48,284 nt of DNA. Origin: Minisyncoccia bacterium (GTDB lineage Bacteria > Patescibacteriota > Minisyncoccia > Phycocordibacterales > Phycocordibacteraceae). The stretch spans positions 1-48,284 of the forward strand of contig JBFJWB010000001.1 of NCBI GenBank assembly GCA_041623915.1, in the 5' to 3' direction. A program made the translations under genes and the position numbers. This document shows positions 1-48,284 of this stretch, piece after piece (within the stretch, counting starts at the first letter, position 1; each line of letters starts with the position of its first letter). The notes below the pieces were generated by a model. It saw nothing but the letters and a program-made list of their open reading frames with translations, was not told where the DNA came from and ran no database searches.

Positions 1-352
<352 letters not shown>

Positions 353-365
353 TAGAGTAATATTC

Positions 366-659
366 ATGGTAACAAAAGAAGAAGTAGAGAAGCTTTCAGA
401 ATTAGCAAGAATATCCATCAAGAAAGAAGAATCAGATTCTTTTATCAAGGATTTTGGCGCTATTTTAGATTATGTTGGGGAGCTCAATTCACTCACTTTG
501 CCTAGTGAATTGAGTGATGTAAAGATGTCTTTGCACAATGTGTTTAGGGAAGACAAAGATCCAACGCCGTCTGGAACATGGACCAAAAAGATTACGGATG
601 CGTTCCCAGAGAAAGAAGGCAATGCGCTCGTAGTAAAACAGATAATCTCCCATGATTAA
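366..659 (+). CDS. gatC: Asp/Glu-tRNA(Asn/Gln) amidotransferase subunit C
   Basis: About 97 aa starting MVTKEEVEKLSELARISIKKEE...DYVGELN, which is GatC-like. The stop overlaps the gatA ATG (ATGATTAA, 652-659). The ATG at 315 would overlap the ligA end, so the 366 start is preferred. Confidence 0.85.
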   Translation: MVTKEEVEKLSELARISIKKEESDSFIKDFGAILDYVGELNSLTLPSELSDVKMSLHNVFREDKDPTPSGTWTKKITDAFPEKEGNALVVKQIISHD

Positions 660-2091
660 AAGAAACGAACTTTCAATTAAAGAATCAGCAAGAGCGCTAC
701 GTAGTGGTGAAATTACAGTGCGAGAGCTTTGGGATGCGTGCTTTGAAGAAGCTAATAATAGAAATAGCGAGCTTAAGGCGTATCTTGAGTTATTTGCAAC
801 AGAAGATGAAGCAATAATGTCTGCACAGAGGCGCATAGACAAAGAAGGGGATATGGCGCCATTACTTTGTGGGATTCCAGTGGCGCTTAAAGATAATATT
901 TTAATTGAAGGCAAGATCGCAAGCGCTGCATCAAAGATGTTAGGAAACTATATAGCGACATATGATGCAACCGTTACTGAAAAACTTAAAGATGCAGGAG
1001 CACTTTTCTTGGGGCGCACTAACATGGATGAGTTTGCAATGGGTTCTTCAACAGAACATTCAGCATATGGCGCAACCAAGAACCCGCACGATACAAACAG
1101 AGTCCCTGGTGGCTCGTCTGGTGGATCTGCAACCGCTGTATCAGCGCATATGGCAATTGCGTCAATCGGCACTGACACAGGAGGGTCTATTCGCCAACCT
1201 GCAGCACACACAGGACTTGTTGGTCTGAAGCCTACTTACGGGGCAGTCTCTCGGCATGGGCTTATTGCTATGGGTTCTTCGCTTGATCAAGCTGGTCCAC
1301 TCACAAAGACTGTTGAAGATGCAGAGATAATATTTAAAACAATTCGTGGGAATGATCCGCTAGATTCGACAACGCTTCCGTCAGATGTTTACAAGGAAGA
1401 AGAGCCTCCTGAAAAACTCCGTATTGGCGTACCTCGTGACTTGCTTGATAAAGGTGTTGATTCTGATTTGTTGAATGTGTTTAACAAAACACTAAAAGCT
1501 CTTGTTGCAGAAGGAAACACAATTGTGGACGTAGAATTGCCAAGTAGCAAGTTTGCACTTCCCGCATATTACGTGATTATGCCAGCTGAAGTGTCTTCAA
1601 ATTTATCTCGTTTTGACGGTATTCGTTACGGGCTTGCTTCTCGCGGAAAGACGCTTTTAGATGATTATTTATTATCAAGAAGTGAGGGTTTTGGTACGGA
1701 AACCCGTCGTCGTATATTGCTCGGTACTTTTGTCCTTTCTGCAGGTTATATTGATGACTACTATCACAAGGCGCAGGCTACACGCTCTTTATTGCGAAGC
1801 GAGTATCAAAAAGTATTTAAAGAAGTAGACGTAATCGCATTTCCAACCACTCCTTCTCCTGCATTCCGTTTTGGAGAGAAAAGTGATTCTGTATCTATGT
1901 ATCTTGAAGATGTATTCACAGTCACTGCGAACCTAACTGGTATGCCAGCACTTTCAGTGCCAATGGGTTCAGTAGATAGAGATGGCAGTAATCTTCCTGT
2001 CGGTATGCATTTTACAGCCCCACACAAAAAAGAGTCATTGTTGTTTTCTGTCGGCAAAGATGTAGAAGTTGTTCGTAGTGTAGGTAATTAA
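652..2091 (+). CDS. gatA: Glutamyl-tRNA(Gln) amidotransferase subunit A (amidase signature family)
   Basis: 479 aa with the amidase signature GGSSGGSATAV...GTDTGGSIRQPA, translationally coupled to gatC. Confidence 0.95.
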   Translation: MIKRNELSIKESARALRSGEITVRELWDACFEEANNRNSELKAYLELFATEDEAIMSAQRRIDKEGDMAPLLCGIPVALKDNILIEGKIASAASKMLGNYIATYDATVTEKLKDAGALFLGRTNMDEFAMGSSTEHSAYGATKNPHDTNRVPGGSSGGSATAVSAHMAIASIGTDTGGSIRQPAAHTGLVGLKPTYGAVSRHGLIAMGSSLDQAGPLTKTVEDAEIIFKTIRGNDPLDSTTLPSDVYKEEEPPEKLRIGVPRDLLDKGVDSDLLNVFNKTLKALVAEGNTIVDVELPSSKFALPAYYVIMPAEVSSNLSRFDGIRYGLASRGKTLLDDYLLSRSEGFGTETRRRILLGTFVLSAGYIDDYYHKAQATRSLLRSEYQKVFKEVDVIAFPTTPSPAFRFGEKSDSVSMYLEDVFTVTANLTGMPALSVPMGSVDRDGSNLPVGMHFTAPHKKESLLFSVGKDVEVVRSVGN

Positions 2092-2123
2092 AAAGATACA
2101 GGATTCGGGTATACTAAATACCA

Positions 2124-2771
2124 ATGGCATTTTGGTTTATTGTCCCTGTACTGTTTATCCTTGCGGTTGGGATAGTCCTGCTCGTGTATTTACCAAGTGG
2201 AGCGTCTGAGGAACAAATTAATGTTGAGTTTTGGTTTCGTCAATTATATGAATTGTGGGCGCGTATAACTAATACAGACCCAAGCAGTCTAGCCGTCACA
2301 TTCTCTACTTTGTGGGGGTATATAACAGCAATAGGTTATTTGCTTACTGTTTTAGGTATTGCATTGGTGGTGTACTCTACAGTCCGGCTATTTCATTTGC
2401 GTAAACGTGAAGATGAAGCGTACGCACCGCTTATGCTCGCGTCAGCAGACACAGCCACAAACAAAAGATGGATACATATCCAAGAATTAATGGAGAGTGG
2501 TAAGCCAAGTGAATGGCGCGAAGCTATTATTGAATCAGACATAATGTTGGACGACATGCTTCGCGAACAGGGATACCACGGCGCTGGTGTTGGCGAGAGG
2601 CTCAAGAGCGTAGAGCGTGCAGACTTTAATACGCTAAATGACGCATGGGAAGCGCATAAGGTTCGTAATCAGATAGCACATGAAGGCTCATCCTTTGATC
2701 TTTCGCAAACTCTCGCGCAACGCACCATTGCACGTTACGAGGCTGTATTTCGTGAATTTCACGCTATTTGA
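2124..2771 (+). CDS. Hypothetical membrane protein (two N-terminal TM segments, soluble C-terminal domain)
   Basis: 215-aa ORF with hydrophobic stretches FWFIVPVLFILAVGIVLLVYL and ITAIGYLLTVLGIALVVYS. No family recognised. Confidence 0.55.
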   Translation: MAFWFIVPVLFILAVGIVLLVYLPSGASEEQINVEFWFRQLYELWARITNTDPSSLAVTFSTLWGYITAIGYLLTVLGIALVVYSTVRLFHLRKREDEAYAPLMLASADTATNKRWIHIQELMESGKPSEWREAIIESDIMLDDMLREQGYHGAGVGERLKSVERADFNTLNDAWEAHKVRNQIAHEGSSFDLSQTLAQRTIARYEAVFREFHAI

Positions 2772-2823
2772 TATAAATAAGCTTGCAAAAGTCTTTGTAG
2801 AGGCGTAGTGTAAAATTAAGCAT

Positions 2824-2894
2824 AGCGGGGTAGAGGAGAGGTACCTCGGGAGGCTCATAACCTCCAGACGCGGGTTCGAGTCCCGCCCCCGCAA
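2824..2894 (+). tRNA. tRNA with anticodon CAT, initiator-like (position 1:72 unpaired A x A)
   Basis: Cloverleaf read by eye: acceptor AGCGGGG/CCCCGCA, U8, D stem GAGG/CCTC, anticodon stem GGAGG/CCTCC with loop CTCATAA, T arm GCGGG-TTCGAGT-CCCGC, discriminator A. No encoded CCA. Confidence 0.75.
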
Positions 2895-2903
2895 CAAAAA
2901 AAT

Positions 2904-2935
2904 AATCAAAAACCGCAGAAATGCGGTTTTTGATT
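2904..2935 (+). terminator. Rho-independent terminator after the tRNA
   Basis: Perfect 14-bp hairpin AATCAAAAACCGCA / TGCGGTTTTTGATT containing a T-run. Confidence 0.7.
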
Positions 2936-2974
2936 AGCGCTCACGCTAGTAAGTATGGTATACACAATGCACAT

Positions 2975-3391
2975 ATGAAAAAAACTAGTAAGAAGCAAAT
3001 ACGAGTGCCCGCCCCAGAAGGAACCGTAGTTAAACGCTCATCGGCAGGGCTGGGATTGTTTGCCACGCGTCAGTACAAAAAAGGCGAGATGATCATTGAG
3101 TATGTAGGGCGAGTTATTTCAGAAGATGAAGCATACACAAGTAAGAGTAAATATTTATTTGAGATAACAAAAAAGAAGACTGTTGATGGTAAGCCAAACA
3201 TAAATCCTGCTGGTTATATCAATCATTCGTGTAGGCCCAATAGCGAACCATTACTCAAAAAGGGACGTATCTTTATTTACACAAAGCGTGCAATAAAAGC
3301 AGGTGAAGAGTTTACATATGATTATGGCGAAGAATATTTTGATGATCACATCAAACCGAATGGTTGTAGATGTATAAAATGCAAAGAATAA
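2975..3391 (+). CDS. SET-domain protein (putative protein-lysine methyltransferase)
   Basis: GLGLFATRQYKKGEMIIEYVGRVI..., GYINHSCRPNSEP, GEEFTYDYG and a post-SET-like CRCIKCK. The ATG at 2921 lies inside the terminator hairpin, so the 2975 start is preferred. Confidence 0.85.
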   Translation: MKKTSKKQIRVPAPEGTVVKRSSAGLGLFATRQYKKGEMIIEYVGRVISEDEAYTSKSKYLFEITKKKTVDGKPNINPAGYINHSCRPNSEPLLKKGRIFIYTKRAIKAGEEFTYDYGEEYFDDHIKPNGCRCIKCKE

Positions 3392-3410
3392 CTTCAATAT
3401 AAAGCACCCA

Positions 3411-4400
3411 CTAAATGTCTAGTTGCAATCCTGCAGAAGTTTCATCTCGACTTGTCGTGGTCGCATCGCCGAAAATGTCTACATCTAGTGTGGAGGCGGC
3501 ACGCGTAAGTACATCTAAACGAGCGTTTGCTGAAAGTGCGTCCGTAAAAGCACGCTCAGCACTGTCACCGTCTTCTCTTTCCATATAAATTTTTCCTTTG
3601 TCCGCGGTATCTTGTGCGTCCATAAGTTCCTTGCGAACACGTATCAATGTGGATGTATCAATAGTCTTTGCTCTGGTTTCAAGTGCCTCATTAGATATTT
3701 GAAATGCGTGTTCTATTTCTGCCCCAAGCTGACCTACCATCTTATGTTGAAGTGGGGAACGAGACTCTCGTTTCATATGGGTTTTTAGTGCCGCATGTAG
3801 TTCTGTTGTTGTAGTTGCTCCTGTGCGCTCAGCAAGGCGGGTAATTACAGTGTCATATGCAGAAAGGTGAGCTGCAAAACGTACATCCTGAACTAACGCA
3901 TCCGCATCCACTCGGAGACTTAACGAACGTCTGGCATTAGTGCTGTGTTTAGAGAAATCCTTAGCTAGTTTACTTGCGACTTCAGCGTTTAGTTTTTCTC
4001 TGTCAACAAGTATTACAGCTTCTTCAAGTCGTCGTTCGGCGAGCCGTATATGCCACTCAGCCTTTTTTTTATGGCTTGTTGAAAGTACTGTGCGCGCAGG
4101 CTCAGTTATATGTATTTTAACTCCGTACAGCACATCACCAGGTATTGTGCGCTCTGCTGCGTAAGCTACGCCTCCTGTCGTACTAAATATAATAAGCGCA
4201 ATTGCCACAGACGCGTATGCTGGCCTACGTAGATATGAAAAGATATTCTGTAGTCTTGTTCGTGGTTCTTCAGGTACAAGCTTTGGAGTGAAGCTCATAT
4301 ACTCATTTACATATGCTCGCATCCGTTCCTTTTCAGTTGGCGACATACGAACGTCGTTTCCAACAGAACGCAAGAGATTTTCAATAGATTGTTTTTTCAT
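3411..4400 (-). CDS. Putative anti-sigma factor-like membrane protein (DUF5667-like extracytoplasmic region)
   Basis: Lies 4 nt downstream of the ECF sigma gene. It has about 60 cytoplasmic residues, one TM (AYASVAIALIIFSTTGGVAYAA), then a PGDVLYGVKIHITE...RLAERRLEEA pattern. Confidence 0.55.
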   Translation of the reverse strand: MKKQSIENLLRSVGNDVRMSPTEKERMRAYVNEYMSFTPKLVPEEPRTRLQNIFSYLRRPAYASVAIALIIFSTTGGVAYAAERTIPGDVLYGVKIHITEPARTVLSTSHKKKAEWHIRLAERRLEEAVILVDREKLNAEVASKLAKDFSKHSTNARRSLSLRVDADALVQDVRFAAHLSAYDTVITRLAERTGATTTTELHAALKTHMKRESRSPLQHKMVGQLGAEIEHAFQISNEALETRAKTIDTSTLIRVRKELMDAQDTADKGKIYMEREDGDSAERAFTDALSANARLDVLTRAASTLDVDIFGDATTTSRDETSAGLQLDI

Positions 4401-4404
4401 AAGA

Positions 4405-5013
4405 TTATTTTGGTTCAGGTGAAGGACACCATTCTTTCAGTTTCTTAACACTTCTGTGTAAGCGTACAGAAACTGTATTTTCAGAAATCTTCAAAATGGA
4501 TGCTATCTCTTTTGGCGAGAATCCATCTATATAGCGTAATACAAGTACGCTACGATATGATTGGGGTAAGTTAGGTATTAGTTCGTTTATCTTTTTTATA
4601 TCCAATTTCGTATCAAAGTAGTCTTCTGTTTCAGAACGACTTCCTGTAGCCAAGAGCGGATTATTGGACGCGGTAGTATCGTCAAGAAGTGCGTCCAGCG
4701 ATGCTTCCTTTTTTCGGCGATACTCGTCAATTATGCGATTGTGCAATGAACGAAACAAAAAACCTCTCCAATGGTTAATTTCTCCACCAGTACGGATGTA
4801 GTCCCATGCTTTTGCGAATGTGTCTTGTGTCGCGTCTATTGCGTCTTCTCGAGTCGGTAGCCTGAACGACGCATGACGAAAAAGCGCATCCGCGTTTTCG
4901 TCAAACGCCTTCAAAAAGGCTTTTTCTTGCGTAGATTCCATAGTGAGAGTCCGCGTATGGACTCCGTCCATCATACGCTTGCTAAGCATGCTTGTCGCCA
5001 TGACTGTATACAT
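4405..5013 (-). CDS. RNA polymerase sigma-70 family ECF sigma factor (start uncertain; ATG at 4941 is possible)
   Basis: Region 2-like DAIDATQDTFAKAWDYI...FLFRSLHNRIIDEYRRKK and region 4 HTH LVLRYIDGFSPKEIASILKISENTVSVRLHRSVKKLKE. Confidence 0.85.
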   Translation of the reverse strand: MYTVMATSMLSKRMMDGVHTRTLTMESTQEKAFLKAFDENADALFRHASFRLPTREDAIDATQDTFAKAWDYIRTGGEINHWRGFLFRSLHNRIIDEYRRKKEASLDALLDDTTASNNPLLATGSRSETEDYFDTKLDIKKINELIPNLPQSYRSVLVLRYIDGFSPKEIASILKISENTVSVRLHRSVKKLKEWCPSPEPK

Positions 5014-5021
5014 AGCGGTGT

Positions 5022-5207
5022 TTACATGCTTACCAATGCGTTTAACGCACCGCTAATCCCAATATGTAGAGGCGCGGTAATTTCTGCAGAAACAATTGCA
5101 ATTTGATTTATTCCTGTTGCGACCATTTCTGGAGCGATTACTTCAGCGCCTGCAGAAAACAGAAGTACAGGCAGGGATACCATTGCGCTTATAGCGAGTA
5201 TATTCAT
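5022..5207 (-). CDS. Small hydrophobic protein (hypothetical)
   Basis: 61-aa ORF ending 8 nt before the sigma ORF start, with a signal/TM-like N-terminus MNILAISAMVSLPVLLF. No homology recognised. Confidence 0.3.
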   Translation of the reverse strand: MNILAISAMVSLPVLLFSAGAEVIAPEMVATGINQIAIVSAEITAPLHIGISGALNALVSM

Positions 5208-5417
5208 ATATTGATTTTTACTGGTTAATCAGCGCCTGTTATGGGCGCTATCTAGTAAGACGACTTATTATGATGTTTCTTACACACTCAGGTTTCTGGT
5301 CCTCATGATAGAAAATAATGCTGTGGCTTATATTCGCCAAATATAGAAAACATGATACTTTTCTCTTAAGTGATGTTATTGGTGAGATGCATACTATTTT
5401 GCCGTATCTGTTCACTC

Positions 5418-5449
5418 GGATGGGGAAATAGAGTACTATTTCCCCATCC
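5418..5449 (+). terminator. Perfect 14-bp hairpin plus T-run, with no annotated upstream gene
   Basis: GGATGGGGAAATAG-AGTA-CTATTTCCCCATCC followed by TTTT. TTCACTC lies on both sides (5411-5417 and 5452-5458). Confidence 0.5.
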
Positions 5450-5459
5450 TTTTCACTCA

Positions 5460-5533
5460 GCCGGGGTAGCTCAGTTGGTTAGAGCGTGGGACTCATAAAC
5501 CCAAGGTCGACGGTTCAATTCCGTCCCCCGGCA
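5460..5533 (+). tRNA. tRNA with anticodon CAT (elongator Met or lysidine-modified Ile2; G1:C72 paired)
   Basis: GCCGGGG acceptor paired with CCCCGGC, D arm GCTCAGTTGGTTAGAGC, anticodon loop CTCATAA, T arm GACGG-TTCAATT-CCGTC. Confidence 0.9.
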
Positions 5534-5574
5534 CTGACATTTTAATCAGTCTCTGGTAGGATACCAGCACCCTT

Positions 5575-5648
5575 GCGGGGGTAGCTCAACTGGTTAGAGC
5601 ATCCGCCTGTCACGCGGAAGGTTGCGGGTTCAAGTCCCGTCTCCCGCG
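5575..5648 (+). tRNA. tRNA-Asp (GTC)
   Basis: Acceptor GCGGGGG/CTCCCGC, anticodon stem TCCGC/GCGGA with loop CTGTCAC, T arm GCGGG-TTCAAGT-CCCGT. Confidence 0.9.
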
Positions 5649-5653
5649 CAAAG

Positions 5654-5685
5654 AAAAAGAGCCCTTAAATAAAGGGCTCTTTTTC
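5654..5685 (+). terminator. Rho-independent terminator after the tRNA pair
   Basis: AGAGCCCTT / AAGGGCTCT hairpin followed by TTTTT. Confidence 0.7.
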
Positions 5686-5726
5686 GTGAGGAAACATTGC
5701 GACTTAAGCCGGGGTATAATTGTGTA

Positions 5727-6485
5727 ATGAAAAGTTCTAAAGCCAAGAAAGAGTTCAGTGGCCTCAAGGCCCTTTTTATCAACTGCTCTATTAATATGAA
5801 CTCGTCTGAGTCACACACTCAGAGATTGATGAATCGTGCGTCTAATATAATGAAAATAGAAGGTGTTAAAGTAGAGCATTTGTATGCACTTGAGCACGAT
5901 ATTGCATTTGGAATGATTAAAGACGGTCAGAAGGAGACACAAAAACAAAAAGATGATTGGCCTAAAATTGAGAGAAAGATAAAACAAGCTGACATTTTGG
6001 TAATAGGCACACCAATCTGGCTTGGAGTGAAATCAAGTGTCGCCACACAAGTTATTGAACGAATGTATGCATATAGTGGCGATCGAAGCGATAAAGATCA
6101 ATATATTTATTATGGGAAAGTCGCTGGCTGTATCATAACGGGGAACGAAGATGGCGCTAAACATTGTGCGATGGATATTCTATATGCTCTTTCACACATA
6201 GGGTATACCATTCCTCCACAAGCAGATACAGCTTGGCTCGGTGAGGTTGGACCAGGACCAAGTTATGGTGATACAAAATGGAATGGAGAATTGATCGAAG
6301 GAGATGGAACTCCAACTGGATATAACAATGAGTTTACCAATCGGAATACAACATTCATGGCTTGGAATCTCATGCATATGGCCAAAATCCTAAAAGATAA
6401 CAATGGAATTCCAGCAAAAGGCAATACTACTAAGGGATGGAAGCATGTAACCAATGCAGAGGATCAAAATCCTGAATATCGATAA
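5727..6485 (+). CDS. Flavodoxin-like fold NAD(P)H-dependent FMN reductase family protein
   Basis: N-terminal beta-strand KALFINCSI, then ADILVIGTPIWLGVKSSVATQVIERM, typical of the NADPH-dependent FMN reductase/flavodoxin-like fold. The TTG at 5697 is less likely than the ATG at 5727. Confidence 0.7.
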   Translation: MKSSKAKKEFSGLKALFINCSINMNSSESHTQRLMNRASNIMKIEGVKVEHLYALEHDIAFGMIKDGQKETQKQKDDWPKIERKIKQADILVIGTPIWLGVKSSVATQVIERMYAYSGDRSDKDQYIYYGKVAGCIITGNEDGAKHCAMDILYALSHIGYTIPPQADTAWLGEVGPGPSYGDTKWNGELIEGDGTPTGYNNEFTNRNTTFMAWNLMHMAKILKDNNGIPAKGNTTKGWKHVTNAEDQNPEYR

Positions 6486-6550
6486 ATTTCTATACTTATC
6501 TCACGAAGTGGAAAGTATAATTGTGCTGGTATTATATCTAGTAATTATTT

Positions 6551-6892
6551 ATGTACGGATTTCATCATCTTCGCGCGCGAGTTAAGCATCCAAAGACATC
6601 TCCGAAATCTCTTGTGCCGTTTCCAGCCACAAGCCTCCTAAAAAGGAGACTCGATTATCTTATGTATGTTGTTGGTGTTACTGCCCCGTTAGCGTTGTTG
6701 CCTCAAGTTGTCACGCTTTACGTTTCGCGTACCGCAGATGATTTTTCTCTTGTGTCTTGGATACTTTTGACTACGCAAAGTGCTTTGTGGGTAGCATACG
6801 GTTATGTACATAAAGAGCCACAGCTCGTTATAGCAAACGGATTATTTATGTTCTTAAACTTAGCTATCGTCACTGCGATTTTGATCTTCTAA
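6551..6892 (+). CDS. SemiSWEET / PQ-loop family transporter (start may be the ATG at 6662)
   Basis: Three-TM protein with LALLPQVVTLYVSRTADDFSLVSWILLTTQSALWVAYGYVHKEPQLVIANGLFMFLNLAIV. The PQ motif and spacing match bacterial SemiSWEETs. Confidence 0.75.
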   Translation: MYGFHHLRARVKHPKTSPKSLVPFPATSLLKRRLDYLMYVVGVTAPLALLPQVVTLYVSRTADDFSLVSWILLTTQSALWVAYGYVHKEPQLVIANGLFMFLNLAIVTAILIF

Positions 6893-6951
6893 TACTATTC
6901 ACACCACCATTTCATTAGTCTTACGTATACATGTAATACTAAATATAACGA

Positions 6952-8658
6952 ATGGCAAACAAAGAGCTAAATGAATATGTGCAAAAAGAACTCGCAAGAG
7001 GCGTGACCACTGCTCAGCTGAGAGAAGTATTAATAAAAGCTGATTGGTCAGTAAACGACGTGGATGAAGTGTTGAAAATAAGTTCAAACGTAGTTACGCC
7101 TAGTACTTCAGAAACAGTACCACCACCATTTGCCTCTAAAGAAGAGAACTCAAGCCAAACAAAATCTCCAGCTAAGTCTGGAACAAAACTATTTTTACTA
7201 ATCGCCAGTACAGCTATTGTTTTAGGGCTTATGTCCGGCACTGCATATGCATATGTTGCAAAAATTGGGCCTTTTTCAACACCTCCATATAATCAGCAAA
7301 ATATCTTGTCTGGAGTACTGCATTATCTGAGCTCAATTAATTCTGCGTCATATACTTTCGACGGCGCGCTTTCTGTTGGTGAGAGAGATCAAGACGCATT
7401 ACCTTTTTCCTACACTAGCGCTATGAATGTAGCTGATGACACGTATTCACGTGATGTACGACGAACTGCAGATATGCAATCTATTCTTGAACAACTACAA
7501 TTTCATGGCGCACCATACCCTATATCACTAGAAGACGCAGAAGCTCTATCCGAAGGTCTGGCAAGTACCGTAGACCCTCTGTCTGGAAATCCGTATCGAT
7601 ACGAACAAATTGCTGGGGGAGATGATTTTGCATTAATTGCAGTTTTTGAGACACAAGAAGTTCTTAAGTATTTGGAAGATAATTTTTCTGTGGAAACAAT
7701 TCTAAAAGGACAGAGCGCAACCTTTAACAAAGATACTCCGCTGTACTTGGCTGTTCCATCAAAACCAAGGAATAAATTTTTGGAAGCATTAACTAACGAC
7801 TTCAGCGCATTGTCTCCTGAATTTTCTGCTAGCTTTGCCATAAAAGGCTCACTTGAATCAATAAAAAAAGAAAAACATTCTTGGGCATTAAATCTAAACG
7901 CAATTGGCGATCTTGGAGATCTTGCTTACAAAGTTAATGCAGATGCTATCTATAAAGATGACATATATTACATACGTATAAATAATTTACCGGGTCTACT
8001 AGGCTCCTTGTCCACATACAAAGGTAAGTGGCTAAAGATATATCAAGATACTGCAACTAAATCTACAGAGTACTCAGGATTTCTTCCTATTGTGTCAAAA
8101 CTATCACTGGCAAATGATTGGTATCAAAATAGCGGAGACTCCATATGGCCTCTGCTTATTGAAGTGGCTCAAATAGCTGGAGAAGAAAATCTGATATTTT
8201 TAACGGATCTTCCGAAAAAAGAACGTATAGATGGAGAGCTTCTTTATGTTTATAAAATCTCTTTAAGAAAAGAAGCTCTGGTTTCAGTTTATGAACGTGT
8301 TACATCAAGTTCTTTGGATGGCTCAGAGCAAGTATTAGGTTTCCTAGGTATTGGCAAAGAATTCGCGACTACCATTAAGAGCGAGTCATTTTCAGAGCTG
8401 TTTGATTACTATCAAAAGAACTCAACGTTAATGCTTTGGGTAGATGAGCGAGGAGTGCCGGTAATGGCTCAACATAATATGCGCATTGTGCCACCAGATT
8501 CTGCGCATATATTTTCTGGTAAGCAAATTAACCTTACATTCCGGATCTTACTTTCTGATTTGAATAAACCAATTATGATTGAAGCGCCAACAGATGCAGA
8601 ATCACTTAATGAGATTGTTGGATTACCAACAATGGTTGATGTTGAGGGTAGTCAATAA
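6952..8658 (+). CDS. Hypothetical membrane-anchored extracytoplasmic protein
   Basis: 568-aa ORF with a short helical N-domain, a low-complexity linker, one TM (LFLLIASTAIVLGLMSGTAYAYV) and a large C-terminal region. No family recognised. Confidence 0.6.
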   Translation: MANKELNEYVQKELARGVTTAQLREVLIKADWSVNDVDEVLKISSNVVTPSTSETVPPPFASKEENSSQTKSPAKSGTKLFLLIASTAIVLGLMSGTAYAYVAKIGPFSTPPYNQQNILSGVLHYLSSINSASYTFDGALSVGERDQDALPFSYTSAMNVADDTYSRDVRRTADMQSILEQLQFHGAPYPISLEDAEALSEGLASTVDPLSGNPYRYEQIAGGDDFALIAVFETQEVLKYLEDNFSVETILKGQSATFNKDTPLYLAVPSKPRNKFLEALTNDFSALSPEFSASFAIKGSLESIKKEKHSWALNLNAIGDLGDLAYKVNADAIYKDDIYYIRINNLPGLLGSLSTYKGKWLKIYQDTATKSTEYSGFLPIVSKLSLANDWYQNSGDSIWPLLIEVAQIAGEENLIFLTDLPKKERIDGELLYVYKISLRKEALVSVYERVTSSSLDGSEQVLGFLGIGKEFATTIKSESFSELFDYYQKNSTLMLWVDERGVPVMAQHNMRIVPPDSAHIFSGKQINLTFRILLSDLNKPIMIEAPTDAESLNEIVGLPTMVDVEGSQ

Positions 8659-8700
8659 ATTGAAAGAATAATAAAAGTCCGTTAGTATGCGGGAATGCTT

Positions 8701-8776
8701 GCCGATGTAGCTCAGTTGGTAGAGCAACGCCATGGTAAGGCGTAGGTCGTCGGTTCAAACCCGACCATCGGCTCCA
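8701..8776 (+). tRNA. tRNA-Thr (GGT), CCA encoded
   Basis: Acceptor GCCGATG/CATCGGC, anticodon stem ACGCC/GGCGT with loop ATGGTAA, T arm GTCGG-TTCAAAC-CCGAC, then TCCA. Confidence 0.9.
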
Positions 8777-8782
8777 AGTAGT

Positions 8783-8809
8783 AAAAGAGGCGCGTACGCG
8801 CCTCTTTTT
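8783..8809. terminator. Bidirectional terminator hairpin
   Basis: AAAAGAGGCGCG-TA-CGCGCCTCTTTTT, sitting between the tRNA-Thr and the stop of the convergent gene 8808-9125. Confidence 0.7.
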
Positions 8810-9125
8810 AGTGATTAGCACAAAACCGAAGTGGAACTAATCTAGTGACAATCCCAGCTTCATTGGTGGTGAATTTAACTACAATGCCTGGTATCAACCC
8901 TTTTGGCGAGAAGCGCTTTAGATAACGTGGATGCTCATCATTGTATTCTTCGTACACATCAGCAAGAGCGCAAGAGAACATCTCTCCATGGTCCCCGTCT
9001 TCAAGTATGTGAACCACGCGCTCATCAAAAGTAATTCGTTTTACCAAAGCAATTCGGTAATTAATTATGGGCATAATACTTCCATAATATGTGGGTCCAT
9101 ATAATATATACTCACGGTAATGCAT
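8808..9125 (-). CDS. Hypothetical protein
   Basis: 105-aa ORF followed by the terminator. No recognisable motif. Confidence 0.5.
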   Translation of the reverse strand: MHYREYILYGPTYYGSIMPIINYRIALVKRITFDERVVHILEDGDHGEMFSCALADVYEEYNDEHPRYLKRFSPKGLIPGIVVKFTTNEAGIVTRLVPLRFCANH

Positions 9126-9193
9126 AAAAGTTACATCTTAGAATTTCCTTTTTGTTTTATGCTTAGATGTGGTAGAAAAGAGTGTGTCCTCCA

Positions 9194-9269
9194 GCCAGAG
9201 TAGCTCAGTTGGTAGAGCAATCCCTTCGTAAGGGATAGGTCGCCGGTTCAAACCCGGCCTCTGGCTCCA
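9194..9269 (+). tRNA. tRNA-Thr (CGT), CCA encoded
   Basis: Acceptor GCCAGAG/CTCTGGC, anticodon stem ATCCC/GGGAT with loop TTCGTAA, T arm GCCGG-TTCAAAC-CCGGC, then TCCA. Confidence 0.9.
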
Positions 9270-9321
9270 AAAGAAACAATAGTTTCGCTAAATAAGGTTT
9301 TTAGTTTAGACTTATTTAAAT

Positions 9322-10194
9322 ATGACTGATACAGAAAAACGTCTTGCAGAAATTGAGGCGTGTATGTCGGAACCAGATTTTTGGGCCGATAAATCATCAG
9401 CTCAAGCTATGGTGCAAGAGTACCAGCAACTTAAAGAGGGCGGTGAAGACGGGCACGATAACGGGAATGCGTCGCTCGCAATCCTAGCTGGAGCTGGTGG
9501 AGATGATGCAGAAGATTTTGCCAGCATGTTGCGCCGTATGTATGAAGGATATGCAGGAAAAAACGGATGGCAAGTGCGCGAGCTTCATTCAAATGAGAAT
9601 GATAAAGGAGGATACCGTAATGTCGTGCTTGAAATATCTGGTAAGGGTGCATACGGAAGATTAAAAAAGGAGTCTGGCGTGCATCGCTTGGTGCGACTTT
9701 CTCCATTTAATGCAAATTCAAAACGACAAACTTCCTTCGCGCTTGTTGAAGTGCTTCCAACAATCGCACCTGTTGGTCAGGTGGTTTTGAATTCAGACGA
9801 TTTAGAAATACAGTTTGCTCGCTCCGGCGGTGCTGGAGGTCAAAATGTAAATAAGCGCGAGACTGCAGTTAGGATACTGCATACACCGACAAATCTTTCT
9901 GTCCATGTTTCAAGTGAGCGTAGTCAATTGGCAAATCGCGAGAAGGCAATGGAACTTTTGAAAGCAAAGATATATGCGAAAGAAGTGGAGCAACAGCAAG
10001 CAGAAGCTGAGGGGCGATCTGTAGCAAAAACTACAGCAAATGAGTGGGGAAGCCAAATTCGCTCTTACGTGCTACACCCATATAAAATGGTAAAAGATCA
10101 TCGCACGGGCCACGAGTCAGGCAATCCGGACAAAGTCTTAGAAGGCGATCTGGATGATTTTATAGACGCTTCTGGTGCAGGTGCGGTACAATAG
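9322..10194 (+). CDS. prfB: Peptide chain release factor 2, short form (290 aa, N-terminal domain truncated, no programmed frameshift)
   Basis: SPF tripeptide ([14 protein letters not shown]), GGQ motif ([17 protein letters not shown]) and C-terminal [22 protein letters not shown]. Confidence 0.9.
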
Positions 10195-10204
10195 CTGACG
10201 AACC

Positions 10205-10882
10205 ATGATTTATTTTGACAAGGTAACCAAGAGGTACGCAAATGAGGCAGCGCTTGAAGAAATCACTCTCTCTATTGCTCCAAAAGAATTTGTATCTATT
10301 GTTGGACATTCTGGCGCAGGAAAAACAACACTCCTAAAATTACTTCTTGCGGAAGAAGTGCCTTCCGAGGGATCAGTATTTTTCGAATCTATAAATGTAA
10401 ACGACTTGCCTCAAGGATCGCTACATCACTATAGACGTAAGTTGGGGACTGTATTTCAAGACTTTCGTTTGATCCCAAGTAAAACTGCATATGAAAATAT
10501 AGCATTTGCAATGGAAGCTTCAGGGCAAAGCAATGAAGCTATTAAAAGCGATGTCCCATATATACTTGAGTTGGTTAATTTGAGTGATAAAGCTGGACAT
10601 TTCCCAGACCAGCTTTCCGGTGGAGAGAAACAAAGAGTTGCAATCGGTCGAGCGATTATTAATCAACCAGAAGTAATTGTTGCAGACGAGCCAACTGGTA
10701 ATTTGGACCCAATTAATACTTACGAGATTGTAGAGATTTTGAAAAAGATAAATGAATTAGGAACCACAGTACTAATTACCACACACAATAAAGGAGTGGT
10801 GGACGCGATTGGTAAACGCGTTATTACTATGGATCGCGGAAAGGTCACGCGCGATGACGCTGGAGGTAAATTCGTACTGTAG
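10205..10882 (+). CDS. ftsE: Cell division ATP-binding protein FtsE
   Basis: Walker A GHSGAGKTT, signature LSGGEKQRVAI, Walker B VIVADEPTGNLD. Directly followed by ftsX. Confidence 0.9.
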   Translation: MIYFDKVTKRYANEAALEEITLSIAPKEFVSIVGHSGAGKTTLLKLLLAEEVPSEGSVFFESINVNDLPQGSLHHYRRKLGTVFQDFRLIPSKTAYENIAFAMEASGQSNEAIKSDVPYILELVNLSDKAGHFPDQLSGGEKQRVAIGRAIINQPEVIVADEPTGNLDPINTYEIVEILKKINELGTTVLITTHNKGVVDAIGKRVITMDRGKVTRDDAGGKFVL

Positions 10883-10891
10883 AATACTCTT

Positions 10892-11818
10892 ATGACGTGG
10901 ATAACAATAAAAAGAATAATAGGATCTGGTTGGAAGAGTTTTGTTCGTGGAGGAGCCGTGTCCGCAGCCACAGTGCTCGTGATGACAATTACTCTCGGGA
11001 TTATTGGATCACTCATATTTCTCTCTGCGCTTCTAAATTTCACTCTTGATTCAATACGTGAAAAAGTAGATGTGTCTGTATACTTTGTAACAACTGCAAG
11101 CGAAGAAGAGATTTTCTTACTACAGGATAAATTAGAAGCCTTGCCCCAAGTTAAAGAAGTATCTTACACTTCTCGTGATGAAGCTCTTAGTATTTTCCGA
11201 GAACGGCACGCAAATGACCAACTAACTCTACAGGCGTTAGATGAACTTGGTGAGAATCCTCTTGACGCCTCACTTGAAGTGCAGGCAACAAATCCAGATC
11301 AATATGAAAGCATTGTTACATTTCTTGAAGCTACACCAGCACTTTCAGCTAGTGGGACTTCTATTATTGACCGAATTAATTATCAACAAAATAAAGAAGT
11401 TATTGATAGACTGTCGCTTGCTATACAAGCAACACGAGATATAGGCATTGTAGTTGTCGTGCTTTTTGCAGTGGCTTCAATTTTGATTGCATTTGCAACC
11501 ATTCGTCTCGCGATATATTCCTCTAAAGAGGAGATAGCCGTTATGCGCTTAGTTGGAGCAAGTAATGCATATGTAAGAGGTCCGTTTATGGTGACGGGCG
11601 TTGTTACTGGAGTTGTCGCGTCGCTTCTTGTTATTGCAATTCTATTGCCTGCTTCATGGTATGTCAGTGGCAAGACTATCTTTTGGTTTGGTGGCTTTAG
11701 TCTTTTTGAGTATTACATAACACACTTCGGTCCGATATTCCTTACATTAATTGGCGCTGGTATTGTGCTCGGAGCATTGGCAAGTTTGTTTGCTGTCCGC
11801 AAGTATCTGAGATCGTAG
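10892..11818 (+). CDS. ftsX: Cell division permease-like protein FtsX
   Basis: One TM, a periplasmic domain, then three C-terminal TMs. Adjacent to ftsE. Confidence 0.85.
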   Translation: MTWITIKRIIGSGWKSFVRGGAVSAATVLVMTITLGIIGSLIFLSALLNFTLDSIREKVDVSVYFVTTASEEEIFLLQDKLEALPQVKEVSYTSRDEALSIFRERHANDQLTLQALDELGENPLDASLEVQATNPDQYESIVTFLEATPALSASGTSIIDRINYQQNKEVIDRLSLAIQATRDIGIVVVVLFAVASILIAFATIRLAIYSSKEEIAVMRLVGASNAYVRGPFMVTGVVTGVVASLLVIAILLPASWYVSGKTIFWFGGFSLFEYYITHFGPIFLTLIGAGIVLGALASLFAVRKYLRS

Positions 11819-11820
11819 TC

Positions 11821-13473
11821 ATGGCTCGCAAGGGACATAAATATATATTTGTACTCGGTGGGGTAATGAGTGGGGTGGGTAAAGGGATCGCAGCTTCCTC
11901 CATTGGACTTCTTATTCAGGAGCGTGGATACGTTGTCAATATGACGAAAGTAGATCCTTATCTTAATGTAGATGCTGGAACAATGAACCCAACAGAACAT
12001 GGTGAAGTATTTGTCCTAAAAAGTGGTTTGGAGACCGATCAAGATATGGGCAATTATGAACGCTTTCTTGGAAGAGATTTAACCCCAGAAGATTACATGA
12101 CGTCTGGAATGGTCTACCGTACAGTGATTGATCGCGAGAGATCTTTACAATACAAAGGCAAATGTGTGGAAGCAGTACCACATGTGCGAGATGAAATCCT
12201 TACTCGAATGAAGGCAGCCGCAAAGCATAATGGCAGTAATGTATCCGTTATTGAAATTGGAGGCACGATAGGTGATTTTCAAAACGCACTTTTCATCGAA
12301 GCCGCCCGAGTTCTTCATATGGAAAATCCAGACGACGTGATTTTCATAATGGTGTCGTATCTTCCTGTCCCAGGTACTCTTGGTGAAATGAAGACAAAGC
12401 CAACTCAAACAGCTGTGCGAGCCCTTAATTCTTATGGAGTACAGCCAGATTTCATTATTGCTCGCTCTACAAAACCAATGGACTCTAAACGCAAAGAGAA
12501 ACTCGCTACATGGTGTAATGTTCGTGCAGATCGTATTATTTCTGCACCTGACGTAAGCAGTATATACGAAGTACCACTCAACTTTGATAAGGACAAACTC
12601 GCTGATTCACTTCTAAAAACTCTTGGGTTAAGAGCAAAGAAAGAAGCAGATCTTACAAAGTGGAAGAAGTTTGCACGTGCCATACAAAAAACTAAAGGGG
12701 CAGAAATCTCCATTGCTGTAGTCGGAAAGTATTTTGATACTGGTGATTTTGTACTCTCAGATGCATATCTGTCAGTTATTGAGGCTATAAAATTCTCTGC
12801 GGCGCACATTGGTCAGCGAGTGAAGATTACTTGGGTGAACTCAAAGGATTTTGAAAACGGTACATCTGTAACAACTCTTGGTAAGTTTGACGGAATTCTT
12901 GTCCCAGGTGGTTTTGGCGAGTCTGGAATTGAAGGGAAAATTAAAGCAATAAAGTATGCACGTACTCATGGAGTGCCGTACTTCGGTATATGCTATGGCA
13001 TGCAGTTAATGGTGATTGAGTATGCTCGTAATGTAGCCAATCTTTCTGGAGCGCATACTACAGAGATTGATGAAAATGCGAAACATCCAATTGTTGCAGT
13101 TATGGATGAGCAAAAAGAAAAGTTGGCTTCTGGAAAGTATGGAGCCACAATGCGTCTCGGTGGTTACTCATGCGTTCTTAAAGATGGGACCATTGCTCGC
13201 AAAGCTTATAAACAAGATATTGTAGATGAACGCCATCGTCATCGATATGAAATCAATCCAAATTATACAAACCAGCTTGAGGAAGCTGGCCTAGTATTTT
13301 CTGGAATAAGTCCTGATAAAAATCTCATGGAAATTGCAGAGTTACCAAAGTCAGCACATCCATACATGCTTGGTGTGCAGTTCCACCCAGAGCTTCAAGC
13401 GCGACCACTTGACCCGCACCCGCTGTTTACAGAGTTTCTAAAATCTGCAGATAAGCGACGTAACGAAAGATAG
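11821..13473 (+). CDS. pyrG: CTP synthase
   Basis: KYIFVLGGVMSGVGKGIAASS..., DPYLNVDAGTMNP, glutaminase domain GICYGMQ and HRHRYE. Confidence 0.95.
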   Translation: MARKGHKYIFVLGGVMSGVGKGIAASSIGLLIQERGYVVNMTKVDPYLNVDAGTMNPTEHGEVFVLKSGLETDQDMGNYERFLGRDLTPEDYMTSGMVYRTVIDRERSLQYKGKCVEAVPHVRDEILTRMKAAAKHNGSNVSVIEIGGTIGDFQNALFIEAARVLHMENPDDVIFIMVSYLPVPGTLGEMKTKPTQTAVRALNSYGVQPDFIIARSTKPMDSKRKEKLATWCNVRADRIISAPDVSSIYEVPLNFDKDKLADSLLKTLGLRAKKEADLTKWKKFARAIQKTKGAEISIAVVGKYFDTGDFVLSDAYLSVIEAIKFSAAHIGQRVKITWVNSKDFENGTSVTTLGKFDGILVPGGFGESGIEGKIKAIKYARTHGVPYFGICYGMQLMVIEYARNVANLSGAHTTEIDENAKHPIVAVMDEQKEKLASGKYGATMRLGGYSCVLKDGTIARKAYKQDIVDERHRHRYEINPNYTNQLEEAGLVFSGISPDKNLMEIAELPKSAHPYMLGVQFHPELQARPLDPHPLFTEFLKSADKRRNER

Positions 13474-13475
13474 GC

Positions 13476-13949
13476 ATGGTAGAGATATTTGGAATGCCTG
13501 TTATATATGTTCATTTAGGCGCGCTGCTGATTCTTATAGTATCTATCCTGTTCGCGGACAAGCATGCTCTCGCATGGGTTCGCGGAAAGGAAGAAGTGCT
13601 TGAATACTCAACAATGGAAAGGATCCATATAATTGTTTGGATAGGACTTATTGTGATGATAATCTCAGGAGTTCTTCTTGCCCTTCCAATAAAAGGTTTT
13701 CTGGTAGCCAACGTAGCGTTTTATGTGAAAATGTTTTTTGTAGTAACGCTCGTGGTCAATAGCTTTTTTATTAGCTCATTCATTAGGACAGCATGTGAGC
13801 GACCATTTACTTCTGTCACAAAAAAAGAAAAGAAACTGTTTATCATAAGTGGAGGAGTTTCAGTAGTTGGATGGCTTGGCGCATTTATCTCAGCTCTATT
13901 TATGAGCGCTTCTCAGTGGACACGTTATTTCCTTTCAATTATTTTCTGA
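13476..13949 (+). CDS. Hypothetical integral membrane protein
   Basis: 157-aa ORF with four to five hydrophobic segments, starting 3 nt after pyrG. Confidence 0.55.
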   Translation: MVEIFGMPVIYVHLGALLILIVSILFADKHALAWVRGKEEVLEYSTMERIHIIVWIGLIVMIISGVLLALPIKGFLVANVAFYVKMFFVVTLVVNSFFISSFIRTACERPFTSVTKKEKKLFIISGGVSVVGWLGAFISALFMSASQWTRYFLSIIF

Positions 13950-13989
13950 AAACTAAAAACCCTCTATATAGAGGGTTTTTAGTTTTCAG
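13946..13989. terminator. Bidirectional terminator (44-nt palindrome)
   Basis: CTGAAAACTAAAAACCCTCTATATAGAGGGTTTTTAGTTTTCAG between convergent genes. Confidence 0.8.
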
Positions 13990-13998
13990 AATACGAGA

Positions 13999-14496
13999 CT
14001 AGTTAACGGTAAGTACCCCTACCATTCCTTGAGCACGGTGACTCCCTACAGAACAATAATACTCAAATGTGCCAGATGAATTAGCTACAAATTCAATAGT
14101 TTCTTGCTCACCTGAGCGAATCTTCTTGGTGGAGGCGCTAAACTCGTCAATGACGAAGTCATGAAAACCATCAATATTTTTGAATGTTACACGCACTGTA
14201 TCACCTTTGTTTACGTTCATGGATGCTGGCATGAAAGAGAAATTCCTTCCTTCAATAGCAAATTCCTTAATAGTTGTGTCTGCTCCTGCTTCTATTTTTG
14301 CGCCATCGGCTGAAACATCTCCTTCAATATTATCACTAACTCTTGTCTCAGTGTCTGGCTCTTCAATGACACTTTCTTCAGAAGTATGGGTTTTTTTCGT
14401 ATCGATCGTAGAAGTTTCTGTATTTTTATCAGATATTAGGGTGTATCCTGCAAAAACAAATGAGCCAATAGCTATTATCAAAATAAGTGTTTTCAT
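13999..14496 (-). CDS. Cupredoxin (plastocyanin/azurin-like blue copper protein), membrane anchored
   Basis: N-terminal TM, then C-terminal copper ligands in FHDFVI ... YYCSVGSHRAQGM (His...Cys-x2-His-x4-Met pattern). Confidence 0.8.
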   Translation of the reverse strand: MKTLILIIAIGSFVFAGYTLISDKNTETSTIDTKKTHTSEESVIEEPDTETRVSDNIEGDVSADGAKIEAGADTTIKEFAIEGRNFSFMPASMNVNKGDTVRVTFKNIDGFHDFVIDEFSASTKKIRSGEQETIEFVANSSGTFEYYCSVGSHRAQGMVGVLTVN

Positions 14497-14612
14497 AATT
14501 TATATTTGTGCCTAGGTATAATATAAGAAAGTATAGCAATTATTGCCATTGAATCTCTGAGTATTTTCAAGTATTGTCTCAATACCTGCAGTGCTTTCGC
14601 ATTGTGGGTATT

Positions 14613-14686
14613 TGGGGGATCGTCTAATGGTAGGACGACTGGTTCTGGTCCAGTTAATCGGGGTTCGAGTCCCTGTCCCCCAGCCA
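14613..14686 (+). tRNA. tRNA-Gln (CTG), CCA encoded
   Basis: Acceptor TGGGGGA/TCCCCCA (U1:A72), anticodon stem ACTGG/CCAGT with loop TTCTGGT, T arm CGGGG-TTCGAGT-CCCTG, then GCCA. Confidence 0.9.
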
Positions 14687-14709
14687 ACTCGTGCGAGGTT
14701 CTTGCGCTC
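14680..14709 (+). repeat. Left copy of a 30-nt direct repeat (tRNA-Gln 3' end plus flank); candidate attL
   Basis: CCAGCCAACTCGTGCGAGGTTCTTGCGCTC matches 38919-38948 at 28 of 30 positions. Confidence 0.6.
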
Positions 14710-14725
14710 GAGACGCGTAGTTTGA
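14704..14725 (+). repeat. Partial copy of the 5' end of the 94-nt R element
   Basis: GCGCTCGAGACGCGTAGTTTG matches the first 21 nt of R1 (38831) and R2 (41079) with one or two mismatches, then diverges. Confidence 0.5.
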
Positions 14726-14778
14726 GAGTCTAGTGGACACTGTTGTTGCCTCAGAGTGCAATTTTCCTTTTTAAGGAA

Positions 14779-14799
14779 TTAGTGTATAAAATACACATG
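14779..14799. promoter_or_regulatory. NrtR-box-like site overlapping the nrtR start codon (possible autoregulation)
   Basis: TTAGTGTATAAAATACACATG contains GT-N7-AC and shares TTAGTGTATA with the site at 15513. Confidence 0.35.
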
Positions 14800-15462
14800 T
14801 CAAAAAATAAAGCACCACGCTTTGCTGTAGTTGCAGTAGATGCGGTTTGCTTTTCGATTTTAGAGAACAAACTCCACGTACTTCTTGGTGAGGTAAACAT
14901 AAAGCCATTTTATGCTGACCGACTTGGTCTCATTGGTGGGTTAGTAGCACCAGAGCAGAGTGCTGAAGAGGCGGTAGAACAGCAACTTATGAAGAAGGTG
15001 GGTATAACGAACCTATATAAAGAGCAACTCCATACATTTAGCAAGCTAACGCGTGACCCACGCAACAGGGTAATTTCTATTGCGTATTTGTGCCTCACAG
15101 CAGACCCTTTTGAGATGCGAGGAGGATCAATTCAGACTATTTGGTGCCCTATAGATGAGGTGCCCGATCTTGCGTACGATCATAACGAAATACTCAGTGT
15201 TGCTGTAGAGCGCCTACGTTCGAGAGTAGGGTATACCAATGTCATACAACATTTCCTTCCCAAAGAGTTCACATTAACAGATTTGCAAGGCGCATATGAG
15301 ACCGTGCTTAACCGCTCGCTTGATAAGCGCAATTTCAGAAAAAAGGTGAAAGATGTGCAATTAGTTCGGGCAACAGAGAAGAAGATCAAGAGGGGGGCAA
15401 GTCGGCCTGCAGAGCTGTATCGCTTTGCCTCTCGCGGTCTGACCGCCATCGAAATCCTTTAG
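14797..15462 (+). CDS. nrtR: NrtR-family transcriptional regulator (degenerate Nudix domain plus C-terminal winged helix)
   Basis: The Nudix box is degenerate (GGLVAPEQSAEEAVEQQLMKKVGI; RE changed to EQ, EE changed to KK). The C-terminal FTLTDLQGAYETVLNRSLDKRNFRKKV...RPAELYRF is typical of NrtR. Confidence 0.8.
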   Translation: MSKNKAPRFAVVAVDAVCFSILENKLHVLLGEVNIKPFYADRLGLIGGLVAPEQSAEEAVEQQLMKKVGITNLYKEQLHTFSKLTRDPRNRVISIAYLCLTADPFEMRGGSIQTIWCPIDEVPDLAYDHNEILSVAVERLRSRVGYTNVIQHFLPKEFTLTDLQGAYETVLNRSLDKRNFRKKVKDVQLVRATEKKIKRGASRPAELYRFASRGLTAIEIL

Positions 15463-15498
15463 TCCTGCAGAGTGCTCCGCAGATGTGGATAGTAATAC

Positions 15499-15538
15499 TT
15501 GACACCATTATCTTAGTGTATATACTACACTAAGATAA
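15499..15538 (+). promoter_or_regulatory. Sigma70-like promoter overlapped by a 31-nt palindrome (candidate NrtR operator)
   Basis: TTGACA (15499-15504), 16-nt spacer, TATACT (15521-15526). The palindrome TTATCTTAGTGTA-TATAC-TACACTAAGATAA (15508-15538) has perfect 13-bp arms and a GT-N7-AC core. Confidence 0.55.
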
Positions 15539-15724
15539 AACACAGGGACATGTTTTACTTGACGAGTTAGCATTTTTCTAGTAAAGAAAGCAAACCCATA
15601 GACACTTATGTCAAGACGTTTCAAGCTCTCGAGAGAGGGAATGAGTCGTCTCGACATTAGGCCGAGATGTTCTTTTAAAAACCTATACTCATCGCAGTTA
15701 AAGCTGTATTAGGAGGATGCTCAA

Positions 15725-16564
15725 ATGGATACATTCCAAATAGCTGGCGCTTCGGTGCCAGGAGTGGACCACATCATGCCAGGCAAGCCCGGTTGGAAAA
15801 ACAACCAGGATGCCTTCTTGTGGAGGCAGTCATCGCAACACATCATTGGTGTGGTTTGCGACGGTTGTGGCAGTAGTCAGTACAGCGAAGTGGGCGCCCG
15901 CGTGGGTGCTCATGTCGTCGTGGATACTGCGGATCTCATCCTCGGCAATAGTGCTATTTCGGCCGACTCTTCAGAGTCTGCCGAGGCATTCTGTCGGGAT
16001 CTCACCCAAAAGGCGTGTGCTCGTCTTACGACAATTATTTCGCTGCTCGGTGGTGATTTCAAGGATGTCGCACTGGATCAGTTTCTTTTCTCGACGGTTG
16101 GTTTCGTACTAACGTCGAATGCGTTGCTGGTCTTCTCGTGCGGTGATGGGGTGTACGCAATAAACGGCAAGATCGCGACCATCGGTCCGTTCCCCGGGAA
16201 TGCACCGCCCTATCTAACGTATTCGTTGCTTTCCGGGAAAACGTCATTCACGCAACAAGCCTTACGGCCCGCTGATGACGTGCAGTCGGTATTGATCGGC
16301 ACAGACGGCGTTGCGGATCTCATTGCGGTAGCGGATGTTGATATGCCGGGTCAGAAGGACGCCATTGGCCATCTCAGTCAATTCTGGGATACCGAAAAAT
16401 TCTTCAAAAACCCGGACGCCATCCGTCGCCGGCTTGCGCTCGTGAACCGTGAACGTGTTCTCGATGGCCGTATTAAACACGGTTTGTTACATGACGATAC
16501 GACACTCGTTGTTCTTCGACGGGTATTCCAGCAAGGAGAGGGCATATGCCACACTACTTCCTGA
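15725..16564 (+). CDS. PP2C-family protein phosphatase (PP2C_2-like)
   Basis: Strong RBS AGGAGG 9 nt upstream. Motifs KNNQDAF, GVVCDGCGSS, SCGDG and IGTDGVADL are typical of bacterial PP2C-like phosphatases. Confidence 0.8.
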   Translation: MDTFQIAGASVPGVDHIMPGKPGWKNNQDAFLWRQSSQHIIGVVCDGCGSSQYSEVGARVGAHVVVDTADLILGNSAISADSSESAEAFCRDLTQKACARLTTIISLLGGDFKDVALDQFLFSTVGFVLTSNALLVFSCGDGVYAINGKIATIGPFPGNAPPYLTYSLLSGKTSFTQQALRPADDVQSVLIGTDGVADLIAVADVDMPGQKDAIGHLSQFWDTEKFFKNPDAIRRRLALVNRERVLDGRIKHGLLHDDTTLVVLRRVFQQGEGICHTTS

Positions 16565-18411
16565 AAAGTGGACAGCGTCTCCGGCTTCGGCCGGACAGTG
16601 CTGTCGGTAAGGGTGGCGAGGCTGATGTCTTTCTTGACAAAGGTCGTGCCGTGAAAATCTTCAAACCACCAACGCATGCTGATCTCGCGGGTAATCCGCA
16701 GGAACAGGCTGCATCAAAGGAACGTCTTGCTGAGCATCAGCACAAACTACCAACCTTCCCGAGAGGTCTTCCTTCGCGGGTCGTGGCTCCACGTGAGCTT
16801 GTCTATGACGCCAAGAACCGCATCGCCGGTTATTGCATGGATCATGTGGCAGGTGCTGAAGTGCTCTACCATTATGGGGAGCGGTCCTTCAGAGATGCCG
16901 GCGTTTCGGACGATACCGTAGTCTCAGTATTGGCAGATCTGCACCGTACGGTACAGGCTGTACACGATGCGCAGGTCATCATTGGAGACTTCAATGACAT
17001 GAATGTTCTGGTTAAGCAGACCGCAGCATTCCTCATCGATGCGGACAGCATGCAGTGGGGGTCATGGAAAACGCGGGTATTTACGGCGAGGTTCGTCGAC
17101 CCGCTTCTATGCGATCCGCATGCAAAGTCGTTAATGCTAGCCAAGCCACATACCGAACATTCTGATTGGTATGCGTACGCAGTTATGCTGATGCGACTAC
17201 TGCTGTTTGTCGAACCATTTGGGGGTGTCTATATGCCAAAAGATCCGAAAAAGCGTGTTGTGCATACGCAACGTCCGCTTAAACGGATCACGGTGTTTGA
17301 TCCTGAGGTGCGGTATCCCAAACCTGCACGACCATACCACATTCTTCCGGATGACTTGCTTGATTTCTTCGAGCAAACCTTCGCGAAGGATATGCGTAAA
17401 GTCCCGCCATACTCGCTGGTCGAGAATCTTCGGTTCGCGACTTGTACCAAGTGTGGCACCGTGCATGCGCGGGGAACCTGTCCTTCGTGTATAACTATCA
17501 CACCGCCTATGCGGAAAGAGGTGCACGCGGGCAGGATTTCGGCATTCAAGGAGTTCACCACCTTCGGAGTCATTCTGTACGCCACTATCGACGGCGATAC
17601 GCTCCGCTACCTGTATCATCGGGACGGAGTGTACGTACGTGAGAATGACGTGCGGGTGCTGTCCGGTGCTCTCGATCCACACATCCGGTACCGCATTAGC
17701 GGTTCACGGACAGTGATGGGTCGCGGTGAACGGGCACTCCTTCTCGAAGGAGATGTTCCAGAGCAATTCGCCACAGATGCCCACAATCTTCTTTCGCTCT
17801 TCGATGCAAACAGGAAGCATGTCTTCTATGTGCACGCAGGCGGGCTATGGAGGGTGAGCAACCTTGGTGTCCAGTATCCAGAACGATGGGGCGACGTGCT
17901 TGCACGACAGACCCTGTTCTGGGTGGGTGAGAAATTCGGTTTTGGGTTCTATCGGGCAGGGGAGCTTTGTCGCTTTTTTGTCTTCAACACGACTCATGCC
18001 GGTATCAACGATTCGGTCAACTTGCCGCCACTTAGTGGCCAGCTGGTCGATGCGACGTGCTGTTTCGGCAAGGACCGCATTTGGTTCTTCGTCGCAACTA
18101 GCGAAGGTGGACAGACCGTTCATCGGTGTCACGTTCTCGATGGTCGCGGAACATATCTCGCAAGTGCTGACGCCATTGCCGGAGACGGTAGTTGGCTCCA
18201 GACTTTGCGCGGGAAGTGTGCTGCAAACGATTTCCTGCTTTCGGCAACTGATAATGGTGTCGTACGTGTGGAAGTCGGGAACGGCGTAGCCGTGACCAAA
18301 GAGTTTCCTGCAACCACGGAGTTCGTTGATTCTGACTCGCGCATCCTCCTTGGTAGCAAGGGGCTCTACACGATCAGAAAGAACGAGATTTGGCGGTTGG
18401 TTCTCAAATAG
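16546..18411 (+). CDS. Protein kinase-like protein with a Zn-ribbon and a C-terminal domain of about 300 aa of unknown function
   Basis: Overlaps the PP2C gene by 19 nt. Gly-rich loop GKGGEADVF, Lys in AVKIF, catalytic loop IIGDFNDMNVLV (D-x4-N), metal-binding LIDADS, and CTKCGTVHARGTCPSC. Confidence 0.75.
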   Translation: MPHYFLKSGQRLRLRPDSAVGKGGEADVFLDKGRAVKIFKPPTHADLAGNPQEQAASKERLAEHQHKLPTFPRGLPSRVVAPRELVYDAKNRIAGYCMDHVAGAEVLYHYGERSFRDAGVSDDTVVSVLADLHRTVQAVHDAQVIIGDFNDMNVLVKQTAAFLIDADSMQWGSWKTRVFTARFVDPLLCDPHAKSLMLAKPHTEHSDWYAYAVMLMRLLLFVEPFGGVYMPKDPKKRVVHTQRPLKRITVFDPEVRYPKPARPYHILPDDLLDFFEQTFAKDMRKVPPYSLVENLRFATCTKCGTVHARGTCPSCITITPPMRKEVHAGRISAFKEFTTFGVILYATIDGDTLRYLYHRDGVYVRENDVRVLSGALDPHIRYRISGSRTVMGRGERALLLEGDVPEQFATDAHNLLSLFDANRKHVFYVHAGGLWRVSNLGVQYPERWGDVLARQTLFWVGEKFGFGFYRAGELCRFFVFNTTHAGINDSVNLPPLSGQLVDATCCFGKDRIWFFVATSEGGQTVHRCHVLDGRGTYLASADAIAGDGSWLQTLRGKCAANDFLLSATDNGVVRVEVGNGVAVTKEFPATTEFVDSDSRILLGSKGLYTIRKNEIWRLVLK

Positions 18412-18434
18412 TACTGCAAAGTAAGGAGTCGTTC

Positions 18435-19511
18435 ATGAACGCAACAACATCTCTTCCACCGCCAGCATTTTTCAACCCGAAAAACGCCGGTGACTGGAAC
18501 TATAGCCCGGATCAGCGCGCCATCTATATGGCCGCCGATGACATTCGGCAGAGTGCCGGGCTGAAGGCCGCTACGACTGACTGTAAGAAGGTGCATTTGC
18601 TCCTGATTGATGTCCAGAAGGACTTCTGCCTACCCGGTGGAACGCTCTATGTGGGCGGACGGTCGGGAACGGGAGCTGTTGATGACTCACGCAGGATCGC
18701 GGAATTCATTTACCGCAATCTCAATGTCATTTCCAGCATAACGACGACTTTGGATACGCACTTCGCGTTCCAGATCTTCTCTCCCGCGTTCTGGCAGGAT
18801 CAGGACGGTGCGCCACTGTTGCCGTTTGACAATGTCACGGGCGACCTGACGGTCCTCCGTGCTGGTCAACCGGCCGGTAAGGCGACGCCGAGCCCGCTCG
18901 CAGCCGCGGTCGTGGCCAATGGCAACCTTGCCTGGCTCCAAAAGCAGGCGGCCTATTACTGTCGCATGCTCGAGGAAGGCGGAAAGTACCAGCTCACGAT
19001 CTGGCCGGAGCATTGCATCCTGGGATCTGACGGGCACGCGCTCACCGGCGTCATCCACGAAGCGCGCATGTACCATGCGTTTGCGCGTGGCGCCCAGAGC
19101 CTCTCCGAGGTAAAGGGCGGGAATCCGCTCACCGAGTGCTATTCAGTGCTCGGTGCGGAAGTGCGCACCCGCTTCGATGGTCAACCGCTCGCCCAGAAGA
19201 ACGTCAAGTTCATTCAGACGCTGTTCACTGATGACTATGTGGTCATCGGCGGCCAGGCGGCTAGTCATTGTGTGAAGTCGTCAATCGAAGATCTGCTGGA
19301 TGAAATCCTGGCGAAGGACCCGGTGCTCGCACGCAAGGTCTATGTGATGAGGGACTGCATGTCCTCTGTCACTGTTCCGGATGGAAACGGCGGTTTCATC
19401 GCCGACTTCACGCCGGAAGCCGAGCAGGCGCTCGACAAGTTCGCAAATGCCGGTATGCATGTTGTGGAAAGCACGATGTCTATGGCCGACTGGCCGGACT
19501 TCAATCTGTAA
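18435..19511 (+). CDS. pncA: Nicotinamidase (isochorismatase superfamily), long form
   Basis: RBS AAGGAG. Motifs LLLIDVQKDF, LDTH and WPEHCILGSDGHAL (nicotinamidase WPxHC signature). Catalytic Cys in GGQAASHCVKSS. Confidence 0.8.
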   Translation: MNATTSLPPPAFFNPKNAGDWNYSPDQRAIYMAADDIRQSAGLKAATTDCKKVHLLLIDVQKDFCLPGGTLYVGGRSGTGAVDDSRRIAEFIYRNLNVISSITTTLDTHFAFQIFSPAFWQDQDGAPLLPFDNVTGDLTVLRAGQPAGKATPSPLAAAVVANGNLAWLQKQAAYYCRMLEEGGKYQLTIWPEHCILGSDGHALTGVIHEARMYHAFARGAQSLSEVKGGNPLTECYSVLGAEVRTRFDGQPLAQKNVKFIQTLFTDDYVVIGGQAASHCVKSSIEDLLDEILAKDPVLARKVYVMRDCMSSVTVPDGNGGFIADFTPEAEQALDKFANAGMHVVESTMSMADWPDFNL

Positions 19512-19568
19512 CCCGGTGCCGATAGTCGCGAAGCGCGGCTATCGGCCCATCAACCAAGGAGCACTCAC

Positions 19569-20354
19569 ATGAGTGAAGCAACAGTAGAAAACCTCTTCTC
19601 AGGAGCAGCATCCATAGGAATGCTGGGCCCGGAAGCTCTGGAAGCAGTCGACATCGAAGATCTCGGCGAGCAGATCCAGGCCGGGCTTGGCATCTCACCT
19701 GATGATGTTCAGGCGAGCGAAGTCACTCTGGTGGCACTGCTCATCGACGACTCGAGTTCCATTCGTTTCGCCGGTCACACCGACTTGGTGCGGGAAGGTC
19801 ACAACCTGATCGTCTCGTCACTGGCGGAAACCAAGCAGAAGGACAGCATCCTGATTCACAATCGTTACCTGAATGGGCAGATTCTGTATCCATTCGTTCA
19901 AGTTGGTGACGCCGAACAGATGGATACGTCCAACTACGACCCGGTCGGGGGTACGCCTTTGTACGATCAGGCTGTCGCTCTGCTAGCCACCGTGGCAGCA
20001 AAGTGTCAGGAATTTGCCAACAGTGGCGTTCCGGCGCGTGCTGTCATTGCCTGGATTACCGACGGTGCCGACCAGCATTCGCTTAAGTCGGCGCAAGACG
20101 TTGCCGTGGTGGCGAAGGATCTCCTCATGCAGGAGACCTTCATCATCATCGGTATGGGCATCAGCGATGGTGGTCAGACGGACTTCCGTGAGGTGTTCCG
20201 GAACATGGGTGTTGAGGACGAATGGATTTTGACACCCGGCAATTCACCGAGCGAGATCCGAAAGGCGTTTGCCATGGTTTCGCAATCGTCGGTGCAAGCG
20301 AGTCAGGGTGCGCAGTCCTTCAGCGAAACTGCGATGGGTGGCTTCGGGAGTTAA
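19569..20354 (+). CDS. von Willebrand factor A domain protein (TerY-like)
   Basis: MIDAS motif in VALLIDDSSSI, later TDGADQHS. About 260 aa, a size typical of TerY-like vWA proteins. Confidence 0.8.
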   Translation: MSEATVENLFSGAASIGMLGPEALEAVDIEDLGEQIQAGLGISPDDVQASEVTLVALLIDDSSSIRFAGHTDLVREGHNLIVSSLAETKQKDSILIHNRYLNGQILYPFVQVGDAEQMDTSNYDPVGGTPLYDQAVALLATVAAKCQEFANSGVPARAVIAWITDGADQHSLKSAQDVAVVAKDLLMQETFIIIGMGISDGGQTDFREVFRNMGVEDEWILTPGNSPSEIRKAFAMVSQSSVQASQGAQSFSETAMGGFGS

Positions 20355-20528
20355 TTCCGAAGTCTTGGTTTTTGTTCTTCTCTGGGCAACAGGGAGAGCG
20401 TCATGCTCTCCCTTCCCAGATTGAGATTCCTTTTGGAATCTCCTTTATGGAGTGCTTGAGTTATGCTCGAGCCCTCCTCAAGGAGATTTTTTCAGTTCTT
20501 TTCAAACATCATATACGTGGAGGTCATC

Positions 20529-22370
20529 ATGACACACACGCTTGACATCAAAGTTGCTGTGGCACAGATGCGCCCCATGATCAGTGCTATTCGTCACAAT
20601 GTTGACTGTATATTGAAGCAGATTCGGGAAGCGCACATCGGTGGCGCTGATATCATTGTCTTTCCAGAACTCGCCACATCTGGCTATGTTCTGGGCGACC
20701 GATGGGAGCAGGAGGCTCTCATTCGCGAGATCGAAGCTCTCGACGAGGAGATCCGTGCAGCAAGCATGGGTATCATTGTAGTTTGGGGTTCAGTTAAAGT
20801 CGATTGGCAGAAAATCGGCGAGGATGGTCGTGTCCGCAAATACAATGTGGCGCGGATTGCCGCAAATGGAACGTGGGTATCAAATGGGTTGCTCGACGGG
20901 TGGATCCCCAAGACCAACCTGCCCAAGTATCGGATCTTCGACGACGCACGCCACTTCTATACGAGTGCAAATCTCGCAGCGGAGATGGGGTGCAAGGTCG
21001 ATGAACTGCTCCGGGTTTTCTCGGTTCAGTGTAGGGGCAAAAACCTGTCGCTTGCGCTCACGATCTGCGAGGATCTCTGGGAGGATGAATATCTCACCAA
21101 GCCCTCGCGCATTTATGGCGCACAGTGTCCTGATCTGCTGATCGACATCTCGGCCTCGCCTTGGACGGCGGGCAAGTGTATGGCACGTGATCGTATGCTT
21201 GTGCGCCGTGTGCAGGACTCGGGTCTCCCGATTCTGTATGTGAACGCTGTAGGACTTGAGAACAACACCAAGAACCTTATTTGGTTCGATGGTGATTCAG
21301 CGTTCGTCAATACCGAAGGAGCTATTATTTGGCGTGCACCACAGCACAGTTCAGGGTTGTTCTATGCTGAGCTTGCGGGGACTCAACAAGTAGTTCCCGA
21401 GCGGTTGTCCGGCGTTGCCGAGATTCATGGAGCACTCGTTTCAGCCATGCGCGAGTTCTTTGGTCCGTTCAATAGAGTCGTCATCGGATTATCTGGTGGC
21501 ATCGATTCTGCGGTCTCGGCTGCGCTTTTGGTTGAAGCACTGGGTCCTGAGAAGGTGTTGGCAGTCAACATGCCGACGATGTTTAACTCGACTACGACGC
21601 AACGGTTGGCAGCACAGTGTGCAGGAAATTTGGGTATCGAGTATCATGTAGTACCGATACAACAGCTTCTTGATACCCACTGTGCAGCGCTGACTACTGC
21701 TGGCTTTACTTATCCGGAGGGTTTAGTTCTGGAGAATATCCAGGCTCGTATTCGTGGAGCAGGTATCCAGGCGACCTTGGCGCAGATGGAGGGTGGCGTG
21801 TTTGTCTGTAACGGCAACAAAACCGAAGTGGCTCTCAACTACTTCACGCTGTATGGCGATGGAGCGGGTGCCGCAGCGTTCCTTGCGGATCTTTGGAAGG
21901 GGCAGGTTTACGAGCTTGCACGGTTTTTGAATCAGCGTGCTGGTCAGGAACTGATTCCGGAAGGAATCCTAACATTAGTGCCTTCAGCAGAACTCTCAGA
22001 AGAGCAGAACGTCGAGGAAGGGAAAGGGGACCCAATCTTCTATCCTTACCATGACAAGCTCCTTCGGGCGTTCACGGAGAGGCGCTGGGACCCAACAACG
22101 GTTCTTGCGTACGCGATCGCAAACGATCTTGAGGCACAACTCGGTTGTGAACCAGGAACGCTTGGCGCATTCTTCTCCACTCGAGCGGCTTTTGTAGAAA
22201 ACCTCGAGTGGGCATGGGAGTGTTACAGTGTCGAGTTTAAACGCGCACAAACACCACCAGTGTTTCTCGCATCGCGTCGCGCCTTCGGTTTTGATCGCCG
22301 TGATACGATTTCAGCGGGGTATCTCACGGAAGAGTATCGTACTCTCAAGGCGCGCTATCTGTCTGCCTAA
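20529..22370 (+). CDS. nadE: Glutamine-dependent NAD+ synthetase (CN-hydrolase domain plus NAD synthase domain)
   Basis: RBS GGAGG. The N-terminal nitrilase-like domain has FPELATSGY and LTICEDLW. The PP-loop is GLSGGIDSAVSA in the C-terminal half. Confidence 0.9.
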   Translation: MTHTLDIKVAVAQMRPMISAIRHNVDCILKQIREAHIGGADIIVFPELATSGYVLGDRWEQEALIREIEALDEEIRAASMGIIVVWGSVKVDWQKIGEDGRVRKYNVARIAANGTWVSNGLLDGWIPKTNLPKYRIFDDARHFYTSANLAAEMGCKVDELLRVFSVQCRGKNLSLALTICEDLWEDEYLTKPSRIYGAQCPDLLIDISASPWTAGKCMARDRMLVRRVQDSGLPILYVNAVGLENNTKNLIWFDGDSAFVNTEGAIIWRAPQHSSGLFYAELAGTQQVVPERLSGVAEIHGALVSAMREFFGPFNRVVIGLSGGIDSAVSAALLVEALGPEKVLAVNMPTMFNSTTTQRLAAQCAGNLGIEYHVVPIQQLLDTHCAALTTAGFTYPEGLVLENIQARIRGAGIQATLAQMEGGVFVCNGNKTEVALNYFTLYGDGAGAAAFLADLWKGQVYELARFLNQRAGQELIPEGILTLVPSAELSEEQNVEEGKGDPIFYPYHDKLLRAFTERRWDPTTVLAYAIANDLEAQLGCEPGTLGAFFSTRAAFVENLEWAWECYSVEFKRAQTPPVFLASRRAFGFDRRDTISAGYLTEEYRTLKARYLSA

Positions 22371-22385
22371 CCACGTTATGTTTGA

Positions 22386-22494
22386 ATGCCAGGGGAAAGG
22401 ATTCCCCTGGCATCTCTCTTAATGCGATATCCATCGCATTAGTGATATGGGCCGAACTTAATTCGACCCATATCACTGTTTCGATGGGAAACAG
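22386..22494 (+). promoter_or_regulatory. Array of four consecutive perfect hairpins between nadE and pncB, the last followed by a T-run
   Basis: Stems are 12 bp (22386-22413), 9 bp (22420-22441), 10 bp (22442-22476) and 7 bp (22476-22494), then TTCTTTTT. Confidence 0.4.
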
Positions 22495-22557
22495 AGTTCT
22501 TTTTAACGTTAATCCTATACACTCATCAGTTGTCCTGCATAAGGCAAGGAGGAGGTC

Positions 22558-23931
22558 ATGACAGACTTCATTCAACGAGTTCTGCGTCCTGAACGCCCGG
22601 ACTGGATCATTCGTTCACTCTTGGATGTGGACTTCTACAAGTTCACCATGGGGTATTTCATTCATCGTTTTTTTCCGGAGGTACAAGTTACGTTTCGCTT
22701 CATAAACCGACACCCGCACATTCCAGTTGCTGAGCTAGTGGACGAGGACGAATTGCGTGCCCAATTGGATCACGTACGTACACTTCGTTTTCGCCGCACC
22801 GATATTTACTACCTTCGGGGTATGGATGTCTATGGTGAGGCGATGTTCTCGCGTGAATATCTGGATTTTCTGGCTGGGTTGAAACTCCCGCCCTATACAC
22901 TGGACCGTCGTGGTGACCAGTACGAGATTCAATTTACTGGCACATGGGCAGAGGTTACTTTTTGGGAAACCATTGCCATGGCAATCGTCAATGAACTTGT
23001 ATACCGTACTTTGCTACAGGGCATGGCAGAAGACCGTTCCACTGGTGAATCTGGTCTCCAGATTCTATACGCTCGTGCTACCGACAAGCTATACCACAAG
23101 TTGCAACGACTTGCGGAGAATCCGTCGATCCATTTTGCTGATTTCGGCAAACGTCGCCGGCACAGTTTTCTGTGGCAGCAGTTTGCCATCGAAATGGCGG
23201 AAGAGGTCGTTGGGCAGGGTCTCACTGGTGTCTCGAACACCTGGATGGCTTTCAACAAGGATCTGGTCCCAATCGGAACCAATGCGCATGAACTGCCTAT
23301 GGTGCTTACTGCACTTGCAGATACCAACAACGCGAAGCGTGATGCGCAGTACATGGTTCTTGAAGCTTGGGGGAATCTGTTTCCGCAGAATGCACTCCGC
23401 ATTATGTTGCCGGACACTTACGGCACGGAACAGTTCTTCTCTGGAATGTCGGAAGACATGGCTCATGAGGTTTCGCACGCCTGGCGTGGGTTGCGTGGCG
23501 ATTCCGGCGATTTGGTTGTGGAAGGTGAACGCTACATCAAGTGGCTCACTCAACACGGTGTTGATCCCAAGGAAAAGCTCTACATTCCGTCTGACGGATT
23601 GGATGTAGAGGGTATCCTCAAGCTTAACCAAGCGCTCGGCGGTCGTGTTCAACTCGCATATGGATGGGGCACGAAGTTCACCAACGACTTCGAGAGTTGC
23701 CATCCACACGGAAACGAACCGGCGGTTGTCAATGGTAAAAAGCTCCATCTCACCTGGGATCAGTTGCTTCGTGGGCATTCATTTGTTTGCAAAGTTGCAT
23801 CGGCAGACGATAAACCCGCCGTGAAGCTAAGCAACAATGTCAACAAAGCTACGGGTCCTGTAGCTGAAATTGACCGGTACCTGCGTGTCTTCGGCGAGAA
23901 AGGACGTCTTCAGCAGAGGGTTGAAGTGTAG
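22558..23931 (+). CDS. pncB: Nicotinate phosphoribosyltransferase
   Basis: RBS AAGGAGGAGG. N-terminal LLDVDFYKFTMGY, GTNAHELPM and RGDSGD motifs of NAPRTase. Confidence 0.9.
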   Translation: MTDFIQRVLRPERPDWIIRSLLDVDFYKFTMGYFIHRFFPEVQVTFRFINRHPHIPVAELVDEDELRAQLDHVRTLRFRRTDIYYLRGMDVYGEAMFSREYLDFLAGLKLPPYTLDRRGDQYEIQFTGTWAEVTFWETIAMAIVNELVYRTLLQGMAEDRSTGESGLQILYARATDKLYHKLQRLAENPSIHFADFGKRRRHSFLWQQFAIEMAEEVVGQGLTGVSNTWMAFNKDLVPIGTNAHELPMVLTALADTNNAKRDAQYMVLEAWGNLFPQNALRIMLPDTYGTEQFFSGMSEDMAHEVSHAWRGLRGDSGDLVVEGERYIKWLTQHGVDPKEKLYIPSDGLDVEGILKLNQALGGRVQLAYGWGTKFTNDFESCHPHGNEPAVVNGKKLHLTWDQLLRGHSFVCKVASADDKPAVKLSNNVNKATGPVAEIDRYLRVFGEKGRLQQRVEV

Positions 23932-23959
23932 GCCTAACGTTCATTTGCGTTCTTTTAAC

Positions 23960-23991
23960 AAAACGCTCCGATTTCGATTGGAGCGTTTTTA
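23960..23991 (+). terminator. Rho-independent terminator closing the NAD/TerY-P-like operon
   Basis: AAACGCTCC-loop-GGAGCGTTT followed by TT. Confidence 0.75.
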
Positions 23992-24023
23992 TAATTACAC
24001 AGACACACTATGCATGAAGCCGA

Positions 24024-25340
24024 TCACTTTAAATCAATATTCTTTTTGGTTAAAACAATGCTACTCCTTAAGCATCCAAGCAGTTCACGTTTTTCCGTAT
24101 TCAAACCTTCTTTCAAGAGATACTTTGCGTAGTTTCGTATTTCTATAGAGAATATAGAAATATTTTCCCTTTTCCCCAACAGTGCGTATTGAAATTTCTT
24201 GTGTCGTGCAACTTCCTCCTTTATTTTCTCTTTAACTCCAATCTCGTTTATATCAATTTTGTCCAGCAGATATTCAAACTGATTTAGGAGGTCTTTCTCG
24301 TTTATGTAACCACATTTACAGTTTTTATCCTTCGATTTCGAACAACCATAATAAACATACCTATGAATGTTGCCGTTCTTTTGCTTCTTGAATTTCTCAT
24401 CAGCAGTAATTCCAGAGCCACAGAGACCGCAGGTCATTAATTTCGTAAATGCAAACTCCTTGCCTTCGGACCGAACAAATTGACTCTTTATTTGCTTTTG
24501 AGCGGCGTCGAATAGCTCTTTGGTGATAATTGGTTCATGCTTGCCTTGATACCAATTACCAGATTTCTTTGGGTACTCAAAAGTACCGTAATAGAAGTGA
24601 TTTTGAAGAATGACGTAGATATTACTGAGAGTCAGATTCTTGTTTCCGTTTACCGTCCTAAAATTCAAATCAAACTTCAGCCAGTGATATATCTTCCGAC
24701 CACTCCATTTCTCATAGGCGACCTTTTCATACATCTGCTTGACGATCGGTGCTCGGTCTGGATCAATAAGCGTTTCACACTTTCTGTCCACTCGCTTTTC
24801 TTTAAGATAACCAGTCGGAGCGGGCGCTGGCCACAATCCCATTTCTACCCGCGTCTTTAACCCACGTTTTACATTGATACTCTTGTTATCGTTTTCAAGC
24901 TTTGCCTGGCTACACAGGATCATCAGAAGGAACTTTTCGTTTGGTGAGTTATGGAAGTGTTGCCCATGCGTTCGTATGTCGATAAGAAATTTCTGATCCA
25001 TAAGATCGACGACTGACCCTAGATCACCAGCATTTCTGCTCAATCGATCGGGTGCCCAAGCAAGGATGCCGGTATATCGACCTCTTTGTATGTCTTCTAG
25101 GATCTCTTTGAAAACTGGTCGTTGTCCCGAATCTTTTGCTGAATGGGCTTCGCGCCTTATATCAACAACATCAAGGTTTTCTCTTTCGGCTATGGCAAGC
25201 ATTTCTTTCACCTGTGATTCAATAGAAAGTGCTTGTTTCTCATCCTGCTCGGTCGACTTTCTTGCATAGAGCACATACTTTACTTTCTCCACCGGCGTAG
25301 CCGGGTGAGACACCACGGGTGTATTGATTTGTGTATTCAT
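24024..25340 (-). CDS. Large serine recombinase (phage-type integrase)
   Basis: Resolvase catalytic domain YVLYARKSTEQDEKQALSIESQ...AWAPDRLSRN, a recombinase domain, and a Zn-ribbon CGLCGS...YVYYGC. The start is taken at MNTQINT (25340) because the upstream 60 codons look non-coding. Confidence 0.9.
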   Translation of the reverse strand: MNTQINTPVVSHPATPVEKVKYVLYARKSTEQDEKQALSIESQVKEMLAIAERENLDVVDIRREAHSAKDSGQRPVFKEILEDIQRGRYTGILAWAPDRLSRNAGDLGSVVDLMDQKFLIDIRTHGQHFHNSPNEKFLLMILCSQAKLENDNKSINVKRGLKTRVEMGLWPAPAPTGYLKEKRVDRKCETLIDPDRAPIVKQMYEKVAYEKWSGRKIYHWLKFDLNFRTVNGNKNLTLSNIYVILQNHFYYGTFEYPKKSGNWYQGKHEPIITKELFDAAQKQIKSQFVRSEGKEFAFTKLMTCGLCGSGITADEKFKKQKNGNIHRYVYYGCSKSKDKNCKCGYINEKDLLNQFEYLLDKIDINEIGVKEKIKEEVARHKKFQYALLGKRENISIFSIEIRNYAKYLLKEGLNTEKRELLGCLRSSIVLTKKNIDLK

Positions 25341-25653
25341 AGGCCACCATTGATGCCAGAGATGGTGGGGAAGTAAAGAGCGCTGTCTCCATCTCCATGG
25401 CTTAGCAAAATAGGCCTTCTGCGATAGTATAGGGTCGTGGTGTTGTGAGGCACCACGTTGTTGGAGAACTCCCGACAGCGGCCTAACCCTCAAGTGTTTC
25501 GCTTGAGATATGGCCTTCAAAACGCTGTAGATAGAAAACCCGTCATCAGGGCGTCTACAGCGTTATAGGGGGAAACTCCTATAGACCCGCAAGGGTTCCT
25601 GGTGGCGGGTTTTGTGATACCCGCTTCCTGGATTTATCCGATAAAAGACTCGC

Positions 25654-26127
25654 ATGGAAAATCAGGAAGCAACAAAAAAGAAGATTTATAAGAAATGGTG
25701 GTTTTGGGTGATTGTGGTACTTGTGCTTGCGGCAATCGGCAATACAAGCAGTGAGTCTGTGTCGCAAGGCAATCTTCAGTCTGGAGAAGCAATATCTCAA
25801 CAGCCACGAGAAGCGATTGTGGTCACAGCGCTCAAGTTGTATACCGATTACGATGCAAATGAAGTTGCTGCAGACGCAAAGTACAAAGGCAACCTCGTTC
25901 GTGTTTCGGGCACGGTAGGATCTATCGGTAAAGACGTGCTCGACACACCGTACGTCACGCTTTCTGCGGACCAGTACGATTTCAAGTCCGTACAGTGTAT
26001 GTTCGGTACGAAGGATTCCGCAGTTCTCGCAGAACTCTCAAAGGGTCAGCAAGTAACTCTTGAGGGTGAAGTGTCAGGAAAGAGCCTCACCAATGTTCTT
26101 GTACGATCTTGTCGCGTTGTTAACTAG
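25654..26127 (+). CDS. Membrane-anchored OB-fold (tRNA_anti-like) protein
   Basis: N-terminal TM WWFWVIVVLVLAAIG, then LYTDYDANEVAADAKYKGNLVRVSGTVGSI...VQCMF, which resembles the tRNA_anti-like OB-fold family. Confidence 0.5.
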   Translation: MENQEATKKKIYKKWWFWVIVVLVLAAIGNTSSESVSQGNLQSGEAISQQPREAIVVTALKLYTDYDANEVAADAKYKGNLVRVSGTVGSIGKDVLDTPYVTLSADQYDFKSVQCMFGTKDSAVLAELSKGQQVTLEGEVSGKSLTNVLVRSCRVVN

Positions 26128-27602
26128 TACCGATCAAACTCGATAAAGTAGATACGTGGCACCGATGGCTGATGCATCATTGCTGACGACACGAGCAGTG
26201 AGAACGCGTCTGCCAGGTCATCGTGCTTCTCAACGCCGAAATGGACGATTTGCTGAATAAGTTGTTCTGCGCCCGTGCGTGGGAACAAGATTCGCCCTGA
26301 TTTAATCAAGCTAGACGTCAACATGAGGCGACTGCGCTTGTCGGCAGTTGGTCGTATCGCCAACACATTAGTGATCCCTTCTTCTTTAAGTTGTTGCGCC
26401 AGTGCTTCTTGGTACCCCACATTCTCAATAGCAAATGTGACATTACGTTCTTCATCTTTGTACGTTTGGTGGACAACCTTACACTTCTCAATAGTTTCTG
26501 GAAAGGAAAATCGCTTGTTCACTATCTTCGGGAGAATATAGATGTTGTATCCTCCTGATTCACTCTCTACCAACAGTGCGGGTACTATCGCTGTGTAGTC
26601 CGCGGTGTCTCGTTTTGAGATAGCTAGATCAATGCCAACCCGTATCTCCATGTGGGTTAGGTATCCACCGAATACCGGCTTCGGTTTAGGAAGTTCATCA
26701 TAGTAGTGGATCCATTGTGGATGTATAACCTGATCTTCGTCAGGGACGATGTTCAGCAGATACTCGCGTTGCCACGCGTACTCATTGGCAGCCTTGCGCC
26801 GCTCCTCTTCCACATCGTCCATGGTTGGATATTTGCCGGGCCAAAGAATAGTTTGACCAACGAGAAGGGCATAGGACTTAAACATCCCATTAATCTTCTC
26901 ATTCTCTATGTCTTCTTTGAGTCGCATGATGAGCGAATCTTCATGGAGCAAGTTTCCAACTACGATAAGGCGTGTTGTACGGTCGCCCGCAGGGATTACT
27001 TCACCGGTAAGCCATTCGTACGTTTTGTTGCGTTCCTCACGCGTTTTGGTGGATGCAATGTCTTCCAAGTCATCACCAATGATAAGGTCTGGACGATATT
27101 GATTGTGGCGGAGACCGCGAATACTTTGTTCGGTTGATACTGCAGTAATACGAGCATTGTGTTCTGCAAACACCAAAGACGTTGCGCCCCACTCGTTGCT
27201 TTCTTCTTTGAATGGACCCAAGTCATTTTTTAATAGGGCATTGCTCTCAAGCTCTCGGCGTAGGTTCATCATGTGCTGTCTCGCTTGAGCCTGAGTCTGC
27301 GACAGAATCAGCACGAACTTCTTTTGTTGTTTTCCGAGAATCGCCCAGAGTGGATACGACATAGTGAATATGGTTGATTTTGCAGACCCACGGAACGCCA
27401 CCACCACAAGGTTTTTGATATCCTCCCGTTCTGAGAGGTGCAAGAGTTCTCGCTGGAACTCCGCGGTTGGATATTTGATGTAGTGGGCGAAGTAGAAGTG
27501 GAAGAAGAACCAGTGGCTTTCTTTAGTTATTGCCGCTCGTACTTTTCGGTCTTTCAGCATCGTTTCCACTAATTTCGGATCGATTGTGTTGTTCTGTTGC
27601 AC
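26124..27602 (-). CDS. terL: Phage terminase large subunit
   Basis: Walker A-like AFRGSAKST, Walker B-like DLIIGDDLED, C-terminal nuclease-like HDDLADAF. Size and order are typical of TerL. Confidence 0.7.
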   Translation of the reverse strand: MQQNNTIDPKLVETMLKDRKVRAAITKESHWFFFHFYFAHYIKYPTAEFQRELLHLSEREDIKNLVVVAFRGSAKSTIFTMSYPLWAILGKQQKKFVLILSQTQAQARQHMMNLRRELESNALLKNDLGPFKEESNEWGATSLVFAEHNARITAVSTEQSIRGLRHNQYRPDLIIGDDLEDIASTKTREERNKTYEWLTGEVIPAGDRTTRLIVVGNLLHEDSLIMRLKEDIENEKINGMFKSYALLVGQTILWPGKYPTMDDVEEERRKAANEYAWQREYLLNIVPDEDQVIHPQWIHYYDELPKPKPVFGGYLTHMEIRVGIDLAISKRDTADYTAIVPALLVESESGGYNIYILPKIVNKRFSFPETIEKCKVVHQTYKDEERNVTFAIENVGYQEALAQQLKEEGITNVLAIRPTADKRSRLMLTSSLIKSGRILFPRTGAEQLIQQIVHFGVEKHDDLADAFSLLVSSAMMHQPSVPRIYFIEFDRY

Positions 27603-27990
27603 GGTTGGTTTGGTTAGTTGTTAGTGCGCCCGCAAGGCGAAGTGCCTCTCGGACGGTTGATTCTTGCTCGGGGGTAAGCTCTTCTTGTTTCTGGGCGACC
27701 TCAACTTCGACGCGGTCCTTGAACTTCGGGTTGCGCTTGCGGAGCCAGAAGGAAATGGCGTGCCAGTTCTTTTCTCGGATTAATACGAGAAGTTGGTTTT
27801 CGCTCATGTCGTTTACCAAGGATTCTCCTTCCTCGAGGGCGGTATTCATTGCCTGCTCAAACTCTGGATCCTCTTTTTTCCAGCGATACACGCTGTTGCG
27901 GGAGATACCCACCTTCTCGCACGCTACCTGAATGATCGGAACTTTACGGAGCTGGGCGAGGAACACGTCTTTTACTTTGTCTTTCTTCAT
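27523..27990 (-). CDS. Terminase small subunit-like HTH protein
   Basis: N-terminal HTH IQVACEKVGISRNSVYRWKKEDPEF. Lies immediately upstream of, and overlaps, terL. Confidence 0.5.
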   Translation of the reverse strand: MKKDKVKDVFLAQLRKVPIIQVACEKVGISRNSVYRWKKEDPEFEQAMNTALEEGESLVNDMSENQLLVLIREKNWHAISFWLRKRNPKFKDRVEVEVAQKQEELTPEQESTVREALRLAGALTTNQTNRATEQHNRSEISGNDAERPKSTSGNN

Positions 27991-29258
27991 ACGCGTTCAA
28001 TAACAGCCTTGTTGCTCGTGAGTTTTTCGTACCGCTTAATAGCGAGGTCACAGAACACTGGCTCCAGCTCGACAGCGAATACACGACGTTTCAATTGCTC
28101 GGCCGCGATCATAGTGCTTCCAGAACCGGAAAAGCTATCAAGAATGATGTCGCCTGGTTTAGTACAACGACGGATCGCTTTCTCGTGGATCTTCGGTGGT
28201 TTCGAGGTCGCGTGTTCGTACTCCTTACCGGAGAGGCGCTTCACCATCCATACGTCGAGGTGATCGAGCGTTTCTTCGATGAGGTTGTTGCCGGTCGTGA
28301 TTTCCTTATTCAGTACCTCGTTCAGGTTCTGAACGCTCTTCGTAAGGTATGGCTTGCCTCGCACACCATAGACGCAGGGTTCATAGCACTTATTGAAGGC
28401 GACGGATGGCACAGGATTCTGTGAGTTCTTAAGCCATAAGCACACGCGCTTGTTCGTGATACCAAGTTCGCGATATAGGTCTTGCATGAGGCCGATATAG
28501 ATCTGGTCGCACCAGTAGAAGACATGGGTATCGGGCTTTGCGACCGAGAGTGCAGCAATCATCGTCTTCGTGATGAATTCGCGATACTCAGAATCGGAGC
28601 GATTATCCTCGACGTTGCCGCCATAATTCTTCTTGCCGCCGATACCGCCGTTGTAGTCCACATTGATGTTGTACGGCGGGTCGCTATAGATCATGGACGC
28701 GCGTTCGTTACCAAGGAGACGCGCGAGAACGGCAGGATCGGTAGAGCTTCCGCAGATGAGGCGGTGCTGGCCGAGCGTGATGAGGTCACCGACTTTCGTC
28801 TTCGGTTTCTTGATCTGCTTCAGCTCCTTTTTCTCGTCGAAATCATCGTCTTCCGCTTCGAGATTCTCTGTCCATGCGGAAGAGAAATCTGCATCGCTGA
28901 ACCCAATATCAGTGAGGAGGTCGAGGTCAAACGACTTTAGTTTCTCGAAGCCCCATTCACCGGTGTTCTTATTCAGGCGCAGATTAAGCTCCTTTTCCTT
29001 AGTGAGCGGAAGGCTCACGTACACGACGGGGACAGTCTTGTGTCCCAGCTCCTTTGCGGCACGAAGGCGCACGTGACCGCCAATGACGACGTTTTTGCGT
29101 TTGGGTGCACTATTCACAATGATCGGATCCACGAGGTTGAAGCGGCTCAGACTCTCTTTCAACTGACCGAGCGCTTCCTTGGAGATCTTGCGTGGGTTGT
29201 ATTCCGCAGGTTTTAGGTCGCTGACGTGTACATGCACGATATGTAATTCTTTGTCCAT
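27987..29258 (-). CDS. ParB-like nuclease domain fused to an N6-adenine/N4-cytosine DNA methyltransferase
   Basis: ParB N-domain NPRKISKEALGQLKESL...GGHVRLRAAKELG. Methylase motif IV IYSDPPYN and motif I LDSFSGSGST. Confidence 0.85.
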   Translation of the reverse strand: MDKELHIVHVHVSDLKPAEYNPRKISKEALGQLKESLSRFNLVDPIIVNSAPKRKNVVIGGHVRLRAAKELGHKTVPVVYVSLPLTKEKELNLRLNKNTGEWGFEKLKSFDLDLLTDIGFSDADFSSAWTENLEAEDDDFDEKKELKQIKKPKTKVGDLITLGQHRLICGSSTDPAVLARLLGNERASMIYSDPPYNINVDYNGGIGGKKNYGGNVEDNRSDSEYREFITKTMIAALSVAKPDTHVFYWCDQIYIGLMQDLYRELGITNKRVCLWLKNSQNPVPSVAFNKCYEPCVYGVRGKPYLTKSVQNLNEVLNKEITTGNNLIEETLDHLDVWMVKRLSGKEYEHATSKPPKIHEKAIRRCTKPGDIILDSFSGSGSTMIAAEQLKRRVFAVELEPVFCDLAIKRYEKLTSNKAVIERV

Positions 29259-29367
29259 AAGCGTTTTTTTGAGTGGCTAATCAACTGGAAGTGCAGACAA
29301 ACAAAAACGCCCGGGCATCTCTCCGAATTTCTTCGGAAAAATGCCCGGGCGTTCCGGACGTGCTCTT

Positions 29368-29634
29368 CTAGTTGTTCTTTAGAGTATACCGCACTTTTTC
29401 TTTGCCAGTCACAGTTTCTCGAATATGCAAGATTGTATGGGAAAGCTCACAGTTAGGGCAGTGAATCTTGCACTTGTCGCCTGTTTCAATAACAAGAGCG
29501 CTGGTTTTCCTACGGTCTCTTCGTAAGAACTCAAACCGATTATTGGTAAGATCTTTGCGGTACAGGGGTGTGCCGCATGTACATCTGCCAAGGCGCGTGA
29601 CGCGGCCATCCGCATGCTTAACAAGAGGATCCAT
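29368..29634 (-). CDS. Small Cys4 zinc-ribbon protein (hypothetical)
   Basis: 88 aa with CTCGT...HCPNC pairs. An alternative overlapping frame (29409-29738) cannot be excluded. Confidence 0.35.
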   Translation of the reverse strand: MDPLVKHADGRVTRLGRCTCGTPLYRKDLTNNRFEFLRRDRRKTSALVIETGDKCKIHCPNCELSHTILHIRETVTGKEKVRYTLKNN

Positions 29635-29640
29635 GGATTA

Positions 29641-29784
29641 TTACTTGCGACGAGATGGCTTTTGCGACAGGGCACTACCAGCGGCGGTTTTGGATGTACG
29701 TGACGTACGACCATCACGCAGTGTCTTGCTTGCGGCACGTGCCGCGCGTGGACTGGTGACCTTTGAACGGTTGCTTTTAGGCAT
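29641..29784 (-). CDS. Small highly basic protein (hypothetical)
   Basis: 47 aa, MPKSNRSKVTSPRAARAASKTLRDGRTSRTSK..., starting 5 nt after the stop of the upstream gene. Confidence 0.3.
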   Translation of the reverse strand: MPKSNRSKVTSPRAARAASKTLRDGRTSRTSKTAAGSALSQKPSRRK

Positions 29785-29788
29785 AAGT

Positions 29789-30064
29789 TTACAGGTTAGT
29801 TTTAATCCAGTTGGTAATTGATGTCCCAAGCGAAGTGGTCCATCCAGCGACATCACTTGTCACGTCTATGACGAGAGCCTTGTCATTGCGGTCAATGTAC
29901 GACATAAGTGAATCTCTGAAGTCACTAGCCGACTGGTGTGTTTTGGTAAGGTAAACCGATCGCACTGGCTTTGCCCAATTGGTCTGGGATTCAAGGAATG
30001 ACCATAGACGGTCGTAGTCCTTGCCAGGCGTCAGTAGATCGTAGGTAACAAGAAGGGTATTCAT
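29789..30064 (-). CDS. Hypothetical protein, first gene of the leftward operon
   Basis: 91-aa ORF divergent from the XRE gene. No family assigned. Confidence 0.45.
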   Translation of the reverse strand: MNTLLVTYDLLTPGKDYDRLWSFLESQTNWAKPVRSVYLTKTHQSASDFRDSLMSYIDRNDKALVIDVTSDVAGWTTSLGTSITNWIKTNL

Positions 30065-30167
30065 GCTTGACGACTTTTATGTATAATACGGCCATAACAG
30101 GTCGTTATATTTAGTTTATCATATTGGAATACCCTGTCAAACAAAATGATAAGTACGAGATAACAAA

Positions 30168-30497
30168 ATGAACATGAGAAATGAAACTATGCACACACTT
30201 GGGGCACGAATTAAGTACTATCGCACTGAGGCTGGATTGTCCCAGCAGAGCCTGGCTGAGACTCTGGGGTACAAGTCAGGTACAGCCATTTCTCTTATAG
30301 AGAGCGACGCTCGCGGTGTTGATGCTGACGATATACCGCGTTTTGCTGAGGAGCTAGGGATTACTACGTCCTTATTATTGGGTGAACAATCTGAAGTGCC
30401 GAGTTTTTCTGCTGTGCTGAGAGCTGATGCGGAACTTAGCAAAAAAGATAAAGAAGAGATTATAAACTTCTACAATTATGTTAAGAAGCGAAAGTGA
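30168..30497 (+). CDS. XRE-family HTH transcriptional regulator
   Basis: LGARIKYYRTEAGLSQQSLAETLGYKSGTAISLIE is a classic Cro/C1 HTH. Confidence 0.85.
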   Translation: MNMRNETMHTLGARIKYYRTEAGLSQQSLAETLGYKSGTAISLIESDARGVDADDIPRFAEELGITTSLLLGEQSEVPSFSAVLRADAELSKKDKEEIINFYNYVKKRK

Positions 30498-30987
30498 TGA
30501 GCTGTGTTTTGTTCGAGTGGGTGCTGCGCGAAACACTGCGAGGCACGTGCTCAAGAAAGCAAAAATAACAAAGCCCCCAGTACGAATAAATGATCTAGTC
30601 TCTGTTTTAGAGGCGGACCACGGAGTGATAATTAAACCGTGGTTATTAGCTGATCATGTCTCAGGATTTCTTTTAGAAGAAAAGGGTCTTGCTGCCATTG
30701 CGTACAATTCTGAGCATCATGTGCACAGGCAGCGGTTTACTGTTGCACATGAGATCGGACATCTGTTGCTTGGACACAATCATTGTGGTGGCGAAGGACG
30801 AGAATTGAGCGCGAATGAAAAAGAGGCACAGATTTTTGCGGCAGAACTCCTCATGCCATTGAGTTTCTTGAAAAAAGATTTACAAGGCACCAGTTGCGAT
30901 ATCAGTGTTCTAGCCAAGCGTTACTGGGTCAGCAAAAGTGCGATGAGTTGGCGCATTCAAGACCGAGACGTCTTAAAATATATATAA
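30478..30987 (+). CDS. ImmA/IrrE-family metallopeptidase
   Basis: HEIGHLLLGH (HExxH) plus a downstream EKEAQIFAAELLMP. Overlaps the XRE gene by 20 nt, the typical anti-repressor pair. Confidence 0.85.
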   Translation: MLRSESDELCFVRVGAARNTARHVLKKAKITKPPVRINDLVSVLEADHGVIIKPWLLADHVSGFLLEEKGLAAIAYNSEHHVHRQRFTVAHEIGHLLLGHNHCGGEGRELSANEKEAQIFAAELLMPLSFLKKDLQGTSCDISVLAKRYWVSKSAMSWRIQDRDVLKYI

Positions 30988-31139
30988 TGACTTCTTTACA
31001 ACGAATGGAATACCTGTTCCCATTTACGAACAGTGTGAGATGGGTTCTTTCCTGAATACAGTGTGGATGTTGAGCTCGCGAAGCAAGACAGAAAGCGGCC
31101 AGAAATAGCGCTATCGCTAAGGAGTGATACTCTTAAAAC

Positions 31140-31793
31140 ATGGCTAAAGATCAAAACGGCAACAATACTGGAATCGTCTATATCCTTGTGAACGAGGCAA
31201 TGCCTGGTTATATCAAGATCGGTAAAATCGAGAAAGAAAACAAGATGGTCGCTGATCGTATTGCCGAGCTTTCTACCACCTCGGTTCCAGTTCCATTTGA
31301 GTGTACCTACGCTGCGCGCGTTGAACGTGTGAGCGAGGTGGAGCGCGCGCTTCACAATGCCTTTGGAGACTTCCGCAAGAACCCCAAAAGAGAGTTCTTC
31401 AGCGTGTCCTCAGAACGTGTTGTCGCAATCCTCAAACTTCTTGCTCTCGAGGACGTCACTCCTTCTCCGGATGTGGGTGTCTCAAAAGAGGATGCTGAGG
31501 CGATTGAGGAGGTGCGCGAGCGACGTTCTGCGTTCAACTTTGAAATGGTTCATATTCCCGCCGGTTCCGAACTGACGTTTACGCGTGACGAGAGTGTAAC
31601 CTGTACGGTCTCTGAAGACCTCAAGCACGTCGAGTTTAAAGGCGAGACAATGTCCCTCTCAAAAGCCGCGAAAGTCGCTCTCGGGAGTAAGTGGCTTGAG
31701 CAAGGTCCGATTTATTGGAAGTACAAAGGCGAGATCCTCGACGAACTTCGTCGTCGTCTTGAAGAAGGGGACGACATCGAACCCGGCGAGTAG
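31140..31793 (+). CDS. GIY-YIG superfamily T5orf172/MUG113-domain protein
   Basis: GIVYILVNEAMPGYIKIGKI...RIAELSTTSVPVPFEC...ERALHNAFGDFRKNPKREFF. Confidence 0.7.
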   Translation: MAKDQNGNNTGIVYILVNEAMPGYIKIGKIEKENKMVADRIAELSTTSVPVPFECTYAARVERVSEVERALHNAFGDFRKNPKREFFSVSSERVVAILKLLALEDVTPSPDVGVSKEDAEAIEEVRERRSAFNFEMVHIPAGSELTFTRDESVTCTVSEDLKHVEFKGETMSLSKAAKVALGSKWLEQGPIYWKYKGEILDELRRRLEEGDDIEPGE

Positions 31794-31800
31794 GTTTTCT

Positions 31801-33291
31801 ATGTTGATCTCGAAGACGACCTTTCAGGAGTTTCTCTTTTGCCCGAAGAATATCTGGTTGAAGCTCCATAAGCCGGAACTCCTCGAGAAATACAAACTAT
31901 CAGAATACGAACTCCATCTCGTTGAACAAGGCAATGAGGTTGAGTCGGTCACGCGTGGGCGGTTCCCCGGAGGCGTACTTGTGGGAGAAAGCGGTGAGCG
32001 AGCCGTTGCTGAAACGGTACGGCTTATGGCAGAGAAAGTCCCGGCCATATTTCAGGCGACTTTCATTCAAGACGGATTCATTGCTCGTAACGACGTGCTC
32101 ATATACGACAAGGAACATGACCAGTGGGATCTCTGCGAAATCAAGGCGACGAACTCGATTAAAGAGGGTGGTAAGGAGCGTGACCACATTGTCGATATTG
32201 CATTTCAGGCCTCGATCCTGCGACGCGCTGGTGTGCCTATAGGCAAGTATCTTCACATGCGACTGAACAAGGATTACATCCGTGCTGGCGATCTTGATAT
32301 TCAATCCCTTTTCATCATTGAAGACGTCACCGAGGAAGTAACCAGCCGTCTCCCCGAAGTTGAAGAGAAGATGGAAACCGCACGATATTACCTAAACCAA
32401 GAGAAGGAACCGGCGGGTGGCTGTGATTGTGTGTATACCTCGCGCAGGAATCACTGCACGACCTTCTCACATTCAAATCCTCATATTCCAGAGTATTCGG
32501 TGCATGACATCGCCTACGTCAGCAAGAAGAAACTCGCGAACTTCATGGATCAGCATGTACTCAGTCTTGAGGAAATCGAGGATCCAGACGCGTTTGGACT
32601 GACAGATAAGCAGAAGGTGCAGGTACTCGCACACCGCCTTGGCAATCCGATGATCGATACGGACGTGATTGCCAGAGAACTCAACAAGCTTGTTTTCCCG
32701 CTCTATTTCCTCGACTACGAGGCGTACGGCCCCGCTATCCCGGTCTTTAACGGATACCGCCCCTACATGCACATCCCGTTCCAGTTCTCTCTGCACGTCC
32801 TCCACGAACCGAACGCCGCGCTTGAGCACGTCGAGTACCTCCACACCGAACTCTCCGACCCTTCAGAACCTATTGCGAGGCTGTTGAAAGAACACATCAT
32901 CGGTGGCACCACTGTCTCTTGGTACAAACCGTACGAGACACGAATTAACCGCGAGATAAGTGAGCGGCTTCCTGAGTACCGTGATTTCTTTGAGCGCATG
33001 AATGGTTCTATGTACGATCTTCGAGACATATTTATTGCACAGCACTACGTACACAAAGACTTCAAGGGAAAGACCTCGATCAAGAAAGTCCTCCCCGTTC
33101 TTGCGCCGGAACTAAAATACTCTGACCTAGAGATTCAAGAAGGAGCTACCGCCTCGAAGCTCTGGTGGGAGATGATTGCGCCGAGCACGGATGAGGCAAT
33201 AAAGAAGGCGACCGAAGAGAACCTCAAGAAGTACTGCGGCCTCGATACCTACGCTATGGTCGCCATTTGGAGGCACTTGAGCGAGCTATAA
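31801..33291 (+). CDS. DUF2779-family protein (N-terminal PD-(D/E)xK-like nuclease, C-terminal DnaQ-like region)
   Basis: Start at MLISKTTFQEFLFCPKNIWLK. Motifs ARNDVL...CEIKATNS, then FLDYEAYGPAIP...IPFQFSLH and CGLDTYAMV. Confidence 0.7.
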   Translation: MLISKTTFQEFLFCPKNIWLKLHKPELLEKYKLSEYELHLVEQGNEVESVTRGRFPGGVLVGESGERAVAETVRLMAEKVPAIFQATFIQDGFIARNDVLIYDKEHDQWDLCEIKATNSIKEGGKERDHIVDIAFQASILRRAGVPIGKYLHMRLNKDYIRAGDLDIQSLFIIEDVTEEVTSRLPEVEEKMETARYYLNQEKEPAGGCDCVYTSRRNHCTTFSHSNPHIPEYSVHDIAYVSKKKLANFMDQHVLSLEEIEDPDAFGLTDKQKVQVLAHRLGNPMIDTDVIARELNKLVFPLYFLDYEAYGPAIPVFNGYRPYMHIPFQFSLHVLHEPNAALEHVEYLHTELSDPSEPIARLLKEHIIGGTTVSWYKPYETRINREISERLPEYRDFFERMNGSMYDLRDIFIAQHYVHKDFKGKTSIKKVLPVLAPELKYSDLEIQEGATASKLWWEMIAPSTDEAIKKATEENLKKYCGLDTYAMVAIWRHLSEL

Positions 33292-33370
33292 AGATTTTTC
33301 TCCTCCTGAAGAGGATCTGTTGAGATTGCTAGAGAAAGCTAAAAAATAAAACGTCGCCTCGGAAAGAGCA

Positions 33371-33398
33371 TTGACAGATAGATTATCTAATATATAGT
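33371..33398 (+). promoter_or_regulatory. Putative promoter with an embedded TAGAT-T-ATCTA palindrome
   Basis: TTGACA (33371-33376), 16-nt spacer, TATAGT (33393-33398). Confidence 0.35.
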
Positions 33399-33482
33399 CT
33401 CATAGGACTAAGGCCGGTCTTTGTCATCATGACTCTGGCTGTACCACTTTGCTTTATGTCCGTAGCTACGGAGGATCCACCT

Positions 33483-33680
33483 ATGGATCGCAATGAAGAG
33501 GCCTCCGGGGCCGAAACCGGAATGCTGACGCTGTGCGGTGTCCAGGGCTGTTGCCCGACCGTCGACTTCACCAATCCCAACGAGATCGTCCTTCGCGACG
33601 ACCATGGCGGGAAGGTTCGGCTCACGCAGGCCGAATGGGGCGAGCTGAAGCAGTTCGTCCGTCAGCCCCCGCAGGGCTGA
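33483..33680 (+). CDS. Small Cys-containing protein (65 aa), DUF397-like pattern; possible partner or substrate of the radical SAM enzyme
   Basis: GGAGG lies 8 nt upstream of the ATG at 33483. Sequence ...LTLCGVQGCCPTVDFTNPNEIVLRDDHGGKVRLTQAEWGELKQFV. Confidence 0.45.
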   Translation: MDRNEEASGAETGMLTLCGVQGCCPTVDFTNPNEIVLRDDHGGKVRLTQAEWGELKQFVRQPPQG

Positions 33681-33766
33681 TCAATCACATCGTGCACGAT
33701 GCGGCCAGGCCCCCAGTCGGAAGATTGGGGGCTTTCTCTCATCTTAAATCTCCAAGGAGAAGTTAA

Positions 33767-35083
33767 ATGTTCTCAAGGTATCTCTGCACTCGTGAACGAG
33801 ATGGGGTGGTGGCCGTGTTTCATGAGCTGCATCCTAATCCTGTTTACGTTACGGCATCCGAGTGGCGTGCGTATCTTTCTGGTGGAACCCTGAGTGACCT
33901 ACTTGAGTCACAACTGCAAGAGCAAAAGCTCATTGTCAGTGGCGAAGCCGAAGACAATCGTTCGTTTGCCGTTGCTGAAGCTCGCTTGCTTGAAAAGCTG
34001 CAACACGTGACCATTCTGTACCTAATGACCGCACAGGGATGCAATGCCAAATGCGGATACTGTCCGGTACCGGATATCGCAAAAAGGTATGGAGTAAGTC
34101 TCCTTACCACTGAAGCCGCGAAAGCGGGTATCGACTTGTGGCAACTTCACTTAGAAGATGTCTTTGATGACAATCGCGATTACTTCGTGATCTTCTACGG
34201 AGGTGAACCTCTGCTCAACAAGCCGGTCATCGCGGCGTCGCTGCGGTATCTTGAAGCACAGAAGGCGGCAGATAAGCTGCCGAAGCGAGTTCAATACATG
34301 GTGGCGACCAATGGTCTTCTCATCGACGATTCATTCGTGGATCTTTGTCTTGAACACCAAATGTCGGTAGCAGTTGGACTCGATGGTGATGCGCAAGCCA
34401 ATGATGCGCTCAAGATTGATGTTGAAGGACGTCCTACGTTTGAGACGATCGTGTCGGCTATTAAGCGACTCGTCGCTGCTGGCGTACCAACTTACGCGTC
34501 ATGTAGCATTACGCCGTTTAACCTCGATCATGTCGATGAAATGTCCGCGTTATTTAGAGAGCTTGGGGTCAAGAAATTTGGCTTCAACTTTCTGCGTGGT
34601 CAAAAACTCGTTGAGCTCGTAGGGGCAAATGGTGTTGGGTCGTACTATCGGAAAGCTGCAAAGGCAATTATCCGTCATGCTCGAAACCAAGCCGAATCTG
34701 GATTCGAGTTTCAGATGGAGAAAAAGGCACTGGCGTACTCGCGGGGTGATTTCTTCCCACTTGACTGCACGTGCTATGGAAGCCAGTTGGTTATTCAGCC
34801 CGATGGGCAGGTTTCCAACTGCCCGTTCTTCAAGGCTCGGCTTGGTGATGTGCAGTCACTCGGTGCTGATTTCCGGATTGGTGATCAGCCGATCGTGCAG
34901 GAATGGAGGCGTCGTCTCCCGATCTATCACTCAAGTGATGCGAAAGCATTGTCTGGCGGTGGTTGTGCGTGGGGAATGGTCAGTCAAAATCTCAACCCTT
35001 CGGTCACCGATGTTGGTAGCCGAATCTTTGCAGAGGAGGTTCTCGATGAGTTTATCTGGAATACCTACCGAGTTCGCTCATGA
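33767..35083 (+). CDS. Radical SAM enzyme with a SPASM/twitch-type C-terminal domain
   Basis: RBS AAGGAG. CxxxCxxC cluster motif in MTAQGCNAKCGYCPV, then FYGGEPLL, and C-terminal Cys motifs CTCYG...NCPFF...GGGCAWG. Confidence 0.85.
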   Translation: MFSRYLCTRERDGVVAVFHELHPNPVYVTASEWRAYLSGGTLSDLLESQLQEQKLIVSGEAEDNRSFAVAEARLLEKLQHVTILYLMTAQGCNAKCGYCPVPDIAKRYGVSLLTTEAAKAGIDLWQLHLEDVFDDNRDYFVIFYGGEPLLNKPVIAASLRYLEAQKAADKLPKRVQYMVATNGLLIDDSFVDLCLEHQMSVAVGLDGDAQANDALKIDVEGRPTFETIVSAIKRLVAAGVPTYASCSITPFNLDHVDEMSALFRELGVKKFGFNFLRGQKLVELVGANGVGSYYRKAAKAIIRHARNQAESGFEFQMEKKALAYSRGDFFPLDCTCYGSQLVIQPDGQVSNCPFFKARLGDVQSLGADFRIGDQPIVQEWRRRLPIYHSSDAKALSGGGCAWGMVSQNLNPSVTDVGSRIFAEEVLDEFIWNTYRVRS

Positions 35084-35897
35084 GCAACCTCGGATAGCAA
35101 TCATTGGAGGTTCGGGTATGTGTTTTTTTCCTGAACTTTCGGAATCTTACCGAGTGCGGCCATTAACTAAGTACGGTTTCCCATCTGATTACATCAGAGT
35201 GTGCCGTTATGCAGATCAGATGGTTGCGTTCTTGCCTCGTCATGGGGAGCAGCACTCGCTCGCTCCGCACAAGGTTCCGTACAAGGCAAACTTGTCTGCG
35301 TTGCGAGATCTTGGGGTAGAAACGGTTGTGGCTACCTGTATCGCAGGCAGTCTCAAGGAAGACATTCCGCCTGGGAGCTTCGTTATTCCAGATCAATTCG
35401 TGAATCTCACGTGGGGTCGGGATGATTACGTCGAAGCTGACGGGGGGAAGTTCATGCATCTCCCGATGGCTGAGCCGTATTGTGCGGAAACGAGGCAATT
35501 GGTTGCACGCGCAATGAGGTCTCTAGACATTGTGCCAGTGAATCAAGCGACTGCAGTGGTGATTCAAGGCCCACGTTTCTCAACGCGGGCTGAAAGTCAG
35601 ACATTCATTCGCAATGGTTGGGACATTGTCAACATGACCCAGTATCCGGAGTGTTACTTGGCTCGGGAGCTTGGTCTTTGTTACGGCTCGTTTGCTGCCA
35701 TAACCGATTACGATGTTGGCGTCGATTCATGTCTCTCAATGAGTCCTGGGCATATGGACGACGTGCTCAAGATCTTTCAAGACAACATCGTCAAGACGAA
35801 GCAAGTGCTTCAACACCTACTCGAACAGGTGGCAAATACTCCGGTTCAATGTCGGTGTTCACGAGAAATTGTGAGGTCGTACTATGAGCAGGGGTAA
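35046..35897 (+). CDS. MTAP-family purine nucleoside / 5'-methylthioadenosine phosphorylase
   Basis: PRIAIIGGSGM, FLPRHG, ATCIAGSL, IQGPRFSTRAES and NMTQYPE. The start overlaps the radical SAM gene end by 38 nt. Confidence 0.85.
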   Translation: MSLSGIPTEFAHEQPRIAIIGGSGMCFFPELSESYRVRPLTKYGFPSDYIRVCRYADQMVAFLPRHGEQHSLAPHKVPYKANLSALRDLGVETVVATCIAGSLKEDIPPGSFVIPDQFVNLTWGRDDYVEADGGKFMHLPMAEPYCAETRQLVARAMRSLDIVPVNQATAVVIQGPRFSTRAESQTFIRNGWDIVNMTQYPECYLARELGLCYGSFAAITDYDVGVDSCLSMSPGHMDDVLKIFQDNIVKTKQVLQHLLEQVANTPVQCRCSREIVRSYYEQG

Positions 35898-36023
35898 TTC
35901 TCACACCCCGCTGGTTTAACAACCAGCGGGGTGTTTTTGATTGCCAAATAACGATTTTTATTGTACTGTGTCGACCAGACAATGTACCTTCGACAGTGGT
36001 ACACTCTCAAACAATTCAGGAGT

Positions 36024-37706
36024 ATGAGTATGTTAAAAGTAAGCAATCTACATAAGAGTTATGGTGCCACTGTCGTGTTCTTCGACATTTCGTTCTCGCT
36101 CGAGCGAGGACAGAAAGTGGCATTGGTCGGCAGTAACGGAAGCGGGAAATCAACCCTGCTCCGTATGATTGCTGGCGTTGAGAAAAAGGACGATGGGGAC
36201 ATCGACTTCTCGAAGCATGCCTGCGTTGGCTATTTGCCACAGGACACGAGCACTATCGAAGACTTACCAATCCGTGATTATTTGCGGAAAGTGGCTGGTG
36301 TCGATGTTATCGAGTCGCGCATGCACGAGCTGTCGCAGAACCTTGAAGATAAGGCTGCAGCAGAGGAGTACAGTGACCTGCAGGAGGTATATCTTCATCT
36401 CGATGGATACGCATTTGAACATCGTATGGAGATGGTGTTGGCCGGCTTCGGCCTCTCCGACGTCGGTCTTGAACGTCGCGCATCGCAGTTGAGCAGTGGA
36501 CAGAAGTCGAAGGTTACTTTGGCCGGCATTCTTCTCAAGGGTGTCGATGTCCTATTGCTCGATGAACCAACCAACAATCTCGACCTGCCCGCTTTGGTTT
36601 GGTTGGAAGATTATCTGCGTAAGTCAGAGGCAACGGCGATTATTGTGTCCCACGATCGTCGCTTTCTTGATCAGACGGTGCGGAAAGTCTTTGAGCTTGA
36701 TGCGAGCACCAACACACTCAACATCTCAGGAGGTACTTACAGCGACTATCTTGCAATGAAATCGAAGCGCTTCGCGAGACAGCTTCAGGAGTTCGAACAA
36801 CAACAGGAGGAAATCGGTAGACTCTCTGAGCGAGCTGGTCGTCTCCGGTCTAGTTCGGACAAGGGGTCTAACTGGAAGGGATCCGACAACGACAAGTTTC
36901 TACGTGGCTTTAAGCAAGATCGGGCTGGCCGTTCGGCCCGAACAGCAAAGTCGATTGAAAAACGTATCGATCGTATTGATCGTGTTGAAAAACCAATCGA
37001 ACGTGATCCTCTCAGGATCGAGCTGAAAGCCCAGGAGTCCCCGAGTTCATGTGTGATAACACTTTCGGATTTGGTCGTGGGGTATAAGGATGGGTTCCAA
37101 GCCGGTCCACTTTCCCTCACCATCTCACCCGGAGTCCGTGTCGGCATCATGGGTCTAAATGGGAGCGGGAAGTCGACTTTGCTCAAGACCATTGCAGGGG
37201 AGCTGTCCCCAGTTTCTGGTTCAGTCGAAATCGGTCGTGGCCTCAAGTTAGGCAACATGATGCAGGAACACGAAACCCTGCCTCGTGACATGACCGTGCT
37301 CGAATGTGCCATGAAGCGGATGGGTTTGGCGACGCAGGGTACATTTGCACATCTGGTCAAGTTCGATCTTTCGGAAAGCCAGATCCGTCAGCCGATTAGC
37401 AACTTGAGTCCAGGCGGGAGAGCTCGTCTCTTGTTGGCGATTTTCGCAGCAACTGCAGTTAACGCGTTGTTGCTCGATGAGCCAACTAACCATCTTGATC
37501 TTGAAGCGCTTGAGGCACTCGAAGAAGCTCTAGAGACATATCAAGGGACGGTAATCTTGGTGTCTCACGACCGTTACTTTCTGGAGACCGCAAAGCTCGA
37601 TTTGGTGTACGTCTTGTCGGATGGAGTCTTCACAAAGATTCCTGATTACACTGTGTACGTCAAAGAAGCGGAAGCGCGCGCAGAGCAACTACTACGTTCG
37701 TTGTAA
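36024..37706 (+). CDS. ABC-F family ATPase (two ABC domains, no TM domain)
   Basis: Walker A GSNGSGKST and GLNGSGKST, signatures LSSGQKSK and LSPGGRAR, plus a charged inter-domain linker. RBS CAGGAG. Confidence 0.9.
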   Translation: MSMLKVSNLHKSYGATVVFFDISFSLERGQKVALVGSNGSGKSTLLRMIAGVEKKDDGDIDFSKHACVGYLPQDTSTIEDLPIRDYLRKVAGVDVIESRMHELSQNLEDKAAAEEYSDLQEVYLHLDGYAFEHRMEMVLAGFGLSDVGLERRASQLSSGQKSKVTLAGILLKGVDVLLLDEPTNNLDLPALVWLEDYLRKSEATAIIVSHDRRFLDQTVRKVFELDASTNTLNISGGTYSDYLAMKSKRFARQLQEFEQQQEEIGRLSERAGRLRSSSDKGSNWKGSDNDKFLRGFKQDRAGRSARTAKSIEKRIDRIDRVEKPIERDPLRIELKAQESPSSCVITLSDLVVGYKDGFQAGPLSLTISPGVRVGIMGLNGSGKSTLLKTIAGELSPVSGSVEIGRGLKLGNMMQEHETLPRDMTVLECAMKRMGLATQGTFAHLVKFDLSESQIRQPISNLSPGGRARLLLAIFAATAVNALLLDEPTNHLDLEALEALEEALETYQGTVILVSHDRYFLETAKLDLVYVLSDGVFTKIPDYTVYVKEAEARAEQLLRSL

Positions 37707-37713
37707 GCAATAT

Positions 37714-37752
37714 TGGCCCGGGAATTACGAAAGTGATTTCTGGGCCATTTTT
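37714..37752 (+). terminator. Probable terminator at the GC-rich/AT-rich transition
   Basis: TGGCCC...GGGCCA stem followed by TTTTT. Confidence 0.45.
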
Positions 37753-37767
37753 CTATATAATCTGTAC

Positions 37768-38280
37768 ATGCTGAACTTAGACAACCTGATTTTACAAATA
37801 CAACACTCCCAAAAGACACTTTTTATCCTGTGTGGTTTTCCTTATGCAGGTAAGTCGTATGTGGCAAGTACAGTGTGCGCACAAACAGATATAGCGTTTG
37901 TGAGTATTGATGAAATCTTCCACGCACGTGGATTTGATTGGAATACCGACACTCTGCCAAATGCAGAGGAATGGGCGCAGATATTTGACGAGTCATTCGA
38001 AAGAACAAAAGACCTGCTCGCACAAGGAAAGAATGTACTCTATGACTCGACCAATCAAACAGTGGAGAGTAGAGATCAATTGAGGAAGGTTGCTGATTCT
38101 GTTGGTGCGGATGCTAGGGTGGTATACGTCAAAACAGCAGTGGAGACAGTCTGGAAGCGTTGGGAAGACGCTCGAGAAAACCAACATCGCTCAGTGGTGG
38201 GTAGGGAGCTGGTACAAGCGACCATTGATATGTTTGAAGAACCTGCAAAGGCGGAGCAGGTGCTAATCATTGAGAATTAA
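37768..38280 (+). CDS. P-loop kinase-like protein (AAA_33 / zeta-toxin-like fold)
   Basis: Walker A LCGFPYAGKSY, then VLYDSTN. Confidence 0.6.
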   Translation: MLNLDNLILQIQHSQKTLFILCGFPYAGKSYVASTVCAQTDIAFVSIDEIFHARGFDWNTDTLPNAEEWAQIFDESFERTKDLLAQGKNVLYDSTNQTVESRDQLRKVADSVGADARVVYVKTAVETVWKRWEDARENQHRSVVGRELVQATIDMFEEPAKAEQVLIIEN

Positions 38281-38379
38281 GTGACAGATCAAAGATTCGT
38301 TTCTGTGTCACTTTTGTAACTTTTGATGCGTTCGAGACGCGTTAATTACAGTATCTCCATAAAGCGATACAATGGTGTT

Positions 38380-38820
38380 ATGGAGAAAGAAAAGAAGTTC
38401 GTTATCCGCTGTAGAGCGATTATTGTGCACGAAGGAAGGCTGCTGGTAGTGCGTCACGCGCACGATACCAGTTTTGCTGCTCTTCCAGGCGGTCACTTGG
38501 AGTGGGGAGAGGATGCAAAGGAGTGTATGAGTAGAGAAATAGTAGAAGAATTGGGAGTAAGGCCGGAGATAGGTAGATTGTTGTATATCAATACTTTTAT
38601 TGATGGCGTGGACACACAGCCCATAGAGTTCTTTTTTGAGGTGTTAAACGGTGCAGATTATCTAAACAGCGATAATTTGGCTCGGACACATGCCCATGAG
38701 ATTTCTGAAATAGTTTGGGCAAGCCCAACTGATGATATAAAGATACTTCCCGAGAAAATGGGAGCAGATTTTAAGAGAGGCAGACTTTTTTCTGATGAGA
38801 TTCGATACCTTAAGGGTTAA
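38380..38820 (+). CDS. Nudix hydrolase (intact Nudix box)
   Basis: GGHLEWGEDAKECMSREIVEELGV fits Gx5Ex7REUxEExGU. Confidence 0.85.
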   Translation: MEKEKKFVIRCRAIIVHEGRLLVVRHAHDTSFAALPGGHLEWGEDAKECMSREIVEELGVRPEIGRLLYINTFIDGVDTQPIEFFFEVLNGADYLNSDNLARTHAHEISEIVWASPTDDIKILPEKMGADFKRGRLFSDEIRYLKG

Positions 38821-38830
38821 GAAAAAAGAT

Positions 38831-38924
38831 GCGCTCGAGACGCGTCGTTTGGTTGAGGTAGAACATAGTCAATCGGACTAACTCAGGCTTGACCGATAAA
38901 AGTTCGAGCTCGAGACGGCCAGCC
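38831..38924 (+). repeat. R1, 94-nt repeat element (tRNA-Gln 3'-end-like tail)
   Basis: 87 of 94 nt are identical to 41079-41172. The 3' part, GTTCGAG-N10-CCAGCC, has the same spacing as the tRNA-Gln T-loop to 3' end. Confidence 0.8.
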
Positions 38925-38948
38925 AACTCGTGCAAGGTTCTCGCGCTC
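38919..38948 (+). repeat. Right copy of the 30-nt direct repeat; candidate attR
   Basis: CCAGCCAACTCGTGCAAGGTTCTCGCGCTC matches 14680-14709 at 28 of 30 positions. Confidence 0.6.
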
Positions 38949-38997
38949 TAAACGTGTCGCTTAGCAAAACAATCTGAAGCGGTATAATGATCAAGTT

Positions 38998-41046
38998 ATG
39001 AAAATAGAGATTCGGAAAGATGATTTAGTAGAAGATCTACACGGCACGAAAGTGGCAGACCCGTATCGTTGGCTCGAAGGTAATCCCAATGAGCCCGAAC
39101 TATATAAATGGCTCATCGAAGAAGCGTCTGTTGCGTCTCAGTATTTCTCCTCACTCCCGATAAGAAATGTTCTTCGCAATGAACTTAAAAATCTCGCCGA
39201 ATTTGAATCAGTAAGCACGCCAATCGTTCGCGGTAATCGTTATTTCTATACTAAACGAGAAGCGAAGCAGGATATGCCGGTGCTCTATGTTCGAGAAGGT
39301 CTGGAAGGGAAAGAGCGTCAACTTATTGATCCAAATTCTCTGTCTCCAGATAAAAGCACTGTTCTCTCGGGCTGGATTCCCGATCGCGATGGAAAGTGGA
39401 TCTCATATGGGCTCTCAAAGTCAGGAAACGATAAACGGGCGTTACATGTATTGAATGTTGACACGGGCGATATTCTTCTTGATTCCATATCTGACGACGT
39501 CTATCCAAGCATGAGCGCATGGAACGCGGATGGTACGGGTTTTTGGTATATACGACGAGATCCTGAGGCTCAAAAAGACGAACTCAAATTTCATAAAAGA
39601 TTGTATTTTCATAGGCTAGGAGAGGTTTCCGATGAGGATGCATATATATGGGGCAAAGGATTTGCGAAAGAATGGCAGCCGTCGGTACAGCTCTCTCATG
39701 ATGGAAAATATTTGCTTGGAACCATTTGGGGTCAGGAAAATGGAGAGCATTGGTCTGAGATTTATATTAAGAAAGCTGATAGTGAATCAGATTTTATACT
39801 CGTACTGGAGCGTGTTCCTGGTGCAAAGCATCACGGGCACATTCACCGAGATGTACTATATGTGAGTACAAATCATGGTGCGCCACACTTTAAACTCATG
39901 GCGACACTTCTCGATAAGGCGCTTGCAGGTGAACCTGAGTTTACCGACCTCTTACCCGAGACTGATGACTTGCTCGCAGGATTTAAGTTCATTGGCGAGA
40001 AGCTCTTTATTGAATACATTCACAATGTACAGTCCATCTTGAATGAATATTCACTTTCTGGAAATTGTGTACGGAGCATTAAACTTCCTGGCATAGGCAC
40101 TTTAGGTGGAATGTCTGGAGAATCTGAAGGTAGAGAGATGTTTTATTTGTTTACTTCTTTTGCGTACCCACCAACGATTTTTCGAATGGATATTGAATCG
40201 GAAGAGGTAACTGTATTTCATACAGTAGAGCCAACTTTCAACATACATTCAATTACTACCGAACAAGTATGGTATCCATCAAAAGATGGGACAAAAATAC
40301 CAATGTTTCTCGTGTACAAGAAAGGTCTGCAAAAGAACGGAAACAATCCAACCATGCTTTATGGGTATGGGGGATTTGATATCAGTCTTCGTCCTGCATA
40401 TACCATCAATCCCATACCACTTATTGAGCGCGGGGGTATTTACGCGGTAGCCAATCTTCGCGGCGGCGGTGAGTTCGGGCGCAAATGGCACGAGGCCGGA
40501 ATGAAGCAGAACAAGCAAAATGTATTTGATGATTTTATGGCGGCCGCTGAATTCCTAATCGCACAGAAGTACACTTCAAGAGACAAGTTAGCCGTCATGG
40601 GCAGCAGCAATGGAGGGCTTCTTGTGTCTGTACTCGAAACGCAGCGACCAAATTTAGTGCAGGCTGTAGTATGTCGCGTACCAGTCTCAGATATGTTGCG
40701 CTTCCACCTTCATCATGGTGGCCGCCATTGGATTCCTGATTTCGGGGACCCTGGTAATGCGGGCATGTTTAAGTATCTTTTAGGATATAGCCCCTATCAC
40801 AACATACGAGATGGAGAGAAATATCCTGCGACACTCATCATGACGTCAGATGGCGATGATCGCGTGCACCCGCTTCATGCGTACAAATTAGCTGCACGCC
40901 TTCAAGAGGCGAACGCATCAGAGAATCCTATTCTCATGCGTGTGGAGATGAAAGCAGGACATGGCGGAGCATTTGCGGTTTCGCGTGCAGTGGAACAAGA
41001 AGCAGATGTGTGGAGCTTTGTGTTTGATCAACTGAAGGTGGGGTAG
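38998..41046 (+). CDS. Prolyl oligopeptidase (S9A family serine peptidase)
   Basis: N-terminal DPYRWLE, beta-propeller region, catalytic GSSNGGLL, then DDRVHP and H in AGHG. Confidence 0.9.
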   Translation: MKIEIRKDDLVEDLHGTKVADPYRWLEGNPNEPELYKWLIEEASVASQYFSSLPIRNVLRNELKNLAEFESVSTPIVRGNRYFYTKREAKQDMPVLYVREGLEGKERQLIDPNSLSPDKSTVLSGWIPDRDGKWISYGLSKSGNDKRALHVLNVDTGDILLDSISDDVYPSMSAWNADGTGFWYIRRDPEAQKDELKFHKRLYFHRLGEVSDEDAYIWGKGFAKEWQPSVQLSHDGKYLLGTIWGQENGEHWSEIYIKKADSESDFILVLERVPGAKHHGHIHRDVLYVSTNHGAPHFKLMATLLDKALAGEPEFTDLLPETDDLLAGFKFIGEKLFIEYIHNVQSILNEYSLSGNCVRSIKLPGIGTLGGMSGESEGREMFYLFTSFAYPPTIFRMDIESEEVTVFHTVEPTFNIHSITTEQVWYPSKDGTKIPMFLVYKKGLQKNGNNPTMLYGYGGFDISLRPAYTINPIPLIERGGIYAVANLRGGGEFGRKWHEAGMKQNKQNVFDDFMAAAEFLIAQKYTSRDKLAVMGSSNGGLLVSVLETQRPNLVQAVVCRVPVSDMLRFHLHHGGRHWIPDFGDPGNAGMFKYLLGYSPYHNIRDGEKYPATLIMTSDGDDRVHPLHAYKLAARLQEANASENPILMRVEMKAGHGGAFAVSRAVEQEADVWSFVFDQLKVG

Positions 41047-41078
41047 GTGGTCGTGTGGTGTCCATAGTAATTTTTGGT

Positions 41079-41172
41079 GTGCTCGAGACGCGTCGTTTGG
41101 TCTGGGTAGAAGATAGTCAATCGGACTAACCCAGGCTTGACCGATAAAAGTTCGAGCCCGAGACGGCCAGCC
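41079..41172 (+). repeat. R2, second copy of the 94-nt repeat element
   Basis: See R1. The substitutions cluster in two segments (TTGAG/CTCAG versus TCTGGG/CCCAGG) that can still pair. Confidence 0.8.
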
Positions 41173-41329
41173 CGAGTTCTCTACGCTTCACGAGCGTACG
41201 AGGAGGATCGTTACGTAGGTGATTAAATCTATCCTGCAATTGGTATATCTGTTGAGTATCGTAGTTAGTGATAAACCACCCGAACTCGAGTGTTTTTCAG
41301 CATATAATCTCAAGGAATAGCTTCATTTT

Positions 41330-41632
41330 ATGACCTCATACAATAAATTGGTGCGGGACGGAATTCCAGAAATGCTGGATAAGAAGAACGTGGCGTATGA
41401 GAAGCGTATTGCCAACCATGAAGAATACAAAGTAGAGCTCATAAAGAAACTGGATGAAGAGTCAATGGAATTCGCTGAAGCAGGGGAAGTAGAGGAACTT
41501 ACTGATGTACTTGAGGTTATTGTTTCACTCCGTACGCTTCCAGAATATGAGCATGTGGAAGTACTTCAGGAAGCGAAGCGGCTAGAACGAGGAGGCTTTG
41601 AGGGGAGAATCATACTAAAGGGAGAAAAATAA
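41330..41632 (+). CDS. MazG-like / phosphoribosyl-ATP pyrophosphohydrolase-like NTP pyrophosphatase
   Basis: YNKLVRDGIPEML..., EESMEFAEAG..EELTDVLEVI. Small all-alpha NTP-PPase pattern. Confidence 0.7.
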   Translation: MTSYNKLVRDGIPEMLDKKNVAYEKRIANHEEYKVELIKKLDEESMEFAEAGEVEELTDVLEVIVSLRTLPEYEHVEVLQEAKRLERGGFEGRIILKGEK

Positions 41633-41659
41633 TGGCATGCTACACTTTCCAACAAGTAT

Positions 41660-42598
41660 ATGGACATCTTGATCAGTCTTGGCATATTTGTGGGGGCGCT
41701 CGTAGCGCTGGTAAAAGGAGCTGACTGGGTACTGCATTCCTCGCAAAAGATTGGATTGGCACTCGGAATGCCTCCATTTTTAGTAGGTGTACTTATTGTT
41801 GGATTTGGGACTTCTGCACCAGAACTGGTTTCTTCTGTAGCAGGCATGCTGAAGGGTGTTACTGAGATTCCAGCTGCCAATGCAATAGGTTCAAACATTG
41901 CCAATATATTGCTTGTCGTCGGCGTCGCAGCTTTGTTCTCAAAGAAGACACTAACCATAACAAAGAATTTAATTGATCTGGAGATACCACTTCTTGTTAT
42001 AGTTACGTTGTACTTTTTTGGAGTTGCATATGATGGGATAATCACACGTCCGGAATCATTTTTCTTGCTTATAGGTTTTGTTTCATACTTAGCGTACTCA
42101 TTTTTTCATAGTGACGATGTCGCAAAGGAGGAGGGAATGCAACGATCCAAGCTGGCCTTTACTGACGGAGTATTGCTCCCATTTGGTTTCGTACTGTTAA
42201 TAGGTGGTGCCAAGTATATGATTGATGCCGTTATAATGCTTTCCGCATCTGCAGGTATATCTGTTGGAGTAATTACTGTCTTTGCTGTTGCACTCGGTAC
42301 CTCTTTGCCTGAGCTTATTGTTTCCATAAGGGCAGCACGCACAGGCCATGGTGAACTTGCGATTGGGAACATCTTCGGCTCAAACATTTTCAATCTTCTG
42401 CTTGTGGTTGGAGCTTCTGGAGTTGTTGGTACTCAGTATCTTGACGTGCCGACTGTCGCCATTGCACTGCCAGTTCTCTTGGGTACGACACTTCTATTTG
42501 TCATCTCAGGTATATCAAATAAAATCCACAAATGGGAAGGGTGGTTCTACCTGCTTGTATACATACTCTTTATTGTGAAATTATTTGGCTGGGTATAG
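41660..42598 (+). CDS. Ca2+/Na+ antiporter (CaCA family, YrbG-like)
   Basis: Two alpha-repeat motifs, GFGTSAPEL and ALGTSLPEL, with about 10 TM segments. Confidence 0.85.
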   Translation: MDILISLGIFVGALVALVKGADWVLHSSQKIGLALGMPPFLVGVLIVGFGTSAPELVSSVAGMLKGVTEIPAANAIGSNIANILLVVGVAALFSKKTLTITKNLIDLEIPLLVIVTLYFFGVAYDGIITRPESFFLLIGFVSYLAYSFFHSDDVAKEEGMQRSKLAFTDGVLLPFGFVLLIGGAKYMIDAVIMLSASAGISVGVITVFAVALGTSLPELIVSIRAARTGHGELAIGNIFGSNIFNLLLVVGASGVVGTQYLDVPTVAIALPVLLGTTLLFVISGISNKIHKWEGWFYLLVYILFIVKLFGWV

Positions 42599-42622
42599 CT
42601 ACCTTATAGTGTCCAATTAAAA

Positions 42623-42646
42623 AACCCGCAGTGTGCACTGCGGGTT
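42623..42646. terminator. Bidirectional terminator
   Basis: AACCCGCAGTG-TG-CACTGCGGGTT between convergent genes, flanked by A and T runs. Confidence 0.75.
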
Positions 42647-42650
42647 AACT

Positions 42651-43886
42651 TTATTTAGAGTATTCATGCTTGTTAAATAACTCACGGAGGGCCAGATACG
42701 CCTGTTTCGGAGTGTACACAAGCCTCATGGCGAACCGCTCATCATTTAACTCACGGTACTCCAGTCCGAGTGTGTTCAGTTCCTCTTCAAGTCCAAGTGA
42801 ATGTTCATCATTAGGAATCTCAATATAGGCGAAGTACCGTACAATCGGAAGTAAATTCTCCTTTAAGAACATTAGACAATTGGAAGCATCACGCTCTGTA
42901 GCATCACCATCAGACGCTTGAGTTCCATATACATCCCATGCAGATTGAGGGAACCGCTTATTAGCAATTTCTCGCATAAGATGAAGTGCGGGGAATACTC
43001 TAGTGCCTCCAGTCTTAGTGCCGTAGAAGAATTCATCTTCATCTACTTCTTCAGCTTCGCTCGTATGACGGATGAAGATAATTTCCACACGCTCATACTT
43101 TCGTGAAAGGAAAAGATACAGTAGTGCAAAGAATCTTTTTGCTAAACCCTTCTCGCGTTGTCTCATGGATGCAGAAACATCCATGAGACAAAACATAACC
43201 GCCTGATTTATCAGTTTTGGTTCTGGAGCGCGATGTCGAAAACGCAAATCCACCTCATCAATCCAAGGAACGTTTTTCAGTCGTGTTTCCAAAAGAGCAA
43301 TTTCCTCATCGTTCCCATCAGTCTTTTTGAGTTCTTCAATTTCACGTCGCAACGCTCCTTTTGCAGCTATGCGTCGAGCAAGAGCGTTGGTACGCGAGCG
43401 AGGAATGGAAAGATTGGCGATAGCGCCACGTGGCGTATAGCCGGAACGATGAAATACCATCTCGCTTGTGCTCATAAGAATTTCCCGAGTTAAGCGAGGG
43501 AGTTCCATGTCGCGAAAGTAGACATTCATGAATTCGTCACGAGAAAGAGTGAAGGTGAAATCATCCTCGCCATCACCATCACCATGCTCATTACCTTCTT
43601 TACTGTGTTGGCGTTTGATTTTATCGCCAGCCATGAATTCCTTGTTGCCCGGATGTACGGTATTTTTGTCACCACCCGTGGAAGCATTGTGAAAAGTTGG
43701 TTCTCTCAAGTCTTTGGTTGGGATGTGCACATCGCCAGCGCGATTTAAGTCAGTAATGGAACGTTCGTTCGCGATCTGTTCTACTGACCGTTTAATTTGT
43801 TTCTTAAAGCGCCTTAAAAGACGCGCTCGGTTCGTGGCGCTTTTACCTCGTGGGTTCGTGCGCCGATCTATGATGATGTTTTGCAT
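42651..43886 (-). CDS. yeaH: DUF444 (UPF0229) YeaH/YhbH-family protein
   Basis: N-terminal MQNIIIDRRTNPRGKSATNRARLLRRFKKQIK and an internal vWA-like CLMDVSASM. Start taken at the ATG 43886. Confidence 0.85.
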   Translation of the reverse strand: MQNIIIDRRTNPRGKSATNRARLLRRFKKQIKRSVEQIANERSITDLNRAGDVHIPTKDLREPTFHNASTGGDKNTVHPGNKEFMAGDKIKRQHSKEGNEHGDGDGEDDFTFTLSRDEFMNVYFRDMELPRLTREILMSTSEMVFHRSGYTPRGAIANLSIPRSRTNALARRIAAKGALRREIEELKKTDGNDEEIALLETRLKNVPWIDEVDLRFRHRAPEPKLINQAVMFCLMDVSASMRQREKGLAKRFFALLYLFLSRKYERVEIIFIRHTSEAEEVDEDEFFYGTKTGGTRVFPALHLMREIANKRFPQSAWDVYGTQASDGDATERDASNCLMFLKENLLPIVRYFAYIEIPNDEHSLGLEEELNTLGLEYRELNDERFAMRLVYTPKQAYLALRELFNKHEYSK

Positions 43887-43986
43887 GACACCCTCCTTGT
43901 AAAGGTACGTAGAAAACTGGAGAAAACCTACCACTTAGAAAAGACAAAGTAAATGTATGGCGCATTTGCTATAGTAGTGGGTATAT

Positions 43987-46668
43987 ATGGTAGACCCAAT
44001 CTTTTCTGAATCTGTACCGCGAGTTCTTGCAGAATTAGATACCAACGAACAAGGATTATTGCCCGAAGAAGCTCGCGCACGCCTTTTGGCTCATGGAGCA
44101 AATTCATTACCAGAACCAAAAACGGATGGCGTATTAATTATATTCGCTAGACAATTCACAAGTCCGTTAATTTATGTGCTCGTAGTTGCTGGGATAATAC
44201 TTGCTTGGCTAGGTTCGCTCTCTGATGCAACAATAATCGCAGTAGTGCTAGTGTTCAACGCTATTGTTGGGACAATACAAGAGGGGAAAGCACAAAATAC
44301 ACTACAAGCACTTAGACAATTTGTTACAACTAAGGCCACGGTACTTCGTGGAGGAAAAGAATTTATCATTCCTGATACGGATGTTGTGGTTGGGGATATA
44401 ATTCTTCTTTCAGAAGGAGAAAAGGTTCCGGCAGATGCATACATCTTGAGTTTAGAAAACTTAACCATTGAAGAAGCTGCTCTTACAGGAGAATCCACAC
44501 CGGTACATAAAGAATTTCTGTTAGATGGATCAACAGATAAACATAACCCTACGCACCGACTACTTCGTGGGACGACAGTCGTGGCTGGTTCTGGTACTGC
44601 GGTAGTTACCGCTACTGGCGCAAATACTTTTATTGGCACAATCGCAAAAGATCTAAGTGTAATTCATACAGATATTCCTCTGGAATCACAAATACGTGCG
44701 CTTTCACGAATCATTGTTCTTGCTGTTTTGGGGATAAGCATAGTGTTGTTTACGGCTGGCTTGTTCGCCGGTGAAGAACCTAGCGTACTTTTTGCTACTG
44801 TTGTATCAATAGCGGTTGCTGTAATTCCAGAAGGACTACCTATTGTAGTAACACTTGTACTCGCTACTGGAGTTTGGCGCATGAGTCGTAGAAACGCACT
44901 AGTAAAACGCTTAGCTGCCGTGGAAGCATTAGGACAAGCAGAAGTAATTGCAGTAGACAAGACAGGTACATTAACCAAGAACGAGATGTTGGTTGAAAGG
45001 GTATATGTTGGAGACACCCATTATTTTGTGAGCGGTTCGGGGTACGAGCCAGTTGGTACTGTGCGAGTAGATGGGAAAGAGACAGCGCCAGAGCATCATC
45101 CAGATTTATTGCATATTGCTACTGCTTCCGCACTCTGTTCAAGTGCACACGTGCTTTTTTCTGAAGAAAATAAACAATGGCGAGTAACAGGAGACCCTAC
45201 AGAGGCAGCGCTTGTTGTGTTCGCTAGAAAACTCGGTTTTACGCGCGACAAGCTGGAACATGTTGTGCCAAAAATAGCAGAATTACCATTTACTTATCAG
45301 CGCAAGTATCACGCCACACTTCACCAGTGCGATGATTACAAAAAATTAACTGTAATAGGCGCCCCAGAAGTCGTTCTTGCTTTGTCCAATAAAGTCTGGC
45401 AGGCAGATGGTAAGAAGCTCATGCTTACGAAGAAACGTCATGAGGAATTTATAAGTACACTCACATCACTTTCTGAACAAGGACTTAGGGTGGTAGCGGT
45501 GGCAACAGCAACATATAAGCACCATACACTTGATGAATCATATATCGGGAAGCTTTCGTTTGGTGGATTTATAGCAATGAAAGACGGGCTCCGTCCGGAA
45601 GTTCCAGAAGCAATGCAAAAAGCGCATGGTGCTGGTATACGCGTTGTGATGATTACAGGTGACTATGAAGGCACCGCAAAAGCAATTGCAAAAGAGGCTG
45701 GTATTTTCACGTCTGGTGACCGAGTATTGTCTGGGGTAGACATAGAACGCTTCACCGACCCAGAGTTAGCTCAGGAACTTGAAGGAGTGACGGTATTTGC
45801 GCGGGTGACTCCTGAGCACAAGATGCGCATTATTCAGGCGTATCGCGCTCGCGGAGAGATTGTTGCCATGACCGGAGATGGAGTTAATGACGCTTCGTCT
45901 CTCGCTGCCGCTGACCTTGGGGTTGCCATGGGGAAGGTGGGGACAGAAGTTGCAAAAGAGGCGGCAGACATTGTGCTTTTGGATGATAATTTCGGAAGCA
46001 TTGTTTCGGCTGTGGAAGAAGGGCGCGGGATCTATCGGACTGTCAAGAAGGTAATTTTATATCTTTTCTCGGCAAACACGGGAGGAGTGCTTGCTATTTC
46101 CGGAGGTATTGCGTTAGGCTTCCCTCTCATTCTTTTGCCGGCACAGATCATTTGGCTCAATTTGGTAACGGACGGTCTCTTGGATGTGGCACTTGCTATG
46201 GATCCGCACGAAAAAGGCTTACTTAAAGGACGTGTTAAACGCCCTGGAAAATATCTTGTTGACCGGCTGATGGCGGTGCGTATATTTGTGATGGCCGTAC
46301 CTATGGCTATCGGAACACTTCTGCTCTATAGCCACTTTATAGGTGATGTAGCAAAGGCAGGCACTTTGGCACTTACTACACTTGCTGTTGCGCAGTGGTA
46401 TAACTTTTGGAGCTGCCGTTCAGAAGATCGTTCTATATTCACAATGAATCCATTTTCAAACAAATATATCGTTGGAGCGATTATTACTATTGTCTCACTG
46501 CACATTGCTGCAGTGCATATGGAGTTCTTCAACAATATATTGCACACGGTACCGCTCACACTCTCCGAGTGGGGACTGGCGCTACTCGTGGCCCTGCCGG
46601 TTGTCTTTGCTGAGGAATTCAGAAAACTCTTGGTTCGCACCAGATTCTTTCATATACGCTCGGCGTAA
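43987..46668 (+). CDS. P-type cation-transporting ATPase, Ca2+-ATPase-like (type II)
   Basis: TGES, phosphorylation site DKTGTLT, MITGD, TGDGVNDA. 893 aa with 10 predicted TMs. Confidence 0.95.
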   Translation: MVDPIFSESVPRVLAELDTNEQGLLPEEARARLLAHGANSLPEPKTDGVLIIFARQFTSPLIYVLVVAGIILAWLGSLSDATIIAVVLVFNAIVGTIQEGKAQNTLQALRQFVTTKATVLRGGKEFIIPDTDVVVGDIILLSEGEKVPADAYILSLENLTIEEAALTGESTPVHKEFLLDGSTDKHNPTHRLLRGTTVVAGSGTAVVTATGANTFIGTIAKDLSVIHTDIPLESQIRALSRIIVLAVLGISIVLFTAGLFAGEEPSVLFATVVSIAVAVIPEGLPIVVTLVLATGVWRMSRRNALVKRLAAVEALGQAEVIAVDKTGTLTKNEMLVERVYVGDTHYFVSGSGYEPVGTVRVDGKETAPEHHPDLLHIATASALCSSAHVLFSEENKQWRVTGDPTEAALVVFARKLGFTRDKLEHVVPKIAELPFTYQRKYHATLHQCDDYKKLTVIGAPEVVLALSNKVWQADGKKLMLTKKRHEEFISTLTSLSEQGLRVVAVATATYKHHTLDESYIGKLSFGGFIAMKDGLRPEVPEAMQKAHGAGIRVVMITGDYEGTAKAIAKEAGIFTSGDRVLSGVDIERFTDPELAQELEGVTVFARVTPEHKMRIIQAYRARGEIVAMTGDGVNDASSLAAADLGVAMGKVGTEVAKEAADIVLLDDNFGSIVSAVEEGRGIYRTVKKVILYLFSANTGGVLAISGGIALGFPLILLPAQIIWLNLVTDGLLDVALAMDPHEKGLLKGRVKRPGKYLVDRLMAVRIFVMAVPMAIGTLLLYSHFIGDVAKAGTLALTTLAVAQWYNFWSCRSEDRSIFTMNPFSNKYIVGAIITIVSLHIAAVHMEFFNNILHTVPLTLSEWGLALLVALPVVFAEEFRKLLVRTRFFHIRSA

Positions 46669-46701
46669 CCAGTTCGAAGGAATGTAATATATCTTTAGTA
46701 C

Positions 46702-46730
46702 TTGCAATTTATATACAGCTGTGCTATAGT
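46702..46730 (+). promoter_or_regulatory. Putative sigma70-like promoter
   Basis: TTGCAA, 17-nt spacer, TATAGT, about 70 nt upstream of the GTG start at 46801. Confidence 0.35.
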
Positions 46731-46800
46731 TTCGGATAGTTGAATTGAGGGCATGCTGCCTGCATTTCAGATCTTTCTATCCTAAAAAAGGAGGCGTCTA

Positions 46801-47331
46801 GTGCCTATTCCAGCGAATGATAAGATTCGCTGGAAAGAGCGAATCGCAACTGTGGCCTTGGGTCACAGCTTTAAAGAAGCGGAAGAGTTTTGGTTTGACT
46901 GGGTTCTCTACCCGTATGTGATTGCCGTTCACGGCTCACTATTGGGAGGTCTGGCCATGATGGCTCTTTCTGCTCTCTCTAGTTACAGCTACATTATTTT
47001 GTATGACTGGTCGCGGACGGACTGGCTTGGGCTTGAACTGCTTAAGCAAATCCGTGAGGGGAATGAGCCTAAAAGTTGGTGGAGAAAGGTGATACGCAAA
47101 GCCCAACAAGGCCGACTCGGGAATACAGTAGTGTTTCTTATCCTGTCGATCCGGAAGGACCCGTTTGTAACTACTGCGTATCTACGTCGTGGAAGCGGAC
47201 TTTACAACGGCATGTCACAAAGGGATTGGAAAATCTTCTTTGCAAGCGTTGCTGTGGGTAATCTTGTATGGACCGGCTTCGTCAGTGCCACCGTTGAGGC
47301 CTTCCGTGGATTGTGGCAGATCCTAGGATAA
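46801..47331 (+). CDS. Hypothetical membrane protein (GTG start)
   Basis: RBS AAGGAGG 7 nt upstream, with three to four hydrophobic segments, followed by a terminator. Confidence 0.5.
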   Translation: MPIPANDKIRWKERIATVALGHSFKEAEEFWFDWVLYPYVIAVHGSLLGGLAMMALSALSSYSYIILYDWSRTDWLGLELLKQIREGNEPKSWWRKVIRKAQQGRLGNTVVFLILSIRKDPFVTTAYLRRGSGLYNGMSQRDWKIFFASVAVGNLVWTGFVSATVEAFRGLWQILG

Positions 47332-47362
47332 ACACCCGTATTTTTTTTACGGGTGTTTTTTT
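47330..47362 (+). terminator. Rho-independent terminator
   Basis: AACACCCGTA-T8-TACGGGTGTT followed by TTTTT. Confidence 0.7.
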
Positions 47363-47380
47363 GTGGTACCATTTTATATT

Positions 47381-47740
47381 ATGGTCAATTTAGGCAAGAA
47401 GGACGGGGCACCTCTGTTACAGGGAAAGAGTTCACTACTGAATAAGGTTCTCTTTGGAGTATTTTTTCTTTCCGTAGCAGTGATCGTGGCTAACAATTAC
47501 TATCAGTACGCCATTTTGAAAAATTATGACATGTATATTGAGGTGCAATGTGATTTCAGTACAGAATCGGGATGTATCCGCCGAGATTGTAATGAGGAAG
47601 AGTGTCCACCAAATGAGCTTGAGAGTTATAAGATATACAAAATAAAAGCCAAGGACCTTGCTTTTTGCCAAGACGGAACATGTTACGAAGAGTGTGCCAA
47701 CATGATTATTTCTTGCGAAGCTCAAGCACTTGAAGAATGA
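47381..47740 (+). CDS. Small membrane-anchored Cys-rich protein (hypothetical)
   Basis: One TM (VLFGVFFLSVAVIVA), then 8 Cys in about 70 aa. Confidence 0.4.
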   Translation: MVNLGKKDGAPLLQGKSSLLNKVLFGVFFLSVAVIVANNYYQYAILKNYDMYIEVQCDFSTESGCIRRDCNEEECPPNELESYKIYKIKAKDLAFCQDGTCYEECANMIISCEAQALEE

Positions 47741-47747
47741 GTTACGC

Positions 47748-48284
47748 ATGAAAGAGGCCGAAATGCAGAATATTCTCAGCTCCCGTGGCAATTTCAATAC
47801 AGGGATTTACACTTCACTGACTGAGGCGGTCTCAGAATTTGCCCGTAGACAAAAAGATCCAGAGCTCATAGCACGCGTAAAAGAATATATTGGAGCAGGT
47901 GGTATACCCCCTATTCTAGAATCTGGACAAGAAGTACCGGCTGTGATTTTTAGGCAAGTTTGTTCGCCAAACTACGAAATTAGGCGGTTTATAAATATTG
48001 CGGAGTTGGGGGACTTGAAACCTGTATTTTGGGAGTACCATTCAGACAAATATGTAACCAACAATACCGACAAATATTTTCTGGGGAAAATCACTTTTCA
48101 TGGACAAGGAGATAAAGATGGGCATCCAGAGGAGTTTGAAAAAATAATTGATTTTCAAAAATATAATGTCAGATTGAAAACAAGACTGATCCGTATGGAG
48201 GAGAAAGTAGGACACAACAGCGGGATGGAGGATCCCGAAGAGTCGCAGAAGCGTGCGCGCCCTGTGTCCAGTTTCGAGAACGAG
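47748..48284 (+). CDS. Hypothetical protein, 3' end outside the window
   Basis: ATG at 47748 followed by 179 stop-free codons to the window edge in AT-rich DNA. It is absent from the supplied ORF track, probably because it is open-ended. Confidence 0.5.
   Translation, partial: MKEAEMQNILSSRGNFNTGIYTSLTEAVSEFARRQKDPELIARVKEYIGAGGIPPILESGQEVPAVIFRQVCSPNYEIRRFINIAELGDLKPVFWEYHSDKYVTNNTDKYFLGKITFHGQGDKDGHPEEFEKIIDFQKYNVRLKTRLIRMEEKVGHNSGMEDPEESQKRARPVSSFENE

Follow-up and report, generated by a model that had tools for sequence, protein, structure and literature searches.

The 3' ends of tRNA genes are standard targets of tyrosine integrases, which are also the enzymes used by PICIs. The usual insertion sites of phages with serine integrases are protein-coding genes or intergenic sequences rather than tRNA tips. 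In the SCC/SCCmec elements of staphylococci, the ccr genes are internal, the 3' end of a conserved gene is the target, and accretion occurs in tandem. It has been reported that a CcrB-like large serine recombinase (LSR; DsiB) integrates the ssrA islands of Dehalococcoides, with their cargo, into the 3' end of a tRNA-like gene (McMurdie et al. 2011, PMC3146451); the tandem accretion and internal recombinases of SCC/SCCmec are summarised in the same paper. Among the tycheposons of Prochlorococcus, an LSR was found in 27/937 (Hackl et al., bioRxiv 10.1101/2020.12.28.424599). We analysed a window of 48,284 nt, the whole stretch of DNA considered here, from a Minisyncoccia bacterium, a member of the ultra-small Patescibacteria. 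Our results make it highly probable that positions 14685-38923 are one 24.2-kb integrative element at tRNA-Gln, which was inserted through its own LSR and whose repeat stems from stacked P' arms. The element family is widespread in Patescibacteria (Paceibacteria/Parcubacteria), and a literature search revealed no published description of it.

The source genome is a 560-kb metagenome bin of 44 contigs with a GC content of ~0.43. As originally predicted, a 30-mer occurs twice on the same strand, as CCAGCCAACTCGTGCGAGGTTCTTGCGCTC at 14680-14709 and CCAGCCAACTCGTGCAAGGTTCTCGCGCTC at 38919-38948, with 28 of 30 positions identical, and the left copy opens with the final 7 nt of tRNA-Gln(CTG) identified by ARAGORN and Rfam. 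None of 100 dinucleotide-preserving shuffles matched this repeat. A search of all 44 contigs allowing up to 6 substitutions found just these two copies, and the exact 30-mer had no match in the metagenome contig collection. Weaker similarity extends over 61 nt at 77% identity (14663-14723 vs. 38902-38962) and includes GTTCGAG-N10-CCAGCCA. The further motif said to restart after both repeats, GCGCTCGAGACGCGT, is present at 14704, but at 38943 we found only a degenerate form with 3 mismatches, GCGCTCTAAACGTGT.

GC content was 0.48-0.57 between the repeats, 0.40-0.43 in the left flank and ~0.44 past the right repeat. The original prediction proposed looking for an empty site in relatives, and one was found: in G003, a sister species of the same genus, tRNA-Gln and its core are followed ~190 nt on by an orthologue of the S9 peptidase gene right of 38948 (81% aa identity), without the 24-kb insert, and the left-flank genes are syntenic with those of the window. 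The GC step and this empty site uphold the view that the two copies bound a single integrated element of accessory DNA at the 3' end of tRNA-Gln, with limits uncertain by at most 4 nt within CAGC.

Table 1. Features of the tRNA-Gln locus and the evidence for each
Feature	Position	Strand	Evidence
tRNA-Gln(CTG)	14613..14686	+	ARAGORN; Rfam tRNA 58.3 bits
Predicted integrated element	14685..38923	+	24,239 bp; GC step, absence from G003 locus, layout common to 11 related elements
attL element side, P' arm CAACTCGTGCGAGGTTCTTGCGCTCGAGACGCGT	14685..14718	+	33-34 nt also after tRNA-Gln in at least 11 sister species
Cargo module A, NrtR-headed NAD-salvage operon	14797..23931	+	Pfam
Bidirectional terminator-like hairpin AAAACGCTCC-N9-GGAGCGTTTTT	23960..23991	.	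Read from sequence
LSR, 438 aa from ATG 25340	24024..25340	-	Pfam Resolvase + Recombinase + Zn_ribbon_recom
LOOT RNA (RF03000)	25480..25597	+	Rfam 72.4 bits, gathering score 46.4
OB-fold protein (tRNA_anti-like), backbone gene	25654..26127	+	Pfam E 3e-30
Backbone packaging module	26124..29258	-	Pfam
TerL	26124-27602	-	26-28% identity to annotated phage large terminases; Pfam
HTH TerS-like protein	27523-27990	-	Pfam
ParB-N/DNA methylase	27987-29258	-	Pfam
XRE-family HTH regulator + ImmA/IrrE (M78) metallopeptidase	30168..30987	+	Pfam
Cargo module B	31140..38280	+	Pfam
Truncated R 5' block GTAACTTTTGATGCGTTCGAGACGCGT	38316..38342	+	Contiguous with the rest of R in the G065 circle
Nudix hydrolase cassette	38380..38820	+	Pfam NUDIX E 5e-14
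R1, element P arm (attR, element side)	38830..38923	+	Alignment of 24 genome/metagenome copies
Putative older P' arm CAACTCGTGCAAGGTTCTCGCGCTCTAAACGTGT	38924..38957	+	5 mismatches to family core vs. 3 in left copy
S9 prolyl oligopeptidase	38998..41046	+	Pfam
R2 (41078-41172) + deleted, decayed P'-like remnant CGAGTTCTCTACGCTTCACGAGCGT	41078..41197	+	R2 93% identical to R1

Pfam matched the gene content that had been read earlier between the copies. The family backbone consists of the LSR, the LOOT RNA, the OB-fold gene, TerL, TerS and the ParB-methylase, usually with the XRE/ImmA pair, and variable cargo lies on either side of it: here NrtR-regulated NAD salvage on one, and radical-SAM, ABC-F, kinase and Nudix genes on the other. 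Cargo module A encodes NrtR, a PP2C phosphatase, a protein kinase, an isochorismatase-like protein, an unknown protein, NadE and PncB, the last present in only 5/201 genomes of the genus; at the position of this module, the genomes G065 and G116 carry a CsoR-CopA copper operon. The hairpin separates the convergent PncB and recombinase genes. The LOOT RNA, divergent from the recombinase gene, is a conserved part of the backbone and adjoins the LSR in 10 related loci. Homologues of the OB-fold protein occupy the equal position in G065 and G055, and the gene order of the packaging module is kept in 11 elements. The XRE and ImmA/IrrE genes, likewise paired in the G065 circle and in G099, are likely an induction switch. 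Cargo module B (T5orf172, DUF2779, a radical SAM enzyme, a PNP/MTAP-like phosphorylase, ABC-F and an AAA_33 kinase) was not found at the G003 locus, and the Nudix cassette is bracketed by an 18-nt direct repeat, GATGCG(T/C)TCGAGACGCGT, at 38325-38342 and 38828-38845. Pfam searches detected no replication module in the element. Because terminase genes are present and no virion genes were detected in the element, packaging into helper-phage capsids in the style of a phage satellite would be the likely route of spread between cells.

The LSR has all domains expected of such an enzyme and is homologous to SPbeta SprA/YokA (9dxh, E 4e-18), with its YARKS aligned to the nucleophile motif YLRRS of SprA, and it also matches the TP901-1 catalytic domain. 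It is the sole PF00239 match, and so the only serine recombinase, in the genome, and it is most likely the integrase of the element. No recombination directionality factor (RDF) was identified in our analysis. In a tree of 83 LSRs, 10/10 tRNA-Gln-linked enzymes fell on one side of a single branch with 86% local support, and 9 Ser/Trp-linked enzymes fell on the other. The tRNA labels required 3 changes on this tree compared with 7.8 when shuffled, a value equalled in 0/200 shuffles, with related sequences sharing labels.

A circular relative was revealed in the sister genome G065, whose contig G065:C8 (15,337 nt) has a 141-nt terminal overlap and thus closes into a 15.2-kb circle; in principle, a head-to-tail dimer could also yield such a contig. 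The contig encodes the LSR (78% aa identity), the OB-fold protein, TerL, TerS and the ParB-methylase (81%) in the order seen in the window, and also carries the LOOT RNA. It contains one R + core junction, at 9693-9820, which is 76.6% identical to window positions 38833-38959 and 87% to 14680-14718; in pairwise matches, 9642-9715 of the circle (L060) corresponds to 38277-38350 and 9695-9820 to 38833-38959. Because R is followed directly by the 33-nt tRNA flank in this single junction, its sequence marks it as the putative attP. At 10 other loci, whose LSR shares at least 70% identity, the order is tRNA-Gln(+), cargo, LSR(-), TerL/TerS/ParB-methylase(-), cargo and the R 3' block, and in every related element R is found at the end away from the tRNA.

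R1 comprises three conserved blocks and ends in CGAGACGGCCAGC. The window holds full R copies at 38830-38924 and 41078-41172, which are 93% identical, and the R 5' motif alone at 14704 and 38328; the truncated R 5' block was probably left as a scar when a tandem junction fused. The P' arm contains an imperfect inverted repeat, CTCGTGCG-N9-CGCTCGAG, with a 9-nt spacer and the loop AGGTTCTTG, as well as the 15-nt motif GCGCTCGAGACGCGT. The R3 + P' junction signature had no match in the viral contig collection. Two readings of these sequences were rejected. GTTCGAG-N10-CCAGCCA had been taken for a host tRNA 3' fragment that was displaced and had decayed, but it forms the conserved 3' block of the element P arm, a block present in 24 copies that come from many species. 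Likewise, the 23 nt beyond the tRNA are no duplicated target but an element-borne P' arm, which occurs once in the circle and which most other integrated copies lack at their far junction.

In the circularised element, R would meet the 33-nt flank to form attP, and the LSR would recombine attP with the tRNA-Gln 3' tip, the crossover probably falling within CAGC (C71-A72-G73-C74, 14681-14684) at the tRNA discriminator, a position derived from junctions of other species. After insertion, attL would consist of the tRNA and the P' arm, so that element DNA would give the tRNA its encoded CCA, and attR would consist of R (the P arm) and the DNA formerly downstream of the tRNA. All 18 of the 18 distinct core-bearing tRNA-Gln trailers read CAGC|CAACTCG, and core-less trailers mostly have CAGC followed by A or T, without an encoded CCA. 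Since attL and attR of the window are identical across CCAGCCAACTCGTGC, the crossover of this particular event may lie to the right of CAGC. Of the 30-mer, only ~5-7 nt would be att identity, the other 23 nt being the P' arms of two successive elements.

The doubling of the repeat would be explained if the target tRNA was already trailed by the P' arm of an earlier relative, of which the S9 gene and R2 remain. An element landing beside that arm leaves two homologous P' arms 24.2 kb apart, which are read as a 30-nt direct repeat. The older P' arm appears to be the former tRNA-Gln trailer and the source of the right 30-mer copy, and G003 shows such an earlier state, with tRNA-Gln, the core and an S9 gene followed by a 60-aa LSR fragment. 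Among 41 relatives searched, a close S9 homologue was found only in G003, with one more, weak match (23%) in G020; the gene is probably cargo of the older, decayed element. R2 and its remnant are the old attR, and possibly also an alternative right end. Recombination of attP with an attL-like site is not expected of serine integrases in the textbook model, so integration beside an occupied site would need a loosely specified B' half-site, which the diversity of unoccupied trailers suggests.

The same element and LSR would also fit a genuine att duplication of the SCCmec/ssrA-island kind, in which attB and attP are truly identical over the 30-mer (or the 39-nt CCAGCC...GACGCGT block) and the crossover lies inside CTCGTGCG-N9-CGCTCGAG. 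The target in the window and in G003 did carry the core, the core is an imperfect inverted repeat with a 9-nt spacer, a form often taken by recombinase core sites, other serine-recombinase islands leave 15-20-bp direct repeats (PMC3146451), and the CCAGCCAACTCGTGC identity means that the window event alone cannot place the crossover. However, in 7 other integrated copies unrelated DNA follows R while the core is retained at attL, a pattern impossible with a crossover inside the core. Moreover, far-side flanks align with unoccupied tRNA-Gln trailers of other genomes immediately past CAGC (32/40, 30/40 and 27/40), and both the core and the encoded CCA are missing from most unoccupied tRNA-Gln genes. 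We consider this duplication unlikely.

That the locus is a classical tRNA island, made by a tyrosine integrase since lost or acting in trans, with a 30-mer duplicated from the tRNA 3' end and the LSR only an internal prophage remnant, seems very improbable. Such a target is usual for these enzymes, 9.3 kb separate the LSR from attL and 13.6 kb separate it from attR, and GC varies from 0.42 at the LSR to at most 0.57 in the NAD operon, suggesting a mosaic origin. The original caveat that neither border has a tyrosine integrase and that the only recombinase is an internal serine type was accurate: PF00589 has no match inside the element, and the single tyrosine recombinase of the genome is on another contig, C8. 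It is no obstacle, since the internal LSR is the proposed integrase. The tRNA share of the repeat is only 7 nt; the LSR backbone, R and the P' arm occur together in the circular contig as well as in 10 further insertions at tRNA-Gln whose cargo differs; and the LSR tree tracks the target tRNA. It is scarcely credible that the 24 kb are not a discrete unit but reflect a dispersed intergenic repeat family, an idea also raised originally, or an assembly artefact. The genome is a metagenome bin in many contigs and GCGCTCGAGACGCGT occurs four times at intergenic positions of the window, but neither the 30-mer nor R is found on any other contig, every copy lies at a predicted att arm or scar, and many assemblies, made in different studies, show the same architecture independently. 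Rather than forming an independent dispersed repeat, the R sequences are the att arms and scars of this element family.

Compared with known systems, the stacked element resembles serine-integrase phages (SPbeta SprA, A118, TP901-1, phiC31, Bxb1) in enzyme architecture, sequence homology and a short attP/attB common core, but those phages have full virion gene sets, none of which was detected here, and their int gene usually adjoins attP. Like PICIs/SaPIs, it combines an integrase with a repressor-type switch, here XRE/ImmA, and encodes one or more terminase subunits but no full virion module, which implies helper-dependent packaging in both; it differs in having both TerL and TerS and large metabolic cargo. 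We know of no helper phage for the window element. Tycheposons likewise carry cargo and reside at tRNA genes, where partial tRNA copies and tandem junctions are seen; a PICI-like subset has TerS or a capsid gene, and a minority have an LSR. Most of them, however, have tyrosine recombinases and replication genes (primase, helicase), and PICI-like tycheposons were never seen with cargo, whereas terminase backbone and cargo are combined in one element here.

SCC/SCCmec (CcrAB, CcrC) is similar in its internal serine recombinase genes, its site-specific insertion at the 3' end of a conserved gene and its tandem accretion, which yields several att-like repeats and recombinase-less remnants. Its target is rlmH rather than a tRNA, most SCC types need two recombinases, terminase genes are missing, and its att core is a shared block of 15-18 bp, compared with the ~4-7 nt that would apply here. 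The Dehalococcoides ssrA islands also show LSR-driven cargo insertion at the 3' end of a tRNA or tRNA-like gene, tandem stacking downstream with a repeat ending each island, a ParB-like gene in the integration module and no encoded transfer machinery, phage-mediated transfer having been proposed (PMC3146451). In contrast to those islands, the window element carries TerL/TerS and the LOOT RNA, has one PF00239 match and so no second small serine recombinase like DsiA, and bears its recombinase gene internally without overlap with attL. Its target is a true tRNA tip (71-74), whereas theirs is the tmRNA T-loop, and its long repeat is an element arm, whereas theirs is a 20-bp target duplication.

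The original prediction had framed about 24 kb of accessory DNA at the tRNA-Gln 3' end with two 30-nt repeats. We found the repeat as claimed at 14680-14709 (CCAGCCAACTCGTGCGAGGTTCTTGCGCTC) and 38919-38948 (CCAGCCAACTCGTGCAAGGTTCTCGCGCTC), with 28/30 identity, and no dinucleotide-preserving shuffle matched the pair. When the genome (560 kb in 44 contigs, the window being the entire contig C1) was searched for further copies, as had been proposed, only these two were found with up to 6 substitutions allowed. Because the tRNA-Gln(CTG) gene ends at 14686, only CCAGCCA of the 30-mer is tRNA, so that the repeat shares 7 nt only with the gene and is not the copy of a tRNA 3' end that Islander and TIGER look for. 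With weaker similarity included, the match between the two copies covers 61 nt at 77% identity. In addition, a sequence termed R is present in two full copies (R1 and R2) with 93% identity, between which lies a prolyl oligopeptidase (S9) gene, and its 5' motif, GCGCTCGAGACGCGT, occurs additionally at 14704 and 38328.

Other explanations of these sequences were weighed. The assignment of R to a dispersed repeat family was ruled out, since the 30-mer, R and the R 5' motif had zero copies on the other 43 contigs of the genome. A structured RNA or pseudo-tRNA was suggested by a compensatory change between R1 and R2 (TTGAG/CTCAG vs. CTGGG/CCCAG), but this change was lost in an alignment of 24 copies, for which RNAalifold gave -3.3 kcal/mol and zero covarying pairs; Rfam also returned no family match at R. 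The 24 copies share three conserved blocks with variable spacers between them, while the secondary structure is not conserved, and from this alignment R is best read as a protein-binding arm rather than an RNA gene. The tRNA-like block at the right end had been taken for a displaced 3' part of the host tRNA; it proved instead to be borne by the element and conserved across species.

A contig of a sister genome (G065:C8, or L060; 15,337 nt) assembles as a circle of ~15.2 kb because its ends share a 141-nt direct overlap. It carries, in the order and orientation of the window, the large serine recombinase (LSR; 78% aa identity), LOOT RNA, OB, TerL, TerS, ParB-MTase (81%) and XRE/ImmA, with a CsoR-CopA copper operon at the place of the NAD operon of the window. 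In the circle, a single R is directly followed by CCAGCCAACTCGTGCTAGGGTATCGCGCACGAGACGCGT (9693-9820), and this junction shows 76.6% identity to window positions 38833-38959 and 87% to 14680-14718. Opening the circle at the R junction gives the window order: P' arm, cargo A (the NAD-salvage side in the window), LSR and backbone, cargo B (the radical SAM/ABC-F/kinase side) and R. R together with the flank 3' of tRNA-Gln thus appears to be attP, and the circular form carrying it was seen for this 78%-identical relative, not for the window copy. Database searches gave 0 matches for the exact 30-mer in metagenome contigs (with its two variable bases degenerate) and 0 matches for an R3 plus P' junction signature in viral contigs. 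A generic junction signature matched 8 metagenome contigs, which yielded extra R copies; no terminal overlap was found among them, so there was no second circle, and 2 of the 8 were short islets stacked 3' of tRNA-Gln.

The same layout recurs at other loci. Among the ten that had an LSR of at least 70% identity and enough context (G144, G200, G116, G121, G203, G099, G159, G199b, G213 and G055), in nine a tRNA-Gln (CTG or TTG) was called 2.7-9 kb past the 3' end of the LSR gene, on the other strand; in G200, the tRNA-Gln was not called at the expected place and only the core, i.e., the flank, was detected. The R 3' block, CGAGACGGCCAGC, lay at the opposite end wherever the contig was long enough, and stacked R copies and remnants were present at G116, G199a, G099 and G203. 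G055 was used for layout only, because its right junction has decayed and its post-core sequence is like that of G003, a genome of the same genus as the window.

In seven integrated copies (G144, G200, G116, G121, G203, G099 and G055), R ends in ...GGCCAGC followed by unrelated DNA, and the core is kept on the tRNA side. We compared 47 distinct tRNA-Gln trailers. All 18 core-bearing trailers read ...CAGC and then CAACTCG, with CCA encoded; the 29 trailers without a recognisable core mostly continue from ...CAGC with A or T, without CCA, and 8 of them start with CA, several of these being degenerate cores. Starting with the base directly 3' of CAGC, the far-side flanks match tRNA-Gln trailers that are unoccupied in other genomes (32/40 for G203 against the tRNA-Gln(TTG) on C16 of the window genome, 30/40 for a metagenome pair and 27/40 for G121 against G013), and the base 5' of CAGC keeps to its own side: many tRNAs have G there, whereas R has C. 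From these junctions in other species, we infer a crossover within CAGC, at tRNA positions 71-74. It agrees with what is expected for a serine integrase, whose attP and attB have a short core in common and which leaves no long target duplication; the in silico comparison locates the core to these four bases rather than to a 2-bp crossover. Unoccupied tRNA-Gln genes of the genus (e.g., 12372-12443 on C16 and many in sister genomes) run from ...CAGC into A and mostly do not encode CCA, while every tRNA-Gln with an element arm 3' of it ends in ...CAGCCA; therefore, insertion changes both the 3' end and the trailer of the tRNA-Gln gene. The 33-nt flank would accordingly be the P' arm of the element and R its P arm. 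Over its final 23 nt, R agrees with the T-arm and acceptor end of the tRNA at 14/23 positions (counted by eye), which would fit with one protein reading both half-sites. As a separate observation, the element stack of G203:C2 that ends in the tRNA-Gln(TTG) trailer match lies at a tRNA-Gln(CTG) whose left-flank genes are syntenic to the window, suggesting a rearrangement between two tRNA-Gln loci via resident elements.

Coordinates of the proposed attachment sites and associated features in the window
Feature	Coordinates	Remarks
tRNA-Gln(CTG)	14613-14686	
attL	to 14684; 14685-14718	tRNA-Gln ...CAGC; new P' arm
Element	14685-38923	24,239 bp
Palindrome	14782-14796	GTGTAT-AAA-ATACAC
Terminator-like hairpin	23960-23991	bidirectional
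LSR gene	24024-25340 (-)	
LOOT RNA (RF03000)	25480-25597	
Nudix gene	38316-38845 (gene with its flanks)	
R1, full copy	38830-38924	
attR	38830-38923; 38924-38957	R1; old P' arm
R2, full copy	41078-41172	
Third P'-like remnant, deleted	41173-41197	after S9 gene and R2

On the sequence comparisons, identity between the att sites would be limited to CCAGC(CA), the other 23 nt of the 30-mer being homologous arms of two successive elements. The old P' arm is the more degenerate of the two (GCGCTCTAAACGTGT vs. GCGCTCGAGACGCGT), and the series of R1/old P' arm, S9, R2 and a further remnant constitutes tandem stacking at one gene end, as in SCC and ssrA islands. The empty site that had been called for was provided by G003, which joins the left-flank genes, tRNA-Gln and an S9 orthologue (81% aa), with ~190 nt from tRNA-Gln to the S9 start codon. 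This was the only close S9 homologue in the 40 other relatives searched, a weak 23% match being found in G020; the left-flank 550-aa gene was present in 37 of 41 genomes searched. As G003 retains the 33-nt flank 3' of tRNA-Gln and also has a 60-aa LSR fragment ~1.5 kb past the S9 gene, its S9 gene looks like the cargo of an old decayed element. In the same genome (L016, G003:C1, 10844-12477), the orthologue of the window 550-aa gene (11821-13473) is split into four fragments, and one of these contains three in-frame TGA codons. In G003, two more T-arm-like fragments (GGTTCGAGTCCTAAA... or GGTTCGAGTCCTAGA...) were noted 3' of the P' arm, and G055 has one or more; they lie 40-170 nt past tRNA-Gln and may have been left by other insertions at tRNA ends.

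In the simplest history, an S9 element would have occupied the site first, the state seen in G003, and would have lost its backbone before the 24-kb element inserted between the tRNA and the S9 remnant. Insertion beside an occupied site would require a tolerant B' half-site. Because the P half of R2 is intact, the S9 gene might in principle be mobilised as well, by an excision that uses attL and R2. The Nudix gene lies between 18-nt direct repeats, GATGCG(T/C)TCGAGACGCGT, and the flanks of this cassette are contiguous in the G065 circle. The same 15-nt motif is found on both sides of the attP crossover, at about -88 and +24; recombination between two copies of it would remove the att site that separates stacked elements, joining their cargo.

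In composition and content, the DNA between the repeats forms a discrete, foreign unit. The GC content is 0.40-0.43 left of the tRNA. Between the repeats it rises to 0.48-0.57, except at the recombinase gene, where it drops to 0.42; it is ~0.44 right of the repeats and ~0.43 on the other contigs. Pfam agreed with the gene content described earlier. Cargo A is an NrtR-headed NAD-salvage operon (PP2C, kinase, isochorismatase-like, NadE and PncB), PncB being present in only 5 of 201 genus genomes; the backbone comprises the LSR, an OB-fold protein, TerL, an HTH TerS-like protein and a ParB-N/DNA methylase, together with an XRE/ImmA pair in the element; and cargo B contains T5orf172, DUF2779, a radical SAM enzyme, a PNP-family phosphorylase, ABC-F, an AAA_33 kinase and a Nudix hydrolase. 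A perfect palindrome ends one base 5' of the NrtR start codon (ATG 14797) and is likely the NrtR operator, in which case the NAD cargo operon would be autoregulated. The PncB gene and the recombinase gene converge on the terminator-like hairpin, which marks the boundary of cargo and backbone; no motif copy that might explain cargo exchange was found at this cargo A/LSR boundary, where the hairpin was the only feature.

The LOOT RNA lies between the LSR and OB genes and adjoins the recombinase gene in all close relatives examined (10 loci, L067-L076, and the circular contig, L060 217-339), being divergent from it where orientation was examined, in the window and the circle; we found no stated function for it in the literature consulted. 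TerL is clearly, though distantly, related to annotated large terminases of phages (26-28% identity). Pfam detected no capsid, portal or tail family in the window, where some ORFs have no assigned family, and a scan of 10 non-backbone ORFs of the G065 circle with Pfam and PHROGs likewise detected no virion family. The element thus combines terminase subunits and a regulatory switch with no detected virion families, as PICI-like phage satellites do, and these terminase genes point to a possible helper-capsid packaging route. No primase, polymerase or helicase of an autonomous replication module, as in tycheposons, was found by Pfam among the element ORFs.

The LSR (438 aa) has an N-terminal resolvase catalytic domain (PF00239, E 7e-20), the C-terminal recombinase domain PF07508 (E 1e-15) and a zinc ribbon (PF13408, E 7e-9), and it aligns with SPbeta SprA (9dxh, E 4e-18), with YARKS opposite the nucleophile motif YLRRS. 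It holds the only PF00239 domain in the genome, so there is no second paired serine recombinase such as the CcrA/DsiA partners of SCC and ssrA islands. The single tyrosine recombinase (PF00589) of the genome is on contig C8, and Pfam found none among the island ORFs. Recombination directionality factors are not known to share a universal signature, and no candidate for one was recognised. LSR homologues occur in 106 of 201 genus genomes, and a species-wide collection held 296 relatives, whose record titles are of Paceibacteria/Parcubacteria-type Patescibacteria. Some short LSR contigs are binned in MAGs titled Woesearchaeota, Chitinophagaceae, Gammaproteobacteria and Flavobacteriaceae (L116, L125, L140 and L151), probably through mis-binning of elements whose coverage or composition is unlike that of the host. 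Within 3 kb past the 3' end of the collected LSR genes, we found tRNA-Ser (8), tRNA-Gln (3) and tRNA-Trp (2), all but one on the opposite strand. In a FastTree phylogeny of 83 LSRs, a single branch (support 86) separates 10 Gln-linked enzymes from 7 Ser-linked and 2 Trp-linked ones. The tRNA labels required 3 changes on this tree; shuffled labels averaged 7.8, and none of 200 shuffles reached so low a number. Because kin sequences share labels, this is clustering and not proof of causation.

It is conceivable, though we regard it as rather doubtful, that these elements form a distinct class of CPR mobile elements joining four features: a tRNA-end LSR lineage, trailer rewriting, motif-mediated fusion and TerL/TerS packaging with LOOT. 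Such a class would have an LSR lineage specialised on the tRNA acceptor/T-arm end, with Gln, Ser and Trp sublineages, and its insertion would turn a tRNA-Gln gene without CCA into a CCA-encoding one. The 15-nt motif flanking the crossover would fuse stacked elements and capture cargo, as proposed for the Nudix cassette; the element's own TerL/TerS would package it into capsids of a helper phage; and the LOOT RNA would have a role in controlling the recombinase or in packaging.

Patescibacteria have tiny genomes, and their routes of gene gain are poorly understood. The element represents a concrete route, in which a terminase-bearing serine-recombinase island at tRNA tips imports whole regulated operons, with NAD salvage here (5/201 genus genomes) and copper resistance in sister genomes at the same position. 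In textbook accounts, tRNA genes are targeted by tyrosine integrases. Serine integrases whose phylogeny follows the tRNA that they target offer a natural series of enzymes whose att sites, short and well defined, are related without being the same; such a series suits the study of how serine integrases gain new specificity. For annotation, a long direct repeat at a tRNA end may stem from stacked elements and does not have to mark the recombination site.

We found no paper describing an LSR/TerL/LOOT element family. The nearest systems on record are the Dehalococcoides ssrA islands (DsiB; PMC3146451) and the composite SCCmec islands: in both, the serine recombinase is encoded internally, the end of a conserved gene is the target and elements stack in tandem. 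Tycheposons, which place cargo at tRNA genes, come near as well, and an LSR is present in 27 of 937 of them (bioRxiv 10.1101/2020.12.28.424599). The present element is set apart by its target, a true tRNA tip, its single recombinase, its TerL/TerS/ParB-MTase/LOOT backbone and a long element-borne arm that imitates target duplication.

Follow-up and report, generated by a model that had tools for sequence, protein, structure and literature searches.

Why should genes for a protein kinase, a protein phosphatase and a vWA protein lie among genes of NAD+ salvage behind an NrtR-type repressor? The question is raised by a locus in a 48,284-nt stretch of DNA from a Minisyncoccia bacterium (assembly GCA_041623915.1, contig JBFJWB010000001.1, positions 1-48,284, forward strand), referred to below as the window. 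The cassette consists of nrtR (14797-15462) followed by six ORFs on the same strand spanning 15725-23931, in agreement with the original prediction of six co-directional genes. An AGGAG-type Shine-Dalgarno sequence precedes all six, again as predicted, and the seven genes of the cassette are real genes. Features lie on the forward strand unless noted. In the literature searched, we found no prior description of a set under NrtR that unites nicotinamidase, kinase, PP2C phosphatase and vWA protein.

The four core genes

Core gene 1 (15725-16564) encodes a PP2C-family Ser/Thr phosphatase (Pfam PP2C_2, E 1e-13). Residues D29, D46-G47, G140-D141-G142, D194-G195 and D257-D258-T259 are at least 95% conserved among 77 sequences; D29, D46, D194 and D257 are the metal-binding aspartates. 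The gene overlaps core gene 2 by the 19 nt that had been claimed (16546-16564), and the following core genes are separated by gaps of 23 nt and 57 nt. Core gene 2 (16546-18411) encodes an atypical Ser/Thr kinase with a CxxC-x8-CPxC zinc ribbon, which resembles Nop10, and a C-terminal all-beta (propeller-like) domain. Its Pfam Pkinase score of 28 bits falls below the cut-off of 31.7, but the Gly-loop, K37, D148/N153 and D165/D167 are invariant among homologues, as are C300, C303, C312 and C315 of the zinc ribbon. In an AlphaFold2 model (pLDDT 86), the top Foldseek matches were the kinase-WD40 half of LRRK2 and eukaryotic-type protein kinases. At E <= 1e-30, homologues of this kinase amount to 798 cluster-50 representatives.

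Between the kinase and vWA genes, where the original prediction had placed it, lies a gene for a long-form, PncA-like nicotinamidase of 358 aa (core gene 3, 18435-19511; the ATG at 18435 is a likelier start than the TTG at 18390). Its matches to Pfam Isochorismatase (E 1.4e-3) and to the NCBIfam nicotinamidase profile are weak. Its motifs align with those of M. tuberculosis PncA and the Leishmania nicotinamidase, and D59, D107-x-H109, H193, K227 and C279 are invariant among homologues. The solved nicotinamidases that it matches are 186-227 aa long. The cassette protein carries an N-terminal extension and an insertion of about 100 aa, and its substrate could therefore differ from free nicotinamide; some loci encode an additional N-terminal domain, about 260 aa long and matching no known fold. 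Core gene 4 (19569-20354) encodes a vWA protein of divergent sequence. Its MIDAS is complete, its N-terminal extension is helical, and its C-terminal tail is rich in Ser and Gln and conserved. Sequence searches of Pfam, PADLOC and the PDB returned zero matches to it. Its AlphaFold2 model (pLDDT 88) matched vWA/integrin I domains in Foldseek with probability 1.0, and 32 homologues all share the MIDAS residues D60-x-S62-x-S64...T129...D165.

Profiles support the identities of the PP2C protein and, as described below, of NrtR, NadE and PncB. The kinase, nicotinamidase and vWA protein are supported by weak profile matches together with the invariance of their catalytic or MIDAS residues; structure prediction adds support for two of them, the kinase and the vWA protein. 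The initial assignments of PP2C, kinase and vWA were thus upheld by profiles, residue conservation and structure prediction; in the four core proteins the catalytic motifs said to be intact are invariant or at least 95% conserved in homologues, and to judge from these residues the core enzymes look active.

Conservation of the core and its neighbours

The proposed linkage of the triad to NAD genes could have been peculiar to this contig. We examined 44 well-flanked species loci, with at least 5 kb upstream and at least 8 kb downstream of the kinase gene and at most 10 kb considered on each side. The order PP2C-kinase-nicotinamidase-vWA was intact in 42 of the 44, NrtR was encoded within the flanks of 30, and at least one NAD-synthesis gene was found in the flanks of 21; the linkage therefore recurs. 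The core is found in CPR bacteria, cyanobacteria, proteobacteria, myxobacteria, planctomycetes, acidobacteria and one archaeal MAG, with 45-65% protein identity across distant phyla and at least 426 species-level occurrences, most of them (for example in cyanobacteria and Archangium) with ordinary chromosomal flanks. Three long-nicotinamidase homologues picked without reference to the kinase all sit within the same four genes. PP2C, kinase, nicotinamidase and vWA thus constitute one four-gene unit. Fusions joining the nicotinamidase to genes of the triad were not found.

Nearly all of the variable neighbours belong to NAD or ADP-ribose metabolism. The commonest accessory gene in the 44 loci is PncB (16), followed by NadD or NadD-NadK (12), NadE (9), Nudix (7), ADP-ribosylglycohydrolase (5; 10 among all loci studied) and Prs (4). 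In locus L104 a single array reads NAPRTase-Prs-NadE-NrtR-Nudix-PP2C-kinase-PncA-vWA. Among 149 further neighbours are extra isochorismatase, NADAR, NAPRTase and NAD_synthase genes; some neighbourhoods contain LSDAT, radical SAM, NADAR and methyltransferase genes, and the Archangium core is interrupted by a ThsB-like TIR gene. Within the examined flanks, about one third of loci have neither NrtR nor a strict box, and about half have no NAD-synthesis gene. The invariant core enzyme is the nicotinamidase, not PncB or NadE. This neighbourhood content favours regulated salvage or tolerance of NAD depletion over a classical defence system.

Predicted control by NrtR

The nrtR product, a member of the ADP-ribose-responsive repressor family, has a Nudix-like sensor domain and a winged-helix DNA-binding domain (Pfam NrtR_WHD, 81 bits, plus NUDIX; NCBIfam NtrR, E 1.7e-34, under the equivalog cut-off). 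As read from the translation, its Nudix box is degenerate (RE to EQ, EE to KK), which is usual among non-catalytic NrtR regulators. Published NrtR sites are 21-bp palindromes with a GT-N7-AC core, and NrtR is released from them by ADP-ribose in vitro. Two such 21-bp palindromes with GT-N7-AC, and only two, were found in the window, against 0.11 expected by chance. Box 1 (14779-14799, TTAGTGTATAAAATACACATG) overlaps the nrtR start codon, predicting autoregulation. Box 2 (15513-15533, TTAGTGTATATACTACACTAA) overlaps the -10 element of the operon promoter. That promoter, which had been placed at 15499-15526, is indeed a sigma-70-like TTGACA-16-TATACT (11/12 matches) and the top-scoring site within 14400-25800; promoter and box are 89% conserved in the related locus L007. 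The positions of both boxes make functional sense.

The predicted NrtR wiring has more support than was apparent at the outset and extends well beyond this contig. In 32 of the 44 loci the 400 bp ahead of the PP2C gene contain an NrtR-type box (background 0.04 per 420 bp); boxes stand in tandem in 19 loci, and 106 of the 133 boxes found across loci fall 500-2000 bp upstream of the kinase start. The motif precedes PP2C in most of 80 related loci, often in tandem and across phyla. Scanning the 48-kb window revealed no NrtR box ahead of nadE or pncB.

Accessory NAD genes and co-transcription

Downstream of the core lie two accessory genes. NadE, a glutamine-dependent NAD+ synthetase (20529-22370; the ATG at 20529 is a likelier start than 20463), has Pfam CN_hydrolase and NAD_synthase domains and matches NCBIfam PRK13981 (E 4e-100) with a score of 335.7, below the curated cut-off of 479. 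PncB, a nicotinate phosphoribosyltransferase (22558-23931), has NAPRTase_N and NAPRTase domains and scores 375 bits against the PRK05321 cut-off of 379. No NadD was found within the 48-kb window, bearing out the absence noted at the outset.

A single strong terminator had been proposed to close the operon. The intrinsic terminator is present between pncB and the convergent recombinase gene (23960-23990; 13-bp stem, -17 kcal/mol, z = -5.5, followed by UUUUUAU), but "one" is incomplete, as hairpins with U-runs also occur further upstream. One lies on the vWA stop codon (20340-20364, -14.6 kcal/mol, z = -3.9) and is a possible partial terminator of the core. Others occupy the nadE/pncB intergenic region (22386-22494), where a strong hairpin at 22386-22414 (-22.2 kcal/mol) is joined by one at 22476-22494 followed by a U-run; in L007 this intergenic position holds a nadD gene. 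Given these stable structures, it is not assured that nadE and pncB are transcribed together with the core, and the claim of a single operon over 15725-23931 is uncertain. With no NadD in the window and no NrtR box at nadE or pncB, the full pathway is neither encoded nor demonstrably co-regulated here.

A probable island, and copies in viruses

The cassette is of horizontal origin. Just upstream is a tRNA-Gln(CTG) gene (14613-14686; ARAGORN and Rfam), the probable left junction of an island. Its 3' end and downstream sequence (14663-14723) are repeated at 38902-38962 with 77% identity, and this degenerate direct repeat is a candidate right junction. GC content rises from 0.40 before the tRNA gene to 0.47-0.57 just past it and drops back to about 0.45 once 38 kb is passed; the cassette genes have a GC3 of 0.54-0.70, versus 0.32 in the host CTP synthase gene. 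A large serine recombinase is encoded on the reverse strand at 24024-25520 (Resolvase, Recombinase and Zn_ribbon_recom domains; PHROG integrase, E 2e-65), and TerL and TerS packaging genes, a Sie-like gene and a ParB-methyltransferase gene lie near the cassette. Together these features suggest that the cassette probably resides on an island of about 24 kb adjoining tRNA-Gln. We saw no genes for capsid, portal or tail proteins in the island, which may therefore be a remnant.

Sixteen IMG/VR contigs, 42-436 kb in size and all but one at least 84 kb, also carry the core, as do GenBank huge-phage genomes; phage LR756500 (462 kb) carries divergent PncA-vWA-kinase genes together with NadE, and a Myoviridae kinase has the same fold as the cassette kinase over its full length. 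Neither NrtR nor NrtR boxes were found with the copies in large viral contigs, and the core proteins matched no PHROG family. Misclassification of cellular DNA could account for several of the IMG/VR "viral" contigs.

What the cassette may do

NrtR regulators respond to ADP-ribose, and the Preiss-Handler pathway rebuilds NAD+ by established chemistry. Our preferred explanation, which we hold to be somewhat better than an even bet, is a mobile, ADP-ribose-inducible NAD+ rescue cassette working through that pathway, with its nicotinamidase gated by a kinase/PP2C/vWA phospho-switch. At rest, NrtR would occupy the two 21-bp operators, on the promoter -10 element and on its own start codon, keeping the genes off. 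Cleavage of NAD+ by NADases, ADP-ribosyltransferases or sirtuins would liberate ADP-ribose, which would bind the degenerate Nudix domain of NrtR; the repressor would then leave the DNA and the core operon would be transcribed. Nicotinamide, the other cleavage product, would be converted by the long nicotinamidase to nicotinate, from which PncB would make NaMN, and NadE would amidate NaAD to NAD+. The adenylyltransferase step would be supplied from elsewhere in the genome or, in related loci, by a linked NadD or NadD-NadK fusion, often accompanied by Prs, a Nudix hydrolase and ADP-ribosylglycohydrolase. Kinase, PP2C and MIDAS-vWA protein, which are always inherited along with this nicotinamidase, would form a reversible switch acting on nicotinamidase activity or assembly, the propeller and zinc ribbon of the kinase serving as input sensor and the vWA protein as a phosphorylated adaptor that binds the nicotinamidase through its MIDAS site. 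We infer both the substrate of the long nicotinamidase and the entire phospho-switch step, and the triad could instead serve some other kind of sensing or signalling. There is a precedent in P. aeruginosa, where an NADase toxin derepresses the NrtR-repressed pncB/nadD2/nadE salvage genes, which neutralise the toxin.

Could the cassette instead be a weapon? As a TerY-P-type anti-phage system, the triad would sense infection and the nicotinamidase would be the effector: destruction of nicotinamide would block phage NARP1, NARP2 and NadV and relieve product inhibition of host NADases, NAD+ depletion would become irreversible for the phage, and ADP-ribose from a first-line NADase would induce the genes via NrtR. 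The published TerY-P architecture (vWA, PP2C, Ser/Thr kinase then zinc ribbon), the invariance of the nicotinamidase, the mobile, island-borne cassette, the TIR gene in Archangium and the use of nicotinamide by phage NARP pathways all fit. We nevertheless consider this quite unlikely: PP2C, vWA and nicotinamidase match no PADLOC model, TerY-P included, and the kinase gives only weak, generic matches to PD-T4-6 and MkoA; the recurrent neighbours rebuild NAD rather than being nucleases or TIR or SIR2 effectors; and carriage of the core by huge phages fits an anti-phage role poorly. Another reading is that in this contig the cassette travels as cargo on a temperate phage, a satellite or an integrative element and acts as a counter-defence that restores NAD+ by the deamidated route against host Sir2, TIR or SEFIR depletion, as a fourth NARP-like strategy kept silent by NrtR in the lysogen until ADP-ribose appears. 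NAD+ reconstitution by phages is an established strategy, and the occurrence of the core in large IMG/VR contigs and huge-phage genomes, the position of the cassette between tRNA-Gln and the serine integrase, among phage-type genes, its foreign GC and GC3, and the candidate att repeat 24 kb away agree with cargo. We rate it as unlikely in view of the ordinary chromosomal flanks of most occurrences, the island devoid of capsid, portal and tail genes, and the lack of PHROG matches for the core; it shares the biochemistry of the preferred explanation and differs only in who benefits.

The unusual length of the nicotinamidase, with its insertion and extensions, also raises the idea that the enzyme acts on NMN, nicotinamide riboside, NAD+ or an ADP-ribose-derived signal, or that the kinase phosphorylates a small molecule, the module making or destroying a nucleotide-like metabolite rather than salvaging NAD+. 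The LSDAT, radical SAM, NADAR and methyltransferase neighbours would suit such a role, but the nicotinamidase-specific metal site (D-x-H...H) and D-K-C triad are invariant, the kinase folds like a protein kinase and has a PP2C protein phosphatase as its partner, and PncB, the commonest accessory, uses nicotinate; we find it very improbable. Finally, since NrtR salvage operons and vWA/kinase/PP2C triads each exist independently, a triad might simply have inserted into an ordinary salvage operon with no functional link. The synteny census effectively refutes such a chance event: gene order is conserved in distant phyla, the boxes precede the PP2C gene and not the nicotinamidase gene, and the long nicotinamidase occurred only within the core in all three blind samples.

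On the rescue explanation, the beneficiary is the replicon that carries the cassette: a cell would recover from NAD+ depletion, and a phage or integrated element would escape NAD+-depletion immunity. The combination of nicotinamidase, kinase, phosphatase and metal-binding adaptor spans hundreds of species and some giant phages.

Comparison with known systems

In architecture the cassette is like TerY-P (Anantharaman, Iyer & Aravind 2012; as an anti-phage system, Gao et al. 2020), which, as summarised in PMC11090510, likewise combines MIDAS-vWA, PP2C and a Ser/Thr kinase then zinc ribbon in a compact, horizontally mobile unit. The originally proposed likeness holds to that extent, but the PADLOC TerY-P models match none of PP2C, kinase and vWA. 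The cassette vWA falls outside all Pfam vWA families, its kinase has an extra beta-propeller-like C-terminal domain of about 300 aa, and a nicotinamidase gene always separates the two; control is by NrtR, with linkage to NAD genes and not to Ter, restriction or CoCoNuT systems. Deinococcus radiodurans DRA0331-0334 (bioRxiv 10.64898/2026.01.23.701218) is, according to its abstract, similarly an operon of vWA, Ser/Thr kinase and PP2C forming an antagonistic signalling module; it differs in its FHA protein and DNA-damage context, and neither a nicotinamidase nor NrtR nor NAD genes come up in the abstract. Iyer et al. (2022, PMC9503650, section 3.8) describe systems centred on ADP-ribosylglycohydrolase, with vWA chaperones and regulators of the Nudix-HTH or WYL type. 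These share an NrtR-like ADP-ribose-sensing repressor, an occasional vWA and the glycohydrolase, which is an accessory in 10 of the loci that we studied. They differ in uniting the glycohydrolase with rhodanese-type phosphatases, TY-chaperones and nucleases, and that section describes no kinase, PP2C or nicotinamidase.

NrtR also regulates Preiss-Handler (salvage I) operons, for example nrtR-nadD<>pncA-pncB-nadE in Pseudomonas and nrtR-pncA-pncB-nadD-nadE in Clostridium (Rodionov et al. 2008, PMC2330246; Santi et al. 2024, PMC11535050). Both they and the cassette have a Nudix-wHTH repressor, a 21-bp GT-N7-AC operator and pncA/pncB/nadE content, and the derepression by NADase-released ADP-ribose that in those operons buffers NAD+ depletion is predicted for the cassette as well. 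In the cassette, however, the operator governs the four-gene core, the 358-aa PncA is flanked by kinase, PP2C and vWA genes, and pncB and nadE stand outside the regulated core as optional accessories; the NrtR regulons tabulated in 2008 (PMC2330246) contain no kinase, PP2C or vWA genes. Phages reconstitute NAD+ through NARP1 (Adps+Namat), NARP2 (Nampt+Nmnat), NARP3 (PnuC+NadR-like) and, in jumbo phages, NadV/NadM. Like these, the cassette would rebuild NAD+ from cleavage products amid NAD+-depletion immunity, and it too is borne by phages, very large ones included. Unlike them, it uses wholly different enzymes along the deamidated route from nicotinamide through nicotinate, NaMN and NaAD to NAD+, carries a phospho-signalling triad and, in its cellular copies, is predicted to be gated transcriptionally by ADP-ribose.

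The genes of the cassette

Seven co-directional genes were called on the + strand between 14797 and 23931 of the window. The first, nrtR (14797-15462), encodes a protein with a NUDIX domain at its N-terminus (Pfam, 29.5 bits) and an NrtR_WHD domain at its C-terminus (81.4 bits against a cut-off of 27). It matches the NCBIfam NtrR equivalog with an E-value of 1.7e-34, yet falls under the clade-specific cut-off, and its Nudix box, read from the translation, is degenerate like that of other non-catalytic members. There follow a PP2C phosphatase gene (15725-16564; Pfam PP2C_2, E 1e-13), the gene of a 621-aa kinase (16546-18411; Pkinase, 28 bits, under the cut-off), an isochorismatase/nicotinamidase-like gene with weak profile matches (best start an ATG at 18435, end at 19511) and the gene of a 261-aa protein without a profile match (19569-20354). 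The last two genes encode NadE (best start an ATG at 20529, end at 22370) and PncB (22558-23931). We refer to the phosphatase, kinase, long (358-aa) nicotinamidase and 261-aa von Willebrand factor A-like (vWA) protein as the core, and to the same set less the nicotinamidase as the triad. The predicted 19-nt overlap between the PP2C and kinase genes is present, as are the predicted ribosome-binding sites, which are of AGGAG type. Among the predicted protein assignments, NrtR, PP2C, NadE and PncB stood up to profile searches; the kinase stayed under its cut-off, the nicotinamidase matched weakly and the vWA protein not at all.

In NadE, an N-terminal CN_hydrolase (glutaminase) domain and a C-terminal NAD_synthase PP-loop domain both score above their Pfam cut-offs. 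The match to NCBIfam PRK13981 (E 4e-100, 335.7 bits) is strong but below the curated cut-off of 479, and TIGR00552, the nadE domain model, is the one NCBIfam model whose cut-off is exceeded (132.2 against 63.65). PncB exceeds the Pfam cut-offs for both NAPRTase_N and NAPRTase and lies marginally under that of NCBIfam PRK05321 (375.1 against 379). NadD had been noted as missing, and queries with NadD and NadD-NadK proteins from related loci likewise found none in the window.

Conserved residues and predicted folds of the core proteins

The metal-binding aspartates of the PP2C protein are at least 95% conserved among 77 sequences. The kinase aligns end to end with 20 homologues from distant lineages at 62% mean column identity; in all of them the Gly-loop, K37, D148/N153 and D165/D167 are invariant, as is a zinc ribbon, CxxC-x8-CPxC (C300-x2-C303...C312-P-x-C315), which weakly resembles Nop10. 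In an AlphaFold2 model (pLDDT 86), the kinase domain is followed by the ribbon and then by an all-beta C-terminal domain of about 300 aa, and structure searches match the model best to the kinase-WD40 half of LRRK2 and to numerous eukaryotic-type protein kinases. A longer representative of the kinase family (P0497, 808 aa) carries about 190 additional C-terminal residues that match no Pfam family.

Searches of Pfam, PADLOC and PDB sequences with the 261-aa protein were empty, so structure prediction was needed to place it. Its model (pLDDT 88) matches solely vWA and integrin I domains, with a probability of 1.0, and the MIDAS residues D60-x-S62-x-S64, T129 and D165 are invariant in 32 homologues. 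The 1131 homologues of the protein are without exception annotated as hypothetical.

The 358-aa enzyme is a long form of nicotinamidase: its N-terminus is extended, and some 100 aa are inserted. It scores under curated thresholds (Pfam Isochorismatase, 19.2 bits against 27; NCBIfam PRK11609, 33 against 174); some of its homologues have a precomputed PF00857 match and the NCBI name nicotinamidase. Its nicotinamidase motifs align with those of Mycobacterium tuberculosis PncA (3pl1) and a Leishmania enzyme (3r2j), and both an Asp-Lys-Cys triad and a D-x-H...H metal site are present. D59, D107-x-H109, H193, K227 and C279 are invariant in 21 sequences, phage copies included; K227 is taken as the catalytic lysine from conservation, pairwise alignments placing R218 opposite Lys96 of M. 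tuberculosis PncA. At six related loci (L014, L016, L031, L043, L060 and L086), the kinase and nicotinamidase coding regions lie about 650-800 bp apart. In the two that were inspected, L014 (11824-13674) and L086, the open reading frame runs through the gap to give a nicotinamidase of about 600 aa, whose extra N-terminal 260 or so residues have no Pfam match.

The core is conserved across distant lineages

The conserved linkage of the core is the main result of this analysis. Over 1700 close relatives of the kinase were counted; at E <= 1e-30 the family falls into 798 clusters of 50% identity, and matches occur in at least 426 species-representative genomes. The best 80 loci comprise about 29 from CPR (Patescibacteria) metagenome-assembled genomes (MAGs), about 25 from cyanobacteria and 8 from "Gammaproteobacteria" MAGs; Myxococcota (Archangium gephyra, a complete genome), Planctomycetota, Acidobacteriota, Gemmatimonadota, Desulfobacterota and one Aenigmatarchaeota MAG are also among them. 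The order PP2C-kinase-nicotinamidase-vWA recurs nearly everywhere among the related loci.

Our census took in the 44 loci whose sequence extends 5 kb or more upstream and 8 kb or more downstream of the kinase gene. The core is complete in 42 of the 44, NrtR is encoded nearby in 30, and a strict GTGT-N7-ACAC box lies no more than 400 bp ahead of the PP2C gene in 32, where the background is 0.04 per 420 bp, with two tandem boxes at 19 of the 44 loci. PncB is present at 16 loci, a NadD-type adenylyltransferase, usually fused to NAD kinase, at 12, NadE at 9, a Nudix hydrolase at 7, ADP-ribosylglycohydrolase at 5, Prs at 4 and a radical SAM protein at 3. The linkage between the triad and NAD genes, whose recurrence across lineages had been proposed as a check, is conserved. 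Approached from the other side, long-nicotinamidase homologues picked without regard to the kinase lay inside the same core in three of three cases, one of them in the array NAPRTase-Prs-NadE-NrtR-Nudix-PP2C-kinase-PncA-vWA. Two close relatives of the cassette add further NAD genes: L007, which has an identical NrtR box, carries nadD between nadE and pncB, and L008 has an ADP-ribosylglycohydrolase gene between the vWA gene and nadE.

Several loci have unusual surroundings. In A. gephyra SDU49 (L078 11986-15408; NZ_CP102578), a 5-kb insert parts the kinase gene from the nicotinamidase gene. Its products are a ThsB-like TIR protein, Nmad2, MazG_C and a 5-hmdU DNA kinase helical domain, so that an NAD-consuming or defence and DNA-hypermodification islet sits within the NrtR-controlled module. 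On an Aenigmatarchaeota contig (L002 13981-15552 and 16953-17882), archaeal exosome and proteasome genes flank a block that holds the core together with a bacterial-type sigma-70 factor, ParB, two LSDAT_prok proteins, a radical SAM protein, PncB, NadE and a Nudix hydrolase; this block looks like a transferred island. On two JGI contigs of 1.7 Mb and 228 kb (L004 and L005), the core is intact and nearly all surrounding called genes are tiny fragments, such as a PAD_porph gene in three pieces, which suggests an alternative genetic code or poor assembly.

NrtR boxes and transcription of the cassette

A promoter-like TTGACA-16-TATACT lies at 15499-15526. Across its -10 element runs a palindrome, TTAGTGTATATACTACACTAA (15513-15533), of which a second copy, TTAGTGTATAAAATACACATG (14779-14799), reaches into the start codon of nrtR. 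These two are the only such matches in 48 kb (0.11 expected), and in sequence both agree with the known NrtR operator, a 21-bp palindrome built around a GT-N7-AC core, which NrtR leaves in vitro on addition of ADP-ribose (PMC2330246; PMC11535050). By analogy with the family, binding of the present NrtR to DNA would likewise be relieved by ADP-ribose. An Rfam search of the leader of about 190 nt found no riboswitch.

The original prediction had placed six genes, from PP2C to pncB, in one operon. No box occurs upstream of nadE or pncB at up to 3 mismatches; a hairpin with a U-run (-14.6 kcal/mol) follows the vWA gene, two more (-22.2 and -8.4 kcal/mol) lie between nadE and pncB, and a strong terminator (23960-23990, -17 kcal/mol) ends the cassette. 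With boxes at the promoter and nrtR only and hairpins before nadE and pncB, it is the four tightly packed core genes for which the predicted control by NrtR is secure; the co-transcription of nadE and pncB is uncertain. Transcriptional read-through from the core into these two genes is plausible.

The cassette lies on a probable integrated element

GC content jumps across the cassette from 0.40 to 0.53-0.57, and the GC3 of its genes is 0.54-0.70 against 0.32 in the host CTP synthase gene. A tRNA-Gln gene (14613-14686) lies directly upstream, and its 3' end and downstream sequence are repeated at 38902-38962. The interval holds a large serine recombinase, a Sie-like gene, TerL, TerS, a ParB-methyltransferase and an ImmA-like protease. 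It is probably an integrated element of about 24 kb, possibly a degraded prophage or satellite.

Among the phage-derived genes at 25654-30987, which are the Sie-like gene (25654-26127), TerL (26124-27602, minus strand), TerS, a ParB-DNA methyltransferase fusion and an ImmA-like metalloprotease, no structural phage genes are visible, which speaks for a satellite or a prophage in decay over a complete phage. Between the Sie-like gene and the 5' end of the serine recombinase gene, Rfam places a LOOT RNA (RF03000, 25480-25597, + strand) with 72 bits, the gathering score being 46. Further along the element, another group of nucleotide-centred genes occupies 31696-38820. It comprises DUF2779, a radical SAM enzyme (33767-35083), a PNP_UDP_1 phosphorylase (34629-35897), an ABC-type ATPase, an AAA_33/zeta-toxin-like kinase and a NUDIX hydrolase; the open reading frames of the phosphorylase and the radical SAM enzyme share about 450 nt. 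This radical SAM gene differs from the one that recurs beside the core elsewhere. A 95-nt repeat with 93% identity (38830-38924 and 41078-41172) flanks a prolyl oligopeptidase gene. The end of the repeat is like the T-arm and acceptor of a tRNA (GTTCGAGC...GGCCAGCCA), and its 5' part is similar to 14703-14725, just 3' of tRNA-Gln. ARAGORN and Rfam called no tRNA at either copy. Possibly pseudo-tRNA or att remnants, the repeats make the right end of the island harder to place.

Viral copies and searches of plasmids

The core is also carried by 16 IMG/VR contigs of 42-436 kb, 15 of which are at least 84 kb long, with ORFan-rich flanks that include PrimPol and ThyX. For none of the 16 was NrtR found within the available flanks or a box upstream of the PP2C gene. 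Two loci, L092 (2574) and L093 (12320), are the sole "viral" ones with an NrtR-type box near the core, placed between the kinase and nicotinamidase genes and not upstream of PP2C. In the 462-kb phage LR756500, divergent genes for the long PncA, a vWA-like protein and the kinase are adjacent and NadE is nearby, and a Myoviridae protein matches the whole kinase model (E 1.6e-27). Among GenBank phages, the kinase query gave distant kinase-domain matches only; the module occurs there solely as divergent copies, which were confirmed from their neighbours. The same query gave distant kinase-domain matches only among PLSDB plasmids; with no close match there, a plasmid-borne module was rejected. No PHROGs family was matched by the core proteins.

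What the cassette may do

The arrangement described in the original prediction is confirmed, and its main inference, that the triad is wired to NAD+ replenishment under an ADP-ribose-sensing repressor, is supported. The reading that we favour, with moderate confidence, is metabolic NAD+ rescue. Cleavage of NAD+ yields ADP-ribose and nicotinamide; the former would derepress the core, the long nicotinamidase would convert the latter to nicotinate, and PncB, an adenylyltransferase and then NadE would rebuild NAD+. At other loci, the Nudix hydrolase and Prs would recycle the ADP-ribose moiety to PRPP. Since the kinase, PP2C and vWA protein are never separated from the long nicotinamidase, we infer that they form a reversible phospho-switch on this enzyme, in which the propeller and zinc ribbon of the kinase would serve as sensor. 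The MIDAS-vWA protein, whose Ser-rich tail (SQS-x-VRASQ) is conserved, would be its adaptor or substrate. A precedent for the regulatory part exists in Pseudomonas aeruginosa, where the NrtR-repressed pncB, nadD2 and nadE genes are turned on by an NADase toxin, which they neutralise (PMC11535050).

The rival readings differ from rescue mainly in who benefits. As counter-defence cargo, the cassette would serve a mobile element; it lies on a probable one and the core occurs in large viral contigs. We consider this reading unlikely, though live. Less likely still, but likewise live, is an anti-phage defence system, which would account for a triad built like TerY-P. TIR near the core was found only in the Archangium insert, and TIR and SIR2 are absent from the 25 most frequent Pfam families of 149 further neighbours. 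There, methyltransferases are the top recurrent family (5), followed by isochorismatase (4), ADP-ribosylglycohydrolase and CTP_transf_like (3 each) and NADAR, NAPRTase and NAD_synthase (2 each), alongside several unrelated household families with 2-3 each; genes of NAD+ metabolism recur in this list, as metabolic rescue would have it.

Depletion of NAD+ is among the major outputs of immunity in prokaryotes (Thoeris, DSR, Sir2-HerA, SEFIR, short Argonautes, RES toxins), and how phages rebuild NAD+ is a frontier of present research. A wider reading, doubtful when taken whole, is that the core would be a "nicotinamide gate", so far unrecognised and widely transferred, that serves both parties in the NAD+ arms race. 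The phospho-switch would decide whether nicotinamide from immune NADases is cleared into Preiss-Handler resynthesis. Cells would wire the core to ADP-ribose through NrtR, recovering from NAD+-depletion immunity or toxins or, alternatively, starving the nicotinamide-dependent NARP pathways of phages; huge phages would use their NrtR-less copies to restore NAD+ during infection. If this were true, the enzyme would be the first post-translationally regulated nicotinamidase, and phages would have a fourth, deamidating route of NAD+ reconstitution. The cassette in any case offers a concrete hypothesis for how cells or mobile elements choose to reverse NAD+ depletion, and gives context to three large families annotated as hypothetical, those of the vWA-like protein, the 620-aa kinase and the long nicotinamidase. 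Cultured carriers make this hypothesis experimentally accessible; they include A. gephyra SDU49, Leptolyngbya sp. FACHB-321 and other strains of Leptolyngbya and of Spirulina.

Comparison with known systems

In its regulator, operator and enzymes the cassette is a member of the NrtR salvage regulons. The regulon tables of Rodionov 2008 (PMC2330246) hold nothing like the triad, and we rejected nrtX-nrtY from the same work as a prior description, this being a two-gene unit in other taxa. We found no description of the PP2C/kinase/nicotinamidase/vWA/NrtR combination in the literature searched on NrtR, TerY-P, phage defence and jumbo phages. The link of sensor, salvage and phospho-signalling is likewise absent from the comparative-genomics work examined on NAD+/ADPr, jumbo-phage and CoCoNuT systems and from the PADLOC catalogue. 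NARP1 (Adps and Namat), NARP2 (Nampt and Nmnat) and NARP3 (PnuC and a NadR-like protein) are functional analogues that have no enzyme in common with the cassette: Pfam and NCBIfam found none of their enzyme domains in 14.7-24 kb, and NARP3, being PnuC plus NadR, was rejected as a match. The ADP-ribosylglycohydrolase-centred Nudix/WYL systems (Iyer et al. 2022, PMC9503650) share the sensor logic but not the core.

The predicted likeness to TerY-P holds for the architecture, which combines a vWA protein, a PP2C and a kinase with a zinc ribbon, and fails for the PADLOC TerY-P profiles. A PADLOC search with the seven proteins gave no system, so a catalogued defence system, TerY-P or other, was rejected; the sole matches were weak, generic kinase ones to PD-T4-6 and MkoA. 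The vWA protein has the fold and MIDAS motif in common with that of TerY-P and nothing more, with no PADLOC match at E <= 0.1 and no Pfam vWA family. Both systems have a PP2C, that of the cassette (PP2C_2, E 1e-13) matching no PADLOC TerY-P phosphatase model, and both have a Ser/Thr kinase followed by a C-terminal zinc ribbon. As TerY-P has been described (PMC11090510), its kinase is fused to a C-terminal zinc ribbon or, in the Gao 2020 variant, to an OB fold; the propeller-like domain of the cassette kinase lies outside that description. Besides the propeller, the cassette differs in its embedded enzyme. Given the failure of the profiles, the added propeller and the embedded enzyme, we do not file it as TerY-P. 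The cassette joins two known kinds, a conserved module that couples an ADP-ribose sensor and nicotinamide salvage to eukaryote-like phospho-signalling.
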